From: an uncultured Gammaproteobacteria bacterium
GTDB taxonomy: Bacteria; Pseudomonadota; Gammaproteobacteria; JAAEPA01
Assembly: GCA_963731655.1 (NCBI GenBank)
Contig: CAVSWL010000003.1
Coordinates: forward strand, 24,443 to 88,442
DNA: 64,000 nucleotides
Direction: 5' to 3'
Shown here: one piece after another, positions 1 through 64,000 of the stretch
How the letters are laid out: each line of letters starts with the position of its first letter
Numbering within the stretch: the first letter of the stretch is position 1
Notes under the pieces: generated by a model
Told to the model about the DNA's origin: nothing
What the model saw: the letters and a program-made list of their open reading frames with translations, nothing else
Database searches by the model: none
Program-made: the position numbers and the translations under genes

Positions 1-1296
1 ACCCCGCTTGGGATGCTGCCAGCGCAGCAGAGCCTCGACTGCCCGGATCCTGCCATCAGGCGTCACCTGGGGCTGATAGTGGACCTCAAACTGCTTTTCC
101 GCACAGGCGACGCGAAGCTCCGTCTCCAGCTCCAGCTTGCGCCGGACTTCCTCCTGCATGGCTGGCTGAAAGAAGCGCAGTTGATTGTGACCACTACCCT
201 TAGCTTGGTACATCGCGGTGTCGGCCTGGCGGACAACATCGTGAACACCGTCGTTGGGCTGAAACGGGTACACCGTGATTCCGACGCTCACCGACATCTG
301 GATATCATGACCCAAGACTGTGAAAGGTTCGATTAGCGGCTCGATGATGTGCTTGGCGAAATGTTGTGCCTTGGATGCCATCGCCCTGCTGCTTGTATCC
401 TGTTCGGAGAGGAGGATAACAAATTCGTCACCGCCCATCCGCACCAGCAGGTCCTCGCGGCGCATATATTTTCGTAACCGCTCCGCAAACTTCACCAGCA
501 GCTGGTCCCCGGCCTGATGACCGAGGGAGTCGTTTACGTACTTGAAACGGTCCATGTCCATAAACAGGAGCGCGCCATAGCGATGATAGCGCCGCGACAG
601 GGCCAGGGCTGTTTCTAGCCTATCGTACAAATTGGCGCGGTTAGGCAGGCCGGTGAGGGCGTCATGAAAAGCCTGAAAGTGAATCTGCTCTTCGGACTGC
701 TTGAGCACCGTCACATCGCTGACGACCACCAGCAGGGTTTCTTCCCAACCGATCCGGCGGCGACCGCCGTGGGCGGACTCATTCGCAGCGATCCTGCGGC
801 CCTGGATGCGGCCGACGAAGCCGGATGCGCATTCGTTTCCGGCCCGTCGCCGAAAACGCACATCGATGTGTTTATTGGTAGGATTGCGGGCGAAGGCCTT
901 GAATCGACCACGAAACAGATCGCGGTCCTGCGGTTCCATGAATTCCACCAACGCTTGTCCGAACATATCTTCCTGTTCCATTCCGAGCAGGTGCGCTAGG
1001 GTGTCGTTGGCGCGCAGAATCAGGCCTGCGTCATCGAGGCTAGCATAGCCGACGGGTGCTTCGTTATATAGATTGAAATACTGCTGACGCGCGAATTCGA
1101 GCTGTCCCTGAACCTGGCGCAATTCCTCGTTCTGCAGTTCCAGTTCGATTTGGTGCACTTGCAGTTCCTGGAGAAGTTGCTCGCGGTCCGCGGGTTTACA
1201 CGTGCGCAATTCCTCCATCCGTTGCCGAATCTTGCGTTCCACTTCCATGAATAGGAAACACTCCTCACAGCGAGCTTTGCGGGTCCGGTCATCCAT
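1..1296 (-). CDS. PAS-GGDEF-EAL signalling protein (3' end runs off the window)
   Basis: Absent from the ORF track because no stop lies inside the window. My reverse-strand translation from ATG 1296..1294 stays open to position 1. It reads a coiled coil plus PAS-like part, RMGGDEFVILL (GGDEF), then EVHYQPQV..EALLRWQHP (start of EAL). Confidence 0.85.
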   Translation of the reverse strand, partial: MDDRTRKARCEECFLFMEVERKIRQRMEELRTCKPADREQLLQELQVHQIELELQNEELRQVQGQLEFARQQYFNLYNEAPVGYASLDDAGLILRANDTLAHLLGMEQEDMFGQALVEFMEPQDRDLFRGRFKAFARNPTNKHIDVRFRRRAGNECASGFVGRIQGRRIAANESAHGGRRRIGWEETLLVVVSDVTVLKQSEEQIHFQAFHDALTGLPNRANLYDRLETALALSRRYHRYGALLFMDMDRFKYVNDSLGHQAGDQLLVKFAERLRKYMRREDLLVRMGGDEFVILLSEQDTSSRAMASKAQHFAKHIIEPLIEPFTVLGHDIQMSVSVGITVYPFQPNDGVHDVVRQADTAMYQAKGSGHNQLRFFQPAMQEEVRRKLELETELRVACAEKQFEVHYQPQVTPDGRIRAVEALLRWQHPKRG

Positions 1297-1305
1297 TGCG
1301 AGTGA

Positions 1306-3027
1306 CTACTTCTCTTCCGGTGGGTAAAGCAAACCCACGAACCAGTAGCGGCCGGCAACGATCATGTCGGCGACTGAAAGCATCAGCGGCACCAAGAAAC
1401 CGCTCTTGTGCCGCGCCATCACGCGCCGGTTTTTACCTATGACTTGAGGCTCGCCTCCCCCGAGATAACGGCTGATATAGCTGGCGTGCTGCTCGGCGAT
1501 CTCCGCCGGCATCAGTTTGGTGACATTTTCGCCCAGCAGTTCCTCCGGAGCATAACCCAACAGCTTGCAAATCGCTGGATTGAACTCTTCGATACGGCCC
1601 TCCGAGTCGATCAGGACATAGCCGTCCGGGATGACATTGAGTAACGTGGCCATGCGTGTCTCGCGCTCACTCAACTCACTCTGGGCCTTGCGTAAACCAC
1701 TGACATTGACGAAGGAGAACACCAAGCCTGAATAGATTTTCGGGGTAATTTGATAGGGGAGCACCCGCAACCGATAGTGTTCACCGCCCATAGTGCGCAC
1801 ATCCAGTTGGTAGGGTTTTTCGTCCGTTTGCACCTGTGCAGCGAGCTCCATCACATTCACATTCTCCATTCTGTGGGCTAGATAGCTCAGCGGGCGGCCG
1901 ATGTCTTGCTCCATGATGTGGAAAATCTCGGCAATCTCGGGCGTAAAACGGCGAATATCGAGATTTTCGTCTACGAATAAGGTGGCGACTCGGGTATTGC
2001 GCAGCAGGTTATCAAGGTCGTTGTTAGCCTCGGTCAACTCGGTGATCTTCCTCTGGTATTCGGAATTGACCGTATAGAGCTCTTCATTGACCGATTGCAG
2101 CTCCTCGTTGGTGCTCTGCAGCTCTTCATTGCTGGCCAGTAGCTCCTCGTTGGTCGCCTGCAGTTCCTCATTGGAAGTTTCGAGTTCTTCCACGGTAGCC
2201 TGCAGATTTTCGCGGGTGAACTGAAGCTCGTTCTCCAGGTCGCTGATACGTTGTTGCGCCTCGCGGCCTACATCGTAGACTTCCAACCGAGCGTGCCGCG
2301 CGCCTGGAGTGCTGTGAACCTCTTCGATGAACACCGCAATCAACTGCGCCTGGCCTTGCCTGACGGAAAGCGGCTTGAGGCGCAGGTTCACCGTTCGACG
2401 TTCCTTGCCCCCGTACGGTTTGTTCAGATAGATGTTGGAATAGGTCAGTTCCTGCTTGTTCCTGAGCACCTTCTGAAGTCCCGTAGCCAGCGGAATGGCC
2501 AGGTACTTATTGACAAGCTTGGAGATGTCATTGATCACCTTGCCGGGAGGAAAGCGTAGATGGTCGCTGGCGTCACCCACCACATGCAGTAGCTCCAGGC
2601 TCTCGCTAACCACCATCGTGAACGGCAGGTAATCGCCGGCGATACCTTCCATCAGGCGCTCCAGCAAACGTTCCTCTTCGTGCACGCGCAGGGCCGTGTC
2701 ACAGCCCGCAAGCCGGATCGAGCTGCGCCCGCGGATCGCATCAAGACGGAGCGCAGGATCGGAGACCTCGGTGGTTTGCGGCCGCCGTCCCCGCGAGCGG
2801 TAAATTCTCCACTTGTGGTCCAAAGGCTCGAAGTAGTCCGCCATCTCCCCGGTGGCTTCGCTGCTGCCAAGGAATAAAACGCCCTGGGGATTGAGCGCGA
2901 AATTAAGCAGATCCAACACGCGTTTCTGCAGCACCGGCTGCAAATAGATCATCAGATTCCGGCAGCTGATGAGGTCGATGTTGGAAAACGGCGGGTCCTT
3001 TATCAGATTGTGCTGCGCAAATACCAC
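1306..3027 (-). CDS. 3' fragment of frameshifted CheB/CheR fusion: rest of CheR methyltransferase, NEEL coiled coil, PAS domains
   Basis: 573-aa ORF starting inside the CheR fold ([28 protein letters not shown]). Coiled coil [37 protein letters not shown], then two PAS-like segments. The frame is open upstream to ~3066 ([15 protein letters not shown]). Confidence 0.85.
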
Positions 3028-4258
3028 CAGTTCGCGGACCTGGCGTTTGATCTGAAAACCACCGTTTTTTATGGAAAAAGTATTTGGACAACAGTCCGGG
3101 AGCTATTTCAGCTACGGCGCTTTCGGCATAAACGCCGGCGCCAGCCTCGACGATGGCGTCCCGGTCCGCGTCGGTAGCGAAGATCTTGACGTCCAAATGC
3201 AGGCCTTCACGCTCCAAGGTTTCCAGCGCGAGCATGGCAAGGCTGTAGGCCTCCTCGCCGGTGGAGCAGCCCGCTACCCACATGCGCAGCGTTTTGTCCT
3301 TGGCTTCCCTCGCAAGCATGGGGAGAAACTTCATTGCGAGCTGATCGAACGCTTGCGGGTCACGAAAGAAACTCGTGACACCGATCAGCAGATCCTTGTG
3401 CAGACGATTGAGCTCGGCAGTGTGGCTCTCCAGATAGCGCACATAGTCGTCCAGTTCGTGGATCTGATTGACCGCCATGCGCCGATCAATGCGGCGAATA
3501 ATGGTGGACGGCTTATAGTAAGTGAAGTCGACTTTGTTACGTTCGCGCAGCAGGGCGAAGATACGTGTGAGACCGTTCTCATCGCTCAGCAAGGCGCTGG
3601 ACACCTCGTTCTTGGTGGTGTAGGGGTGCTTGAGATAAGCAAGCAGTTGTCGCGGCATGTCCGTCGGAGGCAGTGCGAAGTCCACCACACCGGTGGCGAT
3701 GGCGCTGCGAGGCATGCCGTCGAAGGCCGCGCTCTCCTCGGTCTGCACCATAACCATACCCAACTCCTCTTTGATGACGCGGATGCCGCTGGTGCCATCG
3801 CTGCCGGTGCCCGAGAGCACGATGGCGATGGCCTTGGCCCCCTGATCCGCCGCCAACGAGCGAAAAAAGATATCGATCGGCAGATTAATGCCGCGCGCCT
3901 GGCGGTCTTGTTCGGAGACAAGCAACCGGCCATGAAACAGGCGCAAATTCTTGTTGGGTGAAATTAAATAGACGTTGTCGCGCTCCACCAACATGCCGTC
4001 CTCGGCGCGATGAACCGGCATGAGCGTGCGTTTCGACAGCAGCTCGACCATGAGGCTTTTGTGGTCGGGCGATAGGTGCTGGATAACCACGAAGGCAACC
4101 CCGCTTTCGGGCGGCATCGTTTTAAAGAAGGCCTCGATGGCTTCCAACCCGCCAGCGGAGACGCCGATGCCGACGATGTGGGTGGGCTTGCGTGACCCAT
4201 TCATTTCGGGTACGGACCCGACAGGCTGTTCTACGTCTGACATCCGCTCATTCGTCAT
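2903..4258 (-). CDS. 5' fragment of frameshifted CheB/CheR fusion: CheB methylesterase plus N-terminal part of CheR
   Basis: 451-aa ORF with GIGVSAGGLEAIEAFF and SGTGSDG (CheB-type), then FFRDPQAF..RMWVAGCSTGEEAYSLA (CheR SAM site). The tail after ..KYFFHK is out of frame, following the T6 run at 3065-3070. Confidence 0.85.
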   Translation of the reverse strand: MTNERMSDVEQPVGSVPEMNGSRKPTHIVGIGVSAGGLEAIEAFFKTMPPESGVAFVVIQHLSPDHKSLMVELLSKRTLMPVHRAEDGMLVERDNVYLISPNKNLRLFHGRLLVSEQDRQARGINLPIDIFFRSLAADQGAKAIAIVLSGTGSDGTSGIRVIKEELGMVMVQTEESAAFDGMPRSAIATGVVDFALPPTDMPRQLLAYLKHPYTTKNEVSSALLSDENGLTRIFALLRERNKVDFTYYKPSTIIRRIDRRMAVNQIHELDDYVRYLESHTAELNRLHKDLLIGVTSFFRDPQAFDQLAMKFLPMLAREAKDKTLRMWVAGCSTGEEAYSLAMLALETLEREGLHLDVKIFATDADRDAIVEAGAGVYAESAVAEIAPGLLSKYFFHKKRWFSDQTPGPRTGGICAAQSDKGPAVFQHRPHQLPESDDLFAAGAAETRVGSA

Positions 4259-4645
4259 GATGTTGACTCCAGCCCCAGGTGCCTAACCAAGCTCAGGTGA
4301 TGCTAACTAGAAACTATTCAGCTCCGCCGGAAAATATCGAGGTGCCGAATATCATAGATATCGGAAGGAAGAGGCAGAAGATCCTTTGTCATAGACCCTC
4401 TAATAGAGGGTTTGACTATACCCAAGCTACTTAGGACTGTCAATCGCACGGATCAGTAATCTGACGCTGGGACTTTGCCGGTTCCATTCGGAGGTACGGC
4501 CAATACCGCGGCTGACCCTGTCCAGCAATAAACGACCACTCCAAATTTCACCTGATGCTTACGCTGGGAATGATCTACTGCCTAAACATGTGTATAATCA
4601 TTTTCTAAAATATGAATTTAACTAGGACCCTATTTTAGAGCACCT

Positions 4646-5338
4646 ATGACAGAGGGAATTTCCGACGCTGTGAGTTTTGCCGTGAGCACTTTTCTGCTCG
4701 TGGGTTACCATCTCTACTTGCGTTTTCAGTTGCGCAAAAATCCTCACTATACCATCCAGGCTGTCAATCACGCTGCCCGAAGTGCTTGGGTGAAAGGCAT
4801 CATGGTCGATGAGTCGAAGAGTATTCTTGGGGTGCAAACGCTACGTAATTCGACTATGGCAGCCACTTTCCTGGCCTCAACCGCCGTGCTTCTTATTATC
4901 GGCACGCTCACCTTGAGTGAACAAACCGACAAGCTAGAAAGTACCTGGCAGTCACTCAACGTATTAGGTTCGACTCATCCTGGGCTATGGACCATCAAAC
5001 TGCTACTAATGTTATCGAATTTCTTTGTGGCGTTCTTCAGCTTCGCTATGTCCGTCCGACTCTACAACCATGTGGGTTATCATCTCAATGTCCCTATAAA
5101 GGGCCGCGCGCCATCCATCAATTCTAAAAGTGTTGCCGTCCTCCTTAATCGGGCGGGGTACTCCTATAGCCTAGGCATGCGGGCTTATTACTTCGCCGTA
5201 CCCTTGGTCTTCTGGTTGTTTGGCCCCCATTTCCTGGTGGCGGCCACGGTGGTGCTAATCGCCGTGCTGTATCATATTGACCGAGCACCCAGAGATACGG
5301 AAGATGGCACTAAATTGAACATTGGAGATGGCTTATGA
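4646..5338 (+). CDS. DUF599-like integral membrane protein
   Basis: 230 aa with several hydrophobic helices. NPHYTIQAVN..ARSAWV and VQTLRNSTMAATFLASTA recall DUF599 from memory. No HMM run. Confidence 0.55.
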   Translation: MTEGISDAVSFAVSTFLLVGYHLYLRFQLRKNPHYTIQAVNHAARSAWVKGIMVDESKSILGVQTLRNSTMAATFLASTAVLLIIGTLTLSEQTDKLESTWQSLNVLGSTHPGLWTIKLLLMLSNFFVAFFSFAMSVRLYNHVGYHLNVPIKGRAPSINSKSVAVLLNRAGYSYSLGMRAYYFAVPLVFWLFGPHFLVAATVVLIAVLYHIDRAPRDTEDGTKLNIGDGL

Positions 5339-5459
5339 GAAACCAAAGGAGCTTCACGATGCTTTTTGACTACGTATTTTTGACCCATTTTTGATCTTTC
5401 ATTAACCAGCTTGTGCTCCGAGGAGTCCGCATAGACATTCGGCAGGTTCCGCCGGCGAG

Positions 5460-6860
5460 TCAATCGCTTGTCCTGATCCCGTATTTCTGCACCCGATAGC
5501 GCAGCTTTTCACGAGTGGTGCCCAACACCCGAGCAGTCAGACTCACGTTGTCGGCATTGCGCGCCAGGGCTTCGATAAGAATGCTGCGTTCCATCGCATC
5601 GAGACTCAGGCTACCGTCCAAAGGAAGACTGATGCGGTCGCCTTCGGTGTGCGCACCGGTGCGCGTCGCGGTATCTGCCGGCAAGCTTTCGCCCAGATGC
5701 AGCCAGCGCTCGGGAAATTCCGGGCCATCGGCGAGCAATACACAGCGTTCCACCAGATTACGCAGTTCGCGCACGTTACCCGGCCATTTATAAGGACCGA
5801 GACGCCGCCATACAGAAGGCGGGACGGTCTCCACTCGTTGTTCGGAGCGCGCATTGAATTCGCTGATGAACACGGGCAGCAAGTCTTCCAGATCCTCCTT
5901 ACGGCTCCGCAGGGTGGGGATCGCAAGCCGGAACACCGCCAAACGATGGTACAGATCGGGGCGAAACTCGCCTTCGGCCACTCGCTGCTCTAGGCTCTGA
6001 TTAGTAGCGGCGATCACTTGCACGTCCACGTCCAACTCCCGATCGCCGCCGACTCGGCGCACTCGGCGGTCTTCAATCGCTTTGAGCAGCTTGGCTTGTA
6101 GGTCGAGCTCTAGCTCGCCCAGTTCGTCCAGAAATAGGGTACCGCCGACCGCCTGTTCGATCAGCCCGCGCCGACGTCCCTTAGCACCGGTGAAAGCACC
6201 CGCCTCGTGGCCAAATAGCTCGGCTTCCATCAGTTCTCTGGGGAGCGCGGCGCAATTGATCTCCACCAACGGTCCCGAAGCACGTGGCCCAGTATGGTGT
6301 AGAATGCGCGCCGCTAAGCCTTTGCCTGTCCCCGTCTCGCCAGTGATGAGTAAGGCCGAGAAGGGAATCCGGGCGAGCCTTGCGAGCATATCACGGACTT
6401 CTTGTGCGGCCGGGCTGTGACCAATGAAGGCGGCTGGTGAATACCGGCTGCCACGGGCACGCTCCTCATCCCGCAATCTCCGTTGCGCGCGGGCGCTGCG
6501 AGCAGCGCCCGCCACCACAATCTCCAACCGCTCCTGATCGCAAGGCTTTTCCAGAAAATCGAAAGCCCCTAGCTTGAGCGCCCGCACCGACTCCGGCACC
6601 CCACCGTAAGCGGTAAGAAAAATCCACTCTCCCGGCACGCCCCGAGCACGCACCTTCGCCAACAGGTCCAAGGCGTTACCATCGGGCAAGTTCATATCCG
6701 AAAGTACGACCAAGGGTTCCAGATTACGCTCCAGCAACAGCCGTTCAGCTTCCGCCAGCTCGGCGACTAGCACGGCATCCCAGCCTTCCGAGTGAAACTC
6801 CTCGCGCAACTCTCTACCGAGCAGACGCTCATCTTCGATTACCATCAACACATCAGACAT
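5460..6860 (-). CDS. sigma-54-dependent response regulator (NtrC family)
   Basis: REC domain, AAA+ activator motifs (GETGTGKGLAARILH, ELFGHEAGAFTGA) and a C-terminal Fis-type HTH. Confidence 0.9.
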   Translation of the reverse strand: MSDVLMVIEDERLLGRELREEFHSEGWDAVLVAELAEAERLLLERNLEPLVVLSDMNLPDGNALDLLAKVRARGVPGEWIFLTAYGGVPESVRALKLGAFDFLEKPCDQERLEIVVAGAARSARAQRRLRDEERARGSRYSPAAFIGHSPAAQEVRDMLARLARIPFSALLITGETGTGKGLAARILHHTGPRASGPLVEINCAALPRELMEAELFGHEAGAFTGAKGRRRGLIEQAVGGTLFLDELGELELDLQAKLLKAIEDRRVRRVGGDRELDVDVQVIAATNQSLEQRVAEGEFRPDLYHRLAVFRLAIPTLRSRKEDLEDLLPVFISEFNARSEQRVETVPPSVWRRLGPYKWPGNVRELRNLVERCVLLADGPEFPERWLHLGESLPADTATRTGAHTEGDRISLPLDGSLSLDAMERSILIEALARNADNVSLTARVLGTTREKLRYRVQKYGIRTSD

Positions 6861-8343
6861 CGATTTCGTTTCCTAACGTGCTAGCGACTTTACAGGATAG
6901 CCGCAAGCTCACCTGTGCACCGTGCGGTTGCCGGTTCGTAAGTTCCAATTCGCCATCATGATCCCTCACAAAACGGCGCACCATGGCGAGCCCCAAGCCT
7001 GTCCCTCCAGCCCGACCCGTGGCGAAAGGCCGAATACCCGCGCGCAGCATCTCTTCGGGAAAACCCGAACCATCGTCAATTACGCTTATGGCCACGCGGC
7101 TATCTTGGCGCACACCCGCCACCGTGACATGGCCCGTATCGCCGAGGACCTGAACGGCATTCAGCACCAAGTTCAACAACGCCTGCCGCAACTCGGCGGC
7201 CGGCAGTAAGCAGTTTAAGTCTTCCGGAACCTGCGCTTCTAAAGTGATCCCTTCGGGAATCTGATAGCGGATTAAGGCAAGCAGCTCGTTAACCAGTGAA
7301 CCGACGCTGATCACCGCCAAGGGTTCCGGCGCATGGTACGCGGCGTCCAGCTGTTCTGTCAGTAAGTTATTAACGCGTTTCAGCTCGGTGACCACCGAAG
7401 CTATTCGTGCGGCGTGTTCGCCATCGCTTAATGTGCGGTGCAGTTTAATACAAGCCATTTGTATTCCCGCCAAAGGATTGCGCAGCTCATGAGCCAGTCC
7501 GGCGGATATCGCGCCGACCGCGGCCAGGCGCTCCGCCCGAGCCAGCTCCCGACTCTGGGCCAGCAGCGCTTCGGTCGCCTTACGTACTTTGTGCTCCAGG
7601 GTATGTTCCCGATCCCGGTGTTCGATTTCCAGTTCCTGAAGGCGCATCACCAGTGCGTTGTAATTGTGGAATGCGGGCTGAGCCAGCTTGTCGATACTTT
7701 TCAACACGTGAACCGGAACCGGTTGATAGTCCCGCGCCGCCAAACGCTTGAGCAATTCTTCAAGATCTTTCAGCGGCTGCTCGACACGGCGCTGCAACAC
7801 GTACATTGCGGTACTGCCGCCTAGAGGCAAAACCACGAGCAGGACCACAGATAGGCGCAGCTCGGTCTCGGCATCCCGGGTTACGTCCAGCAACAACCGA
7901 TTGTGCCGTTCGCGCTCTCCCGCTAAAATTTGTCGTACTTGTGCCAGTGCCTCAAACAGGATTTCCAATGGATCAAGACGCGGCTCGGTGAGCTGCTCGG
8001 CGATAAGAGTGAGTCCACGTCGGGTATAGGGATGCAGGGCGCCTTGGAGAGAAGCGATTTCACGCACCTTATTCCGTAATTGCTCTACTTCCGTCGGGTC
8101 GACACGCGTACCGCGCAGCCCCTTGAGCAAGGTTTGCTCTATGTTCAATTCCAAGTTTTGAATGCGTGCGATGTGCACCAGATGGTTCTGCACCGGCTGC
8201 AGCCGATCCAAGCTACGCCACGACATGGCGACCAGAGCAGCCAATACCGCCAACGCTAGGATCGTGAATAGCCCGAGCGGCAACCAGAACAGGCGCCGCA
8301 TTAACAAGTAATAAGTAATGGACTCCCCCTTTACCGCGGGCAT
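6853..8343 (-). CDS. sensor histidine kinase
   Basis: N-terminal TM segment, H-box GLAHELRNPLAGI, HATPase motifs (DDGSGFP, GTGLGLAMV). It overlaps the downstream regulator by 8 nt. Confidence 0.85.
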   Translation of the reverse strand: MPAVKGESITYYLLMRRLFWLPLGLFTILALAVLAALVAMSWRSLDRLQPVQNHLVHIARIQNLELNIEQTLLKGLRGTRVDPTEVEQLRNKVREIASLQGALHPYTRRGLTLIAEQLTEPRLDPLEILFEALAQVRQILAGERERHNRLLLDVTRDAETELRLSVVLLVVLPLGGSTAMYVLQRRVEQPLKDLEELLKRLAARDYQPVPVHVLKSIDKLAQPAFHNYNALVMRLQELEIEHRDREHTLEHKVRKATEALLAQSRELARAERLAAVGAISAGLAHELRNPLAGIQMACIKLHRTLSDGEHAARIASVVTELKRVNNLLTEQLDAAYHAPEPLAVISVGSLVNELLALIRYQIPEGITLEAQVPEDLNCLLPAAELRQALLNLVLNAVQVLGDTGHVTVAGVRQDSRVAISVIDDGSGFPEEMLRAGIRPFATGRAGGTGLGLAMVRRFVRDHDGELELTNRQPHGAQVSLRLSCKVASTLGNEIDV

Positions 8344-8991
8344 CGCGGGGTTTCCTCAGCATTCAGATGCTGGCACAAATCCAACGTTCCGCTCGACCCG
8401 TGGTCGTTTCGAATCACTGTCTTTTTCAAAGATCGGACCATTTCGTCCTCCCGTCACAAACGCTTTAGAAAGTTCAACAAGCAAGCGCCATACCATGGAA
8501 ACCATACACGTGCCATCGCAGCAGCGGATAGCAACGACTTAAGTACCGCGGCTCATTGCACCCAGTATTGGGGCAAATCAACCAATAATTGCGACAAGAG
8601 TGTCCCCCTCAGTCATGACGAATCCGCGACTGGTGGAGAGAGTAGACTCCTTGTTGAAAGCTTGGACGACACATACCCATGAGATACGCAAGACATCACA
8701 ATGGTTGGCCAATTGTAGGGATCGAAAAAAGAGGAATAGTCCGAAACTCGAACACTGATTTTCACCAACGACAGAAGTCATTCGGTTTTCCTCAAAACCT
8801 AAGAATAACCTCTTCTGCGAATGCGAGGGGTTTACGCGACGCAGCCGAAAAGGCGTGGAAAGCCTACTCGTGTCATTGTATCGATAAGTGTATCGATAAG
8901 GTGTGCTCCACTATGGAATCTACTCCATGAATAGATTTTGGCGTACTCGAAACACCCGCGACAAACTGACGAGAGGATTAAGTTCGGCTAT

Positions 8992-11529
8992 TCACGTGGC
9001 ATGATCGAGCTTAGCTCGTGAATCGCCGGAACGGACCGAGAGCTCCTCAGCTTCTCGGTCTCGCGCTGATGTGTCCTCAGCCAGTCGAGTCGGGCGAAGC
9101 CGCCGTAGGCGTAGGCTGTTTGTCACCACAAACAAGCTGGACAAACCCATAGCTGCGCCCGCAACCATGGGGTCTAGATACCAACCAAAGGCTGGATAGA
9201 GCAAGCCGGCGGCCAGCGGTATCAATAATATATTGTAGAAAAAGGCCCAGAATAAATTACCGCGAATCGTGCGCAGCGTGTGGCGCGCCGCTTCAAGAGC
9301 GGTAACCACCCCACCGAGATCGTTGCGGCTCAAGGTGATGTCCGCCGCTTCGATGGCAATATCGGTGCCGCTGCCGATAGCGATGCCCACTTCCGCCTGG
9401 GCGAGGGCGGGCGCATCGTTAATGCCGTCGCCAACAAAAGCGACCTTGCGGCCCTTCGACTGTAGCGTCGCCACGGCTGCGGCTTTATCTTCCGGGAGAA
9501 GCTCGGCTTCCAACTCGTCGATACCGCAACGCCGGGCGACGGTCTCGGCGGTACGACGGGTGTCGCCGGTCAGCATGACGACATGGATGCCACGCTTGCG
9601 CAAAGCGCCCACGACGTGAGGGGACTCCGCCTTGACGGGATCGGCTACGGCAAGTACGGCACGGGCCTCCCTGTCCACGGCCAGAAAGATCGGTGTCTTC
9701 CCCTCCTCCGCCAGGACTCGGGCCCGACCCGCCAGAGGCGCGATGTGGATACCCTCGCGCCGCATGAGGCGCTCGGCGCCCACCAGCACCCGCTGTCCAT
9801 CGATCCTGGCTTCGACGCCGTAACCAGGCAGGGCCTTGAAATCCTCTATCTCGGCAGCAGCCTGTCCCGCAGATTCAGCCGCCGCCACGATGGCGGCGGC
9901 TAAGGGATGCTCGCTACCGGACTCCACTCCGGCGGCCAAACGCAACGCCGCGCCGGTATCGCCGTCGACCGCTTCGAAATCGGTCAGTCGCGGTCGCCCT
10001 AGCGTCAGGGTTCCCGTCTTATCGAACACCAGGGTATCCACCCGGGACAACGCCTCCAACGATTCTCCTTTGCGAAACAGCACACCCAGCTCGGCGGCGC
10101 GTCCGCTGCCGACCATGATAGCCGCAGGAGTTGCCAGACCCATCGCGCAAGGACAGGCGACCACCAGTACGGCCACCGCGCTGATCAAGGCCTGGGTGAT
10201 GGCCGGGGGCGGACCGAACACCAGCCAAGCAATGAACGTTAGCAAGGCCGTAATAATGACCACCGGGGTAAACACCCGCACCACGCGGTCGGCCAGCCCC
10301 TGGATGGGCAATTTGGAGCCTTGGGCCCGTTCCACCAGGCGAATGATCCGGGCCAGCATGGTCTGGTTGCCAACCTGTTTGGCGGTGATTTTTAGAACAC
10401 CGTGCTGATTCAGCGTGCCACCCACGACTCGGTCGCCCTCACGCTTGGCGACCGGTGCGGGTTCGCCGGTCAACATGGCCTCGTCCACATAGCTTGTGCC
10501 CTCACTCACCTCACCATCGACCGGAATGCGCTCACCCGGACGTACCAAAAGCAGGTCACCCGGTTTAAGCTGGGCGATCGGGACCGACTGCTCGCGTCCC
10601 TCCCGCAGTACCCGAGCGCTCTTCGCCTGTAAGCCGATGAGTTTTTTAATAGCGATTGAGGTCCGGCCTTTGGCCACCGCTTCGAGATACTTGCCGAAGA
10701 GGATAATGGTGACGATCACCGCCGCCGAGTCGAAATACAGATGGCGGGCCTGCTCGGGAAACAGAGCCGGCCAGACCAAGACCATCATGCTGTAGATCCA
10801 AGCCGCGCCGGTGCCGCTCATCACCAAGCTGTTCATATCGGGTGAGAGGTGGCGGAAGGCAATCCAGCCGGGCCGGAAGAAACGGCGGCCAGGCCCGAAC
10901 AATACGGCGCTGGTGAGTACAGCCTCGGCCCAGTGCCATACCGCGGCCGGAGCTAGAGCCACCAAGGCATGTTCTAGACCGGGAGCGAAAATCGCACCCA
11001 TCGACAGCAACAATACCGGTAGGGTAAGCCCAACGGCAAGTCCGAGATCGCGACGCAAGGCGCGCCGTTCGGCCTCGCGTGCCAGGGTTTCGCGCCCATC
11101 GCCCGATGTCTCCTCTAAGACATACGATTCATAACCGGCTTTTTGTACCGCTCGCAGGATATCCTCTTGCTCCAATGCGGCAGGAAAATAACGAACACTG
11201 GCCCGTTCCGTGGCCAGATTAACGCTGGCCTCGATCATACCTGGCAACCGGGTCAAGGCTCGTTCTACACGGGACGAGCAGGCCGCGCAGCTCATACCCC
11301 CTACCCCGATTTCCCATTCAGCCGTCAACGGCGTATAGCCAATCTCGCGGATGGTCTCCACCAAATGTGCGGGGGCTGCTTCAGTTTCGTCATAACTGAT
11401 ACTGGCCCGCTCGGTAGCCAGATTGACGCTGACCTCTTCAATACCAGAAAGCTTGTCCAGCGCACGCTCCACCCGCCCCGCGCAAGAAGCGCAGGTCATG
11501 CCTTCGATACCGATTTCGATATGTGTCAT
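8992..11529 (-). CDS. copA: copper-translocating P1B-type ATPase
   Basis: Two HMA domains ([24 protein letters not shown]), a CPC membrane motif, DKTGTLT and GDGINDAP. Confidence 0.95.
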
Positions 11530-11733
11530 TTATCGCTCCTCAGCGCGGCGGCACGCCCGGCGTTTGTTAACATCAGTACTCATGTGTTGCGGGAATCATG
11601 GCATATCGCCATCGCGGCGCCCAGGAATGACATGAAATGAGCACCGTCCATGGCGAAATTCATGACATCCATCCCGGCGACGAAGTATAAGGGGGAGAAT
11701 TTTCGTCCGAGCCTTGGTTGGCTGGCACATCGA

Positions 11734-12012
11734 TCACTTATGTGAGCTATCGTTACGTGCTTCTGGGTCCTTTTCCAGCACACGGTATTCGCCATCGATG
11801 ACCGTTATGTGCTGTGGCTCGCCCGCGCGCTGCAAGCGGTGCCGCAACCACCAGATACGTGCTGCCAAAACAAGTGTAGCCGCCATCGCCAATCCCATAA
11901 GCACCGCGCCTAAAACCAATCCCAGTATCGCCCAGATGACAAACAAGAAACCCAAAAGGATGCGTTCGGGCCAAGCCCGTGGAACATCGTTAATCACTCT
12001 TCGTCTTTGCAC
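11734..12012 (-). CDS. hypothetical small membrane protein
   Basis: 92 aa with a long hydrophobic stretch (LLGFLFVIWAILGLVLGAVLMGLAMAATLVLAA). Same strand as copA, 204 bp upstream. No family recognised. Confidence 0.3.
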   Translation of the reverse strand: MQRRRVINDVPRAWPERILLGFLFVIWAILGLVLGAVLMGLAMAATLVLAARIWWLRHRLQRAGEPQHITVIDGEYRVLEKDPEARNDSSHK

Positions 12013-12358
12013 AATGGTTACCTCCTAATAATGCGCAACGATGCAGAATCCAGACCAGTGAAAACTTTGGCGCCAACCGGCCGATCAACCCAGACGGATT
12101 CTGACCATCGGGTGGTTTCCCCCATTTTTGGTCGGTTGATAACACCCAAATCGTTGCTGGGAACCGCGGCATCGAGGCGCTCTCCAACGGTTAGACCACG
12201 CTGGAATGGATTTTAATTAATCCTTTGGAGACTCGAATCGCGCTTCCCTTATTAATTTCACCTGAATAATATTGATTAGCTATTGACAACATTAGGAAAA
12301 AGGGGCTTGATAAAGGGGTTAAACTCAACAATAACTTTCGTTCGGGGAGCTACTTGCT

Positions 12359-12841
12359 ATGCGAAGAACGCTAATCACCTTGTCAACTTTTGCAATCATC
12401 GGCATGAGTGCGGGAGCTATCGCAGATGGCCCAGGTTGCGGTTTAGGGCAAATGCTGTGGAAAGGCCAAAGCGGCTTGCTTCCGCATATCAGTGCTGCCA
12501 CTACAAACGGGACAAGTTCCAATCAATGGTTTGGCATCAGCTTCGGCACATTGGATTGCAATCCCGATGCATCAGTCAGCAATGATTATCAGCGCGCTGT
12601 CTTTGCCGCAGCGAACTATGACAATTTAGCCCAGGAAGCTGCCCAGGGAGAAGGTAATCATCTGAGTGCGCTCGCCGAAATCATGGGTATTGAAACGGCG
12701 GATCGAACAAGTTTTTTTACCATGGCTCAGAACAATCACCAGACGCTATTTAGCGCATCAAACGACCCACAGCAAATGCTAAGCGCACTCGATACCACTA
12801 TGCTAGCCGACCCTGTACTTGCAAGATATGTTAAGCAATAG
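12359..12841 (+). CDS. DUF3015-like secreted protein
   Basis: 160 aa with a signal peptide. GCGLG, TTNGTSSNQWFGISFGTLDC and GEGNHLSALAEIMG match my memory of DUF3015. Confidence 0.6.
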   Translation: MRRTLITLSTFAIIGMSAGAIADGPGCGLGQMLWKGQSGLLPHISAATTNGTSSNQWFGISFGTLDCNPDASVSNDYQRAVFAAANYDNLAQEAAQGEGNHLSALAEIMGIETADRTSFFTMAQNNHQTLFSASNDPQQMLSALDTTMLADPVLARYVKQ

Positions 12842-12917
12842 TGGATGCTTGATGCGGTACATTTTCCATCTTGGCACGGGTATGATACCCGCTAACAAAT
12901 TAAGGTGACATGCGCAA

Positions 12918-13430
12918 ATGAAAAATAAGATTGCTTTCGGCTCTATATCGAGTTTACTCACATCGATTATTTTACTCGCAGCAGCAACTAGCCTATCAGC
13001 GGACGAAACTGCCGCCGGTTGCGGCATTGGAAAACAGATAATGCAGGGAAAGTCGGGTAAATCAAATAATATCGTGGCCGCAATTCTCAACGATGTACTC
13101 GTTCCTAAAACCTTTTTTATGACCACTGGAGACGGTACACTTGGCTGTGATCCTAGCGAAACGGTGAAAAACGAGCAGCCTCGCGAGACGTTCGTCGCAG
13201 CCAATCTCGATGGGCTCTCGGAAGACATTGCCAAGGGGCAGGGGGATCATTTGTCAGCGTTGGCTCAAGTAATGGGGATCGAAGATGAGGACAAGCCGAG
13301 TTTTTATTCGCTCACGCAGTCCCACTATGAAACGTTGTTCGATCAGGGTAGCCCCTCAGTTAAACAAATGCTCAGCGCGCTAGACAACGCGCTACTCAGG
13401 AATCCCAACCTCGCGAAGTACGTTCAGTAA
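12918..13430 (+). CDS. DUF3015-like secreted protein (tandem paralogue)
   Basis: 170 aa. Shares GCGIG, LGCDP, GQGDHLSALAQVMGIE, MLSALD and AKYVQ with the upstream gene. Confidence 0.6.
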   Translation: MKNKIAFGSISSLLTSIILLAAATSLSADETAAGCGIGKQIMQGKSGKSNNIVAAILNDVLVPKTFFMTTGDGTLGCDPSETVKNEQPRETFVAANLDGLSEDIAKGQGDHLSALAQVMGIEDEDKPSFYSLTQSHYETLFDQGSPSVKQMLSALDNALLRNPNLAKYVQ

Positions 13431-13703
13431 CCAATAACCCAAGTCATTGCCCTATCTTAACCTCCCTCTATGCGATGAGCTAGATAGTAAAATACGATCT
13501 CCCCGGATCGACCGGCGTGTGGCGGTCCTATCCGGGGTGTTGCCCCGAGAATAAAGCAAATCCATTTTCAATCGCATTGACCAGGGACGCAAGCGGTGCT
13601 GCGCCTTCTAAATCTTGCTATGACCGCGACCATTGACCACTCAGTCTGCAACACTACCGGCCACACTATTAATTCATAGTCTTAGCTATCCCATGTCCGC
13701 GCT

Positions 13704-15731
13704 ATGAACGGCTCGATCCGAGCGAGTTCTTCGGTATCGATTCCCTTTAAAAAGTTACTTCTTGGGTTTCTGTTGACAGCAGTCGCACAACTGGGCTGCA
13801 CGGCATCCGCATCCAACCTAGGGCTCACCCAGCAACTGGACAATGCAAACTATGACGCCGCCGTGGTATCGGCACAGAACCTGCCCCTACATCCCCTGCA
13901 CAAACTGATTGCATCCGCGCGGGCACACAAACTCTACCAGGACCCGACCTGGCTAGTGCTCCTTCACTATAAAAGTAATTTCTTAGGCAATAGTGTCAGC
14001 CAAGTTGACGACGGTCATTTTTTCCTGTCACGCCGAGGAAAACGCGATCCACAGGCTGAGCTTGAAGCCACATTGGCCAGTTTTTTTTCTCAACACCCTG
14101 TTGAACCTACCCAGCTCAGTCCCCAATGCCGATTCGTCGCCCGCTTTCACTGGTTGAACGATCAACTGAATTTCGATTCCGCCGGTTTAAAGACCGATCC
14201 TTGCCCAAGTTTTCAACGCTACCGCACTGGGATAAACGCTGATTCGATCACGCTGGTATTTGCGTCCACTCATCCCAATAGCCCATCTTCGATGTTCGGA
14301 CACACGCTGTTGCGCTTCAATAAAAAGGGGCAAACCGAGGCAACGCGCATGCTGGCTTTCACCATTCATTATGCGGCCCAAGTCGACGTGGATAACGATC
14401 TTTTGTATGCCTATTCCGGAATCAGCGGCGGATTCGAAGGTCGATTTAGAATCCTGCCCTATTACATGAAGCTCAGAGAATATTCAGAGATGGAGAACCG
14501 TAGCCTGTGGGAATACACACTCAAGCTATCGCAAAAACAGATTGACTTTATCCTGATGCATGCCTATGAACTGGTGCCTAGTTACTTCGATTACTATTTT
14601 TTTGGCGAAAATTGTGCCTACCATCTTCTCTCTCTGCTCGAAGTGTCCATGCCGGAAAAAGGGCTCACCGATGCATTTCACGGATGGACGATTCCAGTGG
14701 ATACGATCCGCTTACTCGCAGATAAGGGCTTGATCGGGCGCGTAGATTATCATCCCGGACAAAACACCTTAATTGTTGAACGACAGAAGGGATTGAGCGA
14801 CGCTGAAAATACACTGGCGCTCCAATTACTGCGGGTCGAACACCCGGAGAAAGATGAGAGGTTGACCAGCCTGCCGGTTAGTCGCCAAGCTCCGGTCCTC
14901 GATTTGGTATATGACTATTTGCGTTATAATCGAGTTAAGGAGTCCGACGCCCTTGAACCGACTATCAGCCCGAAGGAACGCGGAGTGCTGGTAGCGCGCA
15001 GTAAGCTCGGGATCACCACTTCGACCCCTTCGGTTGAGACCCCAGCCACCCGCCCTGATCTTGGGCACCGGACCGGACGTCTTGGAATTGGCCTGGGAGC
15101 CTATGAAGATCGGGGCTTTTTGGAATTTTCATGGCGAGGCGCTTACCACGATCTGCTCGATCCAAGCCCAGGTTACCAACCCAACTCTCAATTGGAGTTC
15201 TTTAATGCGCGCGTACGCCTGCTCAATGATCCCTCCAAATTGGAGCTCTACCAACTCAATCTGGTGGACATTATCTCCTTAGAGCCGCGGGATAAATTTT
15301 TCAAAAACATTTCCTGGAAAGCAGGTGTCGGCATCGATAGTGTTGCGGAACCTAATGGGAACCTCAGACAGTATTTTTCATTGAACGCGGGGGCGGGTCT
15401 AACCTATAAGCTCCACGAGGCACCTTCGATACATGTTTATGGCTTAATGAATGGGCAAACGGATTACGGCAAGGTCTTCAACGAGGATTATCGAATCCTT
15501 GCGGGTCCTTCCCTGGGCATGCTAAGCCAGATTACCGATAGATTGAAGTTGCATATTCAAGCCGATTTACTTGTGGGTCTGGCCGGGGATAAACATAACG
15601 ATGCCTTCCTCGAATTTTCGTCGAGTTACACCTTAACTAAGCGTCTATCGCTGCGGTTCGGATTTCGCCGCACCTTGGCCCTGGATAACCTCGCTAACGA
15701 ATTTTTCGCGCAATTGCATGTGTATCACTAA
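13704..15731 (+). CDS. DUF4105 (Lnb N-terminal domain) protein with a beta-rich C-terminal half
   Basis: 675 aa with a signal peptide. SSMFGHTLLRFNKKG is typical of DUF4105. The C-terminal third has an alternating strand-like pattern. Confidence 0.65.
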   Translation: MNGSIRASSSVSIPFKKLLLGFLLTAVAQLGCTASASNLGLTQQLDNANYDAAVVSAQNLPLHPLHKLIASARAHKLYQDPTWLVLLHYKSNFLGNSVSQVDDGHFFLSRRGKRDPQAELEATLASFFSQHPVEPTQLSPQCRFVARFHWLNDQLNFDSAGLKTDPCPSFQRYRTGINADSITLVFASTHPNSPSSMFGHTLLRFNKKGQTEATRMLAFTIHYAAQVDVDNDLLYAYSGISGGFEGRFRILPYYMKLREYSEMENRSLWEYTLKLSQKQIDFILMHAYELVPSYFDYYFFGENCAYHLLSLLEVSMPEKGLTDAFHGWTIPVDTIRLLADKGLIGRVDYHPGQNTLIVERQKGLSDAENTLALQLLRVEHPEKDERLTSLPVSRQAPVLDLVYDYLRYNRVKESDALEPTISPKERGVLVARSKLGITTSTPSVETPATRPDLGHRTGRLGIGLGAYEDRGFLEFSWRGAYHDLLDPSPGYQPNSQLEFFNARVRLLNDPSKLELYQLNLVDIISLEPRDKFFKNISWKAGVGIDSVAEPNGNLRQYFSLNAGAGLTYKLHEAPSIHVYGLMNGQTDYGKVFNEDYRILAGPSLGMLSQITDRLKLHIQADLLVGLAGDKHNDAFLEFSSSYTLTKRLSLRFGFRRTLALDNLANEFFAQLHVYH

Positions 15732-15822
15732 TGCCCTAATGGCACGCCTTAGCATGGGAAACAGGCCTCCGCCGTGCAACTGAAACTGTACGCCTCGACT
15801 TTGAACCAACGGAAACCCTACC

Positions 15823-16680
15823 ATGACCTACTCCATCGTTGCACTCGACCCGAACAACGGCGACCTCGGCGTCGCCGTGCAAAGCAAGTTTCCCAATGCC
15901 GGGGTTTCCATCCCCTATGCCCGCGCCGAGGTCGGCGCCATCGCCACCCAGGCCTACTGCAACACCGGCTTCGGGCCCCGGGGACTGGCTCTGATGGCCA
16001 ACGGGGCTTCCGCCTGCCAGGCTCTGGATGTCCTCATCGATGGCGACCCGGAGCGGGACTTCCGCCAGGTGGGCGTGGTCGACGCCCGAGGCCGCAGCGC
16101 CGCCTACACCGGGACGCGCTGTTTCGAGTGGTGCGGCAGTGTGCAGGGCGAGGGCTTTACCGCCCAAGGCAACGTCCTGGCGGGTTCCGGAGTAGTACAG
16201 GCCATGGTCGAGAGTTTCACTGACACCCGTGGCCTCCTGGCCGAGCGTCTGCTGGCGGCGCTCGCCGCGGGCCAGGAGGCCGGTGGCGAGCGCCGCGGGC
16301 AGCAATCCGCCGGCCTGCTGGTGGTGCGCACCGGGGGCGGCTACTGCGGTTTTGACGACCGCCTGGCCGAAATCTCAGTCTACGACCACCCCACCCCCAT
16401 CGCCGAACTTGAGCGCTTGTACCGGATCCACCGCCTGACCTATATTAGTAGCGACCCCGCGGGCTTGCTCCCCATCCGCGGCGAGCTGGCGCGGGAGCTG
16501 CGCGCCATGCTGGCGGCTCGTGGCTTTCCCCCCGGCGACGGCGGCGACGGCTTCGACGCCGACGACATCCGCGCACTGCACGACTTCATGGGCTGGGAAA
16601 ACTACGACGCCCGGATCCGCGACGACGGGCTGATCGACCGCGAGGTGCTGGACGACATTCGCGCACGGCAGCGGGGATGA
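15823..16680 (+). CDS. DUF1028 family (Ntn-hydrolase-like) protein with a putative peptidoglycan-binding tail
   Basis: The MTYSIVALDP start and GVAVQSKF..GAIATQA pattern are typical of DUF1028. The C-terminal ~70 aa resemble a PG_binding_2-type tail. Confidence 0.75.
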   Translation: MTYSIVALDPNNGDLGVAVQSKFPNAGVSIPYARAEVGAIATQAYCNTGFGPRGLALMANGASACQALDVLIDGDPERDFRQVGVVDARGRSAAYTGTRCFEWCGSVQGEGFTAQGNVLAGSGVVQAMVESFTDTRGLLAERLLAALAAGQEAGGERRGQQSAGLLVVRTGGGYCGFDDRLAEISVYDHPTPIAELERLYRIHRLTYISSDPAGLLPIRGELARELRAMLAARGFPPGDGGDGFDADDIRALHDFMGWENYDARIRDDGLIDREVLDDIRARQRG

Positions 16681-17887
16681 GGCTTGAAGCTAAAGCAAGT
16701 GTCCCCGCTACAGGCTGCGGACGCGATCGGCCGGGGAACAGCTCTAGCCTGCGGTCCCTCAATAAGCAAATTCTATGGTTGCGGGATCCTCGTTAAATAC
16801 CCAAGAAACGAACTAAGCGATCCTCAGCTCTTCCAATGAGATATAGCCTGCTGTCAAGAGGATGAACCTATGAAAAACAGTTTCAATGCGCGCTCGTCTC
16901 TGGTGGTCGATGGAAAGGAATACGAAATCTACGGGATCAAGGCGCTAGCCAATAGCTGCGATCTCGACCATCTACCCTACTCTCTGAAGATATTGCTGGA
17001 AAATCTGCTGCGCTTCGAGGACGGTGAGAACATCACTCGCGAGCAAATCCTGGCGCTGGCTAATCACGATCCGAAGCAAGCTTCCGATGTGGAAATCGCC
17101 TTCACGCCCGGACGGGTCGTCATGCAGGATTTCACCGGTGTGCCGGCCATCGTCGATCTAGCCGCCATGCGCGACGCCATGGATCAATTGGGCGGTGATC
17201 CGGCCCGCATCAACCCGCTGGCGCCCGCGGAACTGGTGATCGATCATTCCGTGATGGTCGACCACTTCGGCACCTCCGCTGCGCTGGAACAGAATGCCGA
17301 AATCGAATTCAGCCGCAACCAGGAACGCTATGCTTTTCTGCGCTGGGGCCAGCAGGCATTCTCTAATTTCAAAGTCGTACCTCCGCGCACCGGCATTGTC
17401 CACCAGGTCAACCTGGAGTATTTGGCTCGGGTCGTCTTCGGCGCGGAGCATGAAGGTGTATTGCAGGCCTATCCGGATACACTGGTCGGCACCGATTCCC
17501 ATACCACCATGATCAACGGCCTCGGCGTACTGGGTTGGGGCGTGGGAGGCATAGAGGCGGAGGCCGCCATGCTGGGCCAGCCCATCACCATGCTGATACC
17601 CGAGGTGGTGGGTTTCAGGCTGACCGGCAGGCTGCCGGAGGGCGCCACCGCTACCGATCTGGTGTTGACCGTAACCCAGATGCTGCGCGCCAAAGGCGTG
17701 GTCGGTAAATTCGTGGAATTCTTCGGTACCGGGCTGTCGCAACTGCCCTTGGCGGACCGCGCCACCATCGCCAACATGGCGCCGGAATACGGGGCCACTT
17801 GCGGCATTTTCCCCATCGACGGAGAAAGCTTACGCTATCTGCGTTTGACGGGACGTTCCGAAGAGCAGATCGCTCTGGTCGAAACCT

Positions 17888-19615
<1,728 letters not shown>

Positions 19616-19714
19616 TTCATCTTGCCGCTGTTACGTGCGGGACTGGGGGACATCTTCTGCCACAGCCCCAGTGTACGCGATGTAAGTCTATTGAAGTCGT
19701 CTGTGGGAACCAGA

Positions 19715-20134
19715 ATGGCCGTAACCCTAAATCACACCATCGTGCATGCGCACGATAAAGACATCACGGCAAAGTTTTTAACTGAGATCCTGGGACTTTC
19801 TCCATCGAAAACGCTCGCGCATTTTACTATCGTGCAGGTAGGCGAGACGTCCCTGGATTTCATCGAGACCGAGGGCAATATCGCCTCGCGCCACTTTGCC
19901 TTTCTGGTCAGCGAGGATGAGTTCGACGCTATCTTCGCGCGCCTTCGCCAACGCGGGATTGCCTATTGGGCGGACCCGTTTCACAGAGAGCCCAACGCGA
20001 TCAATCACTGGGACGACGGGCGGGGCCTCTATTTCGATGATCCAAACGGACATCTGTTGGAGATCATTACCCGTCCTTATGGCAGCGGCGGTTTGGACGC
20101 AGAGCATCCTAACCCCTTGCTAAGACAATCTTAA
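19715..20134 (+). CDS. VOC/glyoxalase-family protein
   Basis: I prefer the ATG at 19715; the track starts at an upstream TTG (19622). HFAFLVSEDEFD and GHLLEI fit a VOC fold pattern. Confidence 0.6.
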   Translation: MAVTLNHTIVHAHDKDITAKFLTEILGLSPSKTLAHFTIVQVGETSLDFIETEGNIASRHFAFLVSEDEFDAIFARLRQRGIAYWADPFHREPNAINHWDDGRGLYFDDPNGHLLEIITRPYGSGGLDAEHPNPLLRQS

Positions 20135-20808
20135 AAGCATTCGAGCCGAAATCTTGCCGGCCAAGCCCATAGGTTTCCGTCATTTCCCGGGTCGCAATGC
20201 GCCAAGAAGTGTTGTCCTTATCGTTTCCAATTCCACAGCGATTTTTACCTGCCGCCCTCGTGTTGTGGCCCCGGCTCCGGAGCCTTCCGGACCAGGCTTG
20301 CCACCCACCCTGCTGGACAACATTGTCCGGCATTCGATCAATGCCTTTGAGGAGTTCTATTCCTCGCAACTCACCGCTGGGTAGTTGATTCACCCTATCT
20401 CTAAAGGGGAGGTGACATCATATTACATAGATCTAAAAATAACACCGTCATGCGGTTTGCACCAACACCACAGGATCCCGGGCAGTAAATGCACCAGCAA
20501 CTTGTATGGGCGCTAAGCATGGCTTACTTAGCACTCATGATCAATGCCGTCGTCGGTGGTGACTTTGGTTTAGTTAGTTGACGGCAGCTTAAGTTCTCTC
20601 TGGGAGTGAGTATGGCCCCGGAGGAGGATTCCGCTAGATTTCAAAGCGAATACGCAAAGGAGAAATGAATAGCGGATACTGTCAAATAAGGAGTGATGGC
20701 AATTGATAGATTTATATCTTACCAATACACAGCGATTGGCTCCATGAGCTGAGTAGATGTTCGACGATAACTTTTCGTTTAACCAATCATCCATAGGAAT
20801 ATAAGAAG

Positions 20809-21045
20809 ATGCCTACTTACAAAGCTAATGTGGTCGTTCATGTCGATGAATCACTATCTGCTAAACAGCTTCACGATATGGAAGAAGGGTTGTCATATCT
20901 CAGTGGTGTGTTCAACACCTGCGTTCATGAAAAAACTCCTCACCTTTTTATTGTTGATTACAACCCACGCACCATCGATTCGAGAGCGCTGTTGGGCTAT
21001 CTCAATAGCAGTGGGCTGCATGCTCAATTGGTCGGCGGGATTTAA
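20809..21045 (+). CDS. hypothetical small protein
   Basis: 78-aa ORF with a beta-alpha-beta-like pattern. No family recognised. Confidence 0.3.
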   Translation: MPTYKANVVVHVDESLSAKQLHDMEEGLSYLSGVFNTCVHEKTPHLFIVDYNPRTIDSRALLGYLNSSGLHAQLVGGI

Positions 21046-21242
21046 AAATTAATTCTGCGGAGGCCAGCTGTTCAAAAGCAATGGGTTTGCCTTCAATCCA
21101 TCCCTTTTCGACGCGCGCGGTTATAACCTACCACCCAAACTGGGACTTTCCCAATCAATGCACTATCTGGTGTCCATCAGAGATCTTCGTGGTGCCGATA
21201 GTGGTGTGTCACAACTCCTGCTGTACGTACTCGAACAGCGCC

Positions 21243-21280
21243 CCAACAAATAAGCCACCACCCCGTTGGGGCGGTGGCTT
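21243..21280 (-). terminator. rho-independent terminator of the phasin gene
   Basis: The minus strand reads AAGCCACCGCCCC-aac-GGGGTGGTGGCTT, a 13-bp stem with one G:U, followed by ATTTGTT. It lies 37 nt after the stop codon. Confidence 0.6.
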
Positions 21281-21316
21281 CCATTCGATCAAATAACTAG
21301 CAAGTAGCCGGAATGC

Positions 21317-21673
21317 TTACGCAGCCTTAGCCACGGACACACCCTTCGTACCTACATTCGTTGCCTGTGGAAGAAGTAGGTCAATGCCAACCTGAGCGAT
21401 TGCCGTGATATCGGACAACGCACCCTCGCCGAAAACCCGCAGAACGTCCGTCTGTTTAAACAAGAAATTCTGAAGATCTTCACTGTCTTTTATTTCAGCC
21501 GCCGCCTTAAGTTGGCCGACGGCCATATCCGAGCACCTCTTCAAGCTCTCAAGCTGGTATGCGGCGAGTTTCTCAACGCTAGCCACCGCATGTTTTTTGA
21601 ACTTCTGGGCAGGTTCGAATACGTTCTGGGTTGGTTCGTTTAATGCCAACAAAGTTTCAATAATCATGGCCAA
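21317..21673 (-). CDS. phasin-family (PhaP-like) protein
   Basis: 118-aa Ala/Lys/Gln-rich helical protein. The N-terminal pattern (FEPAQKF..AVASVEKLAAYQLESLK) is typical of phasins. SD is AAGGGAGA. Confidence 0.55.
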   Translation of the reverse strand: MAMIIETLLALNEPTQNVFEPAQKFKKHAVASVEKLAAYQLESLKRCSDMAVGQLKAAAEIKDSEDLQNFLFKQTDVLRVFGEGALSDITAIAQVGIDLLLPQATNVGTKGVSVAKAA

Positions 21674-22091
21674 TCTCCCTTATGGAGGTTCATTAGTTTA
21701 TGCTGCAATACAGCAAGGCCAATATGTGCTGCCCCGCAACATTTCGCAAGCCCCGACGGATAATTTTCATGAGTCAATTGAGCAGGATCAAATAAAGGAC
21801 AAAAATAGAGAGCAGGAGTAGGGTCAATTCGCACATTCCTAATGATGACTCGCTCTACTTGCCGCATGGCAAGACTATTGAGACTGGAAATTGTAACCGC
21901 CAGCTCTATATAGCGAAGGGAAAGGGCTGCCAAACCGGTTTGGTCAGACCCGACATCTACGGTTGTTGGGTGACGAGAGCAACAACTCAGAGGCTGATAT
22001 TGGAATTGAACCCGATCCCTTACGTAATGGTTGCTAAATCTTCGTCTTCATAGCAGATCAACAATGAACGGGGGTCTATGAGTCACACATC

Positions 22092-24530
22092 TCAGGCGTA
22101 GGCTGCGGCTTTTCTCTCGCTTTTCGGTTGGTCTGTCCCCGTTGATTGCCAATTTTCGCTGTTGTTAGCGTCGTGCTCCCGGCTCTCTGGACGCTCTACG
22201 ATCCGCTCACTCACCCTGAAGAAGTCAACCAGGGCCTTCATACCAAGTGCCTGCTCATCCATCGATTCTGAAGCCGCTGCAACTTGCTCCACCAGAGCCG
22301 CATTCTGTTGAGTCTTTTCGTCCATCTGCATGATCGCCTTGTTGACTTGCTCTATCCCTGAGGACTGCTCGGAACTGGCCGCAGCGATCTCTGCCACGAT
22401 ATCACTCACTCGTTTCACCGAGATGACAATCTCAGCTAAGGTCTTACCAGACTGATCCACCAAGTGTGAGCCCTGTTCGACCTTTTCCACGCTGTCCTTG
22501 ATCAAAGATTTGATCTCCTTGGCCGCTGTGGCGCTGCGCTGGGCTAGATTTCTCACCTCGCTAGCCACCACCGCAAATCCACGACCCTGCTCGCCAGCTC
22601 GTGCTGCTTCAACGGCTGCGTTGAGCGCCAGCAGATTGGTCTGGAATGCAATTTCGTCGATTATTCCAATGATGTCGGCAATCTTTTTGCTCGCGGCGTT
22701 AATTTCACCCATCGCTGAGACCGCATCGCCCACAACGTCGCCACCCTTCTCGGCCTGTTCACGTGCACCCAAGGCCAGCTGGTCGGCCTGATGAGCGTTG
22801 TCCGCGTTTTGCCTCACCGAGGAGGTTATCCGCTCCATACTCGATGCCATCTCTTCCAATGCAGATGCCTGCTCCCCAGTACGCTGGCTTAGGTCAGTGT
22901 TGCCCTGGGAGATCTCCTCGGAGCTATTAGTTACCGAGTCAGCACTCTTTTTTATCTTAGCGATCACTTCGGTCAGCGTGGCTACCGTGGTGTTGGCGTT
23001 GCGTTTGAGCTGTCCAAAGGTACCTTCGTAATCGACATTAATGGACTCGGTTAGGTTGCCATTCGACATCGCGCCCAGCATTCGTAAGGTGTCATTGATT
23101 ACCCGCTCGCTGACGTCTAGAAGCGCATTGAGGCCCTGGCTGAGTTTTAGAAAGAAGCCCGTTTTGTCCTCCTGATCTATGCGTTGGTTAAGTTTCCCAG
23201 CCAGAGCGTAGTCTACGATGCTCTGTACTTCGTGCTCCACGGTCACCTCGACAGTGCGGTCGGTCCACTCCACTGCTGTGCCCAGGCGTTCGCCCCGTTC
23301 ATTGAAAACGGGATTGGCCACGATGCGGAATGTGCGGCCGCCAACCTCGAACTCCGCACTCTGCTGGCTACTCAACTCGCTGAACAGCAGCCTCTGGTGT
23401 GAGAGATCTTCGTACAGCTGGTGCAAATTAGTGCTATGCAGCGACCCAACATTAAAATTTGGAAGCACACCGCACAACTGCTCCTCGGCTTCACAGAACA
23501 TCATCACCACCGCCTTATTCATGTATATCATTTTGCCCTCGGCATCAGCCACCATGAAATTGCCCGAGACGTTGTCCAAGGCCACCCTGATGCGATCTGT
23601 TTCGGCGCTGGCACGACGGTCCGATTCCAGACGGGTTTTAAGCTCCTGCTGCATCGTTCGCATTGCGGCATAGATCCCAGTGGCCTTTGCCTTGAAAACA
23701 TTGCTCAGATCCCCCGCCGCGATCTTCTGTGCCAAAAGCGAGATCTCACGGGGCTCACCACCTACGGGCCTAGCCACCACCCATTCCAGAAGGAGCATCA
23801 CGCTCGCTACCAGCAGCAAAGCTGCAATGGGGGCCGATATCAAAATCATTGACCGCAAGCTACTAAACGTATCTGCCTGCACGTTTACAATGTTCTGTGT
23901 CAGCGCATCGATGGTGGTGGCGGAGCTGTCCTTGATCCCGGCCAGGAGTGACTCAAGGGACAATGCGTCCTGGCGCAAGCTTTTCTCCAGAACTTCCGTA
24001 CTGAATTGCAATTCGACCTCCACGAAAGCGAATGTTGTCTTGGCTATTTCGCGGAAGCTGCGGGTATGCGGCTGGTCAAGAGTACCGAATTCGGATAGCT
24101 GACCTCCCTCCTGAGTGCGGACCCGTGCACCCACCAGAGTATCAACGGTATCCACCTTGCGTTGGACTTCAGTATCCACCGACTCCATGTCTAAATTCTC
24201 CACCAATGGTAGCAGCGTAGCCACCAGTCCCTTGGTAAAATTGCGTTTTTCACGGACATAAGCTTGTTCGATGCGCTCCCGGATTTCGGCCTGGCGCCGC
24301 GTTAGACGCTTGCGCACATCGTCATCGATACCTTGCAGGCTGGCACGCACCGCTGGTAGGAGCTCGGAGCGAAATTGCTGACCTAGCTCCGAATCGATAC
24401 GCGCCGGGAGGATGACACTGAATAGCGCGACGCCTACCGCAATGAATAGCAACAGACAACCGCCAAAAATACCCCTCATGCCGAGTTTGTGTGATATACG
24501 TATCTTTCGCGTCGCACCAGGTCGTTTCAT
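22092..24530 (-). CDS. methyl-accepting chemotaxis protein with HAMP and PAS-like domains
   Basis: Signalling hairpin [38 protein letters not shown]. Start set at ATG 24530 with an upstream GAGGG; the track start at 24590 would overlap the upstream gene. Confidence 0.9.
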
Positions 24531-24540
24531 ACTATTTCCC

Positions 24541-25416
24541 TCATTCAGCAAACTGATGAGTCTCGGGATTGATACCAGCGTCTTGGACAAGCCGCGCCGT
24601 ATGGGTATAGCTATCGGGATACGAGGTGGGTATAAATGATTTAACTCCTAAAATTTTCAAGATCCGTTTGGCCGCAGGATCCGTGTCCGATCCCATCCCT
24701 AGAAACACCGCCTTCAGACGCTTACCATACTCCGCATACACCGCCTTGCTCACCAGAAAAACGTTATTGGGGTTTTCTCCATCGTCCGCCGCGACTTGGT
24801 GCAAGTCCGAAAATTTCGTGCGTAGACCCTCCCACGCCAAATTCTTAACGAAAGCGAAATCGGCCCGTCCCATCGCGACTTGCTTCACGGCGATGTCATG
24901 GCTCTTGGAAGGTACATAGACGGTATTTCTCACCGAACTAGGGACCTGTCCACGGAACAGTTTGCGTGCAAAGGCCTCGCCCGACGAAGCTTCCAGTACA
25001 TAGGTCAAGCGTTTGCCCTTAAGGGATTCGGGGCCTGTGTAAGGGGTGTTCTTACGGGCAATTAAGACCGAGTGGTAGGTGCTAATCCCTTTGGCATCTT
25101 CACCCCGCGCTACAGGTACTGCCAAATCCCGAGCGCAGAGTATGTAGGTTAGGAAGCTTCCACCGTACATAGCATTCGCCTGTCCTGCCACGAATTTAGT
25201 GCCAGTGTCGTTATAACTCTTTGGGATAACGGGTCGTATTCGTGTGATGCCGTCGACCTTCTTGGAAAGATAATCGGCGAGTAAGGGCAAGGCTTGGCTA
25301 AGAGACTTCTTGGCCGGCGGGCTAATCATCAGCAGTTCTTTGATTTCCGCTTGTGCTGGACTGATACAGATAAGACCAGCGCTGATGCATAGCACGAAAA
25401 ACGGTTTTAGATTCAT
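24541..25416 (-). CDS. PhnD-like periplasmic substrate-binding protein
   Basis: Start set at [10 protein letters not shown].. (signal peptide, GGAG SD). General resemblance to phosphonate-type binding proteins that precede sensor genes. Its stop lies 10 nt from the MCP start. Confidence 0.65.
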
Positions 25417-26055
25417 CACATAACTCCATAGGTAGAAGGGGAAAGCGGCATCCTGCGACCGGCTATAGTAAGTGCTGGTATCGCGGGAACTCAACTGGAC
25501 CTGGTGTGCCTACAACGAAACTGCGGGCTTTGGTCATCGTTCCGTAAGGGCCGATGCCAATTAGACTTTAGGGACGAAAGTGGCGATTTCTCACGGAAGG
25601 GCGAACGCACCGAACCGACGCGATAGCGGTTCTTCAAGAGACTCCCCGCGGGAATCGGGAGGCTGACCCAACATACACAGGATATTGATCGATTACTACA
25701 TCCAATAAATTTGGGAGTGGTATCCGTACTAGTCAGCATTCCAGTGATCTAATACCCGTCTAGTCAGAGCACTCCAAATCTATTCCAATAGTATAAATTC
25801 AATCCACCATAGTAGTCTCCTAAAGCGATTATCTGGGGCCGGACACTGCTTAGGATCCCAGCTGTGTCAGGAAACACTAAGTCGTAAAGGAAGACTTTTG
25901 GAGTGGATACACCCGTTGGCTTTTTTCCTAGCCCCGATTTCTCACCCAGGTTATAGCAAAAGGTCGCCGGCTCTGGCCTAAAGCCCATGAAATCAGAGAA
26001 TTAATCTAGCTAGAGGAGGTGCCTTATGAAGACGGGATGTTGAGAAATTCCCCTT

Positions 26056-26455
26056 GAATTTCATGCGTTGGGACGTCGTAAGGTGGTGGGTAATTTTAAC
26101 GGAGACCAGATCAGTTCTGATGGCGGCGCGCTGTCGGTTCGGGAGGTTAAACAGCGCGCCGGTATTTGTCAGCGATTGTCCCAGTGGTTTGAGGCTCATC
26201 GGGATGCGGATTTGAATCGAGCACCGTGTTGAGGCGTTGATCAAACAGCGGCTAATGGGCATCGCGTTAGGGTATGAGGAATTAAACGATCATGAACAGT
26301 TGCACAGTGATCCGATATGAGCTTGGTGGTTGATAAGGCCGATCTGCGAGGCCTAGATCGAGCGCGTTTGCGAAATCAAGGCCAGGCGTTGAACCGCTTG
26401 TAGTTAACACCGTGGAATGCAGATCCAACCAGCCAGTAAAATAAAATTGTGGCCA
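26056..26455 (+). pseudogene. IS1380-family transposase N-terminal remnant with stops and frameshifts
   Basis: My translation gives GRRKVVGNFNGDQISSDGGALSVREV..., ..LMGIALGYEELNDHEQL.. and ..ALNRL... across changing frames. This is characteristic of IS1380-type DDE transposases. Confidence 0.55.
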
Positions 26456-26854
26456 AGCCCGGGGGGTCAAAGAAACCGGTTGCGAGCACCTTTGGCATTT
26501 CCTGGAACCCCACCGATTCCGGAGAGTGTGGCGAAACGGAATTCGTCTACGATTCCTGCTTCTAAAGCATTTCTCGTCCGGTTCCTTCTTCAATACTTTT
26601 TTGCTTTCGGACGATAAAACTCTAGCGCGATGATATGAAAGTGAGCATCGAACAGCTCGAACATTTGAAAAGACATCGTGCATTCCTCTCAGAACTGAGA
26701 TACCGGCAAGCATCGCACCGTCACTTTTCTCGAGAGTTGAACTCGATGTGCGTCCGGCGCCGTACAGCGGCATACCCTCCTCCGTCGAATATTCAAATGA
26801 CCCGGATGCATACCAATGGCCCAACGGATTGACAGTCCCGTGGACTTTCGGTAC

Positions 26855-27050
26855 TTTGCCTCGATTAACGTATTCGACATTGAAATCAGCGAGCGCGATC
26901 CTGACAGAATAGTCGAAATCATCGCCAGTCTAGAAACAAGCTTTGGCGGCATCAATCTGGATGACATCAAGGCCCCGGAATGCTTGCATAGCGAGCGCCC
27001 GTTGCGCAACCGGATGAAAATTCCGGTGTTCCATGCCGATCAGCGCGGCA
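26855..27050 (+). pseudogene. 196-bp fragment of an NADP-malic enzyme gene (copy of maeB 58827-59022)
   Basis: [53 protein letters not shown] aligns colinearly, without gaps, to Mae[44 protein letters not shown].. Confidence 0.85.
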
Positions 27051-27118
27051 TCGATCCATCTCCTTCTTGCCATTTTGTCGCCAGCGACCAACGATACCCT
27101 CATTAGATTAAGGGAGAG

Positions 27119-28840
27119 GTGAACCCCATGCATGCCGAGCAATTCTCCTGGTTGTTGGCGATCTGCATCCTGTTGGCCGGGGGTATCGTCGCGGTCATCG
27201 GCGCCCGGCTCGCGCGGGTCACGCCGATAGTGGGTTATTTGTTAGTTGGCGCGGGAATCGGGCCGTACGGCTTCGCTTGGGTCGAAGACGGCGGGGCGCT
27301 GCATTTTCTCGCCGAGTTCGGCGTCGCATTCCTGATGTTCGACATCGGCCTGCACTTCTCATTGAAGAGCCTTTGGGATACGCGCCACCAACTGTTCGGC
27401 CTTGGCCCGCTGCAGTTTCTGCTGACTGCCTTGCCATTGATGGTGTTGTTCGCGCTGTTCGATGTGCCCGTTGCCGGAACCGTGTTTCTTGCCGCCGCCC
27501 TGGCGCTGTCTTCCACAGCGGTGGTGCTACAGGCCTTTGCCGAACGCAACGAACGCGATACGCCACTCGGGCACACGGTCACCGCGGTGCTGATCTTCCA
27601 GGACCTGGTTGCGGTGCTGCTGCTGGTGGCGATCGGTGCGGTGACGACATCCCAGTCGGCCCCGCTGACCGACCTGTTGCTGGCGTTCGTGAAGATCGCC
27701 GCGGCGTTTGCGTTCGTCGCCGTACTGGGTCGCGCTGTTCATCCGATCTTCGACCGGATCGTACAGCACGAAGACGAGGCGACCTTCGTCGCCGCCGCCT
27801 TGTTGCTGGTGATGACCACGGCCGGAGTGACCGCCGCGATCGGACTGTCGCTGGCGTTGGGTGCGTTCCTGGCCGGCATGGCGCTGTCCGAATCCGAGTA
27901 CTGCTACCGGGTCAAGACGGAGATACGGCCGTTTCGCGGCCTGCTGCTCGGGCTATTCTTCCTGACCGTCGGCATGGCGCTTAATACCGCCACGCTGATC
28001 GAGATACCGCTGACGGTGCTGGCGCTATTTGCCGCATTCCTGCTGATCAAGCTCGTCGCCGGGGTCGCGGCGGCACGCTTGTTGCGCCAGCAGTCGGGTT
28101 TCGCGGTACGTTTCGGTTTCAGCCTTGCCCAGGGCAGCGAATTTGCGTTCGTGATCATGGCGCTGGCACTGGGCGCCAATCTGATCTCGACGCCGCTCGC
28201 CAGTGCGGCAGTTGTCGTGGTGGTCGCCAGCATGGTGCTCACCGGTCTGCTGATCCCGCAGGGTGACCGATTGGGGCGGCTGATCGAGGCGCGCGTCGAA
28301 ATGGACGAACCTGCCGTGCAGCTCGCCGAAACGGCCGCACGCGGCTCACGTGTGATCATCAACGGTCTGGATGACACGGGCCGTAGCGTTGCCGAAGCGC
28401 TTCACGGGCTGGGCATCGATTATCTGGCGTTGGAAACCGATCCCGACCGCCTGCACATGGGGCGCAGCGCGGGTTTTCGCGTCGCCCACGGCGACCCGTT
28501 GGACTTCGCGCTGCTGCAGTCGCTGGACCTCGGCTCTGCGAGCGCAATGGTGCTGGGCGTCGCGCGCGGTCCGGCGGCTGTCAGGCTGATTAGTCAGGTC
28601 CGCGAACGCTATCCCGATCTGCCGATCCTATTGCGCGCACTGGACGCGCAAACCGCGGGTGACGCCGCAGCAGCGGGTGCCAAAGTCTGCGTGCGCCTCA
28701 ATGCGCCGAATGCCGACGAACTGGTGCTCAACACGCTCCGCCAGCTCGGTGTTAGCGAGGAAAAGGTGCAGCGCTGGGAGAACGCAACCCAACCATCACT
28801 GTTCGAACGCGCGGACAAAGCGCACCAGCTGCTTGGTTGA
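27119..28840 (+). CDS. CPA2-family cation:proton antiporter with a C-terminal TrkA-N/RCK-like domain (Kef-type)
   Basis: 573 aa with ~12 hydrophobic helices and a soluble tail (VIINGLDDTGRSVAEAL). Visibly GC-richer than its neighbours. Confidence 0.8.
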   Translation: MNPMHAEQFSWLLAICILLAGGIVAVIGARLARVTPIVGYLLVGAGIGPYGFAWVEDGGALHFLAEFGVAFLMFDIGLHFSLKSLWDTRHQLFGLGPLQFLLTALPLMVLFALFDVPVAGTVFLAAALALSSTAVVLQAFAERNERDTPLGHTVTAVLIFQDLVAVLLLVAIGAVTTSQSAPLTDLLLAFVKIAAAFAFVAVLGRAVHPIFDRIVQHEDEATFVAAALLLVMTTAGVTAAIGLSLALGAFLAGMALSESEYCYRVKTEIRPFRGLLLGLFFLTVGMALNTATLIEIPLTVLALFAAFLLIKLVAGVAAARLLRQQSGFAVRFGFSLAQGSEFAFVIMALALGANLISTPLASAAVVVVVASMVLTGLLIPQGDRLGRLIEARVEMDEPAVQLAETAARGSRVIINGLDDTGRSVAEALHGLGIDYLALETDPDRLHMGRSAGFRVAHGDPLDFALLQSLDLGSASAMVLGVARGPAAVRLISQVRERYPDLPILLRALDAQTAGDAAAAGAKVCVRLNAPNADELVLNTLRQLGVSEEKVQRWENATQPSLFERADKAHQLLG

Positions 28841-28919
28841 TCCGGCGACAGTCGGCCGCAGTGCCGACGGGCCGACCCGCGGCCGACACGCTGTGACGTT
28901 TGAAGACCGTCTAGCGCGA

Positions 28920-29072
28920 CTACGTCACACGTTGTTCTCCGATCCCAGGTAAGTCCTCGATGAGCCGATACCTTCCAGCCGGCAGGCAGGCCAGTGCCAG
29001 GCGAAGCGGGTGACGCTTGCCCAGAATAATGCTGTCCACCCGGGAGACAGCCTCGTTAATTTCCATGCTCAT
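28920..29072 (-). pseudogene. possible MoxR-type AAA ATPase N-terminal fragment
   Basis: IILGKRHPLRLALACLPAGRYRLIEDLPGIGEQ resembles the region up to the MoxR P-loop, then ends. Confidence 0.3.
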
Positions 29073-29279
29073 GCGATAATCTTGGCGGTGACGCAACCTT
29101 CGCGTCAACGCTATCTGACGCCACCACGTACTAGCTATCGAGTTGGGTGTCCGTCAACCGTTAGGGGTTTGCGCCATCCCTCCCTGGTCAGCCGGATTTG
29201 AGCTACAATGAATCAGAGTTTTCATCCCGTCAGGACATAAACGTACCGATGTGGGAACGCTTATTATCGCTGTCGATCC

Positions 29280-29590
29280 ATGCTAACGAAACGCGCACTT
29301 CTGATCCTCGCCGCTCTCGTCACTCATGGCATGTCACAGCTATTTCGTGAAGGGATGCTGCGCCTCTGCGGCAAATCCGATCAGGCGGTATTTGAACTAA
29401 CCCAGGCGATGGGCGGCGGAAAGACCCACATGATGATCGCGCTGGGGCTGCTAGCCCGCCATCCCGAGCTTCGCAACGAGGTGTTGCCCGCCTAGCTAGC
29501 GGAGCGTACTGATTTTGGCAGCGCCCGACTTGCCGCGTTCAACGGCAGAAACGACCCGGAAAACTTCATCGAAAAAGCAGGCAGACGCAA
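29280..29590 (+). pseudogene. DUF499-type ATPase fragment (defence-associated)
   Basis: GMSQLFREGMLRLCGKSDQAVFELTQAMGGGKTHMMIALGLL carries a GGGKTH P-loop as in DUF499. After the stop at 29493 the sequence continues in another frame (LAERTDFGSARLAAFNGRNDPENF). Confidence 0.5.
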
Positions 29591-30120
29591 AACAGAGTTA
29601 CGCTCATCCGACACTGGGCTTTGGCGTTCCGGCAAGCAGCGACCCGCACCACTTTAAGGTTCTAATTCCCAAGGCCAACAGCGGCAAGGTGCAGATCACA
29701 GAGCACCTCGGACTACAGGCACTCAGCGACGAATACGCGTTCATCGACCGTGTGATGCTGGAACGCGCCCGCTGGACGGCGATTCGCAGTGAAGTTCAAC
29801 GCGCCCTCAACGCCCGGCGGAAAGAGCACAATTTGAAGACCTCTGCCTGGAAGGTGGGCGAAAACCCGGTCGATCGGCTGCTGGGCAAGGAAATTTGTGT
29901 GCTTGCCTGGGCCGCGGAAGGCGTGAAGATGGAAAACATCCCGGTTGCCGTGCGCAATTGGCCCGCCTTACGCCCCGAGGAGCGTTGGTGGTTGTTTGGC
30001 ATGGCGGCGATGAGCACCGGCGGAATCGGGGATGGCGGCTGGCGCTGCGCCATGCGCTGGGGGGATGTGGCGCAGGGTGAATTGCTGAAACCGTGTATCC
30101 AGAAGAAAGAGCAGGCTTAA
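29515..30120 (+). CDS. DUF3780-like protein; start uncertain, 5' end fused to the DUF499 remnant
   Basis: GFGVPASSDPHHFKVLIPK.., RLLGKEICVLAWAAEG and RPEERWWLF match my memory of DUF3780 proteins, which accompany DUF499/DUF1156. Confidence 0.45.
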   Translation: MAAPDLPRSTAETTRKTSSKKQADAKQSYAHPTLGFGVPASSDPHHFKVLIPKANSGKVQITEHLGLQALSDEYAFIDRVMLERARWTAIRSEVQRALNARRKEHNLKTSAWKVGENPVDRLLGKEICVLAWAAEGVKMENIPVAVRNWPALRPEERWWLFGMAAMSTGGIGDGGWRCAMRWGDVAQGELLKPCIQKKEQA

Positions 30121-30449
30121 TGGTGAGTTGCCGCTGTTTGACCTGTTCGAGAGCGAACATCCGATACCTAGGTAGCAGCTATGACGATTAGATTTTACTC
30201 TGTCACGCCACTAATTATGACGTGGCTGAGTATATACTTCGAACGGTTATCGTGGGAAATTTTCGGTGAGCCATGGATATCGAGAGCGGCGCTGCTATCA
30301 ATGTTCAGGGCCGGAGAAAAATCGTGATTTACAGCCGCTCGTCGTCGCGTATAGGTTTCTCGGTAGATGGCGCGCGGCATTTCGCGCATGACAAGGTGCC
30401 ACGACGAGTAATATTCGATAGATTGCGTTTGATCAACGAGGTTAGAGAA

Positions 30450-30656
30450 ATGATCCAAACGATAGAAGCGACAATAGATGAAAAGGGCGAAATACGCCTG
30501 GCGGAACCGATTCGGATCAAGGGTGTTCATCGAGCATTAGTCACTGTGCTTGAAGAGCCCCCAAGCGAGGCATTTGCAACGGCAATGTTATCGGAATCCA
30601 GTCTGGCAACCGATTGGTTAAGGCCAGAGGAAGATGAAGCATGGTCACACCTGTAG
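30450..30656 (+). CDS. type II antitoxin (MazE-like partner of the downstream MazF/PemK gene)
   Basis: 68 aa from ATG 30450. It overlaps the toxin start by 16 nt. The acidic C-terminus (DWLRPEEDEAWSHL) is typical of such antitoxins. Confidence 0.5.
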   Translation: MIQTIEATIDEKGEIRLAEPIRIKGVHRALVTVLEEPPSEAFATAMLSESSLATDWLRPEEDEAWSHL

Positions 30657-30979
30657 CCGGATCAGTCATGCTGGTTCCATTTCCGTTTTCTGATTTATCG
30701 GCTTCTAAGTTACGACCTGCCCTTGTCATTGCAGACTCAGGACGCGGTGACTGGGTTTGTGTGCAGATTACCAGTAATCCGTATTCAGATTTAACGGCAA
30801 TGGAGCTTACTGATACGGATTTCAAGGAGGGTTCACTAAGCAGGGTCAGTTACGCCAGACCAGGATAATTATTCACTGCGAACCAATCACTCTTTAGGCG
30901 CAGTATTGGCAGAATCACTGAAAACAAGTTGCACCAGGTGCATGCGGCTGTTATCGCCTTGTTGCAAAGTCAAAAATAG
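30641..30979 (+). pseudogene. MazF/PemK-family toxin interrupted by an in-frame TAA
   Basis: GSVMLVPFPFSDLSASKLRPALVI..VCVQITSN.. is a PemK signature. The TAA at 30866-30868 is followed in the same frame by LFTANQSLFRRSIGRITENKLHQVHAAVIALLQSQK, up to TAG 30977-30979. Confidence 0.7.
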
Positions 30980-31788
30980 GTGAAGACCGCAAGACGATCG
31001 GCATTGTTCTCCAATGCCCTGCGTGATGCGCCGGCGCTGATTGAGACGGTCTTTCCAACACAGAAAGTCTCGTTTGAGGCGCAAAGAGAACGAAAGGCTG
31101 GCGCGGGTCAAACCCTCACTGCGCTGGGTTCCTATTGGAAGGGACGCAAGCCGCTGATCTTGGTGCGCGCCATCGTGCTAGGGAGCCTGTTGCCGCAGAC
31201 CGGCGATGCGGAAAAGGACCTGGAGATCTTTCGAAAAGCTGATGGCCTTCGACGAAGAGGGGCTGGAGCGCCGCGCCCTGGTTCAAAACCAGCTCAAGCC
31301 CAAGGAGATTGCCATGCGTGTCACGCTCGCCAATCCCTGGGAGTTCTTCAGCCACAGTATCAAGGACGGCGATCCATTGCGTGATGGATATGGAGACCAG
31401 CGGCGTATCCAAGCTGGATAACTACCAGAATTTCGCCAAGGCCTTCCACGTGGAAGACTACGCCAAAGTCATGGCCAGCATGACCGCCAACCAGGCGCGG
31501 CTCAAGGAAATTCAGGCGTTTAGCTCACGCGATCTCAGCGACAGCAGCGAAAATGGCGCCACCTGGCTTGGAAAGTTAACCATCGGCCTGCAGCAACTGC
31601 TCGCCGATACCGAACCCCGGGCTATCGTCAGCCAGCTCCAGGCGGATCTGCCCGACTTTATGGAAATCCGCCCGCTGCTGATCGATCTTCTGCGGTTCAT
31701 CGAACTCAAATCGCCGGATGCGGCGGTGCGTAATGCCGCCGAGGTGCTCGGTAGCCGGCTGAGTAACCTGCGCGCGCTCGGACAGTAG
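30980..31788 (+). pseudogene. remnant of a DUF1156-type DNA methyltransferase (frameshifts; core apparently deleted)
   Basis: LIETVFPTQKVSFEAQRERKAGAGQTLTALGSYWKGRKPLILVRAIVLGSLL resembles the DUF1156 domain. The reading frame changes near 31225 and near 31390. Only ~270 codons remain in total. Confidence 0.45.
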
Positions 31789-31804
31789 CCGGGATAACCT
31801 CCCC

Positions 31805-32449
31805 GTGACAATCCGCCGCCTTTCCTCTCGCACCGAACGATTAGACCAGAATTTTCTGCTCGAGCACCTGAAGAACGCGCGCAGTTATAAGCGTATCGCG
31901 GGCTATTTCACCAGTTCCCTGTTCGAGATAGCTTATGAATGGCTCGACGAGATCCCGGAAGTCAAGATCGTCTGTAACGTGGACATTCACCCCGATGATC
32001 TGAAAGTGGCGCAATTGCGGGAATCGAAGATGATCGGCCGCTGGAATGAGAATGCCATCGAGGCCGAGGCCTTATTGAACCGCTCCCGCTACCGCCGGCT
32101 GGATCAGTTTCTGGCTAAGCGCGGCCCGATGATTCGCGTGGCGCCGGACAGTATCTGCGGCTTTGTTCACGGCAGGGCCGGCGTAATCGAGCTGGCCGAT
32201 TGCCGTAAGCTAGGGTTTATCGGCTCCATGAACGAGACCAGCAGCGGCTGGCAGCGTCATTATGAGATCCTTTGGGAGGATGATTCACCCGAGGGCGTCG
32301 CCTGGATTGAACAAGAGTTTGATTTTCTGTGGAATGCCGCCCGCCCCATGCCGGAGGCGGTGATCTGTGAGGTCAAACGGCGGGATTGCTCAGCAGTACT
32401 TTCACGCAGCGATTTTATAAAATTGATGAGCGAGGGTTGGAGTCCGTGA
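31805..32449 (+). pseudogene. PLD-like nuclease domain, N-terminal stub of a PLD-helicase (helicase part missing)
   Basis: RIAGYFTSSLFE.. and FVHGRAGVIELADCRKLGFIGSMNETSSGW form an HKD-like motif that reads H-G-R. The ORF stops ~100 bp before the 610-bp repeat. Confidence 0.5.
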
Positions 32450-32670
32450 TGGGCTACGGCGATTCACTGCCTAAATATACAAGAACGGCGAGCATAACGT
32501 GATCGCGAAGTAGAGGTCGCATAAAAGCCCTTTTTTCCAGGGACGGCGAATCCCTGCGCGCACTCGTGATCCATCTGCAGAAAAAGTACAATCATCTGCA
32601 TTCGACTCCGTATAGGCTTGATGAAATCGGAATTGTGTAGCACCCTGCTCTTTACCTATACCGTTGCAAA

Positions 32671-34355
<1,685 letters not shown>

Positions 34356-34510
34356 ACGTGAAGCGGAATGAGCCCCAACAGCAGCTCGTGACCGGCCCGC
34401 ACGGCCTGCGGGGTGGCGTCCTTCATGGCGGCTGTTGATTAAATCCCATTTACTCCGACAATCACGGCAAAATGCTGCTGGTGCCCAGGCGGCTGTATAT
34501 CAGGATAAAG

Positions 34511-34621
34511 GGTGTCCTGCACGGAAAGGATCTAGCGGCCACGTTTTCGATGCTGCGTGCTAACGATCTGATCTGGTCCTATGTCGTCAACAATTATCTG
34601 AAAGGCAAGACACCTGCGCCC
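34511..34621 (+). pseudogene. ~110-bp fragment of a class I PHA synthase (phaC) gene
   Basis: [33 protein letters not shown] matches the conserved PhaC block ..[26 protein letters not shown].. No flanking phaC sequence is present. Confidence 0.6.
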
Positions 34622-34805
34622 GGGCGCTACGTAATGCCGCGGACCTAATGTTGCCTAAACTGAAGCGATTCGCCGTAGTTGGGAATATGGTGACACAATA
34701 CTTGGTTCTTCCATATTACACCAAGAAGGAAATTTGTTGGAGCAGAAGTAGAGAAAGTCAGGTGCTCAACTAACGAACTATAATCGAGCACTGATTCTCT
34801 AAAAC

Positions 34806-36083
34806 TTACCCATTAGGTATTACGTCCCCATTATTCAGAAATCCTTGCAATGCTACCGAATCTTCCCTCGCCATCACGTCCAGTGAAACTATCGTAATCC
34901 AACAATTACGCATCCCTTTGAATTGCAGCGGATAAGATCCGGCCAACCCTCGCTCCGCTGGATAGATCAACGCCAAGTGATCGACGCCGTAGCGGTTGGC
35001 ATAGGCTTGCATTTGGTACATATCGCCCTGCGAAACGCCGAGCTTGTGGTCAGTTGCGTCCAACAATTTCCATTTCGCATCCGCGAGCAGGGTTACCTGA
35101 TTATCCTGATCGAGTAAAGCGATATCAGGCTTCATTTGGAAAACGGACTTATCTATGTCCAGACGGTGGGCAAGATATTTTCGTGGCCCTTGCTCGCGCA
35201 AGCGTAGACCTTGCCGTCTCGCATAGCCCCGCATGATAGCGGCCACCCAGGTTTCGAACAAACGGTTCATGTCGAATAGCAGCGAGAAAGCCTTGCCGGA
35301 ACCGGCTAAAACATCGGGGTTAAGACCGCGGACGAATATCTTGCATTGATCGATTACCGCCTGGTATCGTGCATTGACACGATCGATAACCAAGCGATCA
35401 AAACTTTCACCAGTGATTGACACATCACGGACACTGTCAAAACTCATCAATAATTCGGTCACACGCTTTCTCGCCAATGGCGAGCGGGTTTTTGGCAGCA
35501 ACAAACGCAAAGTAAATTTGATGATACGATTTAGCGGGATATCTTCGCCGAGTTCGTCGTAGCGGCAATACAAACGTTCCCGGTGAAACAGGTTATGCTT
35601 CAACTGCTGAGCGGTGAGCAGCCGGCCCCGGAGCACCGGCAAGTTCTCTTCTCTGTTAGTGTACCGCTTGATTTTACCCTGGACGATCTGAGCTTGAAGT
35701 TCTTCGCAAAAGTGCAGTATAAAAACATCCAGTAGGGTATGTTTCTGAATATTGACCGATGCTTGTCCTCCACGATGGCTGCGTAATTGCTTGGCTTTCT
35801 TTAACATCCGCACCAGCGCATCTCGGCAGGAGCCGGGATCATCTTCTTTGCCGTGGATTTTCGGTAGAATCTCCAGGGTGAGATCACCCAATTGAATAAC
35901 CCCGCAATACTGCGTCCATTTGATGCGGTTGTGCCCCCAGCGGAACGTGTTGCACGGCAGACTGCTTTCAATTTTAGACAACAACCGGGCGTGTTTCCGT
36001 CCCAGTGCCCTTTGGCCAGCGTGCCGGTTATCGACGATGGGTAGCGACTCGTGTTCGATACAGCTGATGATATCGGCAGCCAT
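34806..36083 (-). CDS. mcrC: McrC endonuclease subunit
   Basis: 425 aa with a C-terminal PD-(D/E)xK motif (PDIALLD..LLADAKWK). It lies 2 nt downstream of mcrB. Confidence 0.85.
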   Translation of the reverse strand: MAADIISCIEHESLPIVDNRHAGQRALGRKHARLLSKIESSLPCNTFRWGHNRIKWTQYCGVIQLGDLTLEILPKIHGKEDDPGSCRDALVRMLKKAKQLRSHRGGQASVNIQKHTLLDVFILHFCEELQAQIVQGKIKRYTNREENLPVLRGRLLTAQQLKHNLFHRERLYCRYDELGEDIPLNRIIKFTLRLLLPKTRSPLARKRVTELLMSFDSVRDVSITGESFDRLVIDRVNARYQAVIDQCKIFVRGLNPDVLAGSGKAFSLLFDMNRLFETWVAAIMRGYARRQGLRLREQGPRKYLAHRLDIDKSVFQMKPDIALLDQDNQVTLLADAKWKLLDATDHKLGVSQGDMYQMQAYANRYGVDHLALIYPAERGLAGSYPLQFKGMRNCWITIVSLDVMAREDSVALQGFLNNGDVIPNG

Positions 36084-36085
36084 AT

Positions 36086-37570
36086 TTAACCACCGGTGCG
36101 CTTATAAATTTTACGCACCGCATCGGGGCTGATGTCTTCAATCCGAGCGACCCTATAGTCAATCATGTCCTCGAAATCGTCGTGATCAAAACCCAACACA
36201 TCCACGTTGCTGCGAGTTTCATGGATAATGATTTGTGGGTGTAGGGGTTGATTCTCTGCATCCGCATCGCGTAATACCAACTGAATCCGGCGCCAGTCAT
36301 CATAGAAATATTCCTGCAGCAACGGCACCAATTGATTCAGCAGCACGTCTTTTAACGCAGCGAAATCCCGCACTTTGCATAAATACGCATGCCCCAACAT
36401 CAAGTCCCGGTTCAGCAAGAAACGAAGGCGCTTGTTCATCGCTTCCAACAATGCCCGCAGATTAATGACCCCACCTTCGCCATCCTCGATATAGCCGTCA
36501 CCACGGGAGCCCCTGATGACGCCCGCATCCGGCATCATTTCCTGAAATCTGAAACGGCGGCGCAAGGCGGTATCCAACAACGCGATGGAACGGTCAGCCG
36601 TGTTCATGGTGCCGTAGATGTCCAGATTCTTCGGCACCGTAAAGGCATCGCCGGAATACGGCAAGGTGATCGACAAGCCTGCCGCGAGGCTGCCGTCCGG
36701 TTTATAAGTCGCGCGTTTGTCCTGCTCAATTAAGGTAATCAGCTCACCGAAAATCTTGGCGATATTGCCACGGTTAATCTCGTCAATAAAAATGGCGTAA
36801 CGGTTTGCCGCATCATTTTGAGCGCGTTGGCAAATCCGCCGAAACACACCGGGGACCACCCGATAAACCAACTCGCCCGATTCTTCGTCTTGCACCGGCC
36901 GGATGCCTTCCACAAAATCCTCATAGCTGTAGGCTTGATGAAAGGTGACAAACTCGTAGCGGGTTTGAGCGTTTACTGCTGATGTATATTCCGCTTTCTT
37001 TCGATTGAGCTCGTACGTTTTACCTGTGCCAGGAGGGCCGTAGAGGATTAGATTAGTCGCCTCTGCGACCTCGGAAATGTCTTCGGTCATCGGCTTGGAA
37101 GGGGAAAGATTAGATAACTGATCCCACAATTTTTCTAGTTCCTCCGCACTGCGTTTTTTAATTTCTATTCCGGACGCCTGGGGCCACCATTGCTGATTGT
37201 CGATCGTGATTGCCGCAAGGTCTTTTTCGGTGATGAAATTCTCTTCGAATAAATCGAGAATGCGGATGTATTCAATATCCACATAGCGCCGGGATTTTTC
37301 TTTCGTTACATCCCCACTTATCTCATCTGAAGAAAATGATTCATAGGGCTCGGATACGATGTGACCCAAACCCATTATGCCTTTGGGCGATTCACCTACA
37401 CGTATCAACCAGGCCTTATCCCCCACGGATATTTTTTGACTTGCACAGCGCCTTTTGTGGACAACCGTAGCTCCTTGCCGTGTTCTTTGGATGTCTTCAG
37501 CCAAATCCGTCCATTCTCCCTTCCGAGGGTTCCAACAAAAGAGCCAATGGGATGGTGAGGTATCAGTCAT
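36086..37570 (-). CDS. mcrB: McrB AAA+ GTPase with an N-terminal PUA/EVE-like domain
   Basis: LILYGPPGTGKTY, FIDEINRGNIAKIFGEL and GTMNTADRSIALLDTALRRRF. The N-terminal ~90 aa (HWLFCWNP..GDKAWLIRVG..GIMGLGHIV) resemble a PUA-like reader fold. Confidence 0.9.
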   Translation of the reverse strand: MTDTSPSHWLFCWNPRKGEWTDLAEDIQRTRQGATVVHKRRCASQKISVGDKAWLIRVGESPKGIMGLGHIVSEPYESFSSDEISGDVTKEKSRRYVDIEYIRILDLFEENFITEKDLAAITIDNQQWWPQASGIEIKKRSAEELEKLWDQLSNLSPSKPMTEDISEVAEATNLILYGPPGTGKTYELNRKKAEYTSAVNAQTRYEFVTFHQAYSYEDFVEGIRPVQDEESGELVYRVVPGVFRRICQRAQNDAANRYAIFIDEINRGNIAKIFGELITLIEQDKRATYKPDGSLAAGLSITLPYSGDAFTVPKNLDIYGTMNTADRSIALLDTALRRRFRFQEMMPDAGVIRGSRGDGYIEDGEGGVINLRALLEAMNKRLRFLLNRDLMLGHAYLCKVRDFAALKDVLLNQLVPLLQEYFYDDWRRIQLVLRDADAENQPLHPQIIIHETRSNVDVLGFDHDDFEDMIDYRVARIEDISPDAVRKIYKRTGG

Positions 37571-37573
37571 AGT

Positions 37574-37608
37574 CGTTTATCGTTGATCGGTTATCGGTTA
37601 TCGGTTTT
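37574..37608 (+). repeat. heptamer array A: 5 tandem units (CGTTTAT CGTTGAT CGGTTAT CGGTTAT CGGTTTT)
   Basis: Read directly. It begins 4 nt beyond the mcrB start codon and lies 5' of the plus-strand PIN cassette. Confidence 0.9.
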
Positions 37609-37650
37609 TTATCTCTTGAGAAAAAACGGAGCATTTGTACAATTGTCTTT

Positions 37651-38040
37651 ATGAACATTTTGGCAGATACGAATATATTTTTAGCGGTTGTTCTGGATGA
37701 GCCGGAAAAAGACCGTATCATCCAACTCACAGCAGAGGCTGATCCCATCGCGCCGGAAATATTGCCGTATGAAATTGGTAATGCGCTATCCGCCATGATT
37801 AAGCGCAAGCAGATTACGCGGGATGAAGCGTTATCTGCGCAAAAAGCTACAAGCTTTATCCCTGTGAGGTTGATCCACATAGATGTGCCATTGGCCCTAA
37901 AACTTGCGATTGCATGCAATATCTACGCGTATGACGCTTATTTCCTACAGTGTGCAAAATCCTTAAGCCTTCCGCTTTTAACACTCGACAAGCGCATGAA
38001 ACAAATAGCCACACGGCTTAATATCGACGTGTTGGAGTAA
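37651..38040 (+). CDS. PIN-domain toxin (VapC-like)
   Basis: 129 aa with ILADTNIFLAVVL (first acidic residue) and AYDAYFL. On the opposite strand to the surrounding operon. Confidence 0.8.
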   Translation: MNILADTNIFLAVVLDEPEKDRIIQLTAEADPIAPEILPYEIGNALSAMIKRKQITRDEALSAQKATSFIPVRLIHIDVPLALKLAIACNIYAYDAYFLQCAKSLSLPLLTLDKRMKQIATRLNIDVLE

Positions 38041-38046
38041 CCCTTA

Positions 38047-38265
38047 ATGAAAGTATTTACCTATTCAGAAGCCCGCCAGAATCTTGCTAAGCTATTAAAG
38101 CTTGCGCAAAAAGAAGAGGTCGAAATTCGTAGACGAGATGGCACTTTGTTTTCCTTAACGTTAAAGAAGAAAAAAGCAAAATCACCTTTCGATGTTCCCG
38201 GAATAAAAACGAAAGCGACGACTGAAGAGATTTTGGATGCTGTTCGGGAATCGAGAAAAAGTTAA
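38047..38265 (+). CDS. Phd/YefM-type antitoxin, encoded downstream of its toxin
   Basis: 72 aa. MKVFTYSEARQNLAKLL..EEVEIRRRDG is a Phd/YefM N-terminal pattern. It lies 6 nt after the PIN gene. Confidence 0.65.
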   Translation: MKVFTYSEARQNLAKLLKLAQKEEVEIRRRDGTLFSLTLKKKKAKSPFDVPGIKTKATTEEILDAVRESRKS

Positions 38266-38275
38266 CAGTTATTTT

Positions 38276-38333
38276 CGGTTGTCGGTTGTCGGTTGTCGGT
38301 TAACCGTAAACTGATAACTGATAACCGATAACG
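38276..38333 (+). repeat. heptamer palindrome B: (CGGTTGT)x3 CGGTTAA | CCGTAAA (CTGATAA)x2 CCGATAA
   Basis: Hand pairing around the GGTTAACC centre (38298-38305) gives ~22 Watson-Crick pairs plus 4 G:T on the plus strand. It fills the gap between the Phd stop and the MTase stop. Confidence 0.9.
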
Positions 38334-38334
38334 T

Positions 38335-40422
38335 TTAAATCCCGACAACAACCCGCTGCTCGCTGCGCTCAATCTCGCTAAGCGCATCAAACGCTTCCAA
38401 CACCAACCGTCTTGTTCGATATTCGCCGAATTCTTTGATCTCCTTGTTCTTTAGGACACGAAAGGTTTCTGAAGGGTAGTCCTCGCCCATCACGTCCGCG
38501 GGATCGAGGATGTAGCGCAGCTCGTCGCGGGTCAGACCGTAAAGTTTTGCATAGTAGGCGTCCAGTTCGGATTTGAGTTGGTGGCGACGTTCGGGGTCGA
38601 AGGGGAACGGTTCGCCGAAGTAGCCTAAGTCTTCGGCGAAGGGTTTTAGGTCGTGGGTGGTGTAGGCGAGTTCTAGGACGCGGGGGAGGATGAATTTTTG
38701 GTCAGTCCGGGCGTATTGATCGGGAGAAAGAAATGGCAATTGTTTTGGAATGTAGAAATTGAAATTTGCTCCACCTATCTTCTGCCGTGCAATAAAATCA
38801 AATATTAAGCTGATGCAATTTGCGTAAAATGCGGCTATTTGAGGAGTGTGGATATCCTGAGAGGGTATTAGCAGGTGAAAACTATTTCCGACAGGTGATA
38901 TAGGAATAATGCATGGAATTACGCTTCTTTCATCTGTTGTTCTGGCAATTCCTCGCCACCCCAATAAATACTTGGGCCGCCGCGATTCCAGCAGCGGCCA
39001 AACCAGCATCCAAGGATCGGCATTTGCTTTCAGCGACTTTGCCAGTTGCGTAGTTTCCTCGTAGCTCAGTGGATAGTCGTGTTGCATTTGCCGCGCGGCT
39101 TCGGTCTGCGGCGACGGGGTGGTGGCGAATAAATCACCGTTGGTCCCCTGCGTCGGAGAAGCTAACAAACTATCGAATAGTGACCTGTATTTCTTTCCCG
39201 GATGCAGCGCCAGATGCGCGCCGGCGGTCCAGAGTTTCAAAGCGGTGGTGAGCGCTTCAGCATCTTGCTTTTTAGCGGCATCCAGCACCGCTTTAGGCGC
39301 GCGGGCGGTGCGCAGGGTGACTTCGTTTTTTGCCACCCAATAGCGGGGCCGGTTGACGTAGTTGGGGGCTTGCTTCTCCGCCAGCGTGCAATCCCGGCTG
39401 GTTTCGCCGTCGGTTTCGTAGGTCGCCCAACGGTGGTCGTAGTGGTGGATCATTTTTGCTTCATATAATCGTAAATGGTTGTCAGTTATCAGTTGTCGGT
39501 TAACGGTTTTTGCTTTGCTGTTAACCGGTAACTGATAACCGGTAACCGATAACTCCTCGAGTTGGTTATGAGTCGTAAACAAGCCGCTGTCGTTGGACAT
39601 ATCAAATAACCGAGCGAACTTGATGCCCCAAGAATTTTGCTCCGGCTTTTTGCCACTTGCCTCGCGGATCAATACCGGTGCAGAGCGGTAGAGTTTTTTG
39701 GTCAACTCGGCGTCCATCTGGGAGCGAAATACCGGGCAGGTTTTGGTGTTGGGGTTGATGAGCTCGAATTCTTCTCTGCTCAAACTGAAGCGCCGTCGAT
39801 CATCTTTAAGTTGCGTGGGCTGGGTGGCGAAAAACGCCAACTCTGCCTTCGGCACGTTATAGCCCATAGTCAGCAGACAAAATTTGTAACTGCGATGTAC
39901 GCCGGGAAACAATGCATCACGATTCTCGAAATCATACAAGTTGGCCAAACGATTCCCTGCCGCCAACCAACCGAAGAACAACTTGGTCGAGTCGTCGGTG
40001 GCGATGCCGGTAGGTACAATCGTACCCGCTCGACCGTCCGGGTTGATCGCTTTGGCGAAGTGCTCGGCAAAAATTGCATAGAGATTGACGTCGCCGCGTC
40101 CCGTCAGCGGATAGCGCCCCGATAGACGCGCAAAGGCGCTGCCGCCTTCTGCGCTTTGTTTGGCCCGCATAAAATCATCGTATAAGGTTCGTTCGGCCGG
40201 AGTATCGCTATTAGTCAGGGCGTTGATCAGACGGTTGCGTGCGGCGGCATTGGCGGCTCCCGCAATTCCGGTGCTGCGCGACGCGAAAAATTCCTTTTCC
40301 TGTAATTTGATGCGCTCCCAAGGCGGATTCCCCAGCATCACGTCAAATCCACCGTTCCCTTCTTCATCAAACACGCTCGGAAACGCCAGTGGCCAGTGAA
40401 AGAACTGGTGGGTTTCGGCCAA
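38335..40422 (-). CDS. N6-adenine DNA methyltransferase, 3' fragment (catalytic NPPW motif plus C-terminal domains)
   Basis: 695 aa with FDVMLGNPPWERI (motif IV) and LYEAKMIHHYDHRW. It joins the upstream fragment through a 1-nt frameshift near 40424. Confidence 0.85.
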   Translation of the reverse strand: MAETHQFFHWPLAFPSVFDEEGNGGFDVMLGNPPWERIKLQEKEFFASRSTGIAGAANAAARNRLINALTNSDTPAERTLYDDFMRAKQSAEGGSAFARLSGRYPLTGRGDVNLYAIFAEHFAKAINPDGRAGTIVPTGIATDDSTKLFFGWLAAGNRLANLYDFENRDALFPGVHRSYKFCLLTMGYNVPKAELAFFATQPTQLKDDRRRFSLSREEFELINPNTKTCPVFRSQMDAELTKKLYRSAPVLIREASGKKPEQNSWGIKFARLFDMSNDSGLFTTHNQLEELSVTGYQLPVNSKAKTVNRQLITDNHLRLYEAKMIHHYDHRWATYETDGETSRDCTLAEKQAPNYVNRPRYWVAKNEVTLRTARAPKAVLDAAKKQDAEALTTALKLWTAGAHLALHPGKKYRSLFDSLLASPTQGTNGDLFATTPSPQTEAARQMQHDYPLSYEETTQLAKSLKANADPWMLVWPLLESRRPKYLLGWRGIARTTDERSVIPCIIPISPVGNSFHLLIPSQDIHTPQIAAFYANCISLIFDFIARQKIGGANFNFYIPKQLPFLSPDQYARTDQKFILPRVLELAYTTHDLKPFAEDLGYFGEPFPFDPERRHQLKSELDAYYAKLYGLTRDELRYILDPADVMGEDYPSETFRVLKNKEIKEFGEYRTRRLVLEAFDALSEIERSEQRVVVGI
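39477..39553 (+). repeat. heptamer palindrome C, in-frame inside the methyltransferase gene
   Basis: Arms at 39477-39506 and 39520-39553 with a 13-nt loop. It is translated on the minus strand as ..ELSVTGYQLPVNSKAKTVNRQLITDN.. without a stop. Confidence 0.9.
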
Positions 40423-41230
40423 GTGCGGTGACCATTTGATAGACGCCTACCGGTAACATGCCGCCGTCGGCGAGCAGCTTCAGGTGGGCATTGGTGGGAA
40501 CGCTGTCCCGGGTTTCTGCGGTTTTGGGCGCAAAGAAAGCCGCGGTAAAGAGGTCCTCCAGTAGCCGTTCGTCTTTGGACTGCTGATCTTGCCGGGCTTG
40601 CTCGAAGGCGCGGCGCTTGGCTTCGACCTGTTCCACGCTGTCTTCCGGCATGGTTTCAAAATCGTTAAACGGAAGCGAAGCCATGTTCAACGACACGGCG
40701 ATATCCTCGCCGGCTATTTTGTTGATTTTTCTCAGTTCGGTGCAGATTTTTTTATCGTCCCCCGACAATGCCTTGTAAGCATCGTCCGGGATGCCGTTCT
40801 CCAACAGCGCTGGATCCAGCACGCCCACCAAAGCATTACCGCATCGAACATGGGCGTCCAGAAAACTTAGAGGTTTCCCCGGCTCGATGGACTCCAGCCA
40901 CAGGCCGGTCTTACACAGTTCGATGGCCAAGGGATTGATATCCACCCCATAAATACTGTGCCGTACAACTTCGCGCAGGGCATGGCGATAGTGTTGCTCT
41001 GTGGATTGATCGAGCCCCGCGTCGATACGCGCCAACTCCATCGCCAGGCGACGCGCCGCCGCCAGCAGGAAATGGCCCGAGCCGCAGGCTGGGTCGCATA
41101 CGGTAATTGAAAGAATTGACTCGCGGGGATTTTTGGGATTCCGTTGCAGGCGGTCCTCGATCACCGGCACCAGCGCCGATTGAATCAGCTCCTGCACCAG
41201 GGAATCGGGAGTGTAATAGGAACCGGACAA
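40367..41230 (-). CDS. N6-adenine DNA methyltransferase, middle fragment (SAM-binding motif I)
   Basis: 287 aa with SGSYYTPDSLV and VCDPACGSGHFLL. The frame is open upstream to the MITE border (..FLGDDEDEQATNGHARKL). Confidence 0.85.
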   Translation of the reverse strand: MSGSYYTPDSLVQELIQSALVPVIEDRLQRNPKNPRESILSITVCDPACGSGHFLLAAARRLAMELARIDAGLDQSTEQHYRHALREVVRHSIYGVDINPLAIELCKTGLWLESIEPGKPLSFLDAHVRCGNALVGVLDPALLENGIPDDAYKALSGDDKKICTELRKINKIAGEDIAVSLNMASLPFNDFETMPEDSVEQVEAKRRAFEQARQDQQSKDERLLEDLFTAAFFAPKTAETRDSVPTNAHLKLLADGGMLPVGVYQMVTALGRNPPVLSLATGVSERV

Positions 41231-41282
41231 TTTACGTGCGTGACCGTTGGTTGCTTGCTCGTCCTCGTCATCACCTAGAAAG

Positions 41283-41490
41283 CATACGTCACAAGTTAAC
41301 CAAATTAGGAAAATGTCAAGTTCTCTGGTAAAGAAAATTTTACTTTAATAATCATTAGATTACATGTCTGCCCGATGTGTTGTGGTCAGAATGGCAAAAG
41401 CGATTCACTTTTTAGGTTTTTTTAACATATTGTTTTAATTTAGATTTTATTTCTTGACAAATCCACTTTTTTCCTAACTTGTGGCGAATG
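41283..41490. mobile_element. 208-bp MITE-like insertion with a 9-bp target-site duplication
   Basis: TSD CCTAGAAAG at 41274-41282 and 41491-41499. Terminal inverted repeats are CATACGTCACAAGTTA and CATTCGCCACAAGTTA (14 of 16 match). AT-rich with no ORF. Removing the element plus one TSD rejoins ..WRLSFLG|DDEDEQ.. in frame. Confidence 0.8.
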
Positions 41491-42851
41491 CCTAGAAAGC
41501 TTAAACGCCATTGACCTTGGGTGCGCAATTGCGGAATCAGCTCCAGCAGGGATTCGTATACCGAACCGAATTCTTCGGTGTCCATATCCCGGTAATTAAC
41601 CAGGGACAGTACGCCCTCATATTGGAAGTAACCAAGCTTAAACAGCGCCTCATACAAAAAGCGGTTTTCCAGTTCACAGAATTCCAACGCCGCGCATTGC
41701 TCGACGCTAAATATGCCGCCCAGTGCGGGTTGGGCTAGTAAGGACTGGCCGTTTGCAAAACCGGCAAAGATGATCAACAGTTGCTGCCAGGCGTCGCCAT
41801 AGTGGTCATGGTGGGCGCGCAGCCGCGAGCGCTTGCGCAATTGGGCGACGCTGTAGCTTTGTTGGTACAAGCTCCTGGCAGCGGTGTAATCTTGCCCATC
41901 ATGGTCTACGGGTAAAAGGGCCAGATCGCGGTCTTCCGCAGTCAGCAAGAACAGCAGGCGGTACACCAGGCGCAATACCTGTTGGTAATACTGCTCGGTG
42001 GACAGCTCGCCGCTGCTGAGCTGGTCGCGCAGCGCTAGGTTTTGCGGGTGCGCCACAAATCCCGTGCCCAACGCGCGCAAGGCGTCTGCCACGCCGTAGC
42101 GCAACTCGCCCAATACGCGTTCGCCTTCGGCCGCGCCTTTCTGCCGCCATTGTTCCAGCCAACAGTTCTCTAATATGCCATTCTGAGGCTCTGTGCGGCT
42201 GTGATGCAGTAACAACCAAAGGGTTGCGAAGTCGGGATAGTTCTCTTCGTCAAATAAGCTGTCGAGATCCACCTCGATATAGGCCGGGCGGGTCATGGCG
42301 GGATTGTTGCGCAACACGCACAACTGAACACCGTTGGAAACCAGCGCCCACAGGCAGGCGTTTTCCGCGTTCAGGTATTCCTGGGCGAGACCCACGGGGG
42401 AGCGTTTATTGCCATCCTGACCGAAGGCGACATCGCCCTTATCCAATTCTTTGCCGGCGTCGCATAACACCAAGGGCACGCTGCCGTCGTTGGCGAAATG
42501 AGTGATGGGAAATTCGCGCTCACCGATGCGCCGCGGCTGAGCGGATTCAACGCGGAAACCCAAAACATCGTTTAACAGGGGCAAGAGCCAGAGTTTTACC
42601 GCCAGTCGTTCCGGATGAATATCGGTGCGCTGACGATGTTCGTTGTAAGCTTGCCAATGACTTTGCGCAATACGCCAATAACGGCCTAGCTCGTCCGCCA
42701 GCTTCAAGCATTTCGGAATTCCGTAGTCGGCCGGAGTTTGGCCAGGCAAGGCGTACTTGCGCGCCTTCCGCAACACCTGGCTGGTCAGCAGTCCACCGAC
42801 GACGCGGATGGATTCGAACAGTTGGTCGTTCGGATTAGTTTCCTTACTCAT
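41412..42851 (-). CDS. N6-adenine DNA methyltransferase, 5' fragment (N-terminal domain)
   Basis: 479-aa ORF. Residues after ..QGQWRLSFLG are read-through into the MITE, so genuine coding ends at about 41491. Confidence 0.75.
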   Translation of the reverse strand: MSKETNPNDQLFESIRVVGGLLTSQVLRKARKYALPGQTPADYGIPKCLKLADELGRYWRIAQSHWQAYNEHRQRTDIHPERLAVKLWLLPLLNDVLGFRVESAQPRRIGEREFPITHFANDGSVPLVLCDAGKELDKGDVAFGQDGNKRSPVGLAQEYLNAENACLWALVSNGVQLCVLRNNPAMTRPAYIEVDLDSLFDEENYPDFATLWLLLHHSRTEPQNGILENCWLEQWRQKGAAEGERVLGELRYGVADALRALGTGFVAHPQNLALRDQLSSGELSTEQYYQQVLRLVYRLLFLLTAEDRDLALLPVDHDGQDYTAARSLYQQSYSVAQLRKRSRLRAHHDHYGDAWQQLLIIFAGFANGQSLLAQPALGGIFSVEQCAALEFCELENRFLYEALFKLGYFQYEGVLSLVNYRDMDTEEFGSVYESLLELIPQLRTQGQWRLSFLGIRHKLGKKWICQEIKSKLKQYVKKT

Positions 42852-42868
42852 TGGTCCTTTTCTAAAAA

Positions 42869-42924
42869 GTTATCGGTTATCAGTTATCGGTTTCCGGTTA
42901 GCTGCTAACCGATAACCGACAACC
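42869..42924 (+). repeat. heptamer palindrome D
   Basis: GTTATCGGTTATCAGTTATCGGTTTCCGGTTA - GCTGC - TAACCGATAACCGACAACC. It lies between the MTase start (42851) and the four-helix-bundle gene stop (42926). Confidence 0.9.
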
Positions 42925-42925
42925 T

Positions 42926-43276
42926 TCAACGATTATTCAAAGAATCATGTAACGCCTGAAGCATTCTTGAAATTGATTTCAATTCCTTAATCAGTGCTTT
43001 CGCTTCCACGTCTGGAAGCAGCTTGACGGCTTGCGCGATAAACACCTGAGTTCTCAGTTCCGCGGCCGACCCCTTTGATATGTTTGTAAATCGCTTAAAT
43101 TCAGCAACACTGTTTCTCTCACTTCCTTCCGCAACATTAGAAGGAATGGATACCGCCGCGCGCAGCATTTGATCCTTCATTGCGTAATCGCGACAATCTC
43201 TCAGTAATTCATACAGACGTACCGTCAACCGACACGACTTCTTCCAAACCTCCAACTCTTCAAACCCAACACTCAT
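42926..43276 (-). CDS. four-helix-bundle protein (23S rRNA intervening-sequence / S23p family)
   Basis: 116 aa. FEELEVWKKS, LRAAVSIPSNVAEGSER and SKGSAAELRTQ are the hallmark of the TIGR02436-type family. Confidence 0.85.
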   Translation of the reverse strand: MSVGFEELEVWKKSCRLTVRLYELLRDCRDYAMKDQMLRAAVSIPSNVAEGSERNSVAEFKRFTNISKGSAAELRTQVFIAQAVKLLPDVEAKALIKELKSISRMLQALHDSLNNR

Positions 43277-43288
43277 CCCTTATCCCCA

Positions 43289-43349
43289 CCGACAACCGAC
43301 AACCACGACAACCGACAACCGATAACCGATAACCGATAACCGATAACCC
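43289..43349 (+). repeat. heptamer array E: ~8.5 tandem units (CCGACAA x4 with one 9-mer, then CCGATAA x4)
   Basis: Read directly. It fills the gap between the four-helix-bundle start (43276) and the SNF2 stop (43352). Its orientation is complementary to arrays A and F. Confidence 0.9.
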
Positions 43350-43351
43350 CT

Positions 43352-44581
43352 TCATAACAAACCTATATCCGGCACCAAGACATAAACGCCAACCACATCC
43401 ACCGGCAATTGCGGGTGAACCTGGTATTTGCCGCGGGCCTCGGCGGCTTCGCGGGTTCGGCGGTGGTCGGCCAGCAGGGTTTCGGCTCGTTCGCGGGCGA
43501 GTTGTTCAAACAAAGCCTGCCGCGCCGGCAGTTCGTCGATGGCTCGGGATAACTCACGGTTTTTTCTTTCCAAGGGCATGTTTTTACTGACTTTCGCCTG
43601 CATCAATTGCAGGGCCTGCTGCTTTGGCAATACCTTGGTTTTGCCAGCGCCGGTTACGGCCACGGCCAGCGCTTCTTCTCCTAATAAATCCCGGGCGGCG
43701 TCGCCGCGCTTGAGCGTGAGGCGCGACCGCAGCCGCAGTAGATAAACGATGGTTTTGGACTCGACGTCCGCGGTGTATATCGCACTGGCGCGGGCGACCA
43801 GTTGGGTGTTGGCGCCGCGCATGGCCATTTCCGCCAGGTAGTCCGCGAGCTGGCTTACCAGCGGATGGGTGCGGTGGATAAACTCGGCGTGAGCCGCGCT
43901 CGGATATTGGAAGTCGATTTTCTTGAGTTGCAGCAAGCCGGCAGCTTCCAGGCGGTCTTTGAGTTGTGGATGCTTGTCACCCACGTGTTGCAGTGGCGCA
44001 CCGAAACCTCCGATTGAGATGGGCTGCAGCGGCGCGCCCAGCCGGTCCAAGGCGTTGACGACAAAACGTTGTACGTCCTGCTCGGTACCCAACACGGCGA
44101 AGGCCTTTTCCCACTCTGGCAACACATCATCCGGCTTGAGTCGATTCTGTGCGAAGACGGTGCGGTTCTGCCTGGCCTTGTCACGGGCGGATGCCCACTT
44201 GGCATCCAGAGCCTGCACCTCTTCATCGTCGACAAAGAGATCGAACTGTTTGCTTGCTCGCCGCTCCTTGCGAAGCAAAACGGTATTGAGGATTGCCTGA
44301 GTCACCCGGTTGTCGTCTTCCGGCATAGGCACCGACACGCCCAAGGCCTTACGAATATTGTCGGCTTTGCGCAAAATGACTTGCAGTACGGCGCCGTCGA
44401 TCGGATTGTCATCGCCGTATAACATGAGCGCCTTGACCGTCCGCGCGCGCTGGCCGAAGCGGTCGACCCGGCCTTCGCGTTGTTCGTGCCGGGTGGGGTT
44501 CCAGCTCAGGTCGTAATGCACGACCGCGGTGAATTGATCCTGCAGGTTAATCCCTTCCGATAAACAGTCGGTGGCGACCAA
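43352..44581 (-). CDS. SNF2-family helicase, 3' fragment (helicase C domain plus C-terminal region)
   Basis: 409 aa with VATDCLSEGINLQ and WNPTRHEQREGRVDRFGQ. Confidence 0.85.
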   Translation of the reverse strand: MVATDCLSEGINLQDQFTAVVHYDLSWNPTRHEQREGRVDRFGQRARTVKALMLYGDDNPIDGAVLQVILRKADNIRKALGVSVPMPEDDNRVTQAILNTVLLRKERRASKQFDLFVDDEEVQALDAKWASARDKARQNRTVFAQNRLKPDDVLPEWEKAFAVLGTEQDVQRFVVNALDRLGAPLQPISIGGFGAPLQHVGDKHPQLKDRLEAAGLLQLKKIDFQYPSAAHAEFIHRTHPLVSQLADYLAEMAMRGANTQLVARASAIYTADVESKTIVYLLRLRSRLTLKRGDAARDLLGEEALAVAVTGAGKTKVLPKQQALQLMQAKVSKNMPLERKNRELSRAIDELPARQALFEQLARERAETLLADHRRTREAAEARGKYQVHPQLPVDVVGVYVLVPDIGLL

Positions 44582-46257
44582 AATCGGATCTTTATCGCTG
44601 ATTTTAGCTGTTCGATTTTTTCCTGTCGCTCGACCGGTGTCAGATCACCGGTTACGAAAATCACTTCACGGTGCTTGAATCGTTCGGCGAGTTGTTCCGC
44701 CAGGTATTCCGCGGTGGCGATATATCGGCAAAAGATGACCGGGTGATAACCCTCGTCCAACATGGGTTTGAGCATTTTCAGCAATGTTTTGAGTTTGGGA
44801 TCACCGCTGCTTTTGAGCCGTTGCGCGCGCCCGATCAATTGATTCAGGCGATCGATATCTTCAGGCAAGGCCGCCCCAGGTTCGGCGTCGTCAAAGCTGA
44901 GGCCATCGTCCGCGCCATCGAGCACACTGGCGGCCCCCTGGGTCTCCAGCGCCGCCTGCAATTGGTGTTCGTTTTCAGGGTCGGCATCAAGAGTGGTGGT
45001 TAAACGGGTGTTCAGCGCGCGAATCGCCGCCTGGGGAGAGGATGAAATACAACGCAACAAGGCCAGCGCCGCCCACCAGTTCATGCGCGCTTTAAGCGTG
45101 CCTTGATGTTCACGTTCGACCAGTTCGCGCGCATAGGCCAAGACGTCTTGGAAAATGGCCTCCCATTCATCGCTGAGCTGGTAAGTTGCCTCGGTGGTTA
45201 AGCGCTCCGGAAACAGGGTCATATCCTGCCATTCTCTGATATCTTGGCGGCGCCGCTGAATAAAATGTTCAGCCAATGCCAGCCGCAAAGGATGGTTCGC
45301 GCTTTCAATCTGTATGAGTTCTGCGAATTCGGGTTTGAGTAAGGACAACAAGTTGTAAAAGGCTTCTTCGTCGCCGCTGTGCGGCGTGGCGGTTAACATC
45401 AGTAAATGACGCGAACTCTTGTTGGCCAAATCTTTGAGCAGCTCGTAACGCTGTTGCCGTCCCTGGCCCCTGTGGGAGCAGGTATGCGCCTCGTCGACGA
45501 TGATAAAATCGGGGCATTGCTCGGCGAAGGCGTCCCGGCGGTTTTTATTCTTGACATAATCCAGCGAGACGATAGTAAACGGGTATTCGGTAAATATTGA
45601 GCTGCCGGCCGGTAAGCTGCGCTCCAGGCGGCCCGCGGTCGTCGAGCGCACCACGGCGGTCTCGATATGAAAACGGTTCTTGAGCTCTTCGTGCCATTGA
45701 TCGCAGAGGTGCGGTGGGCACAAAACGCTCAGCCCATCGATTTCACCGCGATCCAGCATCTCCCGAGCAATGAGCCCCGCCTCGATCGTTTTGCCGATGC
45801 CGACATCATCTGCGATGAGCAAGCGAATCACGTCGAGTTTCAGGGCCATCATCAGTGGCACGAGCTGGTAGGCGCGAGGTTCGAGGGCAATGTTGCCGAA
45901 ACTGCGAAACGGCCCGGCGCCGGCGCGCAGTTTCAGCATCAGCGCATCACGCAGCAACAAGCCGGCGGATTGCGTACCGGCTTGATTCAATTCCGGATAA
46001 GGAAAGCGGGCTGGGACGATCGCTTCGCGTTCCAGCACGGGTTCAATCACGGTTTCCGCATCGTCACCCCCGCCCAGGGGACGAAGATGGAGTCTGTCGG
46101 CTTCGCTCTGCGGCAGCACTACCCATTCACGCCCGCGCGCACGCACGATGCCTCCGGGTGTAAACGTTATTCGGTTATCGGTTCTCGGTTGCCGGTTATC
46201 AGTGGGCATTAGGTGGCTCCGAAGATGTCGGGGTAGCGGGCGATGATCGCGGGCCAC
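44506..46257 (-). CDS. SNF2-family helicase, 5' fragment (probable start at ATG 46209)
   Basis: ADDVGIGKTIEAG, IIVDEAHTCS and LMLTATPHSG. The frame is lost near 44597, where ..EQLKSA should continue DKDPILVATD. The start at 46209 gives a TAATG overlap with the upstream stop. Confidence 0.85.
   Translation of the reverse strand: MARDHRPLPRHLRSHLMPTDNRQPRTDNRITFTPGGIVRARGREWVVLPQSEADRLHLRPLGGGDDAETVIEPVLEREAIVPARFPYPELNQAGTQSAGLLLRDALMLKLRAGAGPFRSFGNIALEPRAYQLVPLMMALKLDVIRLLIADDVGIGKTIEAGLIAREMLDRGEIDGLSVLCPPHLCDQWHEELKNRFHIETAVVRSTTAGRLERSLPAGSSIFTEYPFTIVSLDYVKNKNRRDAFAEQCPDFIIVDEAHTCSHRGQGRQQRYELLKDLANKSSRHLLMLTATPHSGDEEAFYNLLSLLKPEFAELIQIESANHPLRLALAEHFIQRRRQDIREWQDMTLFPERLTTEATYQLSDEWEAIFQDVLAYARELVEREHQGTLKARMNWWAALALLRCISSSPQAAIRALNTRLTTTLDADPENEHQLQAALETQGAASVLDGADDGLSFDDAEPGAALPEDIDRLNQLIGRAQRLKSSGDPKLKTLLKMLKPMLDEGYHPVIFCRYIATAEYLAEQLAERFKHREVIFVTGDLTPVERQEKIEQLKSAIKIRFWSPPTVYRKGLTCRINSPRSCITT
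46165..46199 (+). repeat. heptamer array F: 5 units (CGTTATT CGGTTAT CGGTTCT CGGTTGC CGGTTAT)
   Basis: Read directly. It lies in the first ~14 codons of the SNF2 ORF, encoding TDNRQPRTDNRI on the minus strand. Confidence 0.9.
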
Positions 46258-47516
46258 TGGTTTTGTTCTTCCGGGAAGCGGATCACCGTCAGACCCGCCG
46301 CTTCCAGTTGCGCGGCCAACTCGTCGTCCAGATTCTTTTGATTAGGGTGCTCGTGATGCGGACCATCGATGTAGATGGTTGCTTGGTGTACCTGGTAGAT
46401 AAAATCCGGCCGGGTATTGAACCTCTCGATGACCACCTGCGCATCGTCGGGCAGCTGATAGCCGTTTTGTTTTAAATACACGACAAAGGCTTGTTCCGGC
46501 GAGTTGTCGGAGCTATTGCTGAGGGGATTATCGACTTGCTTATCATGGCCGCGTCCGCCGTTGGGGGTTTTAAGCGTCGCGTTTGCTAATTGCTTGAGCA
46601 GTTCCAGGACATCGGGATGTTGCCGGTCGATCAACTTGTGATCCATTTGGTTGTAGTAGCTAAGTAAACAGCGATAACAACCGGCTTCACAATCGGGATT
46701 GTTGTTGTGATGCGTTCGCCAATCGTCGTTGGTTTCGAAGTGGCAGAGCTGCAATGCACGAGTGGCGATCCTGCCCAGAGCGTCTTTATCGGTGGTCAAT
46801 CGGGTTAATACTCCGGCGCCGCCTTCGGCCGCCTCGTAGAATAAAATCGCATAGCGCTCATCGCGATTCGGCAGAGGTTCGCAGATCAATTCCGATTCTT
46901 CGATCTGATATTCTTCTTCGATGCCGCGTTTCAAGGCATATTGCAATGTCGTGAGCACTTCCTCATCGAGCCGATTTTTGGGTCTGAGGATCAGCACGTT
47001 GCGCCGATCCTCGACATAGGGTGTAATGCGATCGATCGTGCGCTCTGGTTTGGCGAAATCCTTTTCGTGTTCAGCCGGCGCCTGTTCGTCCTTAGCCCAT
47101 TCGCCGGTTACGGTATCGATATTGAATCCAAAGATTGACGCTTCTCTGCGGCGCCGCCAGCCGAGGTTCATGCGCCAAACCGTCGCGGCCGGGGCATACT
47201 GCATGCTAAGCAAGGGTTCATCATCGTGGCCAATTTCGCGCTGGACCACATTGAGCCCATTGCCATTTTTGGCGAACTGCACCGTGGTCTGCATGTCGTA
47301 GCCTTGGCGTTGGCGTTCTTCTTCGTCACAGGTGATACGCAATACGCGCCGAGTACTGACATTTTCGACTCGATAAAGATTGTCGATGCGTTTGCCACCC
47401 TCGATGGGCTCACCGCAGGCATTGCACAGCTCATCCTCAAGCTGTTGCAGGAAATGCCCATATCCGCAAGAGGGGCATAAACGAGCTTCTTTTTTGGCCA
47501 GCACGAACGATTCCAC
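46209..47516 (-). CDS. DUF1998 (DrmB-like) zinc-ribbon protein with a C-terminal DUF559/Vsr-like endonuclease domain
   Basis: 435 aa with CPSCG..CNACG, ITCDEEERQRQGY and CEAGCYRCLLSYYNQ (DUF1998 signature). The C-terminus RPDFIY..TIYIDGPHHEH..DDELAAQLEAAGLTVIRF is a DUF559-type PD-(D/E)xK pattern. Confidence 0.75.
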   Translation of the reverse strand: MESFVLAKKEARLCPSCGYGHFLQQLEDELCNACGEPIEGGKRIDNLYRVENVSTRRVLRITCDEEERQRQGYDMQTTVQFAKNGNGLNVVQREIGHDDEPLLSMQYAPAATVWRMNLGWRRRREASIFGFNIDTVTGEWAKDEQAPAEHEKDFAKPERTIDRITPYVEDRRNVLILRPKNRLDEEVLTTLQYALKRGIEEEYQIEESELICEPLPNRDERYAILFYEAAEGGAGVLTRLTTDKDALGRIATRALQLCHFETNDDWRTHHNNNPDCEAGCYRCLLSYYNQMDHKLIDRQHPDVLELLKQLANATLKTPNGGRGHDKQVDNPLSNSSDNSPEQAFVVYLKQNGYQLPDDAQVVIERFNTRPDFIYQVHQATIYIDGPHHEHPNQKNLDDELAAQLEAAGLTVIRFPEEQNQWPAIIARYPDIFGAT

Positions 47517-47522
47517 GTCTTG

Positions 47523-50255
47523 TCAATCGTTAATACCGAGCATGACCTTTTTTACGCGGTACTGACTGCCCTCGTGATAAATCAGGCTAAGCGGGCCGAA
47601 TTCGGAAATCGCCAGGAAACGCGGCCGGGCCAGAAAGCTGTCGCGGCCCACATTGCCTCGGCGGCCCTGGATATACGCTAACAGCGGCAAACGCGGGAAG
47701 TTATAGCCCGGTAAAAAGCCTTGGCTGGCGAGATAACGGTACGTTGAGAAATCTGAACTCATTTCACTGTGGGCGTTGAGCAACAAATTGATCTGCGTTT
47801 TTGCTTCGCTATAGCGGCGATCCGCCGCCTTTCGATCCCGCTCAACTGAGGCTGGATTGGCGATGATTCGATGGGCTTTTTGTAGCTGCTCTTCGGTTGA
47901 GGCATAGAGATCGCGCCAACGCCTGAGTGATTGGTCGAAACTGGCGAAGGCATTGTTAACTTTTGCGTTCAGCCAGTCTGCGTAAGCCTGTTCCAGGCTC
48001 ACATCTGACTCCAGCCAGACGCCTTGCGCCTGGATTAATCCGTCGCCTAACATCTTGAGTAAATTTAAACCGCGGCTAGCGGTCCTTTGGCGCACCTCGT
48101 CCGAGTCCATTTGTCGGGTAAACTCTTGCAGCAGCGGCATAGCATCGGGCTGATTCATATCGAGCATACCGTTTACCGTTTTTGGTAAGGCTTTGCCGGT
48201 TTCATTTAGCCACACTGCGTGCAGATGACTCGCGACCAGATCCTGATTTGCGAGATCCAATGTCGGTGGACTCACGTGGCCGTGCACCATCCGCGCCGGA
48301 TCGCTGAAGAAATATTGGTCATGCGGACTGAGCGCCGCGCAATAGGTGATGACCAATGCGGGTTGCCCGGAGCGTCCGGCCCGTCCGGAACGCTGCGCAT
48401 AGTTCGCTGGTGTCGGCGGAACGTTGCGCATATAAACGGTATTCAACGAGGCGATATCGACGCCTAATTCCATCGTGGGCGAACAGAACAGCGTTTTGAG
48501 CTCGGCGCTGCGGAATAGTTTTTCACGTTCTTCGCGGTCTTTTATCTCCACCTGGGCGGTGTGCTCCCTAGCCTGCAGATCAAACAGCGTGCGACCGCCT
48601 TGTCGGAGTATTTCCTTAATCGTGGTGTATAACGTGCGGAAGTATTTGTTATCGGAATGGTAAGGGTTGGTCGGATCGGGTTCAGGTCTCTCCTCAACCG
48701 CTTTCCATTGCAAAAACTCACCCAACAGCTGATAGCCTTGGACGCCGCCGCCCCCTTCTACTGGTTCTACCAAACCATAGGCCTGCAATGCTTGCATGAG
48801 GCTAAGAATTAGATCCGGGTAATTTTCATCGTTGAATTTGGGTAAGAAATGAAAATCTTCGCGCCAGATCTCCCTGCGTTTGAGAGCAAGCCCCAGCGTT
48901 GAGCGGCTGGATGCGGTGACGAGATTAAAATCATTGTTATGCCGCCGGGGTTTACTATCCAGCAGCAAAATACAAGCCGATTGCAAATATTCCTCTTCAG
49001 TGAAAGCCCAGGGTTCTTTTAAATACTGATAGCTTTGGCTCTTAAATCGCTCCTGTTGGATGGGGTCGAGGTAGCGGCTTTTTATACAGAGGCCTCGGCG
49101 CATGGTATCCAGCACTGCTTTAAGCGCGCGATAGCGGTTTTCAGGCGAAGCGTTTTTTAATTCTGGACAGGGTAGGTTTTCCCACTCGGCTTGGTCGCGG
49201 CACAGCTCTTCCAGGCCCACATAATCGATGCGCAACAATCCGAGTTGTTCAAGATTCGGATTATTAAAACGCCAGCCGCGGCGCAGATCGAAGTAAAGGC
49301 GGTAAGCCAACACGTTTCTGACGGCTTCTTCCGCCTTTCTCCGCCCAGGCCCTTTGGCAGCTGGATTTTCAAGATAATCGGCGCCGTCTTTATCAAAGCC
49401 CAAACTTTGAAATACCGCTTGCGATAGGTCGCTATCGGTCAAATACTCCTGGTCCGCACCTTCGACTGCGGCTAATAAGCCGGTCCGTAGCAAGAGAATT
49501 TGCACAAAATCGTTGTAATGGCCCGCTTGCAACGATGCATCCTGACGATTATCGGTAAAACCCAGCAGCTTTTTCGCGTCGCTGGTTAATTCGGTGTCGC
49601 GCTCCAACATGTAACGCAGAGCGGAAATAGTGAGTACAGTGGTCGCCGAAGAGCGCCCTTCACCACTGAGTGAAGTCAATCGCGTTTCGTCCCGCCCACG
49701 AGCCGCATGCGACATTCCACAACTCAAACAGAAACGGAAGCTTCCCGGTACGAACCAACCAGGGGCTCCTTTGTGACTAATTTCACCCCAAGGCGTAACG
49801 ACAATCTGTTGCGGTTTAAATTTTTTGTAACTGCTTTTAAGTTTGTAATCACCGTTCTTTGATTCGAGCCAATGCTCCGGATAATTATTCGAATCGCTTG
49901 CGTCCCACTGGCTAAGCGGATCGAACATGAAAAAGCCCCAATGGTCGTCTTCTTCTGCGCTGTCGCGTTCGTCGATCGGGCGCGGATTTAAAACACGTTT
50001 GTCGTCTTCCATTTCAAGCCATACCGTGTGGTACTCCTGACCGCATTGCCGGCAGAAATGCAGACTGAAAAATTTTTTACTGCGATCGCCCGGTAGGAAT
50101 TGTTGGCCGGTCAAATCGAATTCACGTTTTTCTGCAGGCTCAAGCGTGGAGAAGACATTGTTAGCCCCCGAAATAAACTGGTGCAAACGGAAAGCAAACA
50201 AAGGCTTGCCTTTGTTATCCCGGCAGTGATAGGCGGACAACAGGAACTGGCGCAA
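47523..50255 (-). CDS. DExH helicase (DrmA/COG1205-like), 3' part, downstream of an in-frame TAG
   Basis: 910 aa in the track, with the frame open up to 50423. Helicase C motifs are ELGVDIASL and YAQRSGRAGRSGQ. The C-terminal GFLPGYNFP..IYHEGSQYRV resembles the beginning of a DUF1998 region. Confidence 0.85.
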   Translation of the reverse strand: MRQFLLSAYHCRDNKGKPLFAFRLHQFISGANNVFSTLEPAEKREFDLTGQQFLPGDRSKKFFSLHFCRQCGQEYHTVWLEMEDDKRVLNPRPIDERDSAEEDDHWGFFMFDPLSQWDASDSNNYPEHWLESKNGDYKLKSSYKKFKPQQIVVTPWGEISHKGAPGWFVPGSFRFCLSCGMSHAARGRDETRLTSLSGEGRSSATTVLTISALRYMLERDTELTSDAKKLLGFTDNRQDASLQAGHYNDFVQILLLRTGLLAAVEGADQEYLTDSDLSQAVFQSLGFDKDGADYLENPAAKGPGRRKAEEAVRNVLAYRLYFDLRRGWRFNNPNLEQLGLLRIDYVGLEELCRDQAEWENLPCPELKNASPENRYRALKAVLDTMRRGLCIKSRYLDPIQQERFKSQSYQYLKEPWAFTEEEYLQSACILLLDSKPRRHNNDFNLVTASSRSTLGLALKRREIWREDFHFLPKFNDENYPDLILSLMQALQAYGLVEPVEGGGGVQGYQLLGEFLQWKAVEERPEPDPTNPYHSDNKYFRTLYTTIKEILRQGGRTLFDLQAREHTAQVEIKDREEREKLFRSAELKTLFCSPTMELGVDIASLNTVYMRNVPPTPANYAQRSGRAGRSGQPALVITYCAALSPHDQYFFSDPARMVHGHVSPPTLDLANQDLVASHLHAVWLNETGKALPKTVNGMLDMNQPDAMPLLQEFTRQMDSDEVRQRTASRGLNLLKMLGDGLIQAQGVWLESDVSLEQAYADWLNAKVNNAFASFDQSLRRWRDLYASTEEQLQKAHRIIANPASVERDRKAADRRYSEAKTQINLLLNAHSEMSSDFSTYRYLASQGFLPGYNFPRLPLLAYIQGRRGNVGRDSFLARPRFLAISEFGPLSLIYHEGSQYRVKKVMLGIND

Positions 50256-50423
50256 GTAACGTTCACAATGCTGTTTATTTAAGCCAGAATCGCTAGATAA
50301 TTGTTCGGCGGCCCATTGCAGGCTCCTCGGTTTTGCCCGGACCCAACGGCCTTCTTCTTTGTTGATTCCCAGCGTGAGTTCGATCCATGCCGATACAGGG
50401 TGCTCGCGAACCGCCTTGAATTT

Positions 50424-51425
50424 CTAGACGGCGGGCAAGGGTTTTTCCAGCGCAGCAGCCAACTTTGCCCCCGTCGGTTTTTCAATCATCGGGGTTTGGC
50501 GTTGGAGCGTTTCGGTGATGATGTGTTCCGGCTTGACTTTACCGCCGAAAAGTTTAGTGGCTACGTCGGCTACGGCGCCATTGCGTGCGGCAAGACTCCC
50601 CTCGCTGGCCATGGTCGCCGATGTGCCTATGCACTGCACCTGCGAATTTAGCGCTTCACGCACCCGTCGCACTAACATGGCGACATCGGCGCCTTGGCGG
50701 CCGCGGTAGGTATGGAGCTCATCGAGAATCAGGAAATTCAGTCCCTCGGCAGCCCGGATCACCTTGCGATCCAGATCGTCCTGCCGCGTCATGAGCAGTT
50801 CCAGCATCATGAAGTTAGTCAGGATAATGTCCGGCGGACAGGCAGCTATCGCCTGGCGTTCTTCCTGAGATTCTTGTCCAGTATAGCGGCCGTAGGTGAC
50901 TGGCTTGTTGCCCCCATAGTGACCCAGGAATTTATCCAATTCTTCCTTTTGAGAATTCACCAAAGCATTCATCGGATAAATAATGATGGCCTTGATCGAA
51001 GGTTTCAGATCAATCGCCTTGGCTTTTAACACGGCATCAACGATAGGAATGATATAGCTAAGCGATTTACCCGACCCGGTGCCCGTGGTAAGTACATAGC
51101 TTTCTTTGCGGTGCGCGATTTCGATGGCGTCTTGTTGATGTTTGTGAAGCTGGGCCGATATCCCTGGACTGCCCTTGCCGTCTCGACCAAATCGAAAAAT
51201 ATTAGCGCATTCGGCATGCAACACCCCCTTGGCAACCAACTGTTCGACATTGTCCCCGGCGACAAAGGCGGGATTGAGCTGGATGAGAGGCGCAGGCCAG
51301 TAATTGCCTGCCTCATAGCGTGCGGAGACGAATTGCTGGATATCCGGTGCTTTTATTGTCGTGAAGCTGGTCGTGAATGCCTTGTAATCGGCAATCACCG
51401 CATCGCGGTATTCGAAAACGTCCAT
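50424..51425 (-). CDS. DExH helicase (DrmA/COG1205-like), 5' part ending at an in-frame TAG
   Basis: 333 aa with TTGTGSGKSL (motif I), LILDELHTYRG (DExH) and GTSAT (motif III). It is in the same frame as the 47523..50423 ORF. Confidence 0.85.
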   Translation of the reverse strand: MDVFEYRDAVIADYKAFTTSFTTIKAPDIQQFVSARYEAGNYWPAPLIQLNPAFVAGDNVEQLVAKGVLHAECANIFRFGRDGKGSPGISAQLHKHQQDAIEIAHRKESYVLTTGTGSGKSLSYIIPIVDAVLKAKAIDLKPSIKAIIIYPMNALVNSQKEELDKFLGHYGGNKPVTYGRYTGQESQEERQAIAACPPDIILTNFMMLELLMTRQDDLDRKVIRAAEGLNFLILDELHTYRGRQGADVAMLVRRVREALNSQVQCIGTSATMASEGSLAARNGAVADVATKLFGGKVKPEHIITETLQRQTPMIEKPTGAKLAAALEKPLPAV

Positions 51426-51895
51426 GCAGCTAGCTCCGCTCCCTTTGAGTTCTCCCTATAGAATGTAGACTCCACCACTAATATATTGCACCGCCTGGAC
51501 AACACATCCAGCTCGTTTCGTTTTGCTGTTGCTTTGAAATAAGGAGTGACGACGTTACGTTTCAGGCACTAAATACCTTTCTCTCAAGCAGAAGACACAC
51601 CCGGTCAAGATCATGTACGGCAATTGGTGCAAGTCCACTCTTGGTAAGTTAGGCTATCGGCCGAAGCGTGAAAACTTTAGCGTCCCATCAATAATGCGGA
51701 GCGCTGTAGAATTGTTTAAACACCGCAGGGAAAGGACTGCAGTATTCAAATCTTATAGGTGGAGTTTTTAAGTGAAGATCATATATTCTTAGTCTACGCT
51801 TTATGGCCTAGTATCGAACACGCGTTTTCGCGCTCGAGTGTCGGTCGCCACTGGTGACACCTGGAAATTAGATACTTACGGTACATATTGATTAT

Positions 51896-53299
51896 ATGGA
51901 TAAGACACAGAATTCAGACAACCCCCCATCCCAGGAGCTCAAATCACGCCCGCGAGTATTGGTGTTCGCCTTTGCTTGCGACCCCTATGCAGGATCTGAA
52001 CCCGGGGCAGGATGGGGCGTGGTTCGGACCTGTGCCGAAATCGCGAATTTGCTTGTCCTCATTTCTCCCGGGGACATGCAAGCCATCGAGAAATGGCAAC
52101 AGAACCATAGCGATAAGCGCATAAGCTTCGTCGAGGTCCCCTATCCCCGAATCGTTGAAACTATTGGACGACAGCCCCGTCCCTCAAATGTGTCCCTATT
52201 CGTGTGTTATCTGCTCTGGTTACGCAGTGCAAAGAACGTGGCACGCCGGCTTGCGTTGAAATATACATTCGAGCTCTGCCTGCATGCGTCAATCGGTTCC
52301 TATTGGTTGCCGAGTCCGGTCGTCCAGCTTCATCTACCTAGTGTGTGGGGCTCGGTCGGCGGGGCGACTACTACCCCCTGGCGATTATGGCGTTTTCTCG
52401 GTTGGCGTGGGATAGCGGGCGAGTTGTTGAAATGGGTATCGGTCCGATCGGCCGCCTTACTGCCACCGACGCGAAAGACATGGAAATGTGCCACGATACG
52501 AATCGCCGAAACGGAGAACACGCGAGCAGCCTTTCCACGCGCCCTGCAGGCTGAAACGCGAGTCATTAACCGAGCGATACTTCAGGAAGTGCCAGCTATC
52601 CAGCGCGCCGAACGTAAACGTTATCTGCTATTTCCATCGGCGCTTGAACCGCGGAAAGGGCCCAGGCTTGCTCTGCTCGCACTCGCACACACACCGCCGA
52701 GTGTCAGCATTATCTTTGCTGCGGATGGCTATGAGCGACGAACGCTCGAGCGGATGGCGAAGCGGCTGGGTATCAAGGATCGCACCGAATTTCGAGGCCG
52801 TATTCCGCGCTTGGAGATGTTTCATATGATGGCAGAAGCCGCTGCCGCTGTCTTCACTGGATTGCGCGAAGAAGGCGGCTGCGCCTTGTCCGAAGCGATG
52901 CAACTCGGGACCCCTGTCATTGTGCTCGGACACGGAGGCGCACGTCTCGTCGCCCAAGCTAACACCGATCCTAACCGTGTCGCCTTAATAGAACCCGGAC
53001 CGGCAAGGCAAACCGTGAAGAAATTTGCGGCGGCAATGACCCGGTTCAGTGATCATCCTTTGCCCGTGAGCGACGGCTATCTGAATTGTCAAAGTACGAA
53101 AAAGGCGCTACAGCAAGCGCTGTTGGACGCCCTGGCAAAAACAGCGAATTGCCGTACACCAGCGTCCGAGTTTCGCCTTTCAAAACTCACCTCAAATAGA
53201 CGGAGAGTGTCAGATCAAGTCACGACTACTACAGCCCAAAGTGTTAACACCGAGCGACTTTGTCGTACTCTAACTACCAAGCGATTTTGTCGCAATTAA
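51896..53299 (+). CDS. GT4-type glycosyltransferase; 3' end displaced by an IS insertion
   Basis: VLVFAFACDPYAGSEPGAGWG and REEGGCALSEAMQLGTPVIV (E-x7-E). The last ~20 codons read into the IS end. Without the IS the ORF would stop at 56623-56625. Confidence 0.7.
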   Translation: MDKTQNSDNPPSQELKSRPRVLVFAFACDPYAGSEPGAGWGVVRTCAEIANLLVLISPGDMQAIEKWQQNHSDKRISFVEVPYPRIVETIGRQPRPSNVSLFVCYLLWLRSAKNVARRLALKYTFELCLHASIGSYWLPSPVVQLHLPSVWGSVGGATTTPWRLWRFLGWRGIAGELLKWVSVRSAALLPPTRKTWKCATIRIAETENTRAAFPRALQAETRVINRAILQEVPAIQRAERKRYLLFPSALEPRKGPRLALLALAHTPPSVSIIFAADGYERRTLERMAKRLGIKDRTEFRGRIPRLEMFHMMAEAAAAVFTGLREEGGCALSEAMQLGTPVIVLGHGGARLVAQANTDPNRVALIEPGPARQTVKKFAAAMTRFSDHPLPVSDGYLNCQSTKKALQQALLDALAKTANCRTPASEFRLSKLTSNRRRVSDQVTTTTAQSVNTERLCRTLTTKRFCRN

Positions 53300-53332
53300 T
53301 TACCGAGGGAGATTGACGGATCTATTTGATCA

Positions 53333-54349
53333 GTGAACTTTTGTGCCTTTTTTAAGGTTCAGGGGTTACAGAGGATGATTACAATGGATTCCAGAGCACA
53401 GCTCACTGTCGACATTGTTGCCAAGGTTGCTGAAGGTAGAATTGATATCGTCAATGCATCGAAGCTGCTGAATCGATCACGTAGAACGATTGAACGCTAT
53501 CTCTGCAAATATCGAAAGGTTGGTATTCAATTCGTTGTTCACCAGAATACCGGGAAATCGCCTTCTAATAAATCCTGTGATGAAATTAAACGTACTGTTC
53601 AGAGCTTGATCAAGGATAAATACTTTGATGTGAATCTCACTCACCTTGCGGAGTTGTTGGAGAAAAACGAGTGTATTCGGGTAAAACGTGAAACCTTGAG
53701 ATCATGGGCTCACGAGATACACCATGTTAAGCGTGCCAAGCGCAGACGGTCTCAGGTGAGAAAACGACGAGAACGCATGGAGTCTCCCGGATTATTGCTT
53801 CAGATGGACGGCAGTACGCATCGTTGGTTTGGGAACCAGAAATCTTGCTTGATAGCGATTATTGATGACGCGACCAGTGAGGTACATGCAGAGTTCTTCG
53901 AATCTGAGACCACCTTGGGCTGCCTGAAGGTGTTGCGCGACACCATCGCAGAAAAAGGTCTGTTCAAAGCACTCTACGTTGATAAGGCTGGAATCTTTGG
54001 TGGACCGAAGCGTTGTAACTTCTCACAAGTAAGGCGAGCCTGTGAGGAGTTAGGTGTAGAGATTATATTTGCCAATTCTCCACAGGGAAAGGGTCGGATT
54101 GAACGCTCGTTTGACACTTTCCAGGACAGGCTCGTTCCTGAACTTAGACTCAATAACATGCAGGATATGGACAGCGCCAATCGATACCTGAAGGAAGAGT
54201 TTATCCCATCATTCTGGAGCGACCACATCGAAGTCGTTCCTCACAACGGAGAAACGGAATTTACTCCTGTTCCTGAACACATCGATCATCGATCGGGTGC
54301 ATTCCCATATTCCCGGTCAAGCTGTGAAAGTAGAAGGCAGCAGAGTTGA
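53333..54349 (+). pseudogene. ISNCY-family DDE transposase, N-terminal ~320 codons (interrupted by the nested IS)
   Basis: An HTH region, then LLLQMDGSTHRWFG..LIAIIDDATSEV..FANSPQGKGRIER, typical of an rve-type DDE. Residues after ..PVPEHID run into the inserted element. Confidence 0.7.
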
Positions 54350-55847
54350 AGTGACATAAGCCCACAGATCTCTGAGAATACCCCCATTTTGCGAAAAGTG
54401 GGGCAGATGAGAAACGGTATGGGCGGGTGTGATTTGGGTACTGATGAAGGGAGAGTACAAGAAACGTACCGGCGTTTGGAGAAGCTCAGGCAAAGTTCAC
54501 CAGAACTGACTTGTGCTGAAGAGCTGGAGGCATTGGAACGTGAGATCCAGAGTCAAGCCGATGAGCTGGCGCGTTTAATCTTTGAACGCCACGTGCAACA
54601 CGCTCTGGAGAGCGAAGCGATCAAGGAAGCGGAGAGGCACTTCATTCGGGCCATGCCGGTCAAGCTGAAAAACGAAGGTCCGCAAGCGGTGAGGATTTGC
54701 ACAGGCAGGGGTCTGAGGATCACGGTACGCGTGAGTTATTATCGTCGCCGATGTGATCGGCGCAAGAAGAACAGCCGCCAGGGAGTGTACGCGGGCTTGG
54801 TCCTATTGGGGATTCACGAGCGGTGTACGCCGTTATTGGGTTCCAGGGTGAGCATGATGTCAGCGCTGCTGAGCTCGTTCCACGAGGCCACGCAGGTGTT
54901 GTCTGACCAAGGAATTGAATTGGGTGTCAAGGTCATCCGCAAGCTGGCCTATCGGTATGCCGCCCGAGCCCGCGTAGTGCAGCAGAGCGCGGCGTTTTGT
55001 CTTGAAGAGGCCCTCCCAAGCCCAGGGCGACGAGTGGCGGTAAGCTGTGACGGAGGCAAGACCCGGCTTCGAGAGAACAAACGTGGGCCGAAGACGAAGC
55101 AGAAGCGAACCCGTTATAAGGGGGCCTGGCGTGAGCCCAAGCTATTAATCATTTATGTGCTCGACGACCAGGGCAAGCCCCAGAGCAGTTTTGCCCCGGT
55201 GATCGATGGCAGTTTAAACGGACCCGATGCGGTGTTCGGATTGATCCAAAGCTATTTGCGCCCTTTGGCCCTGGGAGTAGAGGATCAACTGTTATTTGTG
55301 GCCGATGGGGCCCTATGGATTTGGAACCGAGTCCCGGACTTGGTCAAAGCGTTGGGCTTGGATCCCCAGCAGGTTCACGAACTGGTCGATTTCTATCATG
55401 CCGTTGAACATCTGGGAAAGGTGGCGGGTTTGCGCAAGCACTGGTCTGCCAAGCAACGTAAGGCTTGGGTGAAAAAACACCGGCGTCTCTTGTTGAAAGG
55501 GCACGTCAGCCAAGTCATCGAAGCCGTGCGTGAACTCTGTCGAGGGCGAAACAGTCGGGCGATTCGCACCGAGCGCGAGTACTTTGTTAAGAACCAATAC
55601 CGCATGGGCTACGCTCGCTTAAAAGCCAACCATTGGCCCATTGGGAGTGGCGCGGTGGAGAGTGCGATTCGCCGCGTCATTAATCTGCGTCTGAAAGGCC
55701 CAGGCATCTTTTGGTACAGGGAAAATGCCGAGGCAATGCTTATGTTACGCGCTTACTATAAGGCGGGCAGGTGGAACCTATTGAAAAGCATGGCTAATTC
55801 TCATCTCTCGATTAGGGTAGCTTAACCGTGAAAATGGGAATGCGCCC
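54295..55847 (+). mobile_element. 1.55-kb ISKra4-like IS inserted into the ISNCY transposase gene
   Basis: IRs GGGTGCATTCCCATATTCCCGG and GGGCGCATTCCCATTTTCACGG. The flanking duplication is TCATCGATC at 54286-54294 and 55848-55856; an 8-bp reading is also possible because of a local CATCGAT tandem. Confidence 0.75.
54389..55825 (+). CDS. DDE transposase (ISKra4-like family; start uncertain)
   Basis: 478 aa with FVADGALWIWN, DFYHAVEHL and IGSGAVESAIR..RLKGPGIFW..RAYYKAGRW, which match my memory of ISKra4-type transposases. Confidence 0.6.
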   Translation: MRKVGQMRNGMGGCDLGTDEGRVQETYRRLEKLRQSSPELTCAEELEALEREIQSQADELARLIFERHVQHALESEAIKEAERHFIRAMPVKLKNEGPQAVRICTGRGLRITVRVSYYRRRCDRRKKNSRQGVYAGLVLLGIHERCTPLLGSRVSMMSALLSSFHEATQVLSDQGIELGVKVIRKLAYRYAARARVVQQSAAFCLEEALPSPGRRVAVSCDGGKTRLRENKRGPKTKQKRTRYKGAWREPKLLIIYVLDDQGKPQSSFAPVIDGSLNGPDAVFGLIQSYLRPLALGVEDQLLFVADGALWIWNRVPDLVKALGLDPQQVHELVDFYHAVEHLGKVAGLRKHWSAKQRKAWVKKHRRLLLKGHVSQVIEAVRELCRGRNSRAIRTEREYFVKNQYRMGYARLKANHWPIGSGAVESAIRRVINLRLKGPGIFWYRENAEAMLMLRAYYKAGRWNLLKSMANSHLSIRVA

Positions 55848-55856
55848 TCATCGATC

Positions 55857-56467
55857 TGGATGATGTCTTCGTCATCAAGGATTACCGCAAAATACGCAGC
55901 GACCACACGTTCAGTTATGGCAATAAGTTCTACCTCATTGAGTCGCCGCTGAAGCATTCCATCGCAAACCAGAAAATAGAAATCCGTACTGCTCATGATG
56001 ATGGGTTTGTCGCCTATTTCGCGGGGCGGCATCTGGCAGTATCCGAGGTCATCGAGCCAACCAAACCCTCAATGCTCGATCTGGATGTCCAGAAAAAACT
56101 TGAAGTCCTGGAGCTTGCCGACAAACTTGGAAATGTCAGTGAGGCTGCCCGTCTTAGCGGTGTTTCGCGCGACACTATTTACAGGCACAGAAAACTGATC
56201 AAGGAAGGCGGCCTACAAAGCCTAAAACGCCAGGTTCGCGATGACCATTACCACCAGAATCGTACTGACCGTGAGATCGCGAATACCGTCATCGAGTTCT
56301 CGCTGGATAATCCTCATCTTGGGCAGGTCCAAGTCTCCAATCAACTTAGGAAGCACTATCGAATTGAACTCAGCGCATCCGGGGTACGAAACGTCTGGCT
56401 GCGAGAAAACATGCAAACCTGTGCGCTGAGGTTGCAGAAGAAAAAGTCCCTGTCTGCTGCCATCTGA
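55857..56467 (+). pseudogene. C-terminal part of the ISNCY transposase, continuous in frame with an HTH (transposase-N-terminus-like) module
   Basis: My translation gives DDVFVIKDYRKIRSDHTFSYGNKFYLIE..IEIRTAHDDGFVAYFAGRHL. With no stop it continues into MLDLDVQKKLEVLELADKLGNVSEAARLSGVSRDTIYRHRKLIKEGGLQSL.. (track ORF 56072..56467). Confidence 0.5.
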
Positions 56468-56623
56468 TGATGATAGGTATGTTGCCAGTAAAGCTACTTG
56501 CTGATACCGTGATACGACAAAGTCGCTTGGTAATTAGTCCGCCAGTTTCCCTCGGTAATAACACTACTACAGCCCAAAGATCTGCGGCACTATCTCAGCG
56601 CACAACAAGATTCCGTGAGCAGT

Positions 56624-57233
56624 GAATCTCCGCGCGCACTCGTGATCCATCTGCAGAAAAAGTACAATCATCTGCATTAGGCCCCGCATATTCTTGATGA
56701 AATCGTAATTGTGTAGCACCCTGCTCTTTACCTATACCGTTGCAAAATGATCTCCCACCAATCGATGATTGACATCCGGTGTCGCTCGGGTCTTCTCGAT
56801 CTCTGGCTGAAAGACCACTGCGACATCGATCCCGCATCGCTCACCCCCGTTTCCGGGGATGCCAGCTTTCGGCGCTACTATCGCGTGCGTGCCCGCGGCA
56901 CTTCGTACATCGTCATGGACGCGCCTCCGGAAAGAGAGAATATCCAGCTCTTTATCGAGATGACGCGGCGTCTCGACAGCGCCGGATTGAACGTGTGCCG
57001 TATCTACGAAGCCGATACGGAACTGGGATTTCTTTTGTTGCATGATCTTGGCGATGAGCTCTACCTCCATCACCTCGACGAGCGATCGGCGGATGCGCTC
57101 TACGCGGATGCGTTCGAGGCCTTGCTCAAGATTCAATCCCTGGATCCGTCTGGTCTGCCGCCCTACGACCGCGCCCTGCTGTCGCAGGAGATGGCGTTGT
57201 TTCGCGACTGGTTCCTGCGCAGACACTTGAACA
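56624..57233 (+). repeat. 610-bp direct repeat, right copy
   Basis: See 32548-33157. Similarity ends at ..RRHLN, after which the sequence is unrelated. Confidence 0.9.
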
Positions 57234-57280
57234 AGGCCAAATCGATTAGGGTCGAAGTTCGCATCGCGCACGAGCCGTGA
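56747..57280 (+). pseudogene. truncated second copy of amgK (first ~162 codons only)
   Basis: MISHQSMIDIRCRSGLL..LSQEMALFRDWFLRRHLN parallels AmgK 32671.. and then diverges to a stop. The kinase catalytic half is absent. Confidence 0.85.
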
Positions 57281-57400
57281 ATCTTTCAACCTCCCGCAAT
57301 GGCACCGATAATTAAATGGCGGCCCCCGGCAGGTTTCATCGGCAAGCTCCCTGTGCCCGACCGCTGCGCGGCAGCCTTCGCGCCTCCCTGTTTCCCTTGC

Positions 57401-57835
57401 TTAACCGAGCAGGGGATTGCGTGTAGGAAGGGTGGGGAACCGACTGAAGTCGCGGTCCGCCGTCCAAAACTCGTTAACTCCGTGACCAATACAGATCGCT
57501 GCTATTCGCGCGTCGTGAACCATGGGTCCTTTGATCTGCCCGACGGACAGTTGCTCTTTCAGGATGTCCCAGTGTGATTCGGTCTCTGCCACCAATACGG
57601 CGACCGGTGACTCCAACCAGGCGTCTACTTGATCAATAGCTTTATCGAGGCTGGACGGCGGATCATAGATTCTGGGGTGGGTAACGATCGACAGGAACTC
57701 ATGCACGCAGGGCCAGGGAATTCCCCATGAAATCCGTCCTTCTGCCAGAGTGCGAATACAGCCGCGTGCCGGCTCATGCCACTCGGAATCGGAGCGGTGC
57801 GCGTAAACAAGGATATTGGTATCCGCTGCGATCAA
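57401..57835 (-). CDS. vapC: PIN-domain toxin VapC
   Basis: 144 aa with MIAADTNILVYA, HDARIAAIC and FWTADRDF. It shares a 4-nt ATGA overlap with the upstream antitoxin. Confidence 0.85.
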   Translation of the reverse strand: MIAADTNILVYAHRSDSEWHEPARGCIRTLAEGRISWGIPWPCVHEFLSIVTHPRIYDPPSSLDKAIDQVDAWLESPVAVLVAETESHWDILKEQLSVGQIKGPMVHDARIAAICIGHGVNEFWTADRDFSRFPTLPTRNPLLG

Positions 57836-58092
57836 CCTCCTCGCTCCTTGTAGGCTGCTTCTCGGATCGTTGCCCAGTCTGCGTCTCGGTACTCTTTGTG
57901 CAGCCCGTTTCCCCCGACACTCGCGTCCCGAAGCTTAAATTTCGATGCGGATCGGTCGTTGCGCAGGACTTGCTGGATACCCTGTTCTATAACTGCCCGC
58001 AGCGTGGTGTGCTTGCGGGCCGCATAAGCCTTTGCCTTCTTTGCCAGCTCGTCAGAGAGGTCAATGGTTGTCTTCATGTTATGGGCACCCAT
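57832..58092 (-). CDS. vapB: VapB-type antitoxin (alternative start at ATG 58077)
   Basis: MKTTIDLSDELAKKAKAYAARKHTTLRAVIEQG is a ribbon-helix-helix-like antitoxin pattern. Confidence 0.7.
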   Translation of the reverse strand: MGAHNMKTTIDLSDELAKKAKAYAARKHTTLRAVIEQGIQQVLRNDRSASKFKLRDASVGGNGLHKEYRDADWATIREAAYKERGG

Positions 58093-58526
58093 ATTAGGTT
58101 ATAAGGGCACCCATAGTACAAGCTTCTCTGCAACAGCTCAACAAGAGCACAAAATTGGGGTGGCCGTGCAATCCGTGAACAGAGTCCGATACTGGCCAGT
58201 CGGTAATTTCACAACACAGATGATTGAATATGCTCCACCCGAAAGATATCGGAGCACAACGAAAGCAATCGACGCCAACAGCTGCCGCCGACGCCGAATA
58301 GGCAAAAGCACTTGGGTTACGCCGCGCGTCATTCTTCACAGGCGTTAACGCATGGTCGTTTCAAAGGAGAAAACCATTTTCAGACCAATATCCTAAATGA
58401 TTGACAGCTTCGCGGACTTTCAGTACCTTGGCCGGATCGTGAGAATGGCTGTCTCAACGGCTGTTTGTAATCCCTAGACCCCCTCGGCGGAATCCCCGCC
58501 ATCACTTTCCAGGAACTGCTTGAACC

Positions 58527-60809
58527 ATGGCTGACGATATCAATGAGTTTGCCTTGCGTTACCATCGCATGCTCCCCTACGGCAAGATCGAGGTGTCCCC
58601 CACCAAGCCGCTCGCTAACCAGCATGATCTGGCACTGGCTTACTCGCCCGGAGTTGCTGCCGCCTGTGAAGCGATTGTCGAAGACCCTCATGAAGTATCC
58701 ACCGTCACCGCCCGTGGCAATCTAGTAGCCGTCATCACCAACGGTACCGCCGTCCTCGGTCTGGGCGACATCGGCCCACTGGCCGCCAAGCCGGTGATGG
58801 AAGGCAAGGGCGTATTGTTCAAGAAATTTGCGGGTATTGACGTCTTCGACATTGAAATCAGCGAGCACGATCCTGACAAATTAGTCGAAATCATCGCCAG
58901 TCTCGAGCCCAGCTTTGGCGGTATCAATCTGGAGGACATCAAGGCCCCGGAATGCTTTCATATCGAGCGCCAGTTGCGCAACCGGATGAAAATCCCGGTA
59001 TTCCACGACGATCAGCATGGCACTGCCATCATTACCGCCGCTGCCGTTCTCAACACGCTGTTGTTAGTGGGCAAGGAGATCGGCCAAGTGAAACTGGTCA
59101 CTTCCGGCGCTGGTGCTGCCGGCATTGCCTGTCTCGATTTACTGGTCGCGCTGGGCTTGAGGCGCGAAAACGTCATCGTTTGCGACAGTAAAGGCGTGAT
59201 CTATCAAGGCCGAGGTCCACTCGCCCCGGAAAAAGCCGCCTATGCCTCCGACACCTCCGCCCGTATTTTGGCGGAAGCCATCGTGGGCGCCGACATCTTC
59301 CTGGGGCTGTCCAGGGCTGGACTCCTGACCAGCGAGATGGTTGAGACCATGGCTGCCAAGCCGCTGATTCTGGCGCTGGCCAATCCTGTTCCCGAAATCA
59401 TGCCGGAAGTTGCCAAGGCTGTGCGGCCCGACGCCATTATCGCCACCGGTCGCTCCGATTATCCGAATCAGGTCAATAATGTCCTCTGCTTTCCCTATAT
59501 CTTCCGGGGCGCGCTGGATGTAGGCGCCACCGTGATCAATCAGGAGATGCAATTAGCGTGTGTCCGCGCCTTGGCGGAACTGGCGTGTGAACCCCATTCT
59601 CACGAAGAAACGGCGGCTTACGGCGACCAGGAGATCAACTTTGGACCGGAGTATCTGATCCCCAAACCGTTTGAACCGAGACTGCTGCTGACCTTGCCTC
59701 TAGCCGTCGCCAAGGCCGCGATGGACAGTGGAGTCGCCACCCGTCCAATTCAGGATTTCACCGCTTATCGCACCCAACTCAGCCAGCGAGTGTACCGTTC
59801 CGGGCAGATTATGCGGCCGGTGTTCGACCGCGCCAAGAACGATCCCAAACGGGTGATTTACGCCCAAGCCGAGGAAGAACGAATGCTTTGGGCCGTGCAA
59901 GGGGTTGTCGATGATGGTCTCGCCAAGCCCATCCTCATCGGGCGACGCTGGCGCATCGAAGAACGCATCGCTGAATTTGGCCTACGCATCCGACCCGATC
60001 AAGACTTTGAGGTGATCGATCCCCAGCACAATCCCCACTATGAAGAATGCTGGCAGGAATACCATCGGTTGCGTGGGCGCTATGGCGTAGATCCAAATAA
60101 GGCCAGCGTTCGGGTGAATACTCGCGCCACGGTGATCGGCGCGCTGCTGCTGCGCCTCGGTTATGGGGACGCCCTGCTGTGCGGGCTGATCGGTGGGTAC
60201 CCGGATCATGTGAATTACGTACTGGACATCGTCGGCCTGCGCGAAGGGGTCAAGACTCCGGCGGCAATGAACATGTTGATCACTCCGCATGGACCATTGT
60301 TCTTTTGCGATACGGACATCAACGCCGATCCAACCGCCGAAGAAATCGCCGATATCACTTTGTTGGCGGCGGAGGAAGTCGGTCGCTTTGTGCCGCCGAA
60401 AGTCGCTCTATTGTCGCAATCCAGTTTTGGCTCGCACAAGTCGCGGCAGGCGCGCAAGATGGCTGAGGCACTGCAACTCATCCGTCAGCGCGACCCGAAT
60501 CTGGAAGTCGATGGCGAGATGCGCGGCGATGCCGCTCTGTCTGAGAAACTCCGCGACCGGGCATTTTTGCATTCGCGGCTTCAGGGACCGGCTAATCTGT
60601 TGATCATGCCCAATGCGGATGCCGCCAACATCTCTCACAACTTGATCAAGGAAGTGACTAACAGTGTTTCGGTGGGACCGATCACACTCGGTCTGGCCAA
60701 ACCAGCGCATATCTTGACCCGCTCGGCAACCGCGCGACGGATCATCAACATGACCGCGATTGCGGTAGTCGACACCCAGGAATATCTCCTTCGCCAACAG
60801 CCGGCCTGA
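58527..60809 (+). CDS. maeB: NADP-dependent malic enzyme (malic enzyme plus phosphotransacetylase-like domain)
   Basis: 760 aa with [38 protein letters not shown] and [11 protein letters not shown]. The C-terminal half is PTA-like. Confidence 0.95.
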
Positions 60810-60859
60810 TTGCAAACGGGCCGCTTGCATCCCCGGTATTTATATCGAGTAACCTGCAG

Positions 60860-61192
60860 TCTATAGGGATCAGCGTAAAAGGCTGGGTGCGGCACTCGGA
60901 TAACGGCCCCCCGATGAAGGGGGCAACCCTGCTGACGACGCTGCAGAAACTCGGTGTGGTTCCGTCATTCAGCCGTCCCTCGGTGAGCGACGACAACCCT
61001 TACTCGGAGAGTCTATTCAAGACATTGAAGCACACGCCCGCGTATCCATCGAAGCCTTTTGAGAGTCTGGAGGCCGCTAGAGAATGGGTGCATCCCTTCG
61101 TGTGTTGGTACAACAAAACCCAACGCCATAGTGATCTCCAGTTTGGCACGCCAGTTGAGCGTCATGAAGGCGAAGACGTGAAGATAATGTAA
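60860..61192 (+). pseudogene. C-terminal fragment of an IS3-type (rve) transposase
   Basis: HSDNGPPMKGATLLTTLQKLGVVPSFSRPSVSDDNPYSESLFKTLKHTPAYP..WYNKTQRH. The N-terminal two-thirds of the transposase are absent. Confidence 0.7.
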
Positions 61193-61394
61193 TGGCCCAC
61201 CGAAAATCTGTCTATGCCGATGTAAAAAAAGCGCCAACCGGCCCGTTGAAGCGGTGTAGCCAGGGACTGGAGCCCAGTGGAAACGGTGTGGCTTAATCCT
61301 GAAAAGATAGAAGCGTCAGCGGAGGAAACTATAGAAAAAGTTGTGTAAGAAAATACGACAACTATCTTGACTAATACCGCTGCCAGCAGCCGCG

Positions 61395-63113
61395 TTACTG
61401 CCGGTCAGCCAACTGCTCGACCAGCGTCTGTGTTATCGCTTCCGGAGCGACCGGTTTGACTAGATGGGCGTTGAAACCAGCTTGTTCGGTCATGCGCCGA
61501 TCGTCCTCCTGGCCCCAGCCCGTGAGCGCCACGATCAGGATGTCGGCACCCCACGGAAGTTCGCGAATTCGCCGGCAGGCGCCATAGCCGTCGAGCCGCG
61601 GCATCCCGATATCCAGCAGTATCGCATCGGGCCGGAATCGTTCCGCCACTTTCACCGCAGCCAAACCATCACGTGCCGTCTCCACTAGGTAGCCGTCTGC
61701 CTCCAGCAGCAGAGCCAAAGACTCCACCGCATCTTCGTTGTCGTCAGCCACCAGAATACGTAGCGGCGTTTTACGCTGTGTCGTGGCGGGCCGGACCTCC
61801 CGCGACGGTGCGGCCGCAGCCTGTTCCATCAGCACCGGCAAGTGCACGCTGAACTCGGAACCCTTACCGGGGCCATCACTGCTCGCTTCGATATGGCCGC
61901 CGTGCAACTCCACCAGACCGCGACTCAGCCACAGGCCGAGGCCTAGGCCGGTCTGCTTTCGGTTACGGTTCGACGCGGCGCCGAGATATGAAAACTTGCC
62001 GAATAGATGCGGCCGGTCGCGCGGGGCGATGCCGATGCCGGTATCCGACACCGTCACCACCGCCTTGCCGCCGTCGCACACGGTAGTCACGCGTATCTCA
62101 CCGCCGCGTTCGGTGTAAGTGCAAGCGTTGTTCAACAGGTTCACGAATACCTGCGTCAGGCGCACCGGATCGCCTTCGAGCAGAATCTTTCGCTTGGCCG
62201 GAACCAGAGTGACCACGTGCTCGGCATCCTCGATTTGTGGCTTTACAGCGTCCAGCGCATGGCCCAGTACTTCGGTCAGATCGACCTGCTGCTTGCGCAG
62301 TTGCAGCATGCTGCCGGTTATACGGCTGACGTCCAGCAGGTCGTCGATCAAGCGCACCATGTGACGCAGTTGGCGGTCCATCATGTCACGCGCACGCTGT
62401 CCGTACCCCTCCGGCAGATGGGTTTGATTGAGTATGTGCAGCGCATTGCTAATCGGCGCCAGCGGATTGCGTAGCTCATGCGCCAGCGTTGCCAGGAACT
62501 CGTCCTTGCGGCGATCAGCCTCCCGCAGCTTCTCCTCGGCTTGTTTGCGTTCGGTGATATCCAGGATCACCGTCAGGCACTGGCTTATCCGTCCGTCGTC
62601 ATCTTGCTGGGAGACACTCTCGACGTGTACGTGGAACGTCATGCCGCCGACGCGCAACATCTCCACTTCGCAACGCTCGCGTCCGACTTGGCTGAAGCTG
62701 CGTCGCAGGTGGCGAAAGAAGATATCGTGGTCTTTCTTAGCCACAAAATCGTACAGCCGACGCGTCGCGAGCTGCGCCCGATCAAGGCCCAGGAGTTGGG
62801 CTCCGGTGATGTTTATCTGCTCGATCTGCCCTCTCTCGTCAAGGATGAAATACCCAATCGGGGCCATGTCGAACAAGTCGGAGTAACGGTCCCTAGCGAG
62901 CTCCAGGGCGGCATGGGTCTGGCGCAATTCGTCATTCTGCATCTCCAGCTCGATGCGGTGTACCTCGAGCTCATGGATCAGCGCGCGGATCTCCGCCGCG
63001 GACAAACTGGACAGGTCTAGTTCGTCGTCTGCGCGGTGTCGTGCCAGAACCTCAGCGCGGCGGCGTAGATCCTCGAGCGTTTGCTGAGATTTTTCCTTAT
63101 TTCTGTTCATCAC
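61395..63113 (-). CDS. hybrid sensor histidine kinase/response regulator with a PAS domain
   Basis: Coiled coil plus PAS, H-box LAHELRNPLAPI, HATPase (GTGIGI-like DTGIGIAP, GLGLGLWL) and a C-terminal REC (ILVADDNEDA..DIGMPRLDG). Confidence 0.9.
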   Translation of the reverse strand: MMNRNKEKSQQTLEDLRRRAEVLARHRADDELDLSSLSAAEIRALIHELEVHRIELEMQNDELRQTHAALELARDRYSDLFDMAPIGYFILDERGQIEQINITGAQLLGLDRAQLATRRLYDFVAKKDHDIFFRHLRRSFSQVGRERCEVEMLRVGGMTFHVHVESVSQQDDDGRISQCLTVILDITERKQAEEKLREADRRKDEFLATLAHELRNPLAPISNALHILNQTHLPEGYGQRARDMMDRQLRHMVRLIDDLLDVSRITGSMLQLRKQQVDLTEVLGHALDAVKPQIEDAEHVVTLVPAKRKILLEGDPVRLTQVFVNLLNNACTYTERGGEIRVTTVCDGGKAVVTVSDTGIGIAPRDRPHLFGKFSYLGAASNRNRKQTGLGLGLWLSRGLVELHGGHIEASSDGPGKGSEFSVHLPVLMEQAAAAPSREVRPATTQRKTPLRILVADDNEDAVESLALLLEADGYLVETARDGLAAVKVAERFRPDAILLDIGMPRLDGYGACRRIRELPWGADILIVALTGWGQEDDRRMTEQAGFNAHLVKPVAPEAITQTLVEQLADRQ

Positions 63114-64000
63114 TTCTCCGCGGTCTGCGATTTTTGTCCTGCCGGCGTGAAGGTCGTCGCCTGTCCGACGGCTCTAGGATCGCCGTGACAGAATTCGCTC
63201 AATACAGGATAATTACCGAATGCGTCGCGCTCGATCTAAAGATAGCGTAGCGCCTATTCGTACTCTTTATGTTTGAGTTTGTGCCTAACTTTTTTGGGCG
63301 GGTTTTGCCCCTTGTCCTCTGATTATTTCTTTCCTCTTACTCATGTCCCTTATCTCCCGTAGACGAGTATACCCGAGAAGAATAAAAGCCCTTTTCCCTC
63401 AAGTCCACCCGCAATTTATAGACAAGTAATCAACCATCCGCCCCACTATCGCCAAGAATTCTTAGGGAATTCTGCCACCACATCAAAAAATTCACCTCAC
63501 CACGATAAAGCCATTTCCGGGCCAATCCCAACCCGCCGGGCAATGGCGATCATGAACCTTCTGAAAAGTCTTCAATTTGATATGGATTGCATTCCCTAGC
63601 CCATTGATGAAGCGGGTACCGATGAATAGCATAGCAGTAGCGACCGACTAAGGTCTGAGTCCCTAACTATCGTATCCGGGCTATAATCAACACCGCAATC
63701 GTCGAAGAGAGATCGAATCCCGAATGAAATTTGAATTGACTTGATATTGAGTCTATATCATACAGACAAACAAATATTTGGCGATCTGCGGCAATACACT
63801 GCGCCTAAACGCACCTCCGTTGCAATGCAGACTAAGCATGTCGATCGATAGCTTCTTTCGTTTGCTCATGGAAGCACCTCGTAAAAAAGCGCTCGACATC
63901 ATCCCATCGGTGATCGATATAGGCGGGACGCGGGGGGAAGGGTGCCATCAAAGGCGAGGAGTGAATCGTGCGGGTCCAGTATGACCGCCGGCTACGTGGT

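Follow-up and report, generated by a model that had tools for sequence, protein, structure and literature searches.

A degraded gene block that is very probably an ARMADA type I cassette lies beside intact McrBC in a Competibacter-like gammaproteobacterium

The block of genes at 34806-51425 in our window (the whole stretch of DNA that was analyzed, 64,000 nucleotides, from a Competibacter-like gammaproteobacterium) is very probably an ARMADA type I cassette that is followed by a toxin-antitoxin (TA) pair and an autonomous McrBC module, all on a ~24-kb island. ARMADA type I is an anti-phage system of three genes that was reported in 2025 (Bell et al., bioRxiv 10.1101/2025.09.15.676423); the definition given there agrees with the gene set of the block, including a C-terminal Vsr nuclease that is predicted to be active. 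The block is related to DISARM, yet it is not DISARM; instead, the cassette is an ordinary example of an already known system and, because the ARMADA copy is broken and lies beside an intact McrBC, it is probably a dead one. The first-pass annotation of this DNA, a class 1-like DISARM gene set in a variant architecture, is partly confirmed as an observation and partly supported as an interpretation: the variant architecture was right in spirit, but it already has a name, and its linkage to McrBC had already been reported (10.1101/2025.09.15.676423; PMC11090510).

The co-directional, minus-strand genes of the block encode, according to Pfam, DEAD/Helicase_C, MZB (DUF1998) with a weak DUF559 match, SNF2, N6-adenine methyltransferase (MTase; NPPW motif), EVE with AAA_5 and PF10117 domains. 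These are the domains claimed for the block at first, in proteins of about the quoted sizes; the main genes of that list are in place, but IVP, PIN and Phd/YefM-like genes are also inside the block. The features are as follows:

31805-32449, plus strand: PLDc_2 ORF outside the block, a 192-residue N-terminal stub of a PLD-helicase
32548-33157, plus strand: left copy of a 610-bp direct repeat, spanning the start of an APH/AmgK-like kinase gene (5' region and ~160 codons)
34806-36083, minus strand: McrC, DUF2357 and PD-(D/E)xK nuclease, intact ORF (PF10117, 5e-80; NCBIfam McrC, 3.8e-30)
36086-37570, minus strand: McrB, N-terminal EVE modified-base reader and AAA+ GTPase, intact ORF (Pfam EVE, AAA_5)
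37651-38265, plus strand: TA-like pair between MTase and McrB (Pfam)
37651-38040, plus strand: PIN toxin of that pair (Pfam PIN, 2.4e-12)
38047-38265, plus strand: 72-aa Phd/YefM-like ORF of that pair (PhdYeFM_antitox, 8.4e-7; 29.1 bits, cut-off 29.8)
38335-42851, minus strand: ArmB-like PglX/DrmMI-like N6-adenine MTase, broken in three pieces (aligned to the intact MTases of loci L046 and L005)
41287-41490, no strand: AT-rich, MITE-like insertion of 217 bp within the MTase gene, lacking in homologues
42926-43276, minus strand: 116-aa four-helix-bundle gene of the 23S_rRNA_IVP family, inserted between SNF2 and MTase (PF05635, E 2.4e-32)
43352-46257, minus strand: ArmA-like SNF2 (BrxHII/RapA/DrmD-like) helicase with a 1-nt frameshift (tblastn, PADLOC, NCBIfam)
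46209-51425, minus strand: ArmC-like YprA-family helicase-nuclease, now a pseudogene (single frame aligned with L046 and L005; Pfam, PADLOC)
56624-57233, plus strand: right copy of the 610-bp direct repeat, with a truncated APH gene fragment (56747-57280)

The direct repeats, which are 93.8% identical (blastn of the window against itself), bracket ~24 kb that includes the block. As had been noted, no PLD gene lies within 34806-51425; the nearby PLDc_2 stub belongs to a separate, likewise degraded DUF3780/DUF1156-MTase system.

Comparison with intact relatives identifies three genes in the native ARMADA unit, that is, a helicase-nuclease (DruE-like and of the YprA family, with DUF1998 as its zinc domain and a Vsr-type nuclease at the C-terminus), an SNF2 helicase that resembles RapA/BrxHII and a PglX-like MTase with an NPPW motif. 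In the window, the helicase gene occupies one frame (-3) from 51425 to 46209; this frame can be aligned over 1,742 columns with the 1,740-aa protein of the Desulfatitalea locus L046, in which Pfam locates DEAD, Helicase_C, MZB and DUF559 within one intact polypeptide, and end to end with the 1,733-aa protein of L005. The order of domains is DEAD/RecA1, an insert with CxxC motifs, Helicase_C/RecA2, OB-CON-DUF1998 (MZB) and a C-terminal Vsr/DUF559-type nuclease. The frame is cut by two in-frame stop codons, TAG at 50424-50426 and TGA at 47523-47525, both in linker positions that are not conserved in the alignment with relatives. The TGA (codon 1301) coincides with the natural boundary between DrmA and DrmB in DISARM, and an in-frame GTG follows two codons further on, so this break alone might be tolerated. 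The helicase and DUF1998 sequences had been taken for two proteins; their DrmA/DrmB-like appearance as two genes results from the stop codon and is not the native architecture. The last 435 aa are predicted to fold like the MrfA/DrmB canopy followed by a Vsr-like nuclease: with an AF2 model as the query, Foldseek identified MrfA (6znp_A, E 3e-6), DrmB (7s9v_B, E 7.5e-5) and the Vsr-like I-Bth0305I (3r3p_B, probability 1.0). The different nuclease that had been recognized behind DUF1998 is this Vsr-type domain; D371 of its motif is invariant and D384 and H388 are nearly invariant.

The conserved portion of the SNF2 gene begins near 46176; near 44600-44640, adjoining an AAAA run, a 1-nt frameshift moves the reading from frame -2 to frame -1 (tblastn, three-frame view). 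Its PADLOC matches are DpdE (PDLC02853, 4e-143), DrmD (4e-61) and BrxHII (2e-35), and its best solved structure is RapA (4e-17). The three pieces of the MTase are in frames -3, -1 and -2 when compared with the intact MTases of L046 and L005; they contain the SAM motif VCDPACGSGHFL and the catalytic NPPW (in 'MLGNPPWERIK'), belong to the Pfam families Eco57I, N6_Mtase and MmeI_Mtase, and match DrmMI in PADLOC (PDLC02643, 3e-43) as well as type IIG and PglX models, with weak matches to the NCBIfam PglX models. The frameshift first noted in the SNF2 gene is therefore present but is not the sole lesion, because the MTase gene has a 1-nt frameshift near 40425-40480 and the 217-bp insertion. The insertion is bounded by the direct repeat CCTAGAAAGC (41274-41286 and 41491-41503), has 13-nt inverted ends (41301-41313 and 41469-41481) and is present in one copy only in the window; residues 446 and 444 of the L046 MTase abut across its site, and the homologues are without it.

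All of the 80 related loci that were fetched with a DUF1998 alignment (from Pseudomonadota, Chloroflexota, Planctomycetota, Actinomycetota, Bacillota and other phyla) have YprA, SNF2 and MTase in this order on a single strand; among the 600 pattern matches listed, at least 546 were confirmed as relatives. In 67 of 73 related loci, one ORF contains both the helicase and the DUF1998 part. None of the 80 loci contains a PLD gene, no flank ORF has an HKD motif, and, for 53 loci, the 25 Pfam families listed as most frequent in 108 ORFs downstream of the MTase include no PLD family; the proposal that a PLD gene was simply deleted here is thus unsupported. Two of the related loci (L035 and L049) are located on contigs CABPSP010000013.1 and CYGX02000043.1, both listed as ARMADA type I in Table S1 of 10.1101/2025.09.15.676423; their helicases are colinear with that of the window and share 46-64% identity with it.

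These results bear on the main reading in the first-pass annotation, that the block is class 1 DISARM (DrmA, DrmB, DrmD and DrmMI) with DrmC lost or replaced, which we now consider very unlikely. Its sound part is that the SNF2 and MTase proteins are nearest to DrmD and DrmMI among named defense families (PADLOC, NCBIfam); however, the SNF2 score for the NCBIfam equivalog DISARM_DrmD (227 + 102 bits) is far below the cut-off (610). The DUF1998 piece shares the DrmB fold, and the helicase and DUF1998 parts look like separate ORFs in the window, but the separation is a TGA inside a frame that most relatives keep fused, no DrmB model in PADLOC matches the DUF1998 piece (it matches DruE models, in their C-terminal part only), and the helicase matches DrmA marginally (1e-6 to 1e-10) and DruE strongly (1e-44 to 1e-47). 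The HMM comparison that had been suggested therefore places the pair outside DrmAB, with DruE; DrmA and DrmB are also absent from the sequence matches of these parts to solved structures, and in the published YprA tree ARMADA and Druantia group together, with the DISARM/Dpd clade separate from them (10.1101/2025.09.15.676423). A Druantia variant, that is, DruE with new partners, is extremely improbable. In PADLOC, DruE3 and DruE1 are the top models for each of the three helicase pieces, and a sequence comparison with solved structures ranks two ~2,000-aa helicases first and MrfA/YprA next; however, PADLOC 2023 has no ARMADA model, the block lacks DruA-D, DruF/G/M and DruH genes and has SNF2 and a PglX-like MTase as partners, and the nuclease is Vsr-type and predicted to be active, whereas Druantia III has a PLD and Druantia I/II an inactivated Vsr (10.1101/2025.09.15.676423).

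The ARMADA type I cassette is joined to McrBC, as had been observed, and mcrC starts 3 nt past the mcrB stop. McrB contains the GTPase motifs GPPGTGKT, DEINRGN and NTAD, matches solved McrB structures (6ut3, 3.6e-57; 6hz4, 5e-42) and is without the ~110-aa GTPase-domain insertion carried by its ARMADA-linked relatives; McrC contains the nuclease motif …DIALLD…DAKWK…, and its residues 1-413 can be aligned with relatives. The same linkage is present in L003, L029/L192, L030, L165, L166 and L190. In most related loci, no more than ~100 bases separate the start of the MTase alignment from the point where the SNF2 alignment stops, the junction at which the IVP-family gene is located in the window; TA pairs also occur inside the cassettes of L003 (MTase/McrB junction) and L001 (SNF2/MTase junction).

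ARMADA type I and McrBC could instead be one obligate composite, in which McrBC would supply the nuclease activity for the helicase-MTase module; this is unlikely. The genes are adjacent and co-directional in the window, the pairing recurs in distant taxa (with McrB proteins 44-75% identical), and the linkage, reported in 2024, was called prevalent in a census of McrBC (PMC11090510). However, an AAA_5/McrB gene is within ~3 kb downstream in only 3 of 53 related ARMADA loci, ARMADA is upstream in only four of the 12 close EVE-McrB relatives that have 10 kb of upstream sequence, the spacers (0 to 6 kb) hold unrelated genes, and ARMADA has a nuclease domain of its own. McrBC is intact while ARMADA has decayed, which suggests independent selection. 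That decay, which affects each of the three ARMADA genes (by two nonsense codons, the MITE-like insertion and two 1-nt frameshifts in total), most likely means that the ARMADA part is dead in this genome and that only McrBC and the TA pair are still intact. It is unlikely that the organism has an intact, working cassette and that all five breaks are sequencing or assembly errors. An aconitase gene and a CheB-CheR gene in the window also have 1-nt frameshifts, one in a homopolymer (C run), the AAAA run beside the SNF2 frameshift fits an error, and a housekeeping gene (MaeB, 89% identity) points to a MAG as the nearest genome, with a contig name (np2-np3) that may hint at nanopore data. However, an insertion that has inverted ends and a target-site duplication of 10 nt is no type of error, two of the breaks are base substitutions that create stop codons, and the density of breaks is five in 13 kb of cassette against two noticed in ~45 kb elsewhere in the window. 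In addition, the closest relative (L001/L002, assembled independently twice) bears different lesions of its own (in-frame stops, an insertion in the tail of DUF1998 and a DDE transposase within SNF2), and the neighboring DUF1156-MTase/PLD-helicase system is also reduced to stubs. Some individual lesions could be assembly errors.

The mechanism that we propose for an intact ARMADA type I is extrapolated from type II, for which experiments establish direct, non-abortive defense that requires all of the genes and the NPPW motif (10.1101/2025.09.15.676423). By analogy, the PglX-like enzyme would N6-methylate adenines in a host motif and so mark self DNA; the YprA-family helicase would load on single-stranded or unmodified invading DNA and translocate, its OB-CON-DUF1998 canopy presumably being the module common to MrfA, DrmAB and DruE; and its Vsr-type PD-(D/E)xK domain would cut the DNA. 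DruE of Druantia III is reported to be a helicase-nuclease that acts on ssDNA-containing intermediates. The RapA/BrxHII-like SNF2 ATPase would likewise be required, and the outcome would be direct, non-abortive removal of phage DNA. McrBC would handle the opposite case: EVE would read modified bases, the GTPase would translocate and McrC would cleave.

Compared with known systems, the block has the genes of ARMADA type I in the same order (YprA-Vsr, SNF2, NPPW MTase), with no PLD and no GajB-RelE fourth gene and with the frequent McrBC neighborhood; it differs in that all three genes are interrupted and the IVP gene and PIN/Phd pair are inserted between cassette genes. ARMADA type II (E. coli NCTC 12900 / ATCC 8739; ArmA-D), the sole ARMADA with experimental proof of direct, non-abortive defense, has homologous SNF2, MTase and YprA-Vsr parts, but in the reverse order (SNF2, MTase, YprA) and with an essential ArmD (a GajB-like helicase fused to RelE) that is absent from the block. 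Class 1 DISARM (Ofir et al. 2018), which comprises DrmA, DrmB, DrmC, DrmD and DrmMI, shares the DrmD-like SNF2, the large DrmMI-like N6-adenine MTase, a YprA-superfamily helicase with a DUF1998 canopy and presumed methylation-based discrimination of self from non-self; in contrast, the helicase of the block is on the Druantia/ARMADA branch, is natively one gene with DUF1998, and has a fused Vsr-type nuclease instead of the PLD protein DrmC. DruE of Druantia is the closest helicase family by HMM, also a giant YprA-type protein with DUF1998 and a C-terminal nuclease-like domain, but SNF2 and MTase partners replace the Druantia genes and the nuclease type is not the PLD of Druantia III. The McrBC module resembles that of E. 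coli K-12 and the EVE-McrB fusions (Bell et al. 2020/2024) in its GTPase motifs, its PF10117 domain with a D…D-x-K nuclease motif, its operon arrangement (described as overlapping) and the N-terminal modified-base reader of McrB; this reader is EVE in the window and of the DUF3578 type in E. coli.

The block on the minus strand at 34806-51425, which the first-pass annotation described as a DISARM class 1-like set of four large genes with McrBC appended, does exist, but it is not intact: its ORFs are fragmented, and two plus-strand ORFs lie within it.

Genes and gene pieces in the block (window positions).
51425-50424, minus strand: DEAD piece, 333 aa
50255-47523, minus strand: Helicase_C piece, 910 aa
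47516-46209, minus strand: MZB/DUF1998 piece with weak DUF559, 435 aa
46257-44506 and 44581-43352, minus strand: SNF2 pieces, 583 and 409 aa
43276-42926, minus strand: 23S_rRNA_IVP gene, 116 aa
42851-41412, 41230-40367 and 40422-38335, minus strand: N6-adenine MTase with NPPW motif, 479, 287 and 695 aa
38047-38265, plus strand: Phd/YefM-like ORF, between MTase and McrB
37651-38040, plus strand: PIN gene, between MTase and McrB
37570-36086, minus strand: McrB, EVE + AAA_5, 494 aa
36083-34806, minus strand: McrC, PF10117, 425 aa

We gathered related loci with an alignment of DUF1998 homologues (a single DUF1998 protein as query gave none); at least 546 relatives were confirmed among the 600 pattern matches listed, and the best 80 loci, from many phyla, were kept. 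When searched by tblastn with the window pieces, all 80 contain the helicase, DUF1998, SNF2 and MTase sequences in the same order and on the same strand, with the SNF2 gene adjoining the YprA-like helicase gene in each. Frame analysis found the helicase and DUF1998 portions in one ORF of about 1,730-1,800 aa in 67/73 loci, the SNF2 gene in one ORF in 67/70 and the MTase in one frame in 39/55; the true unit is three genes. The nucleotide sequence of 34000-52000 has no megablast match in all complete E. coli genomes and PLSDB plasmids.

The helicase and the DUF1998 protein, which had been read as separate genes, are one. Window positions 51425-46209 form one frame (1,738 aa when reconstructed), which occupies 1,742 alignment columns against the 1,740-aa protein of L046, a Desulfatitalea locus whose intact homologue contains DEAD, Helicase_C, MZB and DUF559 together; the apparent 'two genes' are the result of an in-frame TAG (50424-50426) and an in-frame TGA (47523-47525), both located at weakly conserved linker positions. 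The best 120 protein matches, all ≤760 aa, had suggested that the DUF1998 gene is normally separate, but this was overturned by the frames of the 80 genome loci. Recoding of the two stop codons was considered and rejected: other parts of the window have long ORFs without such breaks, and one stop is TAG, the other TGA. As a minor and improbable possibility, the TGA, at codon 1301, could represent a tolerated DrmA/DrmB-style fission, that is, a snapshot of the DISARM two-gene layout arising; the OB-CON-DUF1998 module is natively fused to the helicase in one gene.

With the PADLOC models, all three helicase pieces match DruE3/DruE1 (E 1e-44 to 1e-47), the DUF1998 piece matching the DruE models in their C-terminal part alone; the DrmA models reach the helicase motifs at E 1e-6 to 1e-10 at best. 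Neither DrmA nor DrmB is among the NCBIfam matches at E 1e-5 or better. The top solved structures by sequence are 9tu7_Y and 9wae_A (~2,000-aa helicases), followed by MrfA/YprA, with no DrmA chain among the matches; CxxC pairs are present in the helicase insert (FCRQCGQEY, FCLSCGMSH). [quoted passage not shown] The first-pass annotation had proposed DrmAB and had itself named a placement with DruE as grounds for abandoning that proposal; the PADLOC check sides with DruE.

A search of the solved structures with the sequence of the DUF1998 piece gave no match, so a fold search was needed. An AlphaFold2 model of the 435-aa C-terminal piece (mean pLDDT 81.8), run against solved structures with Foldseek, resembles MrfA (6znp_A; E 3e-6) and, with a likeness at the fold level only, DrmB (7s9v_B; E 7.5e-5). 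For the last ~100 residues of the model the match is I-Bth0305I, whose catalytic domain is Vsr-like (3r3p_B; probability 1.0, TMt 0.61). The Pfam DUF559 score of the window, 19.5 bits, falls short of the 20.6 cut-off, which L046 passes with 23.8 bits; in 22 homologues D371 of the nuclease motif (numbered along the 435-aa ORF) is invariant and D384 and H388 are nearly so. The model and the motif both point to a Vsr-type PD-(D/E)xK nuclease that is predicted to be active.

The SNF2 gene scores 3.9e-61 with the PADLOC DrmD model, 1.8e-35 with BrxHII and 4e-17 against solved RapA structures; its two pieces give 227 and 102 bits with NCBIfam DISARM_DrmD, for which the cut-off is 610. The MTase, with the motifs NPPW and DPACGSG and the Pfam domains Eco57I, N6_Mtase and MmeI_Mtase, matches PglX, DrmMI and type IIG models (PADLOC, NCBIfam); the match to DrmMI PDLC02643 (3e-43) covers part of the model. 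The SNF2 helicase is BrxHII/RapA-like and the MTase PglX-like; the two proteins are clear homologues of DrmD and DrmMI but at most tentative members of these families, with the DrmD score below its cut-off.

In about ten relatives of different phyla the 3' part of the MTase, encoding the last 290-380 residues, is in a separate frame (L011, L012, L013, L016, L018, L024, L028, L031, L032, L052; ~17500-18600 in locus coordinates); the frames overlap in all but one locus and the break is at roughly the same place. Rather than random damage, this split could represent a naturally occurring two-gene variant or a variable module for target recognition. The junction between SNF2 and MTase is a hotspot for additional DNA, with inserts of 0.8-4.5 kb in L022, L029, L050, L065, L067, L074 and L078; in the window it carries the 23S_rRNA_IVP gene (42926-43276, minus strand), which encodes a four-helix bundle.

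A search for a conserved extra gene such as PLD, by clustering of the flank ORFs, gave only McrB (3 loci) and a ~660-aa P-loop/coiled-coil protein (13 loci). The latter is encoded co-directionally and directly after the MTase in 13/53 loci (L035, L038, L039, L041, L044, L046, L047, L049, L051, L054, L057, L064, L077; e.g., L047:19100-21184 and L046:18858-20864); it has the P-loop GHGVGKTS, a long coiled-coil and, in Pfam, a weak match to DUF2326 only, and it is a candidate for a fourth, optional gene of ARMADA type I, mostly in Burkholderiales.

The block was also described as having no PLD gene, and PADLOC and Pfam indeed found none. The flank ORFs of the related loci contain no HKD motif, and Pfam profiling of 108 ORFs that lie downstream of the MTase (53 loci) puts no PLD family in its list of the 25 most frequent. 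The sole PLD ORF in the window (PLDc_2) is the PLD-helicase stub of a second defense system, the remnants of which (DUF3780/DUF1156-MTase/PLD-helicase; 29515-32449, plus strand) are located immediately left of a 610-bp repeat. The DUF3780 gene looks intact; the DUF1156-type MTase is reduced to the first ~84 and last ~140 of 944 residues, and the PLD-helicase breaks off after ~192 of its 905 residues, at a distance of ~100 bp from the left repeat copy.

McrB, an AAA+ GTPase, has the Walker A/B and NxxD-signature motifs (GPPGTGKT, DEINRGN and NTAD) and matches solved McrB structures (3.6e-57), McrC, with its PD-(D/E)xK nuclease, matches PF10117 at 5e-80, and the mcrC start is 3 nt past the mcrB stop; both proteins are full length with their motifs kept, so mcrB-mcrC is an intact McrBC type IV restriction operon. 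An AAA_5/McrB gene is found ≤ ~3 kb downstream of ARMADA in 3/53 loci; conversely, among the 12 close EVE-McrB relatives with 10 kb available upstream, four have ARMADA type I there (Desulfosediminicola, Desulfatitalea, a Pseudomonadota MAG and Marinobacter), and L003 and the Halomonas smyrnensis locus L030 provide two more pairs. With these rates, and spacers of 0 to 6 kb, the pairing is recurrent but facultative. One could read ARMADA type I and the neighboring EVE-McrBC clade as a functionally coupled two-arm module and not as chance neighbors, in which ARMADA attacks unmodified DNA and McrBC the modification escapees, with shared regulation or synergy; we regard such coupling as improbable. 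The window McrB is without a ~110-residue insertion, between Walker A and FHQAYSYEDF, that is present in ARMADA-linked relatives (L003, L029 and L030 compared), and without the ~260-residue N-terminal extension of the Halomonas and Marinobacter proteins.

This copy of the cassette has five disruptive lesions. The helicase-nuclease gene contains two nonsense codons, the SNF2 gene a 1-nt frameshift near 44600-44640, and the MTase gene an additional 1-nt frameshift and a 217-bp AT-rich insertion (41287-41490) that has 13-nt inverted ends and duplicates 10 nt of its target. The 31-nt core of this insertion occurs only once in the window, so its membership in a repeated MITE family is putative. L001/L002, the closest relative at 77-88% identity, is disrupted in other ways, among them by a transposase within the SNF2 gene. 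The host is Competibacter-like (MaeB is 89% identical to that of a Candidatus Competibacter MAG), and the contig name of that MAG (np2-np3) may denote nanopore data; accordingly, the two indels in the cassette could be sequencing errors, an explanation that is unlikely for the substitutions and the insertion. Elsewhere in the window, single-base frameshifts split a CheB-CheR-PAS fusion gene (1306-4258, minus strand) and aconitase (16870-19615, plus strand; an extra C in a C-run near 17890), and these could reflect sequencing error or genome-wide gene decay; they affect the trust that the cassette indels deserve.

A 610-bp direct repeat (32548-33157 and 56624-57233; 93.8% identity), a copy of the 5' part of an APH/AmgK-like kinase gene, brackets ~24 kb that contain a MurU-like gene, McrCB, the PIN-Phd/YefM-like toxin-antitoxin pair, ARMADA, a glycosyltransferase and an rve-type transposase; the repeats look like the two ends of an island that integrated into, or recombined at, the APH/AmgK-like gene. 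The window contains no tRNA gene as a possible integration mark. A 187-bp direct repeat (26864-27050 and 58836-59022; 89% identity) is located upstream of a Na+/H+ exchanger gene and at the start of a malic-enzyme gene. Heptamer repeats (ACCGATA / ACTGATA / ACCGACA) occupy intergenic spacers of the cassette at 37588-37605, 38277-38336, 42865-42924, 43318-43342 and 46172-46203, and two more copies fall within MTase coding sequence (39483-39541); the pattern has 13 matches, all in 37.5-46.2 kb, vs 0.65 expected by chance, and the pattern ACCGATAACYGATAAC was found in none of 83 loci. Two of the sets form a 60-nt, hairpin-like inverted repeat around the MTase gene, followed by T-runs; the heptamer runs may be REP-like elements or terminators.

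By analogy with relatives, the MTase (ArmB-like) would mark host adenines, the YprA helicase-nuclease (ArmC-like) would engage unmarked or single-stranded invader DNA that its Vsr domain would cut, and the SNF2 ATPase (ArmA-like) would assist; McrBC would separately cut modified DNA recognized by its EVE domain. In this genome the McrBC arm alone is likely to be active. The locus offers one data point on the decay of defense systems, with the self-marking MTase and both ATPases broken and the modification-dependent McrBC kept. The finding changes little; the locus is a worked example of misleading annotation, in that PADLOC 2023 and NCBIfam are without ARMADA models, so that the cassette genes are labeled DruE, DpdE/DrmD and DrmMI, and the stop codons make one gene resemble a DrmA/DrmB pair. 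Intact orthologues on which ARMADA type I could be tested include that of Pandoraea anapnoica (L035) and, paired with McrBC, those of Desulfatitalea (L046/L166) and Desulfosediminicola (L165); Desulfosediminicola flagellatus (NZ_CP050698.1) and Halomonas smyrnensis AAD6 are examples of hosts with an intact ARMADA type I and McrBC.

Among known systems, DISARM is related, but membership in its class 1 does not hold: DrmA scores in the window are only 1e-6 to 1e-10, no DrmB HMM matches and the apparent separate DrmB gene is the product of a stop codon, and the DrmC PLD nuclease is absent from the block. Druantia (types I-III) shares the DruE-like helicase, but the DruA-D, DruM/F/G and DruH models match no gene of the block. 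In ARMADA type I the helicase is YprA-like and closest to DruE; it has BrxA-like, beta-barrel zinc module and MarR-like inserts, a fused OB-CON-DUF1998 and a predicted-active C-terminal Vsr nuclease, and its gene precedes that of a BrxHII/RapA-like helicase and then that of a PglX-like MTase. In type II the order is reversed and a GajB-RelE helicase is added; this is the only type tested so far, giving direct, non-abortive protection that needs all genes and the NPPW motif (Bell et al., 10.1101/2025.09.15.676423). The genes profiled in the block or its flanks contain no UvrD/GajB or RelE domain, and the order YprA, SNF2, MTase without a GajB-RelE (ArmD) gene is that of type I. Table S1 of the same study lists type I helicases on CABPSP010000013.1 (Pandoraea anapnoica) and CYGX02000043.1 (Paraburkholderia ribeironis); our loci L035 and L049 are located on these contigs, and their genes are 46-64% identical to, and colinear with, those of the window. 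Judged from its genes, the cassette is a predicted ARMADA type I system, DISARM-related but not DISARM. In 2024 the same group noted that a DISARM-like YprA/SNF2/PglX cassette is often linked to canonical McrBC operons (PMC11090510); the architecture, at first sight a new DISARM variant, received the name ARMADA type I in 2025.

Follow-up and report, generated by a model that had tools for sequence, protein, structure and literature searches.

The six arrays of a 7-nt unit (A to F) that lie within 8.6 kb of a defence operon in the window, i.e. the whole 64,000-nt stretch of DNA analysed here, belong to a widespread family of intergenic heptamer repeats and are not operon-specific swap sites. 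The reading we favour, with a probability of roughly 60%, is that this family is slippage-prone and resides at gene junctions, and that arrays E and D form the ends of a cassette encoding a four-helix-bundle (4HB) protein of the S23p family, which resembles an intervening sequence (IVS) of 23S rRNA but is situated inside an mRNA operon.

Heptamer arrays at the gene junctions of the operon

Arrays were called by TRF, a phase-locked regular expression and an inverted-repeat finder, which together confirmed the positions and orientations that an earlier note on this DNA had assigned to the six arrays (Table 1), including its orientation map from A to F (> >< >< >< < >). The unit is TCGGTTA/TAACCGA with intermixed TAACTGA units, the latter occurring among TAACCGA units in arrays B, C and D. 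The heptamer CGGTTAT was counted 19 times in the window compared to 5.9 ± 2.6 times in shuffled sequence (0 of 100 shuffles reached 19), and 11 of these 19 occurrences fall within the six loci. Tandem heptamers are, as had been claimed, confined to A-F within the 64 kb, since elsewhere in the window only a single chance-level triple (2384-2404, with the loosest pattern) and two TRF rows of 2 copies each were obtained. Such a density of arrays is unusual, and only one of 85 comparison loci holds six. Because the arrays are reproduced in locus L001 (99.8% identical, from a different sequencing run) and in the orthologs L205-L211, they are not assembly artefacts.

The ORF coordinates also bear out the junction positions proposed for A, B, D, E and F. 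Array A ends 2 nt 5' of the mcrB ATG (37570) and, on the plus strand, lies 8 nt upstream of a promoter-like site of the PIN-Phd module (TTGAGA-16-TACAAT, 37616-37643, from a promoter scan); L205 and L208 have it at a conserved position but with other unit variants. Array B is located between the stop codons of Phd and of the methyltransferase (38335-38337) and adjoins the latter. The gaps between the SNF2 stop and the 4HB gene and between the 4HB gene and the methyltransferase start are filled by E, which begins 2 nt past the SNF2 stop, and D, respectively. Array F is found just 3' of the TAATG in which the DUF1998 stop and SNF2 start codons overlap (46207-46211), within the first ~15 SNF2 codons, and codes for SNF2 residues ~3-14; homology of SNF2 to its relatives begins directly after the array (residue 2 of the L124 SNF2 protein aligns at 46176).

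Table 1. Coordinates of the heptamer arrays and of the small genes lying between them.
Feature	Coordinates	Strand	Remarks
Array A, direct, GTT phase on +	37573..37608	-	operon strand reads (TAACCGA)n
PIN (VapC)-Phd toxin-antitoxin module	37613..38265	+	Pfam; lies between A and B
Array B, palindrome	38272..38333	+	(CGGTTGT)4 followed by AAC-phase units including TAACTGA
Array C, palindrome, 15-nt loop	39477..39555	-	in frame within DrmMI-like methyltransferase
Array D, palindrome	42866..42926	-	between 4HB stop (42926) and methyltransferase start (42851)
Four-helix-bundle gene, PF05635, 23S_rRNA_IVP / S23p family, 116 aa	42926..43276	-	Pfam E 2.4e-32
Array E, direct, AAC phase on +	43288..43349	-	8.4 units, (CGGTTAT/CGGTTGT)n in 4HB sense
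Array F, direct, GTT phase on +	46166..46200	-	(TAACCGA-like)n in operon sense

The four-helix-bundle cassette and its relatives

The 4HB protein matches PDB 2GSC (E 1.1e-15) and has at least 494 relatives in metagenome contigs; flanks were analysed in 72 metagenome loci encoding close relatives. Period-7 arrays were called upstream of the 4HB gene in 24 of the 72 loci and downstream in 14, with 9 loci having them on both sides, as compared to 0-3 loci for each of the periods 5, 6, 8 and 9 and none in 1440 shuffles. The strict period-7 caller detects arrays in only about a third of the cassettes, and the rest were assessed by complementarity scores and by flanks judged by eye. A flank-to-flank complementarity score of at least 14 was reached in 32 of 72 loci versus 0 of 72 with shuffled flanks, and upstream and downstream units matched in inverted orientation at 14 of 20 loci versus 2 of 20 in direct orientation, with 14% matching between loci. 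The resulting pattern is an upstream period-7 array with its reverse complement downstream, in which the unit varies by lineage (CGGTTNN, GTTTTCA, GTTTTAA, GGTTTCA, GACAGAA and others) whereas period 7 and the inversion persist. In 53 of 60 loci the upstream gene runs in the same direction as the 4HB gene, and the same is true of the downstream gene in 49 of 65 loci. The 4HB gene follows metK in 18 loci and precedes ahcY in 12 and groEL in 2, the cassettes being co-directional within operons such as metK–ahcY and groES–groEL.

Over its full length, including the arrays, the window cassette can be aligned with L125, L126 and L099 (Pyrinomonadaceae), and the L125 4HB protein, encoded downstream of metK, shares 70% amino-acid identity with that of the window. 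Since CGGTTNN arrays like those of the window accompany its closest relatives although their contexts are unrelated, and the cassette is missing from a distant orthologous operon, it probably came in as one unit, arrays included.

When the region from 43360 to 42850 was folded, positions 43352-43318 paired with about 42906-42864 in the MFE as well as in the centroid structure (-168 kcal/mol in total for the MFE, z -4.6). This corresponds to a predicted stem of ~35 bp enclosing the 4HB ORF, in which E provides the 5' arm and the distal AAC-phase half of D the 3' arm. Hairpins of -30 to -39 kcal/mol (z -5.6 to -8.4) were predicted for B, C and D, those of B (-36.7 kcal/mol, z -8.4, on the plus and -18.1 on the minus strand) and C (-38.8 and -30.8 kcal/mol, respectively) forming on both strands; array A was unstructured as RNA. 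These results support the view that E and D represent the inverted-repeat stem or terminal repeats of the 4HB cassette. The IVS-like nature suggested in the earlier note thus holds for this cassette, which is built like most of its close relatives and like the Coxiella 23S rRNA IVS. Across the 72 cassettes, duplex energies showed no sense-RNA bias (antisense more stable in 47 vs 25, p 0.007), so that they do not point to selection specifically on an mRNA stem, and the stem might also have a DNA-level role as transposon-like terminal repeats.

In summary, we propose a family of slippage-prone heptanucleotide repeats, with TAACCGA/TCGGTTA interchangeable with TAACTGA, which would form direct or inverted (palindromic) arrays in short gene-junction spacers of many bacteria. 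Array E, the 4HB gene and D follow the design of the S23p-encoding IVS but reside within an mRNA operon, where SNF2 and the methyltransferase gene are their neighbours, with B, C and D as putative stem versions without cargo and A and F as presumed single 'forward' arrays directly ahead of a start codon. In the operon transcript complementary arrays would be expected to pair, giving a duplex of ~35 bp from E and D and hairpins of ~20-25 bp from B, C and D, which are candidate RNase III substrates or 3' stabilisers. A cut by RNase III at the cassette borders might split the polycistronic RNA and uncouple the flanking cistrons, comparable to the fragmentation of 23S rRNA by IVS, while forward arrays would provide an unstructured A/C-rich leader with stops in all three frames beside the next start codon.

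Distribution of the arrays and variation among orthologous operons

Three consecutive CGGTTRT units were found in at least 120 stretches from Bacteroidota, Acidobacteriota, Chloroflexota, Poribacteria, Gammaproteobacteria, cyanobacteria and others, and in a 6.6-Mb Thermoanaerobaculia chromosome matches occur in six 8-kb blocks in five well-separated regions between 1.3 and 5.5 Mb. Elsewhere the arrays adjoin ORF ends in short spacers beside housekeeping genes, forward arrays ending a median of ~9 nt 5' of the next start codon and reverse arrays starting a median of ~4 nt past the preceding stop codon, in agreement with what is published for TAACTGA repeats (PMC4679880). Among the matches listed, the genes beside the arrays fall into 185 different Pfam families, most of them housekeeping, and a 4HB gene was present within 8 kb of only 6 of the 120 CGGTTRT loci. 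The arrays are thus not special to the defence operon. The alternative named in the earlier note, a generic repeat scattered without relation to gene junctions, applies with regard to the wide, dispersed occurrence and the housekeeping neighbours, but not with regard to the junctions, to which the tight relation is kept. Intervals of 200-400 nt between opposed arrays were not recognisable as 4HB remnants, and a derivation of solo arrays from cassettes is conjecture.

Both small cassettes of the operon have an array on the 5' side and a palindrome on the 3' side. This geometry, which had been read as the bracketing of foreign cassettes, would suit arrays that are DNA recombination or integration sites (attC-like or transposon ends) at which PIN-Phd and the 4HB gene were inserted or exchanged at defence-operon junctions. 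However, A and B do not belong to PIN-Phd: the module is found in other contexts (L212 and L213) without any array, the homology stopping at 37613 and 38264, inside of A and B, which are therefore neighbours and not ends of PIN-Phd. We suggest that it is an unrelated, independent mobile toxin-antitoxin module that landed between them.

Array C had been taken to divide two methyltransferase parts, yet a single ORF (38335-40422) runs through it in frame. This gene is instead interrupted by a MITE-like insert of 207 nt at 41284-41490 and, near 40421, by a +1 frameshift, and the window operon as a whole is in decay, with the MITE insert, frameshifts and in-frame stop codons. Array C sits in a length-variable linker between MSNDSGLF and LPLYEAKM, where it is apparently tolerated. 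The ortholog L205 carries it at the same site in an intact ORF of at least 1430 aa, the L123 version is shorter by 42 nt (6 units), and in the ortholog comparison it is absent at its site in L122, L124 and L208. This in-frame palindrome fits the RPE-like character that the earlier note had considered.

Presence/absence polymorphism, also anticipated there, exists among orthologous operons, since L124, which has the same operon order at ~68% nucleotide identity, lacks the arrays as well as the 4HB gene and PIN-Phd. In contrast, arrays A, B and C are all present in L205 (84% identity), though built from changed units, and copy number and unit variants change freely between orthologs. In L208-L211 the outer edge of A is the exact point at which homology to the window starts, and the methyltransferase has a deletion around C. 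The empty junctions of L124, these rearrangement breakpoints coinciding with arrays, and cassette flanks that are inverted like transposon terminal repeats without a sense-strand RNA bias are all compatible with recombination sites. Nevertheless, the scan of the neighbouring genes revealed neither an integrase nor a recombinase, apart from a weak rve match (53333-54349) that is 7 kb away, and the difference in unit between lineages leaves no common core site. As read from the sequence, GTTATCG and GTTGTCG deviate from the attC core GTTRRRY, and B, C and D show no visible target-site duplications. Array C encloses no cargo and stays in frame in the orthologs, and arrays elsewhere sit between housekeeping genes. 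We found no sign of the module swapping proposed in the earlier note and regard recombination sites as unlikely.

Equally unlikely are neutral slippage or strand-switch repeats without function, whose association with 4HB genes and junctions would be a by-product of where they are tolerated. Free variation of copy number and units among orthologs, the copy-number variation among Coxiella strains and the decay of the operon would agree with neutrality, as would the report that among the long simple-sequence repeats of prokaryotes heptanucleotides are the commonest class (Mrazek, 2007, as cited in PMC4679880). However, slippage alone does not account for inverted flanks of the same unit around the 4HB gene while units differ by lineage, and the exclusivity of period 7, the orientation-dependent distances to start and stop codons and the in-frame retention of C in genes that are 74-84% identical would be left unexplained. 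Finally, it is very unlikely that the arrays are sites for a protein reading heptamers in RNA or DNA (the pentameric 4HB protein itself, or a host factor such as S1, Csp or CsrA) and controlling translation or stability nearby, since, although Avd of diversity-generating retroelements, a relative of the 4HB family, binds nucleic acid, forward arrays end a few nt 5' of start codons usually without a Shine-Dalgarno sequence and the unit tracks the 4HB lineage, most arrays have no 4HB gene nearby, the tracking is equally explained by common descent, and the strict flank inversion is better explained by pairing.

Comparison with known systems

Like integron cassettes, the small cassettes of the operon are short, with often promoter-less or toxin-antitoxin cargo and an imperfect palindrome at the 3' end, and the 7-bp core motifs of attC contain GTT and AAC. 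In contrast to integrons, an IntI integrase was not detected in the neighbouring genes tested, the heptamers differ from RYYYAAC/GTTRRRY and occur as tandem arrays instead of single core sites, and PIN-Phd has its own promoter and occurs elsewhere without a palindrome. Correia repeat-enclosed elements (NEMIS, Neisseria) and other MITE-like palindromes such as RPEs are likewise short, have inverted ends and are co-transcribed with their neighbours; the former give RNA hairpins bound or cleaved by RNase III, and Rickettsia palindromic elements reside in frame inside ORFs, as C does (PMC2649163, PMC10969869). However, the arms in the window consist of tandem 7-nt units and not of a unique terminal inverted repeat, no target-site duplication was seen, and the unit varies by lineage with the period kept.

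The claim that such repeats had not been described was too strong, since TAACTGA intergenic direct repeats are published from marine Beggiatoaceae, cyanobacteria and Bacteroidetes (MacGregor, 2015, PMC4679880), as are the Coxiella IVS heptamers (PMC4990558). The TAACTGA repeats are similar in their tandem 7-nt unit, mostly intergenic position, patchy multi-phylum spread, 'forward' orientation ending a few nt before a start codon and occasional in-frame 'reverse' copies inside ORFs; their near-start, Shine-Dalgarno-poor pattern led MacGregor to propose a post-transcriptional regulator (PMC4679880). The main window unit TAACCGA is a 1-nt variant that seldom occurred as a repeat in the BOGUAY genome (Table 3, PMC4679880). 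Palindromic arrangements dominate here, versus only one 'indirect repeat' in that study, which draws no link from TAACTGA repeats to S23p genes or IVS.

S23p-encoding IVS occur in the 23S rRNA of Coxiella burnetii, Leptospira and others, and that of Coxiella has tandem GACAGAT heptamers of strain-variable copy number before the S23p start and a 28-bp terminal stem, with RNase III cutting at the first repeat (PMC4990558). The window cassette shares the PF05635 four-helix-bundle ORF, the variable-copy heptamers directly upstream and a terminal inverted-repeat stem, predicted at ~35 bp, around the ORF. In contrast to the IVS, it lies outside rRNA, with a protein-coding gene of a defence operon on either side, and its relatives are found between other gene pairs such as metK and ahcY or groES and groEL. 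RNase III excision, shown for the IVS, is something we only infer for the window cassette. The related loci recovered have 4HB ORFs that read through at nearly their full length, whereas decay is reported for the Coxiella ORF (PMC4990558). The Coxiella IVS unit GACAGAA/T also flanks non-rRNA relatives of the window 4HB gene.

The heptamer arrays and their operon

The six heptamer-array loci around the defence operon, designated A to F, were located by direct reading, TRF, a phase-locked regular expression and an inverted-repeat finder, and all consist of copies of a 7-nt unit, TCGGTTA, whose reverse complement is TAACCGA. Unit variants are TCGGTTG and, within B, C and D, TCAGTTA, which reads TAACTGA on the other strand. 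Our analysis upholds the six arrays and the orientation map of the earlier note, and the other 55 kb of the window is without a further array. CGGTTAT occurs 19 times in the window versus 5.9 times expected, a count that was reached in no shuffle, and the density of six arrays in 8.6 kb is unusual and was equalled in only 1 of 85 comparison loci. Since arrays are also present in locus L001, from an independent run (99.8% identical), and in the orthologous loci L205-L211 (84-87% identity), they are real and not assembly artefacts.

Features of the operon region, in window positions
Feature	Position	Strand	Remarks
McrC	34806-36083	-	
McrB (EVE + AAA_5)	36086-37570	-	
Array A	37573-37608		direct
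PIN	37651-38040	+	
Phd	38047-38265	+	
Array B	38272-38333		palindrome
DrmMI-like N6 methyltransferase	42851 down to 38335	-	
Array C	39477-39555		palindrome, 15-nt loop
MITE-like insert in methyltransferase gene	41284-41490		207 nt, 30% GC, imperfect terminal inverted repeats
Array D	42866-42926		palindrome
Four-helix-bundle protein (PF05635, 23S_rRNA_IVP)	42926-43276	-	
Array E	43288-43349		8.4 direct copies
SNF2 helicase (DpdE/DrmD-like)	46209 down to 43352	-	
Array F	46166-46200		direct
MZB/DUF1998 protein	46209-47516	-	
DEAD helicase	further upstream of MZB/DUF1998	-	

Every gene of the operon except the toxin-antitoxin module PIN-Phd is on the minus strand. Two nucleotides separate array A from the mcrB ATG, and array F lies ahead of the SNF2 start or overlaps it. 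The methyltransferase gene had been described as divided by C; in fact one ORF continues through this array, which codes for about 30 residues of a linker (MSNDSGLF to LPLYEAKM) whose length is variable among homologs. The same gene carries the MITE-like insert, which is flanked by a 10-bp direct duplication (CCTAGAAAGC), is absent from the orthologs L205 and L123 and has no second copy in the window or in any retrieved locus, and near 40421 it contains one base more than its intact counterpart in L205. In addition, the SNF2 gene contains a frameshift (44596-44638) and the helicase gene an in-frame TAG and TGA (50424-50426; 47523-47525), the counterpart in the orthologous locus L124 being one fused helicase-MZB ORF, while McrB and McrC are intact. 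Judged from the reading frames, this DISARM/Druantia-like operon looks to be decaying, with sequencing error as a possible cause of the breaks. Upstream of McrBC, a DUF3780 protein and a protein with a PLD-like nuclease domain are encoded (29515-30120, 31805-32449), possibly representing more of a defence island.

No Rfam family matched at the gathering threshold in the whole window, or at E <= 1 between 37.3 and 46.4 kb, and the arrays are therefore explained by no known RNA family. A tRNA scan found none, and the heptamer hairpins were not called by a terminator scan, their stems and loops lying outside its rules. Readings as CRISPR-like or coding repeats were rejected, as the repeats are tandem, without spacers and mostly outside ORFs.

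Distribution of the arrays and the exchange of cassettes

The earlier note had linked the arrays to the gene junctions of the defence operon. When one genome per species was searched for exact matches to three CGGTTRT units, at least 120 stretches were obtained, and the sources among the matches listed comprise Bacteroidota, Acidobacteriota, Chloroflexota, Poribacteria, several Gammaproteobacteria, cyanobacteria and others. On single chromosomes the arrays are widely spaced; in Thermoanaerobaculia OY970284.1, six 8-kb blocks with matches fall into five well-separated regions near 1.3, 2.0, 3.0, 3.7 and 5.5 Mb. The neighbours of the arrays among the matches listed (150 proteins, 185 Pfam families) are not defence genes and include ABC transporters, dehydrogenases, GTPases, a lipid A acyltransferase and ribonucleotide reductase, so that the arrays have to be seen as a widespread generic repeat beside non-defence families. 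They occupy short spacers and adjoin ORF ends, many as plus-then-minus palindromes like B, C and D. Among the matches listed, 25 direct arrays that read TAACCGA in the mRNA sense between co-directional genes end a median of about 9 nt ahead of the next start codon, and 14 direct arrays that read TCGGTTA in the mRNA sense begin a median of about 4 nt past the preceding stop codon; A, E and F conform to this pattern. In viral contigs the array was found in only 27 stretches, none of which encodes a relative of the four-helix-bundle (4HB) protein, and phages are therefore not an evident vector.

The presence or absence of arrays among orthologous operons proved polymorphic. Locus L124 (about 68% nucleotide identity) has the same order as the window, helicase-MZB, SNF2, methyltransferase, McrB and McrC, and carries no arrays, no 4HB gene and no PIN-Phd. 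Likewise, L122 (methyltransferase 64-80% nucleotide identity) is without arrays and has an ordinary linker at the C site, and in L123 (74-79% identity) the palindrome at this site is 42 nt (6 units, 14 codons) shorter. L205 (84% identity) carries A, PIN-Phd, B and C in other unit variants together with an intact methyltransferase gene, and L208 (87% identity) retains A, PIN-Phd and B, with an ordinary linker and no palindrome at the C site. Downstream of the methyltransferase gene, L123 also contains several copies of a different, GC-rich palindrome (for example CATTCCCACGCTTCTGCGTGGGAAT; 11340-11510), which looks REP-like and unrelated to the heptamers.

In L208-L211, the outer edge of A is exactly where homology to the window sets in, with mcrB replaced by an unrelated 116-aa ORF, and the methyltransferase gene is deleted on both sides of site C. 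Rearrangement breakpoints therefore coincide with arrays, which hints that the arrays may be fragile or recombinogenic.

PIN-Phd had been taken for a cassette bounded by arrays A and B. The module (37613-38265) has its own promoter-like site, and with a threshold of E <= 1e-10 its homologs number more than 2500; the best 120 of these are 71-91% identical, many on 1-2-kb contigs, and include homologs from sulfur-oxidising Gammaproteobacteria (Sedimenticola, Halothiobacillaceae, Candidatus Halobeggiatoa). In this lineage its link with the 3' end of the methyltransferase gene is a stable one. Relatives of the methyltransferase gene likewise point to sulfur-oxidisers among the Gammaproteobacteria. 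In L212 and L213 the module lies in other contexts without arrays, and the similarity to the window stops at 37613 and 38264, inside A and B, indicating that A and B are its neighbours and not its ends. Heptamer-bounded exchange cassettes for defence operons are not supported, and the more exciting idea for the window, a dedicated cassette-exchange system of such operons, falls away. The ORFs scanned between 29.5 and 55.8 kb include no integron-type (tyrosine-recombinase) integrase, and the sole integrase-like match is a weak one to an rve core domain (53333-54349), at a distance of 7 kb from F. An integron reading was rejected on this ground and because GTTATCG, GTTGTCG and GTTAACC misfit the GTTRRRY of attC (RYYYAAC ... 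GTTRRRY).

The four-helix-bundle cassette and its relatives

A search of metagenome contigs for relatives of the 4HB gene gave at least 494 confirmed matches, from which 80 loci were kept, 72 of them with usable flanks. A layout recurs in which an upstream stop codon is followed by tandem heptamers, then a short Shine-Dalgarno region, the 4HB ORF, the reverse-complement array and the next gene. With a strict caller, period-7 arrays were detected on the upstream side of 24, on the downstream side of 14 and on both sides of 9 of these 72 loci from the matches listed, while other periods (5, 6, 8 and 9) occurred in 0-3 loci each and shuffles gave 0 of 1440. Moreover, a flank-to-flank complementarity score of at least 14 was reached in 32 of the 72 loci versus none of the 72 with shuffled flanks. 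The units vary by lineage (CGGTTNN, GTTTTCA, GTTTTAA, GGTTTCA, GACAGAA, AAAGGCT and others), and the two flanks of a locus share a unit as inverted copies in 14 of 20 cases and as direct copies in 2 of 20, the value between loci being 14%.

In 53 of 60 loci the 4HB gene points the same way as the gene upstream of it, and in 49 of 65 the same way as the gene downstream. Among the 80 loci, metK lies upstream in 18, ahcY downstream in 12 and groEL beside the gene in 2, and further neighbours are DNA methylases (3) and sugar-nucleotide enzymes. Cassettes in the metK-ahcY spacer (L125, L149, L150, L154, L158, L160, L164 and others) and those with groEL directly downstream (L153, L156) occupy the entire spacer from stop codon to start codon. 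An alignment of the window cassette with L125 (70% identity, located behind metK), L126 and L099 covers its full length together with the arrays, and gene and arrays therefore travel together between contexts. In summary, 4HB genes are usually found within operons and between inverted period-7 arrays.

At L094 (about 3880-4010), a more distant 4HB gene is followed by a long array of another short palindromic repeat (GGGACCCATAGGTCCTAT-like), which suggests that repeat-built flanks of 4HB genes reach beyond the heptamer type. A six-frame HMM search with the cassette proteins across the 200-450-nt intervals between opposed arrays (120 loci listed) found only intact 4HB genes, and a derivation of the cargo as decayed 4HB genes is therefore unproven.

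In the minus-strand RNA from 43360 to 42850, E is predicted to pair with the distal half of D in a stem of about 35 bp round the whole ORF; MFE and centroid structures agree on this stem (-168 kcal/mol, z -4.6). Folded alone, B, C and D form predicted hairpins (-30 to -39 kcal/mol, z -5.6 to -8.4), and A, E and F are unstructured.

Interpretation and relation to known elements

The family of heptamer repeats to which the six loci belong has been known in outline, and E, the 4HB gene and D form a cassette of the type of the intervening sequence (IVS) of 23S rRNA, set in an mRNA operon. B, C and D are stems without cargo, and A and F forward single arrays adjoining start codons. Analogy to the IVS and to Correia elements (PMC2649163) suggests that the paired arrays may uncouple cistrons by determining RNase III cleavage or stability of the RNA. 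We tentatively propose, with a probability of roughly 0.3, that 4HB (S23p/PF05635) genes and inverted heptamer arrays constitute a widespread, previously undescribed class of "intervening sequences of messenger RNA", compact mobile cassettes between co-transcribed genes (metK-ahcY, groES-groEL, defence operons) of many phyla that would be excised from the transcript at the repeat-built stem, with the 23S rRNA IVS as a special case. The TAACTGA/TAACCGA-type intergenic arrays would be solo derivatives, and the strict period of 7 despite free change of the unit would reflect a specific molecular ruler for building or reading the stems, be it the 4HB pentamer, RNase III or a polymerase. When sense and antisense duplex energies were compared as a test for selection at the RNA level, no sense bias was found, the energies over 110-nt flanks being noisy, which lends no support to an action of the paired arrays in RNA, and a role at the DNA level, with the arrays as transposon-like ends, remains as a rival to it. 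An origin of the arrays as a neutral product of slippage and a function as putative protein-binding sites likewise remain.

If the stems are processed in mRNA, as the proposed class of messenger RNA intervening sequences implies, the cassettes would represent a general means by which selfish or regulatory elements divide polycistronic transcripts and decouple the genes on either side, among them those of chaperonins, SAM metabolism and phage defence. For annotation, array, 4HB gene and inverted array, plus the solo stems, provide a recognisable feature class, and arrays within ORFs, such as C and F, should be treated as insertions and not as native coding sequence.

Full-text searches of mainly open-access literature, in which a prior description may have been missed, yielded no paper in which 4HB cassettes with heptamer flanks are generalised beyond rRNA. 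The general rule, that non-rRNA PF05635 genes in operons have inverted period-7 arrays whose unit is variable and whose period and complementarity are kept, appears to be undescribed in the literature searched. A comparison with MITE-like elements of the Correia or RPE type gives a mixed picture: inverted arms and dispersed copies are present, the copies described here have only the repeated unit in common and no unique core, and at B, C and D no duplication of a target site can be seen. As in the RPE type, C is in frame inside a protein-coding gene, and it is kept in the intact ortholog L205. The behaviour of the arrays as a dispersed repeat in short spacers at gene ends has been published for the TAACTGA repeats of Beggiatoaceae, cyanobacteria and Bacteroidetes (PMC4679880), which, like A and F, are intergenic, forward and end a few nucleotides from the downstream start codon. 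The dominant unit in the window, TAACCGA/CAACCGA, is a 1-nt variant of theirs, true TAACTGA units occurring in B, C and D, and these repeats were not linked to S23p genes or intervening sequences (PMC4679880).

The IVS in the 23S rRNA of Coxiella burnetii codes for an S23p protein of the same Pfam family as the window 4HB protein, carries tandem GACAGAT heptamers in strain-dependent copy number before the start codon, and has a 28-bp terminal stem that is cut by RNase III at the first repeat (PMC4990558). With IVS of this type the window cassette shares a full-length PF05635 ORF (Pfam 23S_rRNA_IVP, E 2.4e-32; PDB 2GSC, E 1.1e-15), terminal inverted repeats, a predicted ORF-enclosing stem and 5' tandem heptamers, a layout also seen in L125, L126 and L099; in contrast to them it lies between the SNF2 and methyltransferase ORFs, with no rRNA in the window. 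The GACAGAA/GACAGAT-type unit of the Coxiella IVS also flanks non-rRNA 4HB genes (L152, L157, L162, L171, L172), and in L152, L157 and L162 these GACAGAA-flanked genes are downstream of metK-like genes. The flank rule of PF05635 genes links the rRNA IVS to the TAACTGA-type repeats, and the data tie a very common group of 4HB genes, those of the 23S rRNA IVS protein, to the heptamer arrays of Beggiatoaceae, cyanobacteria and Bacteroidetes.

Follow-up and report, generated by a model that had tools for sequence, protein, structure and literature searches.

How does a hairpin built from tandem heptamers come to lie inside an open reading frame? The question is raised by positions 39477-39554 of the window, the 64,000-nucleotide stretch of DNA analyzed here, for which an earlier note had described a 77-bp heptamer palindrome (39477-39553) with ~30-nt arms and a 13-nt loop. 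We confirmed that the palindrome is real, at this location and with two arms; however, it is 78 nt long and ends at 39554, its spacer measures 15 nt, and its best-paired arms are 28 nt. On the plus strand, arm 1 reads GGTTGTC AGTTATC AGTTGTC GGTTAAC (39477-39504; (RGTTRWC)x4), the spacer reads GGTTTTTGCTTTGCT (39505-39519), and arm 2 reads GTTAACC GGTAACT GATAACC GGTAACC GATAACT (39520-39554; (GNTAACY)x5). The units form inverted runs of RGTTRTC / GAYAACY heptamers, the top arm pairing is 82% complementary across 28 nt with the arms 15 nt apart, and 14-nt direct repeats occur within the arms. The RNA fold of the coding strand has a ~24 bp stem at −33.3 kcal/mol, compared with −15.6 ± 2.9 kcal/mol for 200 dinucleotide shuffles (z = −6.17; 0/200 as stable). 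When ≤1 mismatch was allowed, the two-unit motif GTTRTCRGTTRWC matched 26 times across the whole window against 0.61 expected (maximum of 3 in shuffles), and all 26 matches were confined to 37.6-46.2 kb, inside a defense island. No direct repeat flanks 39477-39554 as a target-site duplication, no transposase was seen in connection with the hairpin, and the window yielded neither an Rfam match nor a tRNA. An intrinsic terminator was also considered and rejected, the stem being followed by no T-tract and the terminator scan being negative for this hairpin.

Only one of the six frames is free of stop codons through the hairpin, and it is the frame of the minus-strand methyltransferase ORF in which the hairpin lies, just as the earlier note had read it (open through both arms and in frame). 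The encoded peptide, ELSVTGYQLPVNSKAKTVNRQLITDN, comprises residues 290-315 (codons 39555..39478) and contains the strings LSVTGYQL and QLITDN. It is immediately N-terminal to HLRLYEAKMIHHYDHRW, which it directly abuts, in agreement with the claim that the peptide precedes a conserved block. Because 78 nt is divisible by three and the stop-free frame matches that of the gene, the protein is continuous. With two full-length homologues, tblastn gives one unbroken alignment across the hairpin, all in the same frame, and on either side the coding sequence keeps order and reading frame with homologues, which disfavors a chimeric join. A fusion of two genes over a formerly intergenic hairpin was ruled out, as homologues are uninterrupted at this site.

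The ORF (38335..40422, minus strand, 695 aa) is the C-terminal fragment of a DrmMI/Eco57I-type N6-adenine DNA methyltransferase and contains the NPPW motif together with a target-recognition-like part. A PDB sequence search with the 695-aa ORF returned no match; a fold search with the same ORF recovered a gamma-class N6-adenine methyltransferase plus recognition domain, resembling CamA, M.BseCI, M.TaqI, and BrxX/PglX. We carried out both checks that had been proposed for the segment, a comparison with homologues and a structure model. The hairpin-encoded peptide was absent from 119 of the 119 homologues listed, and among these none was observed to keep the peptide on DNA without heptamers. The linker is 36 aa here. 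Of 98 homologues, 52 have a linker of 10 aa and 25 one of 27-28 aa, and that of the three closest (60-65% identity) is 15 aa; the segment thus amounts to 21-26 extra codons, specific to this lineage, in a linker of variable length. The three closest homologues are shorter here by a net 63 nt, or 9 x 7 nt, a difference that also fits growth of the array in situ. Point mutation of a 27-28-aa linker was judged an unlikely source, as the G..G..W..R motif conserved in that type is absent and the DNA is a clean heptamer hairpin. In the databases searched, the best homologue is 60-65% identical and no near relative lacking the hairpin at this site turned up; we therefore infer the boundaries and the insertion event. 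In the AlphaFold2 model of the 695-aa ORF (mean pLDDT 90.1, pTM 0.86), the only stretch with pLDDT <50 is residues 300-307, which lie within the insert, whereas the flanks exceed 90. The model thus presents the extra peptide as a predicted low-confidence excursion between well-folded parts.

As assembled, the methyltransferase gene is a pseudogene, with a MITE and a frameshift upstream of the hairpin. The middle fragment (40367..41230, minus strand, 287 aa, with SAM-binding motif I) lies in a different frame from the C-terminal fragment, the frameshift between them falling near 40418-40422. A MITE-like insertion of 207 bp (41284..41490; AT-rich, 30% GC) splits the gene; it has terminal inverted repeats (..CGYCACAAGTTA..) and a 10-bp target duplication, CCTAGAAAGC, at 41274-41283 and 41491-41500. 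The N-terminal fragment (41412..42851, minus strand, 479 aa) reads into this MITE over its final ~29 codons. This breakage upstream of the hairpin had gone unremarked in the earlier note. Given this broken state of the host gene in the assembly, tolerance of the hairpin by a working enzyme is something that we infer.

The same heptamer family bounds two cassettes that lie on opposite strands with the methyltransferase gene between them, both in the order array - cargo - hairpin. Cassette 1 has a left-end array (37569..37610, plus strand) of forward heptamers ..GGTTATC GGTTATC GGTTTTT, a cargo (37651..38265, plus strand) consisting of a PIN-domain toxin (37651-38040) and a Phd/YefM-type antitoxin (38047-38265), and a spacerless right-end hairpin (38267..38333) centered on GGTTAACC between the Phd and methyltransferase stops. 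Cassette 2 has at one end a hairpin (42868..42924) between the PF05635 gene stop and the methyltransferase start, as cargo (42926..43276, minus strand) a 116-aa four-helix-bundle protein (23S_rRNA_IVP, PF05635 / TIGR02436, Avd-like), and at the other end an array (43281..43348, plus strand) of CGACAAC/GATAACC units immediately upstream of the PF05635 start codon. Both cassette hairpins lie exactly at gene boundaries. A further array in an SNF2 helicase gene (46170..46204, minus strand) consists of forward heptamers that encode the first residues, MPTDNRQPRTDNRITF, from a probable ATG at 46209. All but one of the window's six array sites adjoin gene ends. The 39477-39554 hairpin has its innermost unit, GGTTAAC, in common with the 38267-38333 hairpin, and GGTTTTT, the end unit of arm 1, is also terminal in the 37569-37610 array. 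The proposal that 39477-39554 is a cargo-less version of the cassettes at 37.6-38.3 and 42.9-43.3 kb is supported circumstantially by the shared heptamer family, by the layout of both cassettes, and, outside the window, by the Acidobacteriota locus L044 and the enrichment of flanking arrays at PF05635 genes (both described below).

Hairpins of the same F-spacer-R type were found at at least 120 genome loci in >10 phyla; the hosts among the matches listed were Bacteroidota, Acidobacteriota, Cyanobacteria, Poribacteria, Planctomycetota, Chloroflexota, Desulfobacterota, Methylococcaceae, and CPR. The unit variants GGTTATC/GGTTGTC and the F-spacer-R polarity are repeated across unrelated phyla at these loci. 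The hairpins in other genomes occupy short spacers. Of 90 among the matches listed, 67 have tandem and 21 convergent neighbors, so that 88 are preceded by at least one gene; the other 2 are divergent. Spacers and unit counts vary from copy to copy throughout, even within a single genome, and no target-site duplications were seen at the listed hairpins elsewhere. The hairpin pattern had 0 matches in 2.9 million viral contigs and thus showed no hint of phage carriage. For 129 hairpins in the matches listed, 12.9% of the frames were stop-free and 31% of the lengths were divisible by 3, so that a neutral insertion would be both in frame and open in ~4% of cases. This low chance favors arrival before gene inactivation; an open frame in already dead DNA could be a coincidence of ~4-17%.

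Among ~129 hairpins, only two copies (~1%) are clearly inside real genes: the one at 39477-39554 and one in the isoleucyl-tRNA synthetase gene of a Kerfeldbacteria MAG (L098), where SYQLSVDPSNRQPITDNA is encoded in frame between the catalytic and anticodon-binding domains. The linker of that synthetase is 34 aa, compared with a mode of 21 in homologues. As a second independent case, in an essential gene, it indicates that such hairpins can supply protein loop insertions. Five other in-ORF hairpins (L045, L065, L080, L092, and L112), located in long open frames of high-GC genomes, were not accepted as lying in real genes. For annotation, LSV.GYQL and RQPITDN strings flag repeat-derived segments, not conserved motifs.

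We consider it likely that the 78-bp segment is a solo repeat element with TAACTGA-related units, situated in a variable linker, with the frame kept, and carried as a tolerated passenger. Under this explanation, the element would have entered, or grown within, a naturally length-variable surface linker, adding the 21-26 codons, and its arrival would have been by insertion while the methyltransferase gene was still working. The extra peptide would be a passenger rather than a functional domain. Movement may have occurred by recombination or slippage at arrays or through some trans-acting enzyme, and elsewhere the hairpin type occupies short spacers 3′ of genes in the manner of REP or terminator-type hairpins. 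Several findings speak against this explanation: an empty site was not found in the databases searched, a target-site duplication is lacking, the host gene is broken by the MITE and the frameshift, the 63-nt gain would also suit array growth in place, and the varied spacers and unit counts are unlike recent copy-and-paste transposition.

The uniqueness of each copy's spacer is instead in keeping with an origin in situ, in which a heptamer seed in the linker grew by replication slippage and the inverted arm arose via local template switching. The 14-nt direct repeats in the arms are expected for double-unit slippage, a target duplication is absent, the 63-nt net gain over the closest homologues equals 9 heptamers, and polymerase slippage has been published as a source of heptamer repeat excess (PMC4679880, PMC4692102). 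We nevertheless regard this origin as unlikely: unrelated phyla share the polarity and unit variants at 120 or more loci, heptamer sites recur five more times within 9 kb, and the GGTTAAC and GGTTTTT units are common to the neighboring hairpin 38267-38333 and array 37569-37610, respectively. Independent convergence on polarity and units in a coding linker is itself unlikely. Insertion of a seed and later slippage on the spot would agree with the solo-element explanation.

A selected regulatory hairpin, acting as an RNase III site, ribosome pause, or attenuator between the catalytic and recognition parts, is less probable still, being conserved in 0 of 119 homologues and located in a pseudogene, with a stem that lacks a T-tract and went unflagged in the terminator scan. 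The rarity of in-ORF copies (~1 clear case/129) is, moreover, as expected if they are mostly deleterious. These points outweigh the high stability of the ~24 bp stem (−33 kcal/mol, z −6.2), the position of the island's other two hairpins precisely at gene boundaries, and the transcribed 3′ or intercistronic positions of the hairpin type overall. Ordinary coding sequence with a coincidental palindrome, or an assembly artifact, has only the open frame in its favor and is effectively refuted by the motif count (26 versus 0.61 expected), the fold (z −6.2), and the lack of the peptide in all homologues.

Among described repeats, the hairpin is closest to the TAACTGA heptamers of Beggiatoaceae and cyanobacteria. 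These repeats, known from Beggiatoaceae, cyanobacteria, and Bacteroidetes, are mostly intergenic and near start or stop codons (MacGregor 2015, PMC4679880). A set has two or more tandem TAACTGA units and may be interrupted by related 7-mers. Forward repeats read LITDN-stop and reverse repeats LSVI.YQ, the repeat sets comprise 169 direct and 1 inverted, and in-ORF copies are rare and located in variable loops, an RpoC-like protein carrying LSVINYQLS (PMC4679880). The two readings have their counterparts, LSVTGYQL and QLITDN, in the peptide encoded at 39477-39554. Exact TAACTGA is present in the 39477-39554 hairpin beside TAACCGA, TAACCGG, and CAACTGA: the coding strand reads CAACTGA TAACTGA CAACC, and the plus strand reads TAACCGG TAACTGA TAACCGG TAACCGA. 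The hairpin 38267-38333 contains TGATAAC TGATAAC. The 39477-39554 hairpin is built of tandem units as in the TAACTGA family, with variants rather than pure TAACTGA, and all but one of the window's six array sites share the family's location, mostly intergenic and by start or stop codons. In contrast to the family, its dominant unit is GATAACC/GACAACC, it is an inverted array pair forming a hairpin rather than a direct repeat, and its 78 nt are translated throughout, deep in a 695-aa ORF. Neither a cassette association nor a hairpin form in >10 phyla is reported in the TAACTGA paper (PMC4679880).

The earlier note had also compared the segment with Rickettsia palindromic elements (RPEs), which are ~150 bp long, fall into ten Rickettsia-specific sequence families, and have almost half of their copies in ORFs (PMC10969869). 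The comparison stands insofar as a palindromic, non-autonomous repeat lies in frame in a coding gene, at a structurally tolerant site, and adds a fold-compatible peptide. Membership in an RPE family does not stand: by description, the hairpin is set apart by its 78 nt, its 7-nt tandem units, and its occurrence in many phyla, and only ~1% of copies of its type lie in ORFs. The likeness would accordingly be one of analogy only, and the hairpin is not regarded as an RPE family member. What it would represent is RPE-type behavior outside Rickettsia, a palindromic repeat that is translated and belongs to a repeat family found across many phyla.

Other systems share single features with the hairpin. 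GGGAATC / GGGGAYT heptamers occur in Xanthomonas and Nostoc, with 70-75 convergent inverted pairs per Xanthomonas genome (PMC4692102). Like the arrays described here, they are mainly intergenic heptamer arrays, often in close inverted pairs and capable of forming stem-loops, but they are G-rich with proposed quadruplexes, and in-frame copies or a cassette link are not described for them. ORF-bearing 23S rRNA intervening sequences are the origin of the PF05635 '23S_rRNA_IVP' family. As in those sequences, the PF05635 ORF of cassette 2 is bracketed by inverted repeats, while the 39477-39554 hairpin is without an ORF; unlike them, cassette 2 lies outside an rRNA gene (the window is without an Rfam match) and its stems are heptamer arrays. 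REP/BIME and MITEs are likewise short imperfect palindromes with many copies per genome and no coding capacity of their own, but the hairpin type differs in having tandem arrays as arms and in its varying spacers and unit numbers. As with REP/BIME, it is found 3′ of genes and avoids divergent promoter regions, the 39477-39554 copy itself being intragenic; no Y1 transposase (RAYT) was present among the Pfam-scanned ORFs of 34.8-51.4 kb. As in a MITE, 39477-39554 has terminal inverted repeats without coding capacity, but it has neither near-identical copies nor a target-site duplication, which the 207-bp MITE does have. Integron attC core sites have the form RYYYAAC ... GTTRRRY. An attC site was rejected, as GTTATCR, GTTGTCR, and GTTAACC do not match GTTRRRY and no integrase was present among the island ORFs scanned.

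A wider lead, possibly of more value than the in-frame copy, is that PF05635 genes are systematically framed by inverted heptamer arrays and that solo hairpins are common. In metagenomes, heptamer arrays flank PF05635 genes with an enrichment of about 20-30 times, and inverted repeats able to pair into a long stem frame most of the PF05635 loci examined there. The array - cargo - hairpin layout appears again around a PF05635 gene at the Acidobacteriota locus L044. In the literature, we found no description of the literal arrays or of a link between PF05635 or four-helix-bundle proteins and heptamers. Tentatively, the inverted heptamer arrays may delimit tiny, widespread, undescribed cassettes, or act as att-like recombination sites for them, with a cargo of chiefly PF05635 and also toxin-antitoxin genes; the solo hairpins of the >10 phyla, 39477-39554 included, would be empty or excised sites. 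The cargo would sit inside one arm, giving array-cargo-array-spacer-array, and could be lost via recombination between direct arrays; the lineage-specific unit sequence might then reflect coevolution with a recognizing factor, possibly the PF05635 protein. The link between PF05635 and the arrays would offer a way into the nature of these small, abundant genes and repeats, which may form a cassette system. In 843 kb of DNA around solo hairpins, only 2 PF05635 genes were detected with an HMM made from 80 metagenomic PF05635 proteins; solo hairpins thus usually stand without a neighboring cassette. Within the window, the DISARM/Druantia-like defense island is under erosion from multiple kinds of small element.

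The heptamer-array hairpin is a solo element at 39477-39554, inside a 695-aa methyltransferase ORF on the minus strand (38335..40422). On the plus strand, arm 1 (GGTTGTC AGTTATC AGTTGTC GGTTAAC) and arm 2 (GTTAACC GGTAACT GATAACC GGTAACC GATAACT) enclose a 15-nt spacer (GGTTTTTGCTTTGCT); the best arm pairing spans 28 nt with 82% complementarity, the arms lying 15 nt apart. The earlier note had placed a 77-bp palindrome with a 13-nt loop at this site; its observation is confirmed, and only its sizes needed minor correction (78-nt element, 15-nt spacer). The coding-strand RNA is predicted to form a stem of ~24 bp at −33.3 kcal/mol (shuffles, −15.6 ± 2.9; z = −6.17). The element encodes ELSVTGYQLPVNSKAKTVNRQLITDN (residues 290-315), directly ahead of HLRLYEAKMIHHYDHRW. 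Stops occur in five of the six frames across it and the sole open frame is the gene's own. The two-unit heptamer motif had 26 matches in the window (0.61 expected from dinucleotide shuffles), all 26 between 37.6 and 46.2 kb.

The proposal that these residues are a lineage-specific linker insertion was supported by alignment and by structure. The linker, taken as the stretch that separates the conserved blocks MSNDSxLF and LYEAK, is 10 aa long in 52 of 98 homologues and 27 to 28 aa, with a conserved G..G..W..R pattern, in 25 of 98; it is 15 aa in P0002, P0006, and P0009, the closest three homologues among the matches listed (60 to 65% identity). In the window's protein it is 36 aa, an excess of 21 to 26 codons at a site that is length variable across the family. 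Apart from the window's own protein, the heptamer-type peptide was absent from this site in the best 120 of 3507 homologues, among which conservation of the peptide without heptamer DNA was sought and not found. Profile matches of the ORF, which retains an Eco57I-type NPPW region, are to type IIG and DrmMI enzymes. In a fold search, its AlphaFold2 model (pLDDT 90.1, pTM 0.86) resembled gamma-class N6-adenine methyltransferases with a recognition domain, with matches including CamA, M.BseCI, M.TaqI, BrxX/PglX, BpuSI, and MmeI. The insert is modeled as a helix-coil-helix excursion, and residues 300-307 within it form the model's only stretch below pLDDT 50, between flanks above 90.

Compared with full-length homologues, the methyltransferase gene is spread over three minus-strand frames, corresponding to residues 1-179 (N-terminal segment, 42041..41490), 177-466 (middle segment, 41281..40418), and 465-1151 (C-terminal segment, 40422..38359) of the homologue P0004. 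The first break is an AT-rich (30% GC) 207-bp insertion (41284-41490) separating the N-terminal domain from the SAM-binding domain. We regard this insertion as MITE-like on two grounds: 10 bp of target sequence are duplicated on either side of it (CCTAGAAAGC, 41274-41283 and 41491-41500), and it ends in terminal inverted repeats (..CGYCACAAGTTA..); no second copy was found elsewhere in the window or in the retrieved loci. The gene is broken a second time near 40418-40422, where a 1-nt frameshift outside any homopolymer separates motif I (on ORF 40367-41230) from the NPPW motif (on ORF 38335-40422); the residues of homologues run contiguously across it. Judged by its sequence as assembled, the gene is a pseudogene, which tempers the importance of the in-ORF hairpin.

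The neighborhood is a helicase-methyltransferase defense island followed by McrBC. Besides the methyltransferase, it contains DruE/DrmA-like helicase pieces, an MZB-domain ORF, and an SNF2 DrmD/DpdE-like helicase, and it is completed by an EVE-AAA5 McrB-like gene and McrC. The SNF2 helicase is frameshifted, since DpdE profile positions 3-544 and 557-972 fall in two overlapping ORFs (46257..44506 and 44581..43352; overlap, 44506-44581), and the DruE/DrmA-like helicase upstream is in three (51425..50424, 50255..47523, and 47516..46209). The entire island looks degraded, or else several frameshifts are assembly errors. For the SNF2 helicase, the probable start codon is ATG 46209, which overlaps the preceding stop (TAATG). 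A forward heptamer array (46170-46209, minus strand) encodes the first residues of the helicase (MPTDNRQPRTDNRITF), and altered units in it (GGCAACC, GAGAACC) prevent a stop from arising; this array is the second one in the island to be translated, besides the methyltransferase hairpin.

When one genome per GTDB species was scanned with the pattern GTTATCRGTTRTCRGTT-N(0-30)-AACYGAYAACYGATAAC, at least 120 hairpin loci were returned. The taxa listed include Saprospiraceae, Flavobacterium, Bacteroidales, Pyrinomonadaceae, Calothrix, Fischerella, Scytonema, Poribacteria, Planctomycetota, Chloroflexota, Desulfobacterota, Methylococcaceae, a CPR Kerfeldbacteria MAG, and Thermoanaerobaculia, with more than 20 copies in one genome; the pattern had 0 matches among 2.9 million viral contigs. 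Units are GGTTATC and GGTTGTC, both also present in the window, and spacer and unit number vary in every copy. In some copies the palindrome continues into GC-rich outer stems. In Thermoanaerobaculia OY970284.1 (loci L030, L035, L036, L056, and L114), many hairpins are enclosed by a further, GC-rich inverted repeat (..GCGCTTCGCG [hairpin] CGCGAAGCGC..) and so form the center of a bigger palindromic element in that genome. The usual site is a short spacer between two genes: the 90 hairpins with ORFs on both sides lie between tandem (67), convergent (21), or divergent (2) genes, as would be expected for hairpins at 3′ ends or between cistrons, REPs among them. In a set of 129 hairpins, 12.9% of reading frames have no stop and 31% of lengths are divisible by three, from which we estimate that ~4% of neutral insertions would stay in frame and open.

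One clear independent in-frame hairpin was found, in the 1191-aa isoleucyl-tRNA synthetase of the Kerfeldbacteria locus L098. Its peptide (SYQLSVDPSNRQPITDNA, residues 895-913) follows the catalytic domain and precedes the anticodon-binding domain (917-1055), in a linker of 34 aa versus 18 to 36 (mode, 21) in homologues. This synthetase (2171-5743, minus strand) also has a complete His_Phos_1 (histidine-phosphatase) domain inserted at residues 519-682, as do many listed CPR homologues.

We consider it probable that a solo hairpin entered, or was seeded and then expanded in, a tolerant surface linker while the methyltransferase was still under selection. The in-frame, stop-free configuration would have been the only one able to persist, the peptide would be a passenger, and the MITE and the frameshift would later have killed the gene. 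No target duplications were seen at the family hairpins, and this, together with the unique spacers, argues against classic cut- or copy-and-paste transposition and for recombination or slippage at arrays or a putative trans-acting factor. Growth of a microsatellite purely in situ, within this length-variable linker, seems unlikely to us; that the stem predicted in the coding-strand RNA is kept in the ORF by selection for a regulatory role is less likely still. Coincidence or artifact, set beside 26 motif matches, is very improbable.

The hairpin behaves like a Rickettsia palindromic element (RPE) (PMC10969869) but differs in size, sequence, taxon, and intragenic fraction, and is therefore not an RPE; the RPE-like label of the earlier note was essentially right as an analogy for in-frame palindromic behavior and fails as membership. 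Unit family and encoded strings match the TAACTGA repeats (MacGregor 2015, PMC4679880), which encode LSVI.YQ in reverse and LITDN in forward orientation. Reverse repeats inside ORFs, rare and lying in variable loops, had already been noted in that study, whose repeats were direct apart from a single inverted pair; it reported no cassettes. Xanthomonas has inverted heptamer pairs built from another unit (PMC4692102). The hairpin is real, and we group it both with heptamer repeat families and with palindromic repeats read in frame, as a variant of each. As for attC, MITE, and IVS, the element departs from each definition on at least one tested feature; as for REP, the family as a whole is extragenic and downstream of genes, and this copy is intragenic.

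Two neighboring cassettes share an array-cargo-hairpin layout: cassette 1 (array 37569-37610, PIN+Phd cargo 37651-38265, hairpin 38267-38333) and, read on the minus strand, cassette 2 (array 43348-43281, PF05635 gene 43276-42926, hairpin 42924-42868). In cassette 1, a sigma-70-like promoter match (TTGAGA-16-TACAAT, 37616-37643) directly follows the bounding array, and the PIN toxin precedes the Phd-type antitoxin, the inverse of the usual order. The innermost unit of the in-ORF hairpin, GGTTAAC, recurs in hairpin 38267-38333, and a GGTTTTT unit ends both arm 1 of the in-ORF hairpin and array 37569-37610. Only 2 PF05635 genes occur in 843 kb around solo hairpins, so that solo hairpins are much more numerous than cassettes; this fits solo hairpins being cargo-less derivatives or empty sites but is not proof of it. 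The earlier note's idea of a cargo-less version of the cassettes is supported circumstantially by the shared layout and units.

The most novel lead lies outside 39477-39554, in the inverted heptamer arrays that systematically frame Avd-like PF05635 genes and in how abundant matching solo hairpins are across phyla. We found no description of heptamer arrays around PF05635 genes in the searchable literature. The same cassette layout, built of AGTTATC units, surrounds a PF05635 gene at an Acidobacteriota locus (L044). In 80 metagenomic loci encoding PF05635 relatives (L121-L200), the density of period-7 arrays is 2.3 per kb up to 150 nt from the PF05635 (Avd-like, 23S_rRNA_IVP) gene versus 0.078 per kb in the remainder of these loci (4.2 versus 0.19 per kb with a more lenient detector), a 20- to 30-fold flanking enrichment. 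Arrays lie on both sides of the gene in 23 of 72 loci with the lenient detector, and 13 of the 16 strictly detected two-sided loci have inverted pairs. The array unit varies between lineages (GGTTCAC, GGTTTTA, GAGAGTT, GGGAATT, CAAGAAT, GTTTACN, and others).

What the first reader, a model, noticed from the sequence alone, without database searches (positions are those of the whole stretch)
46209..47516. DUF1998 protein carries a C-terminal DUF559/Vsr-like endonuclease domain, a candidate replacement effector for PLD DrmC
The last ~95 residues (RPDFIY..TIYIDGPHHEH..DDELAAQLEAAGLTVIRF) follow the DUF559 pattern: a strand, then (I/V)xxDG, then an acidic residue, then G..V.RF. This is a PD-(D/E)xK-type fold. 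It comes directly after the DUF1998 Cys4 signature (CEAGCYRCLLSYYNQ). A nuclease fused to the DUF1998 module, in a locus that lacks the PLD nuclease, would be a functional substitution.
Basis: inference. Interest (0 to 1): 0.65.

Follow-up and report, generated by a model that had tools for sequence, protein, structure and literature searches.

The report
Broken ARMADA Type I helicase-nuclease gene
The "DUF1998 protein with a nuclease tail" is the last third of a large anti-phage helicase-nuclease gene of the already described ARMADA Type I defence system, and in this genome all three genes of that system are broken.

Summary
The last ~95 residues of the minus-strand ORF 46209-47516 are a DUF559/Vsr-like PD-(D/E)xK domain, supported by a Pfam score above threshold for the isolated tail, a match in 70 of 74 homologous tails, a 3HRL profile hit, and an AlphaFold model whose best Foldseek match is a Vsr-like homing endonuclease.

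The gene model is wrong. The ORF is not a stand-alone DrmB. It is the C-terminal third of one 1738-codon reading frame (51425 to 46209) cut by two in-frame stops, TAG at codon 334 and TGA at codon 1301. In 75 of 80 related genomes this frame is a single ~1720-1850 aa protein, followed by one SNF2 gene and one methyltransferase gene. A PLD gene is almost never nearby.

This three-gene cassette is ARMADA Type I (Bell et al. 2025 preprint), which already describes the C-terminal Vsr-type nuclease on the YprA-family helicase. One of my homologous loci lies on a contig those authors list as carrying an ARMADA Type I helicase.

The copy here is decayed. The SNF2 gene is frameshifted. The methyltransferase carries a 208-bp MITE-like insertion and a frameshift. 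The TGA is polymorphic, reading GGA in another metagenome.

The finding is already known and of low interest.

The parts
46209..51425 (-). armC-like YprA-family helicase-nuclease pseudogene: one 1738-codon frame carrying DEAD/RecA1, Helicase_C/RecA2, a Zn ribbon, MZB/DUF1998 and a Vsr/DUF559 domain, cut into three ORFs
   Evidence: One search shows a continuous frame with two internal stops. Searches give the domains and the best PADLOC match, DruE. Searches show a single ORF of ~1720-1850 aa in 75 of 80 homologous loci. One search gives 51.5% identity over residues 1-1736 to the Pandoraea anapnoica locus L031.
50424..50426 (-). In-frame TAG at codon 334, in an unconserved linker after the RecA1 domain
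   Evidence: A contig from run X1 reproduces it with 0 differences.
47523..47525 (-). In-frame TGA at codon 1301; this creates the apparent start of the 'DUF1998 protein'. It is polymorphic.
   Evidence: A contig from run X2 has C instead of A at plus-strand position 47525, which gives GGA (Gly), with no other difference in 143 bases.
46209..47516 (-). The ORF of the finding: the C-terminal 435 codons of the helicase frame (GTG at 47516, stop at 46209-46211)
47415..47477 (-). N-terminal CxxC...CxxC zinc ribbon (C14, C17, C31, C34 of the ORF)
   Evidence: The four Cys are invariant in 53 homologues. It corresponds to the 'zinc-binding module' in Bell et al. Table S2; that correspondence is inferred.
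46665..46946 (-). MZB/DUF1998 zinc-binding domain (ORF aa 191-284, includes CEAGCYRC)
   Evidence: Pfam PF09369, E 4.7e-12. H259, C276, C280 and C283 in ORF numbering are invariant (P0001 numbering plus 4).
46212..46499 (-). Vsr/DUF559-like PD-(D/E)xK nuclease domain (ORF aa ~340-435); conserved residues D371, D384, H388, D397, R413
43352..46257 (-). armA-like SNF2 (BrxHII/RapA/DrmD-like) helicase pseudogene, with a frameshift near 44605-44638
   Evidence: tblastn with intact homologues switches from frame -2 to -1 there. Homologues are single ORFs of ~940-980 aa.
38335..42851 (-). armB-like PglX/DrmMI-like N6-adenine methyltransferase pseudogene, in three frames
   Evidence: tblastn frames run -3, -1, -2. 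Homologues are single ORFs of ~1300-1700 aa.
41283..41490 (.). 208-bp AT-rich MITE-like insertion inside the methyltransferase gene, flanked by the direct repeat CCTAGAAAGC
   Evidence: Depth is 25-45x against 2-4x in the flanks, and other contigs continue into unrelated sequence at both ends.

Best explanation
ORF 46209-47516 is the C-terminal third of an ArmC-like helicase-nuclease gene of an ARMADA Type I anti-phage system. The intact system has three genes in this order: a ~1740-aa YprA-family DExH helicase, a BrxHII/RapA-like SNF2 helicase, and a PglX-like N6-adenine methyltransferase. The helicase carries a fused zinc ribbon, the OB-CON-DUF1998 region as described for the family, and a C-terminal Vsr-type PD-(D/E)xK nuclease.

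The likely mechanism is inferred from published work on DISARM and ARMADA Type II. The methyltransferase marks host DNA. The helicase loads on unmodified invading DNA and translocates. The built-in Vsr-type nuclease cuts it. That nuclease occupies the place that the separate PLD nuclease DrmC has in DISARM, and that fused PLD domains have in Druantia DruE.

In this genome the system is a decaying relic. The helicase has two nonsense codons, the SNF2 gene a frameshift, and the methyltransferase a MITE-like insertion plus a frameshift. The 435-aa 'DUF1998-DUF559 protein' is therefore a product of ORF calling on a pseudogene.
For: - Single frame with two stops; homologues read through both.
- In 80 loci from many phyla the cassette is helicase, SNF2, methyltransferase, each normally one ORF.
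- The tail is DUF559/Vsr-like by Pfam, PDB profile and predicted fold.
- There is no conserved PLD neighbour.
- The published definition of ARMADA Type I matches gene content, order and the Vsr tail. Their Table S2 reports the same 3HRL hit for the Type I ArmC Vsr domain.
- Their Table S1 lists a helicase on Pandoraea anapnoica contig CABPSP010000013.1 as ARMADA Type I. That is the contig of my locus L031, whose helicase is 51.5% identical to the window frame over 1736 residues.
- PADLOC's best match is DruE, as the preprint says of ARMADA helicases.
- The decay is real. The TAG is reproduced in run X1. The methyltransferase frameshift zone is reproduced in runs X1 and X8. The MITE is structural and multi-copy.
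- Ten other window ORFs give ordinary Pfam matches, and the large chromosomal ones look full length.
Against: - The run contigs are short and shallow (2-4x). X1 could be the sample the window was assembled from, so the TAG has no clearly independent confirmation.
- The SNF2 frameshift was not covered by any run.
- The TGA is GGA in run X2, so at least part of the population has that site intact.
- A GTG lies 6 nt after the TGA, and DISARM naturally splits its helicase near this point, so a separately translated C-terminal fragment cannot be strictly excluded.
- Nuclease activity of the Vsr domain has not been shown for any ARMADA protein in the papers read. Bell et al. mark the Type I domain 'active?'.
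- I did not check that locus tag PAN31117_04130 is exactly the L031 helicase ORF; only the contig matches.
Confidence: 0.88

Rival explanations
1. Natural gene fission. The TGA followed by a GTG 6 nt later produces a separately translated DrmB-like subunit (zinc ribbon, DUF1998, Vsr nuclease) that reassembles with the helicase, as DrmA and DrmB do in DISARM.
For: The stop lies in an unconserved linker just before the zinc ribbon. A split at about the same place, helicase residues ~1242 | ~1313, occurs in locus L057, whose methyltransferase is one ORF. In DISARM the OB-CON-DUF1998 part is a separate gene.
Against: The upstream helicase piece is itself cut by a TAG at codon 334, and the next possible start is 56 codons downstream. 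The SNF2 and methyltransferase genes are also broken. A near-identical contig in run X2 has GGA at this codon. 75 of 80 homologues are unsplit. No Shine-Dalgarno-like sequence is visible before the GTG (read directly).
Confidence: 0.05
2. Assembly or sequencing error. The stops and frameshifts are artefacts, and the organism has an intact ARMADA Type I system.
For: The TGA site reads GGA in another run. The two closest database relatives, L001 and L003, come from assemblies in which these genes are also fragmented.
Against: The two helicase breaks are substitutions, not indels. The TAG and the methyltransferase frameshift zone are reproduced in short-read unitigs from runs X1 and X8, which belong to different studies. 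The 208-bp insertion with a target-site-like duplication is a structural change. The other long genes sampled in the window give full-length domain matches.
Confidence: 0.06
3. The Vsr-like tail is catalytically dead and serves only in DNA binding or protein contacts, as proposed for the inactivated Vsr domains of Druantia I/II DruE. The true effector would then lie elsewhere.
For: Bell et al. mark the Type I domain 'active?' and describe inactivated Vsr domains in related helicases. No nuclease mutant is reported among the mutants listed in the preprint.
Against: D371, D384 and D397 are invariant, and H388 and R413 are at least 90% conserved, across homologues down to ~30% identity in the tail. 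They align with the corresponding residues of the DUF559 structure 3HRL. No other nuclease gene is conserved in the cassette.
Confidence: 0.12

Closest known systems
ARMADA Type I (ArmC-like YprA helicase, BrxHII-like SNF2, PglX-like methyltransferase); Bell et al. 2025, bioRxiv 10.1101/2025.09.15.676423
   Same: Gene content, gene order (YprA homologue first), the C-terminal Vsr-type nuclease, and the absence of both a GajB-like fourth gene and a PLD gene. The window frame is 51.5% identical over 1736 residues to the helicase on a contig the authors list as carrying an ARMADA Type I helicase.
   Different: All three genes are disrupted here. A four-helix-bundle gene (42926-43276) sits between the SNF2 and methyltransferase genes, which directly abut in most homologous loci.
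ARMADA Type II of E. coli (armABCD), experimentally shown to defend against phages (Bell et al. 2025; mBio 2026, PMC13463889)
   Same: A YprA-family helicase with DUF1998 and a Vsr-type nuclease, plus SNF2 and methyltransferase partners.
   Different: In Type II the order is SNF2, methyltransferase, helicase, followed by a GajB-like ArmD. ArmC often has additional EEP and second Vsr domains. Neither feature is seen here.
DISARM class 1 (DrmD, DrmMI, DrmA, DrmB, DrmC)
   Same: An SNF2 helicase, an N6-adenine methyltransferase and a DUF1998-bearing helicase module. A defence logic based on methylation and unmodified DNA is inferred.
   Different: The helicase and DUF1998 parts are one polypeptide. 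There is no PLD DrmC, and a Vsr-type nuclease is fused instead. NCBIfam DrmD and DrmA scores are far below the equivalog cut-offs. PADLOC places the helicase nearer DruE than DrmA.
Druantia type III DruE
   Same: The closest helicase relative by PADLOC profiles (E 1e-100 and lower for an intact homologue). It is also a helicase with DUF1998 and a C-terminal nuclease.
   Different: DruE carries PLD-like nuclease domains and works with DruH. Here the nuclease is Vsr-like and the partners are SNF2 and a methyltransferase.
DUF559 / Vsr-like endonuclease fold (PDB 3HRL; I-Bth0305I 3R3P; E. coli Vsr)
   Same: The motif pattern PDF ... IDG..H ... D ... G.tV.RF, and the predicted alpha/beta fold.
   Different: It is a C-terminal domain of a 1738-residue helicase rather than a small stand-alone protein. 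Sequence scores are marginal for this single sequence (19.5-21.8 bits).

Membership tests
ARMADA Type I | YprA-family DExH helicase with the DUF1998 (MZB) module fused in the same polypeptide | tested here: met
   One frame running 51425 to 46209 contains DEAD, Helicase_C and MZB. An intact homologue shows the same architecture in one ORF.
ARMADA Type I | C-terminal Vsr-type PD-(D/E)xK nuclease domain on the helicase | tested here: met
   DUF559 scores 21.8 bits for the isolated tail, and 70 of 74 homologous tails match. 3HRL is the best PDB profile hit. AF2 pLDDT is 86 and the Foldseek top hit is 3R3P.
ARMADA Type I | BrxHII/RapA-like SNF2 helicase and PglX-like methyltransferase follow the helicase; no GajB-like ArmD | tested here: met
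   The order is the same in the 80 homologous loci.
ARMADA Type I | Falls with proteins the authors classified as ARMADA Type I | tested here: met
   Table S1 lists Pandoraea anapnoica CABPSP010000013.1 PAN31117_04130 as an ARMADA Type I helicase. L031 is on that contig, and its helicase is 51.5% identical over residues 1-1736. No tree was built, and the locus tag was not matched to the ORF.
ARMADA Type I | BrxA-like helical insertion after RecA1 (proposed synapomorphy of the ARMADA-Druantia lineage) | not tested
   The full-length protein was not modelled.
ARMADA Type I | Intact, expressible genes that confer phage defence | tested here: not met
   Two nonsense codons, two frameshifts and one insertion. 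Defence activity itself is not testable here, and was shown only for Type II.
DISARM class 1 | Separate DrmA (helicase) and DrmB (DUF1998) genes | tested here: not met
   The separation here comes from a polymorphic nonsense codon. 75 of 80 homologues are a single ORF.
DISARM class 1 | PLD-family nuclease DrmC in the operon | tested here: not met
   No PLD match in the 20 window ORFs scanned around the locus. PLDc_2 occurs in 2 of 137 and at most 1 of 133 flanking ORFs of the homologous loci.
DISARM class 1 | DrmA and DrmD equivalog scores (NCBIfam) | tested here: not met
   DISARM_DrmD scores 317 bits against a 610 cut-off. DISARM_DrmAS scores 18.5 against 950 (intact homologue L005).
DUF559 / Vsr-like PD-(D/E)xK nucleases | Pfam PF04480 gathering score | tested here: inconclusive
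   19.5 bits for the whole ORF, below the 20.6 cut-off. 21.8 bits for the isolated tail, above it. Family-wide support is strong, at 70 of 74 tails.
DUF559 / Vsr-like PD-(D/E)xK nucleases | Conserved catalytic-type Asp/His residues and the restriction-endonuclease-like fold | tested here: met
   D371, D384 and D397 are invariant, and H388 and R413 are at least 90% conserved. They align with 3HRL. The predicted fold matches Vsr-like and other PD-(D/E)xK nucleases.
DUF559 / Vsr-like PD-(D/E)xK nucleases | Demonstrated endonuclease activity | not testable with these tools
   No biochemical data for ARMADA Vsr domains appeared in the papers read.

The most novel reading that the evidence does not exclude
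The TGA/GGA polymorphism at codon 1301, together with the GTG six bases downstream and an independent split at the same linker in a Spirochaetaceae locus (L057), might mark a recurrent and tolerated fission point. At that point ARMADA helicases would break into a DrmA-like motor and a DrmB-like DUF1998-nuclease subunit, retracing how DISARM's two-gene arrangement arose. The window would then capture this step as a population variant rather than as simple decay.
Probability: 0.04. Interest if true: 0.4.

Novelty: already known. Interest (0 to 1): 0.12.

Why it matters
It matters little beyond correct annotation. It is also one of the described features of ARMADA systems, published in a 2025 preprint. 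ARMADA Type II has been shown to defend E. coli against many phages.

There are two practical lessons:
1. ORF-by-ORF reading of this locus gives a misleading 'DrmB-nuclease fusion protein', because the gene is a pseudogene cut by nonsense codons.
2. This copy cannot be used as a functional example.

What remains open for the whole family is whether the Vsr domain is the catalytic effector. That question is better addressed in intact homologues, for example from Halomonas smyrnensis, Pandoraea anapnoica or Aromatoleum, or in E. coli ArmC.

Tried and rejected
- Recoding of the internal stops (TGA as Sec or Gly, TAG as Pyl). Rejected because the two stops are different codons, homologues have ordinary variable residues at both positions, the other two genes have frameshifts, and a near-identical contig has GGA.
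- A genome-wide error-rich assembly. Rejected because the other long genes sampled give full-length domain matches and short-read unitigs reproduce the lesions.
- Looking for the two PLDc_2-positive flanking ORFs by HKD-motif regex and then scanning the candidates with Pfam. None of the candidates was PLD, so the two ORFs remain unidentified. They are not conserved neighbours in any case.
- Two Pfam scans of 150-member sets failed on the residue limit. They were redone with sets restricted to ±2.5 kb.
- Reads over the SNF2 frameshift: no coverage in four runs.
- NCBIfam gave no family above its cut-off for the 435-aa ORF or for the intact helicase.
- The profile search of PDB sequences did not reach E. 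coli Vsr itself at E ≤ 1.
Full report
**What is at the coordinates.**
An ORF of 435 codons with a GTG start occupies 46209-47516, on the minus strand. Pfam finds the MrfA zinc-binding domain (MZB, formerly DUF1998) at residues 191-284 with E 4.7e-12. It also finds a weak DUF559 match at residues 371-418, at 19.5 bits against a gathering score of 20.6.

**Is the tail a DUF559/Vsr-like nuclease domain?**
- A search of the large protein collection returned 1463 relatives. In 113 of the best 120, the last ~135 residues are conserved.
- I aligned 74 tails (A1). Scanned alone, the window's tail scores 21.8 bits on DUF559, above threshold.
- 70 of the 74 tails match DUF559 (best E 4.6e-8). 17 match the restriction-endonuclease-like family MTES_1575, and one matches Vsr itself.
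- A profile of A1 finds PDB 3HRL, a DUF559 'endonuclease-like protein', as its best solved relative at E 0.019. The alignment pairs the motifs PDF, IDG..H, D and G.tV.RF.
- AlphaFold2 on A1 gives a confident model with mean pLDDT 86.4; the core, residues 40-135 of the tail, is mostly above 90.
- Foldseek's best PDB match is 3R3P, the Vsr-like catalytic domain of homing endonuclease I-Bth0305I (E 5.6e-3, probability 1.0, TM 0.61 on the target). Weaker matches to Hjc, VRR_NUC and the PvuRts1I/AbaSI nucleases are all PD-(D/E)xK folds.

The observation about the tail is therefore correct.

**The gene model is not correct.**
Translating the minus strand from 51500 to 46209 gives one uninterrupted frame with only two internal stops. 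These are a TAG at 50424-50426 (codon 334) and a TGA at 47523-47525 (codon 1301). The frame carries these domains:
- DEAD/RecA1 in ORF 50424-51425.
- Helicase_C in ORF 47523-50255.
- A zinc ribbon, MZB and the nuclease tail in ORF 46209-47516.

Database homologues of 690-755 aa read straight through the second stop. I then fetched 80 genomic loci from one-genome-per-species contigs. They span Pseudomonadota, Actinomycetota, Chloroflexota, Planctomycetota, Bacillota, Cyanobacteria and others. In 75 of the 80, the whole frame is a single ORF of about 1720-1850 aa that aligns to residues 1-1736 of the window's read-through. Both stops fall in unconserved linker positions, where homologues have ordinary residues.

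So the 'DUF1998 protein' is the C-terminal third of a large helicase-nuclease.

**The cassette.**
In those loci the helicase is followed on the same strand by one SNF2 helicase ORF of about 940-980 aa. After that comes one N6-adenine methyltransferase ORF of about 1300-1700 aa, matching Eco57I, MmeI and N6_Mtase models. The window has the same two genes, but broken.
- The SNF2 gene switches frame near 44605-44638.
- The methyltransferase is in three frames, with breaks at about 41281-41490 and 40418-40452.
- The first methyltransferase break is a 208-bp AT-rich insertion at 41283-41490. It is flanked by the direct repeat CCTAGAAAGC and has short imperfect inverted repeats near its ends.
- In salt-marsh metagenome contigs this segment has 25-45x depth against 2-4x for its flanks. 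It also continues into unrelated sequence on both sides. This is the behaviour of a multi-copy MITE.

**Are the lesions real?**
- Public runs from salt-marsh, soil and sediment metagenomes hold near-identical sequence.
- A contig of run X1 reproduces the TAG region with no difference.
- Contigs of X1 and X8, from different studies, reproduce the methyltransferase frameshift zone with no difference.
- At the TGA, a contig of run X2 differs by a single base in 143. It has C for A at plus-strand position 47525, which turns TGA into GGA, Gly. The stop that creates the ORF of the finding is therefore a population variant of a sense codon.
- The SNF2 frameshift had no read coverage.
- Other long genes in the window give ordinary, full-length domain matches: a chemoreceptor, a malic enzyme, a Na/H exchanger and a histidine kinase. 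The decay is specific to this locus.
- The closest database relative (L001/L002, about 80% identical) is also broken, but at different places. It has a transposase inside the SNF2 gene and a frameshift inside the nuclease tail.

**PLD test.**
I called ORFs in the 80 loci and clustered the 428 that lie outside the cassette. No conserved extra gene emerged apart from small lineage-specific groups, none of which is PLD. I then scanned 270 ORFs lying inside or within 2.5 kb of the cassettes against Pfam.
- PLDc_2 occurs in 2 of 137 ORFs in the first half of the loci.
- It is not among the families with two or more members in the second half, which had 133 ORFs.

A PLD nuclease is therefore not part of this system, and the Vsr-like tail is the only nuclease domain conserved in the cassette.

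**What it is called.**
A literature search found that this architecture has been described. Bell et al. (bioRxiv 10.1101/2025.09.15.676423, September 2025) analysed the YprA helicase family and defined ARMADA, the 'DISARM-related antiviral defence array'.
[quoted passage not shown] This is the same structure my profile search found.
- Their Table S1 lists Pandoraea anapnoica CABPSP010000013.1 (PAN31117_04130) as an 'ARMADA Type I helicase'. My locus L031 is on that contig. Its helicase is 51.5% identical to the window's read-through over residues 1-1736.
- As the preprint reports for ARMADA helicases, PADLOC's nearest models are DruE rather than DrmA.
- NCBIfam's DISARM DrmD and DrmA models score far below their equivalog cut-offs.
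- ARMADA Type II was shown to defend E. coli against many phages. All four genes and the Walker and methyltransferase motifs were required. No mutant of the Vsr nuclease appears among the mutants the preprint lists.

**How it most likely works.**
This is inferred, not shown. In an intact system the methyltransferase marks host DNA. The YprA-type motor loads on unmodified foreign DNA. The fused Vsr-type nuclease then cuts it, with the SNF2 protein assisting. In this window the mechanism is not operating, because all three genes are disrupted.

**Verdict.**
- The locus is a pseudogenised ARMADA Type I cassette next to an apparently intact McrBC-like system.
- Interest is low.

Noticed in passing
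window 41283-41490: A 208-bp AT-rich MITE-like element is inserted in the methyltransferase gene, flanked by the direct repeat CCTAGAAAGC. In salt-marsh metagenome contigs it has roughly 10-fold higher depth than its flanks and is joined to many other flanks, so it is a multi-copy mobile element in this community.
   Followed up: partly
window 42926-43276 (minus strand): A 116-aa four-helix-bundle protein (Pfam 23S_rRNA_IVP, TIGR02436) sits between the SNF2 and methyltransferase genes. In most homologous loci those two genes directly abut. The close relative L001 has an RHH/ParE toxin-antitoxin pair at that position instead.
   Followed up: partly
window 34806-37570 (minus strand): An apparently intact McrBC-like pair lies directly downstream of the broken cassette: an McrB-like GTPase with an N-terminal EVE domain (36086-37570) and McrC (34806-36083). 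An AAA_5 gene also follows the cassette in Halomonas smyrnensis (L027:18440-21088).
   Followed up: partly
window 53333-54349 (plus strand): A transposase-like ORF (HTH_29 plus a weak rve integrase core match) lies about 2 kb upstream of the helicase gene. A 478-aa ORF with no Pfam match follows it (54389-55825).
   Followed up: no
L040:19100-21184 and 11 other loci (e.g. L031, L034, L035, L039, L043): In 12 loci, the checked examples from Betaproteobacteria, a co-directional ~650-690 aa protein follows the methyltransferase. It has no Pfam or NCBIfam match, only a weak PADLOC LmuB hit at E 1.5e-7. It may be a fourth component of an ARMADA Type I subclade.
   Followed up: partly
L076:11332-13674, L077:11617-13686 and related: A UvrD-like helicase gene is inserted between the YprA helicase and the SNF2 gene in a few loci (three 'inside', two upstream). 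This is reminiscent of the GajB-like ArmD of ARMADA Type II.
   Followed up: no
L001 (ENA contig, 286,955 bp) and L002: The closest relative of the window's locus (~80% protein identity) is also degraded, but at different sites. The helicase is in three pieces, a frameshift lies inside the Vsr domain (P0002 ends in unrelated residues), and a DDE transposase sits inside the SNF2 gene. Either decay is independent in this lineage or the assembly is of low coverage.
   Followed up: partly
window 43288-43322: A short segment just downstream of the SNF2 gene end has much higher depth in four metagenome runs (up to 26x against ~3x). It also shows a 2-bp length polymorphism at 43303/43304. It may be another small repeat.
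   Followed up: no
L057:944-6122: In a Spirochaetaceae genome the helicase is split into 1259 aa and 431 aa pieces at about the same linker as the window's TGA, while its methyltransferase is a single ORF. This may be a tolerated fission point.
   Followed up: no
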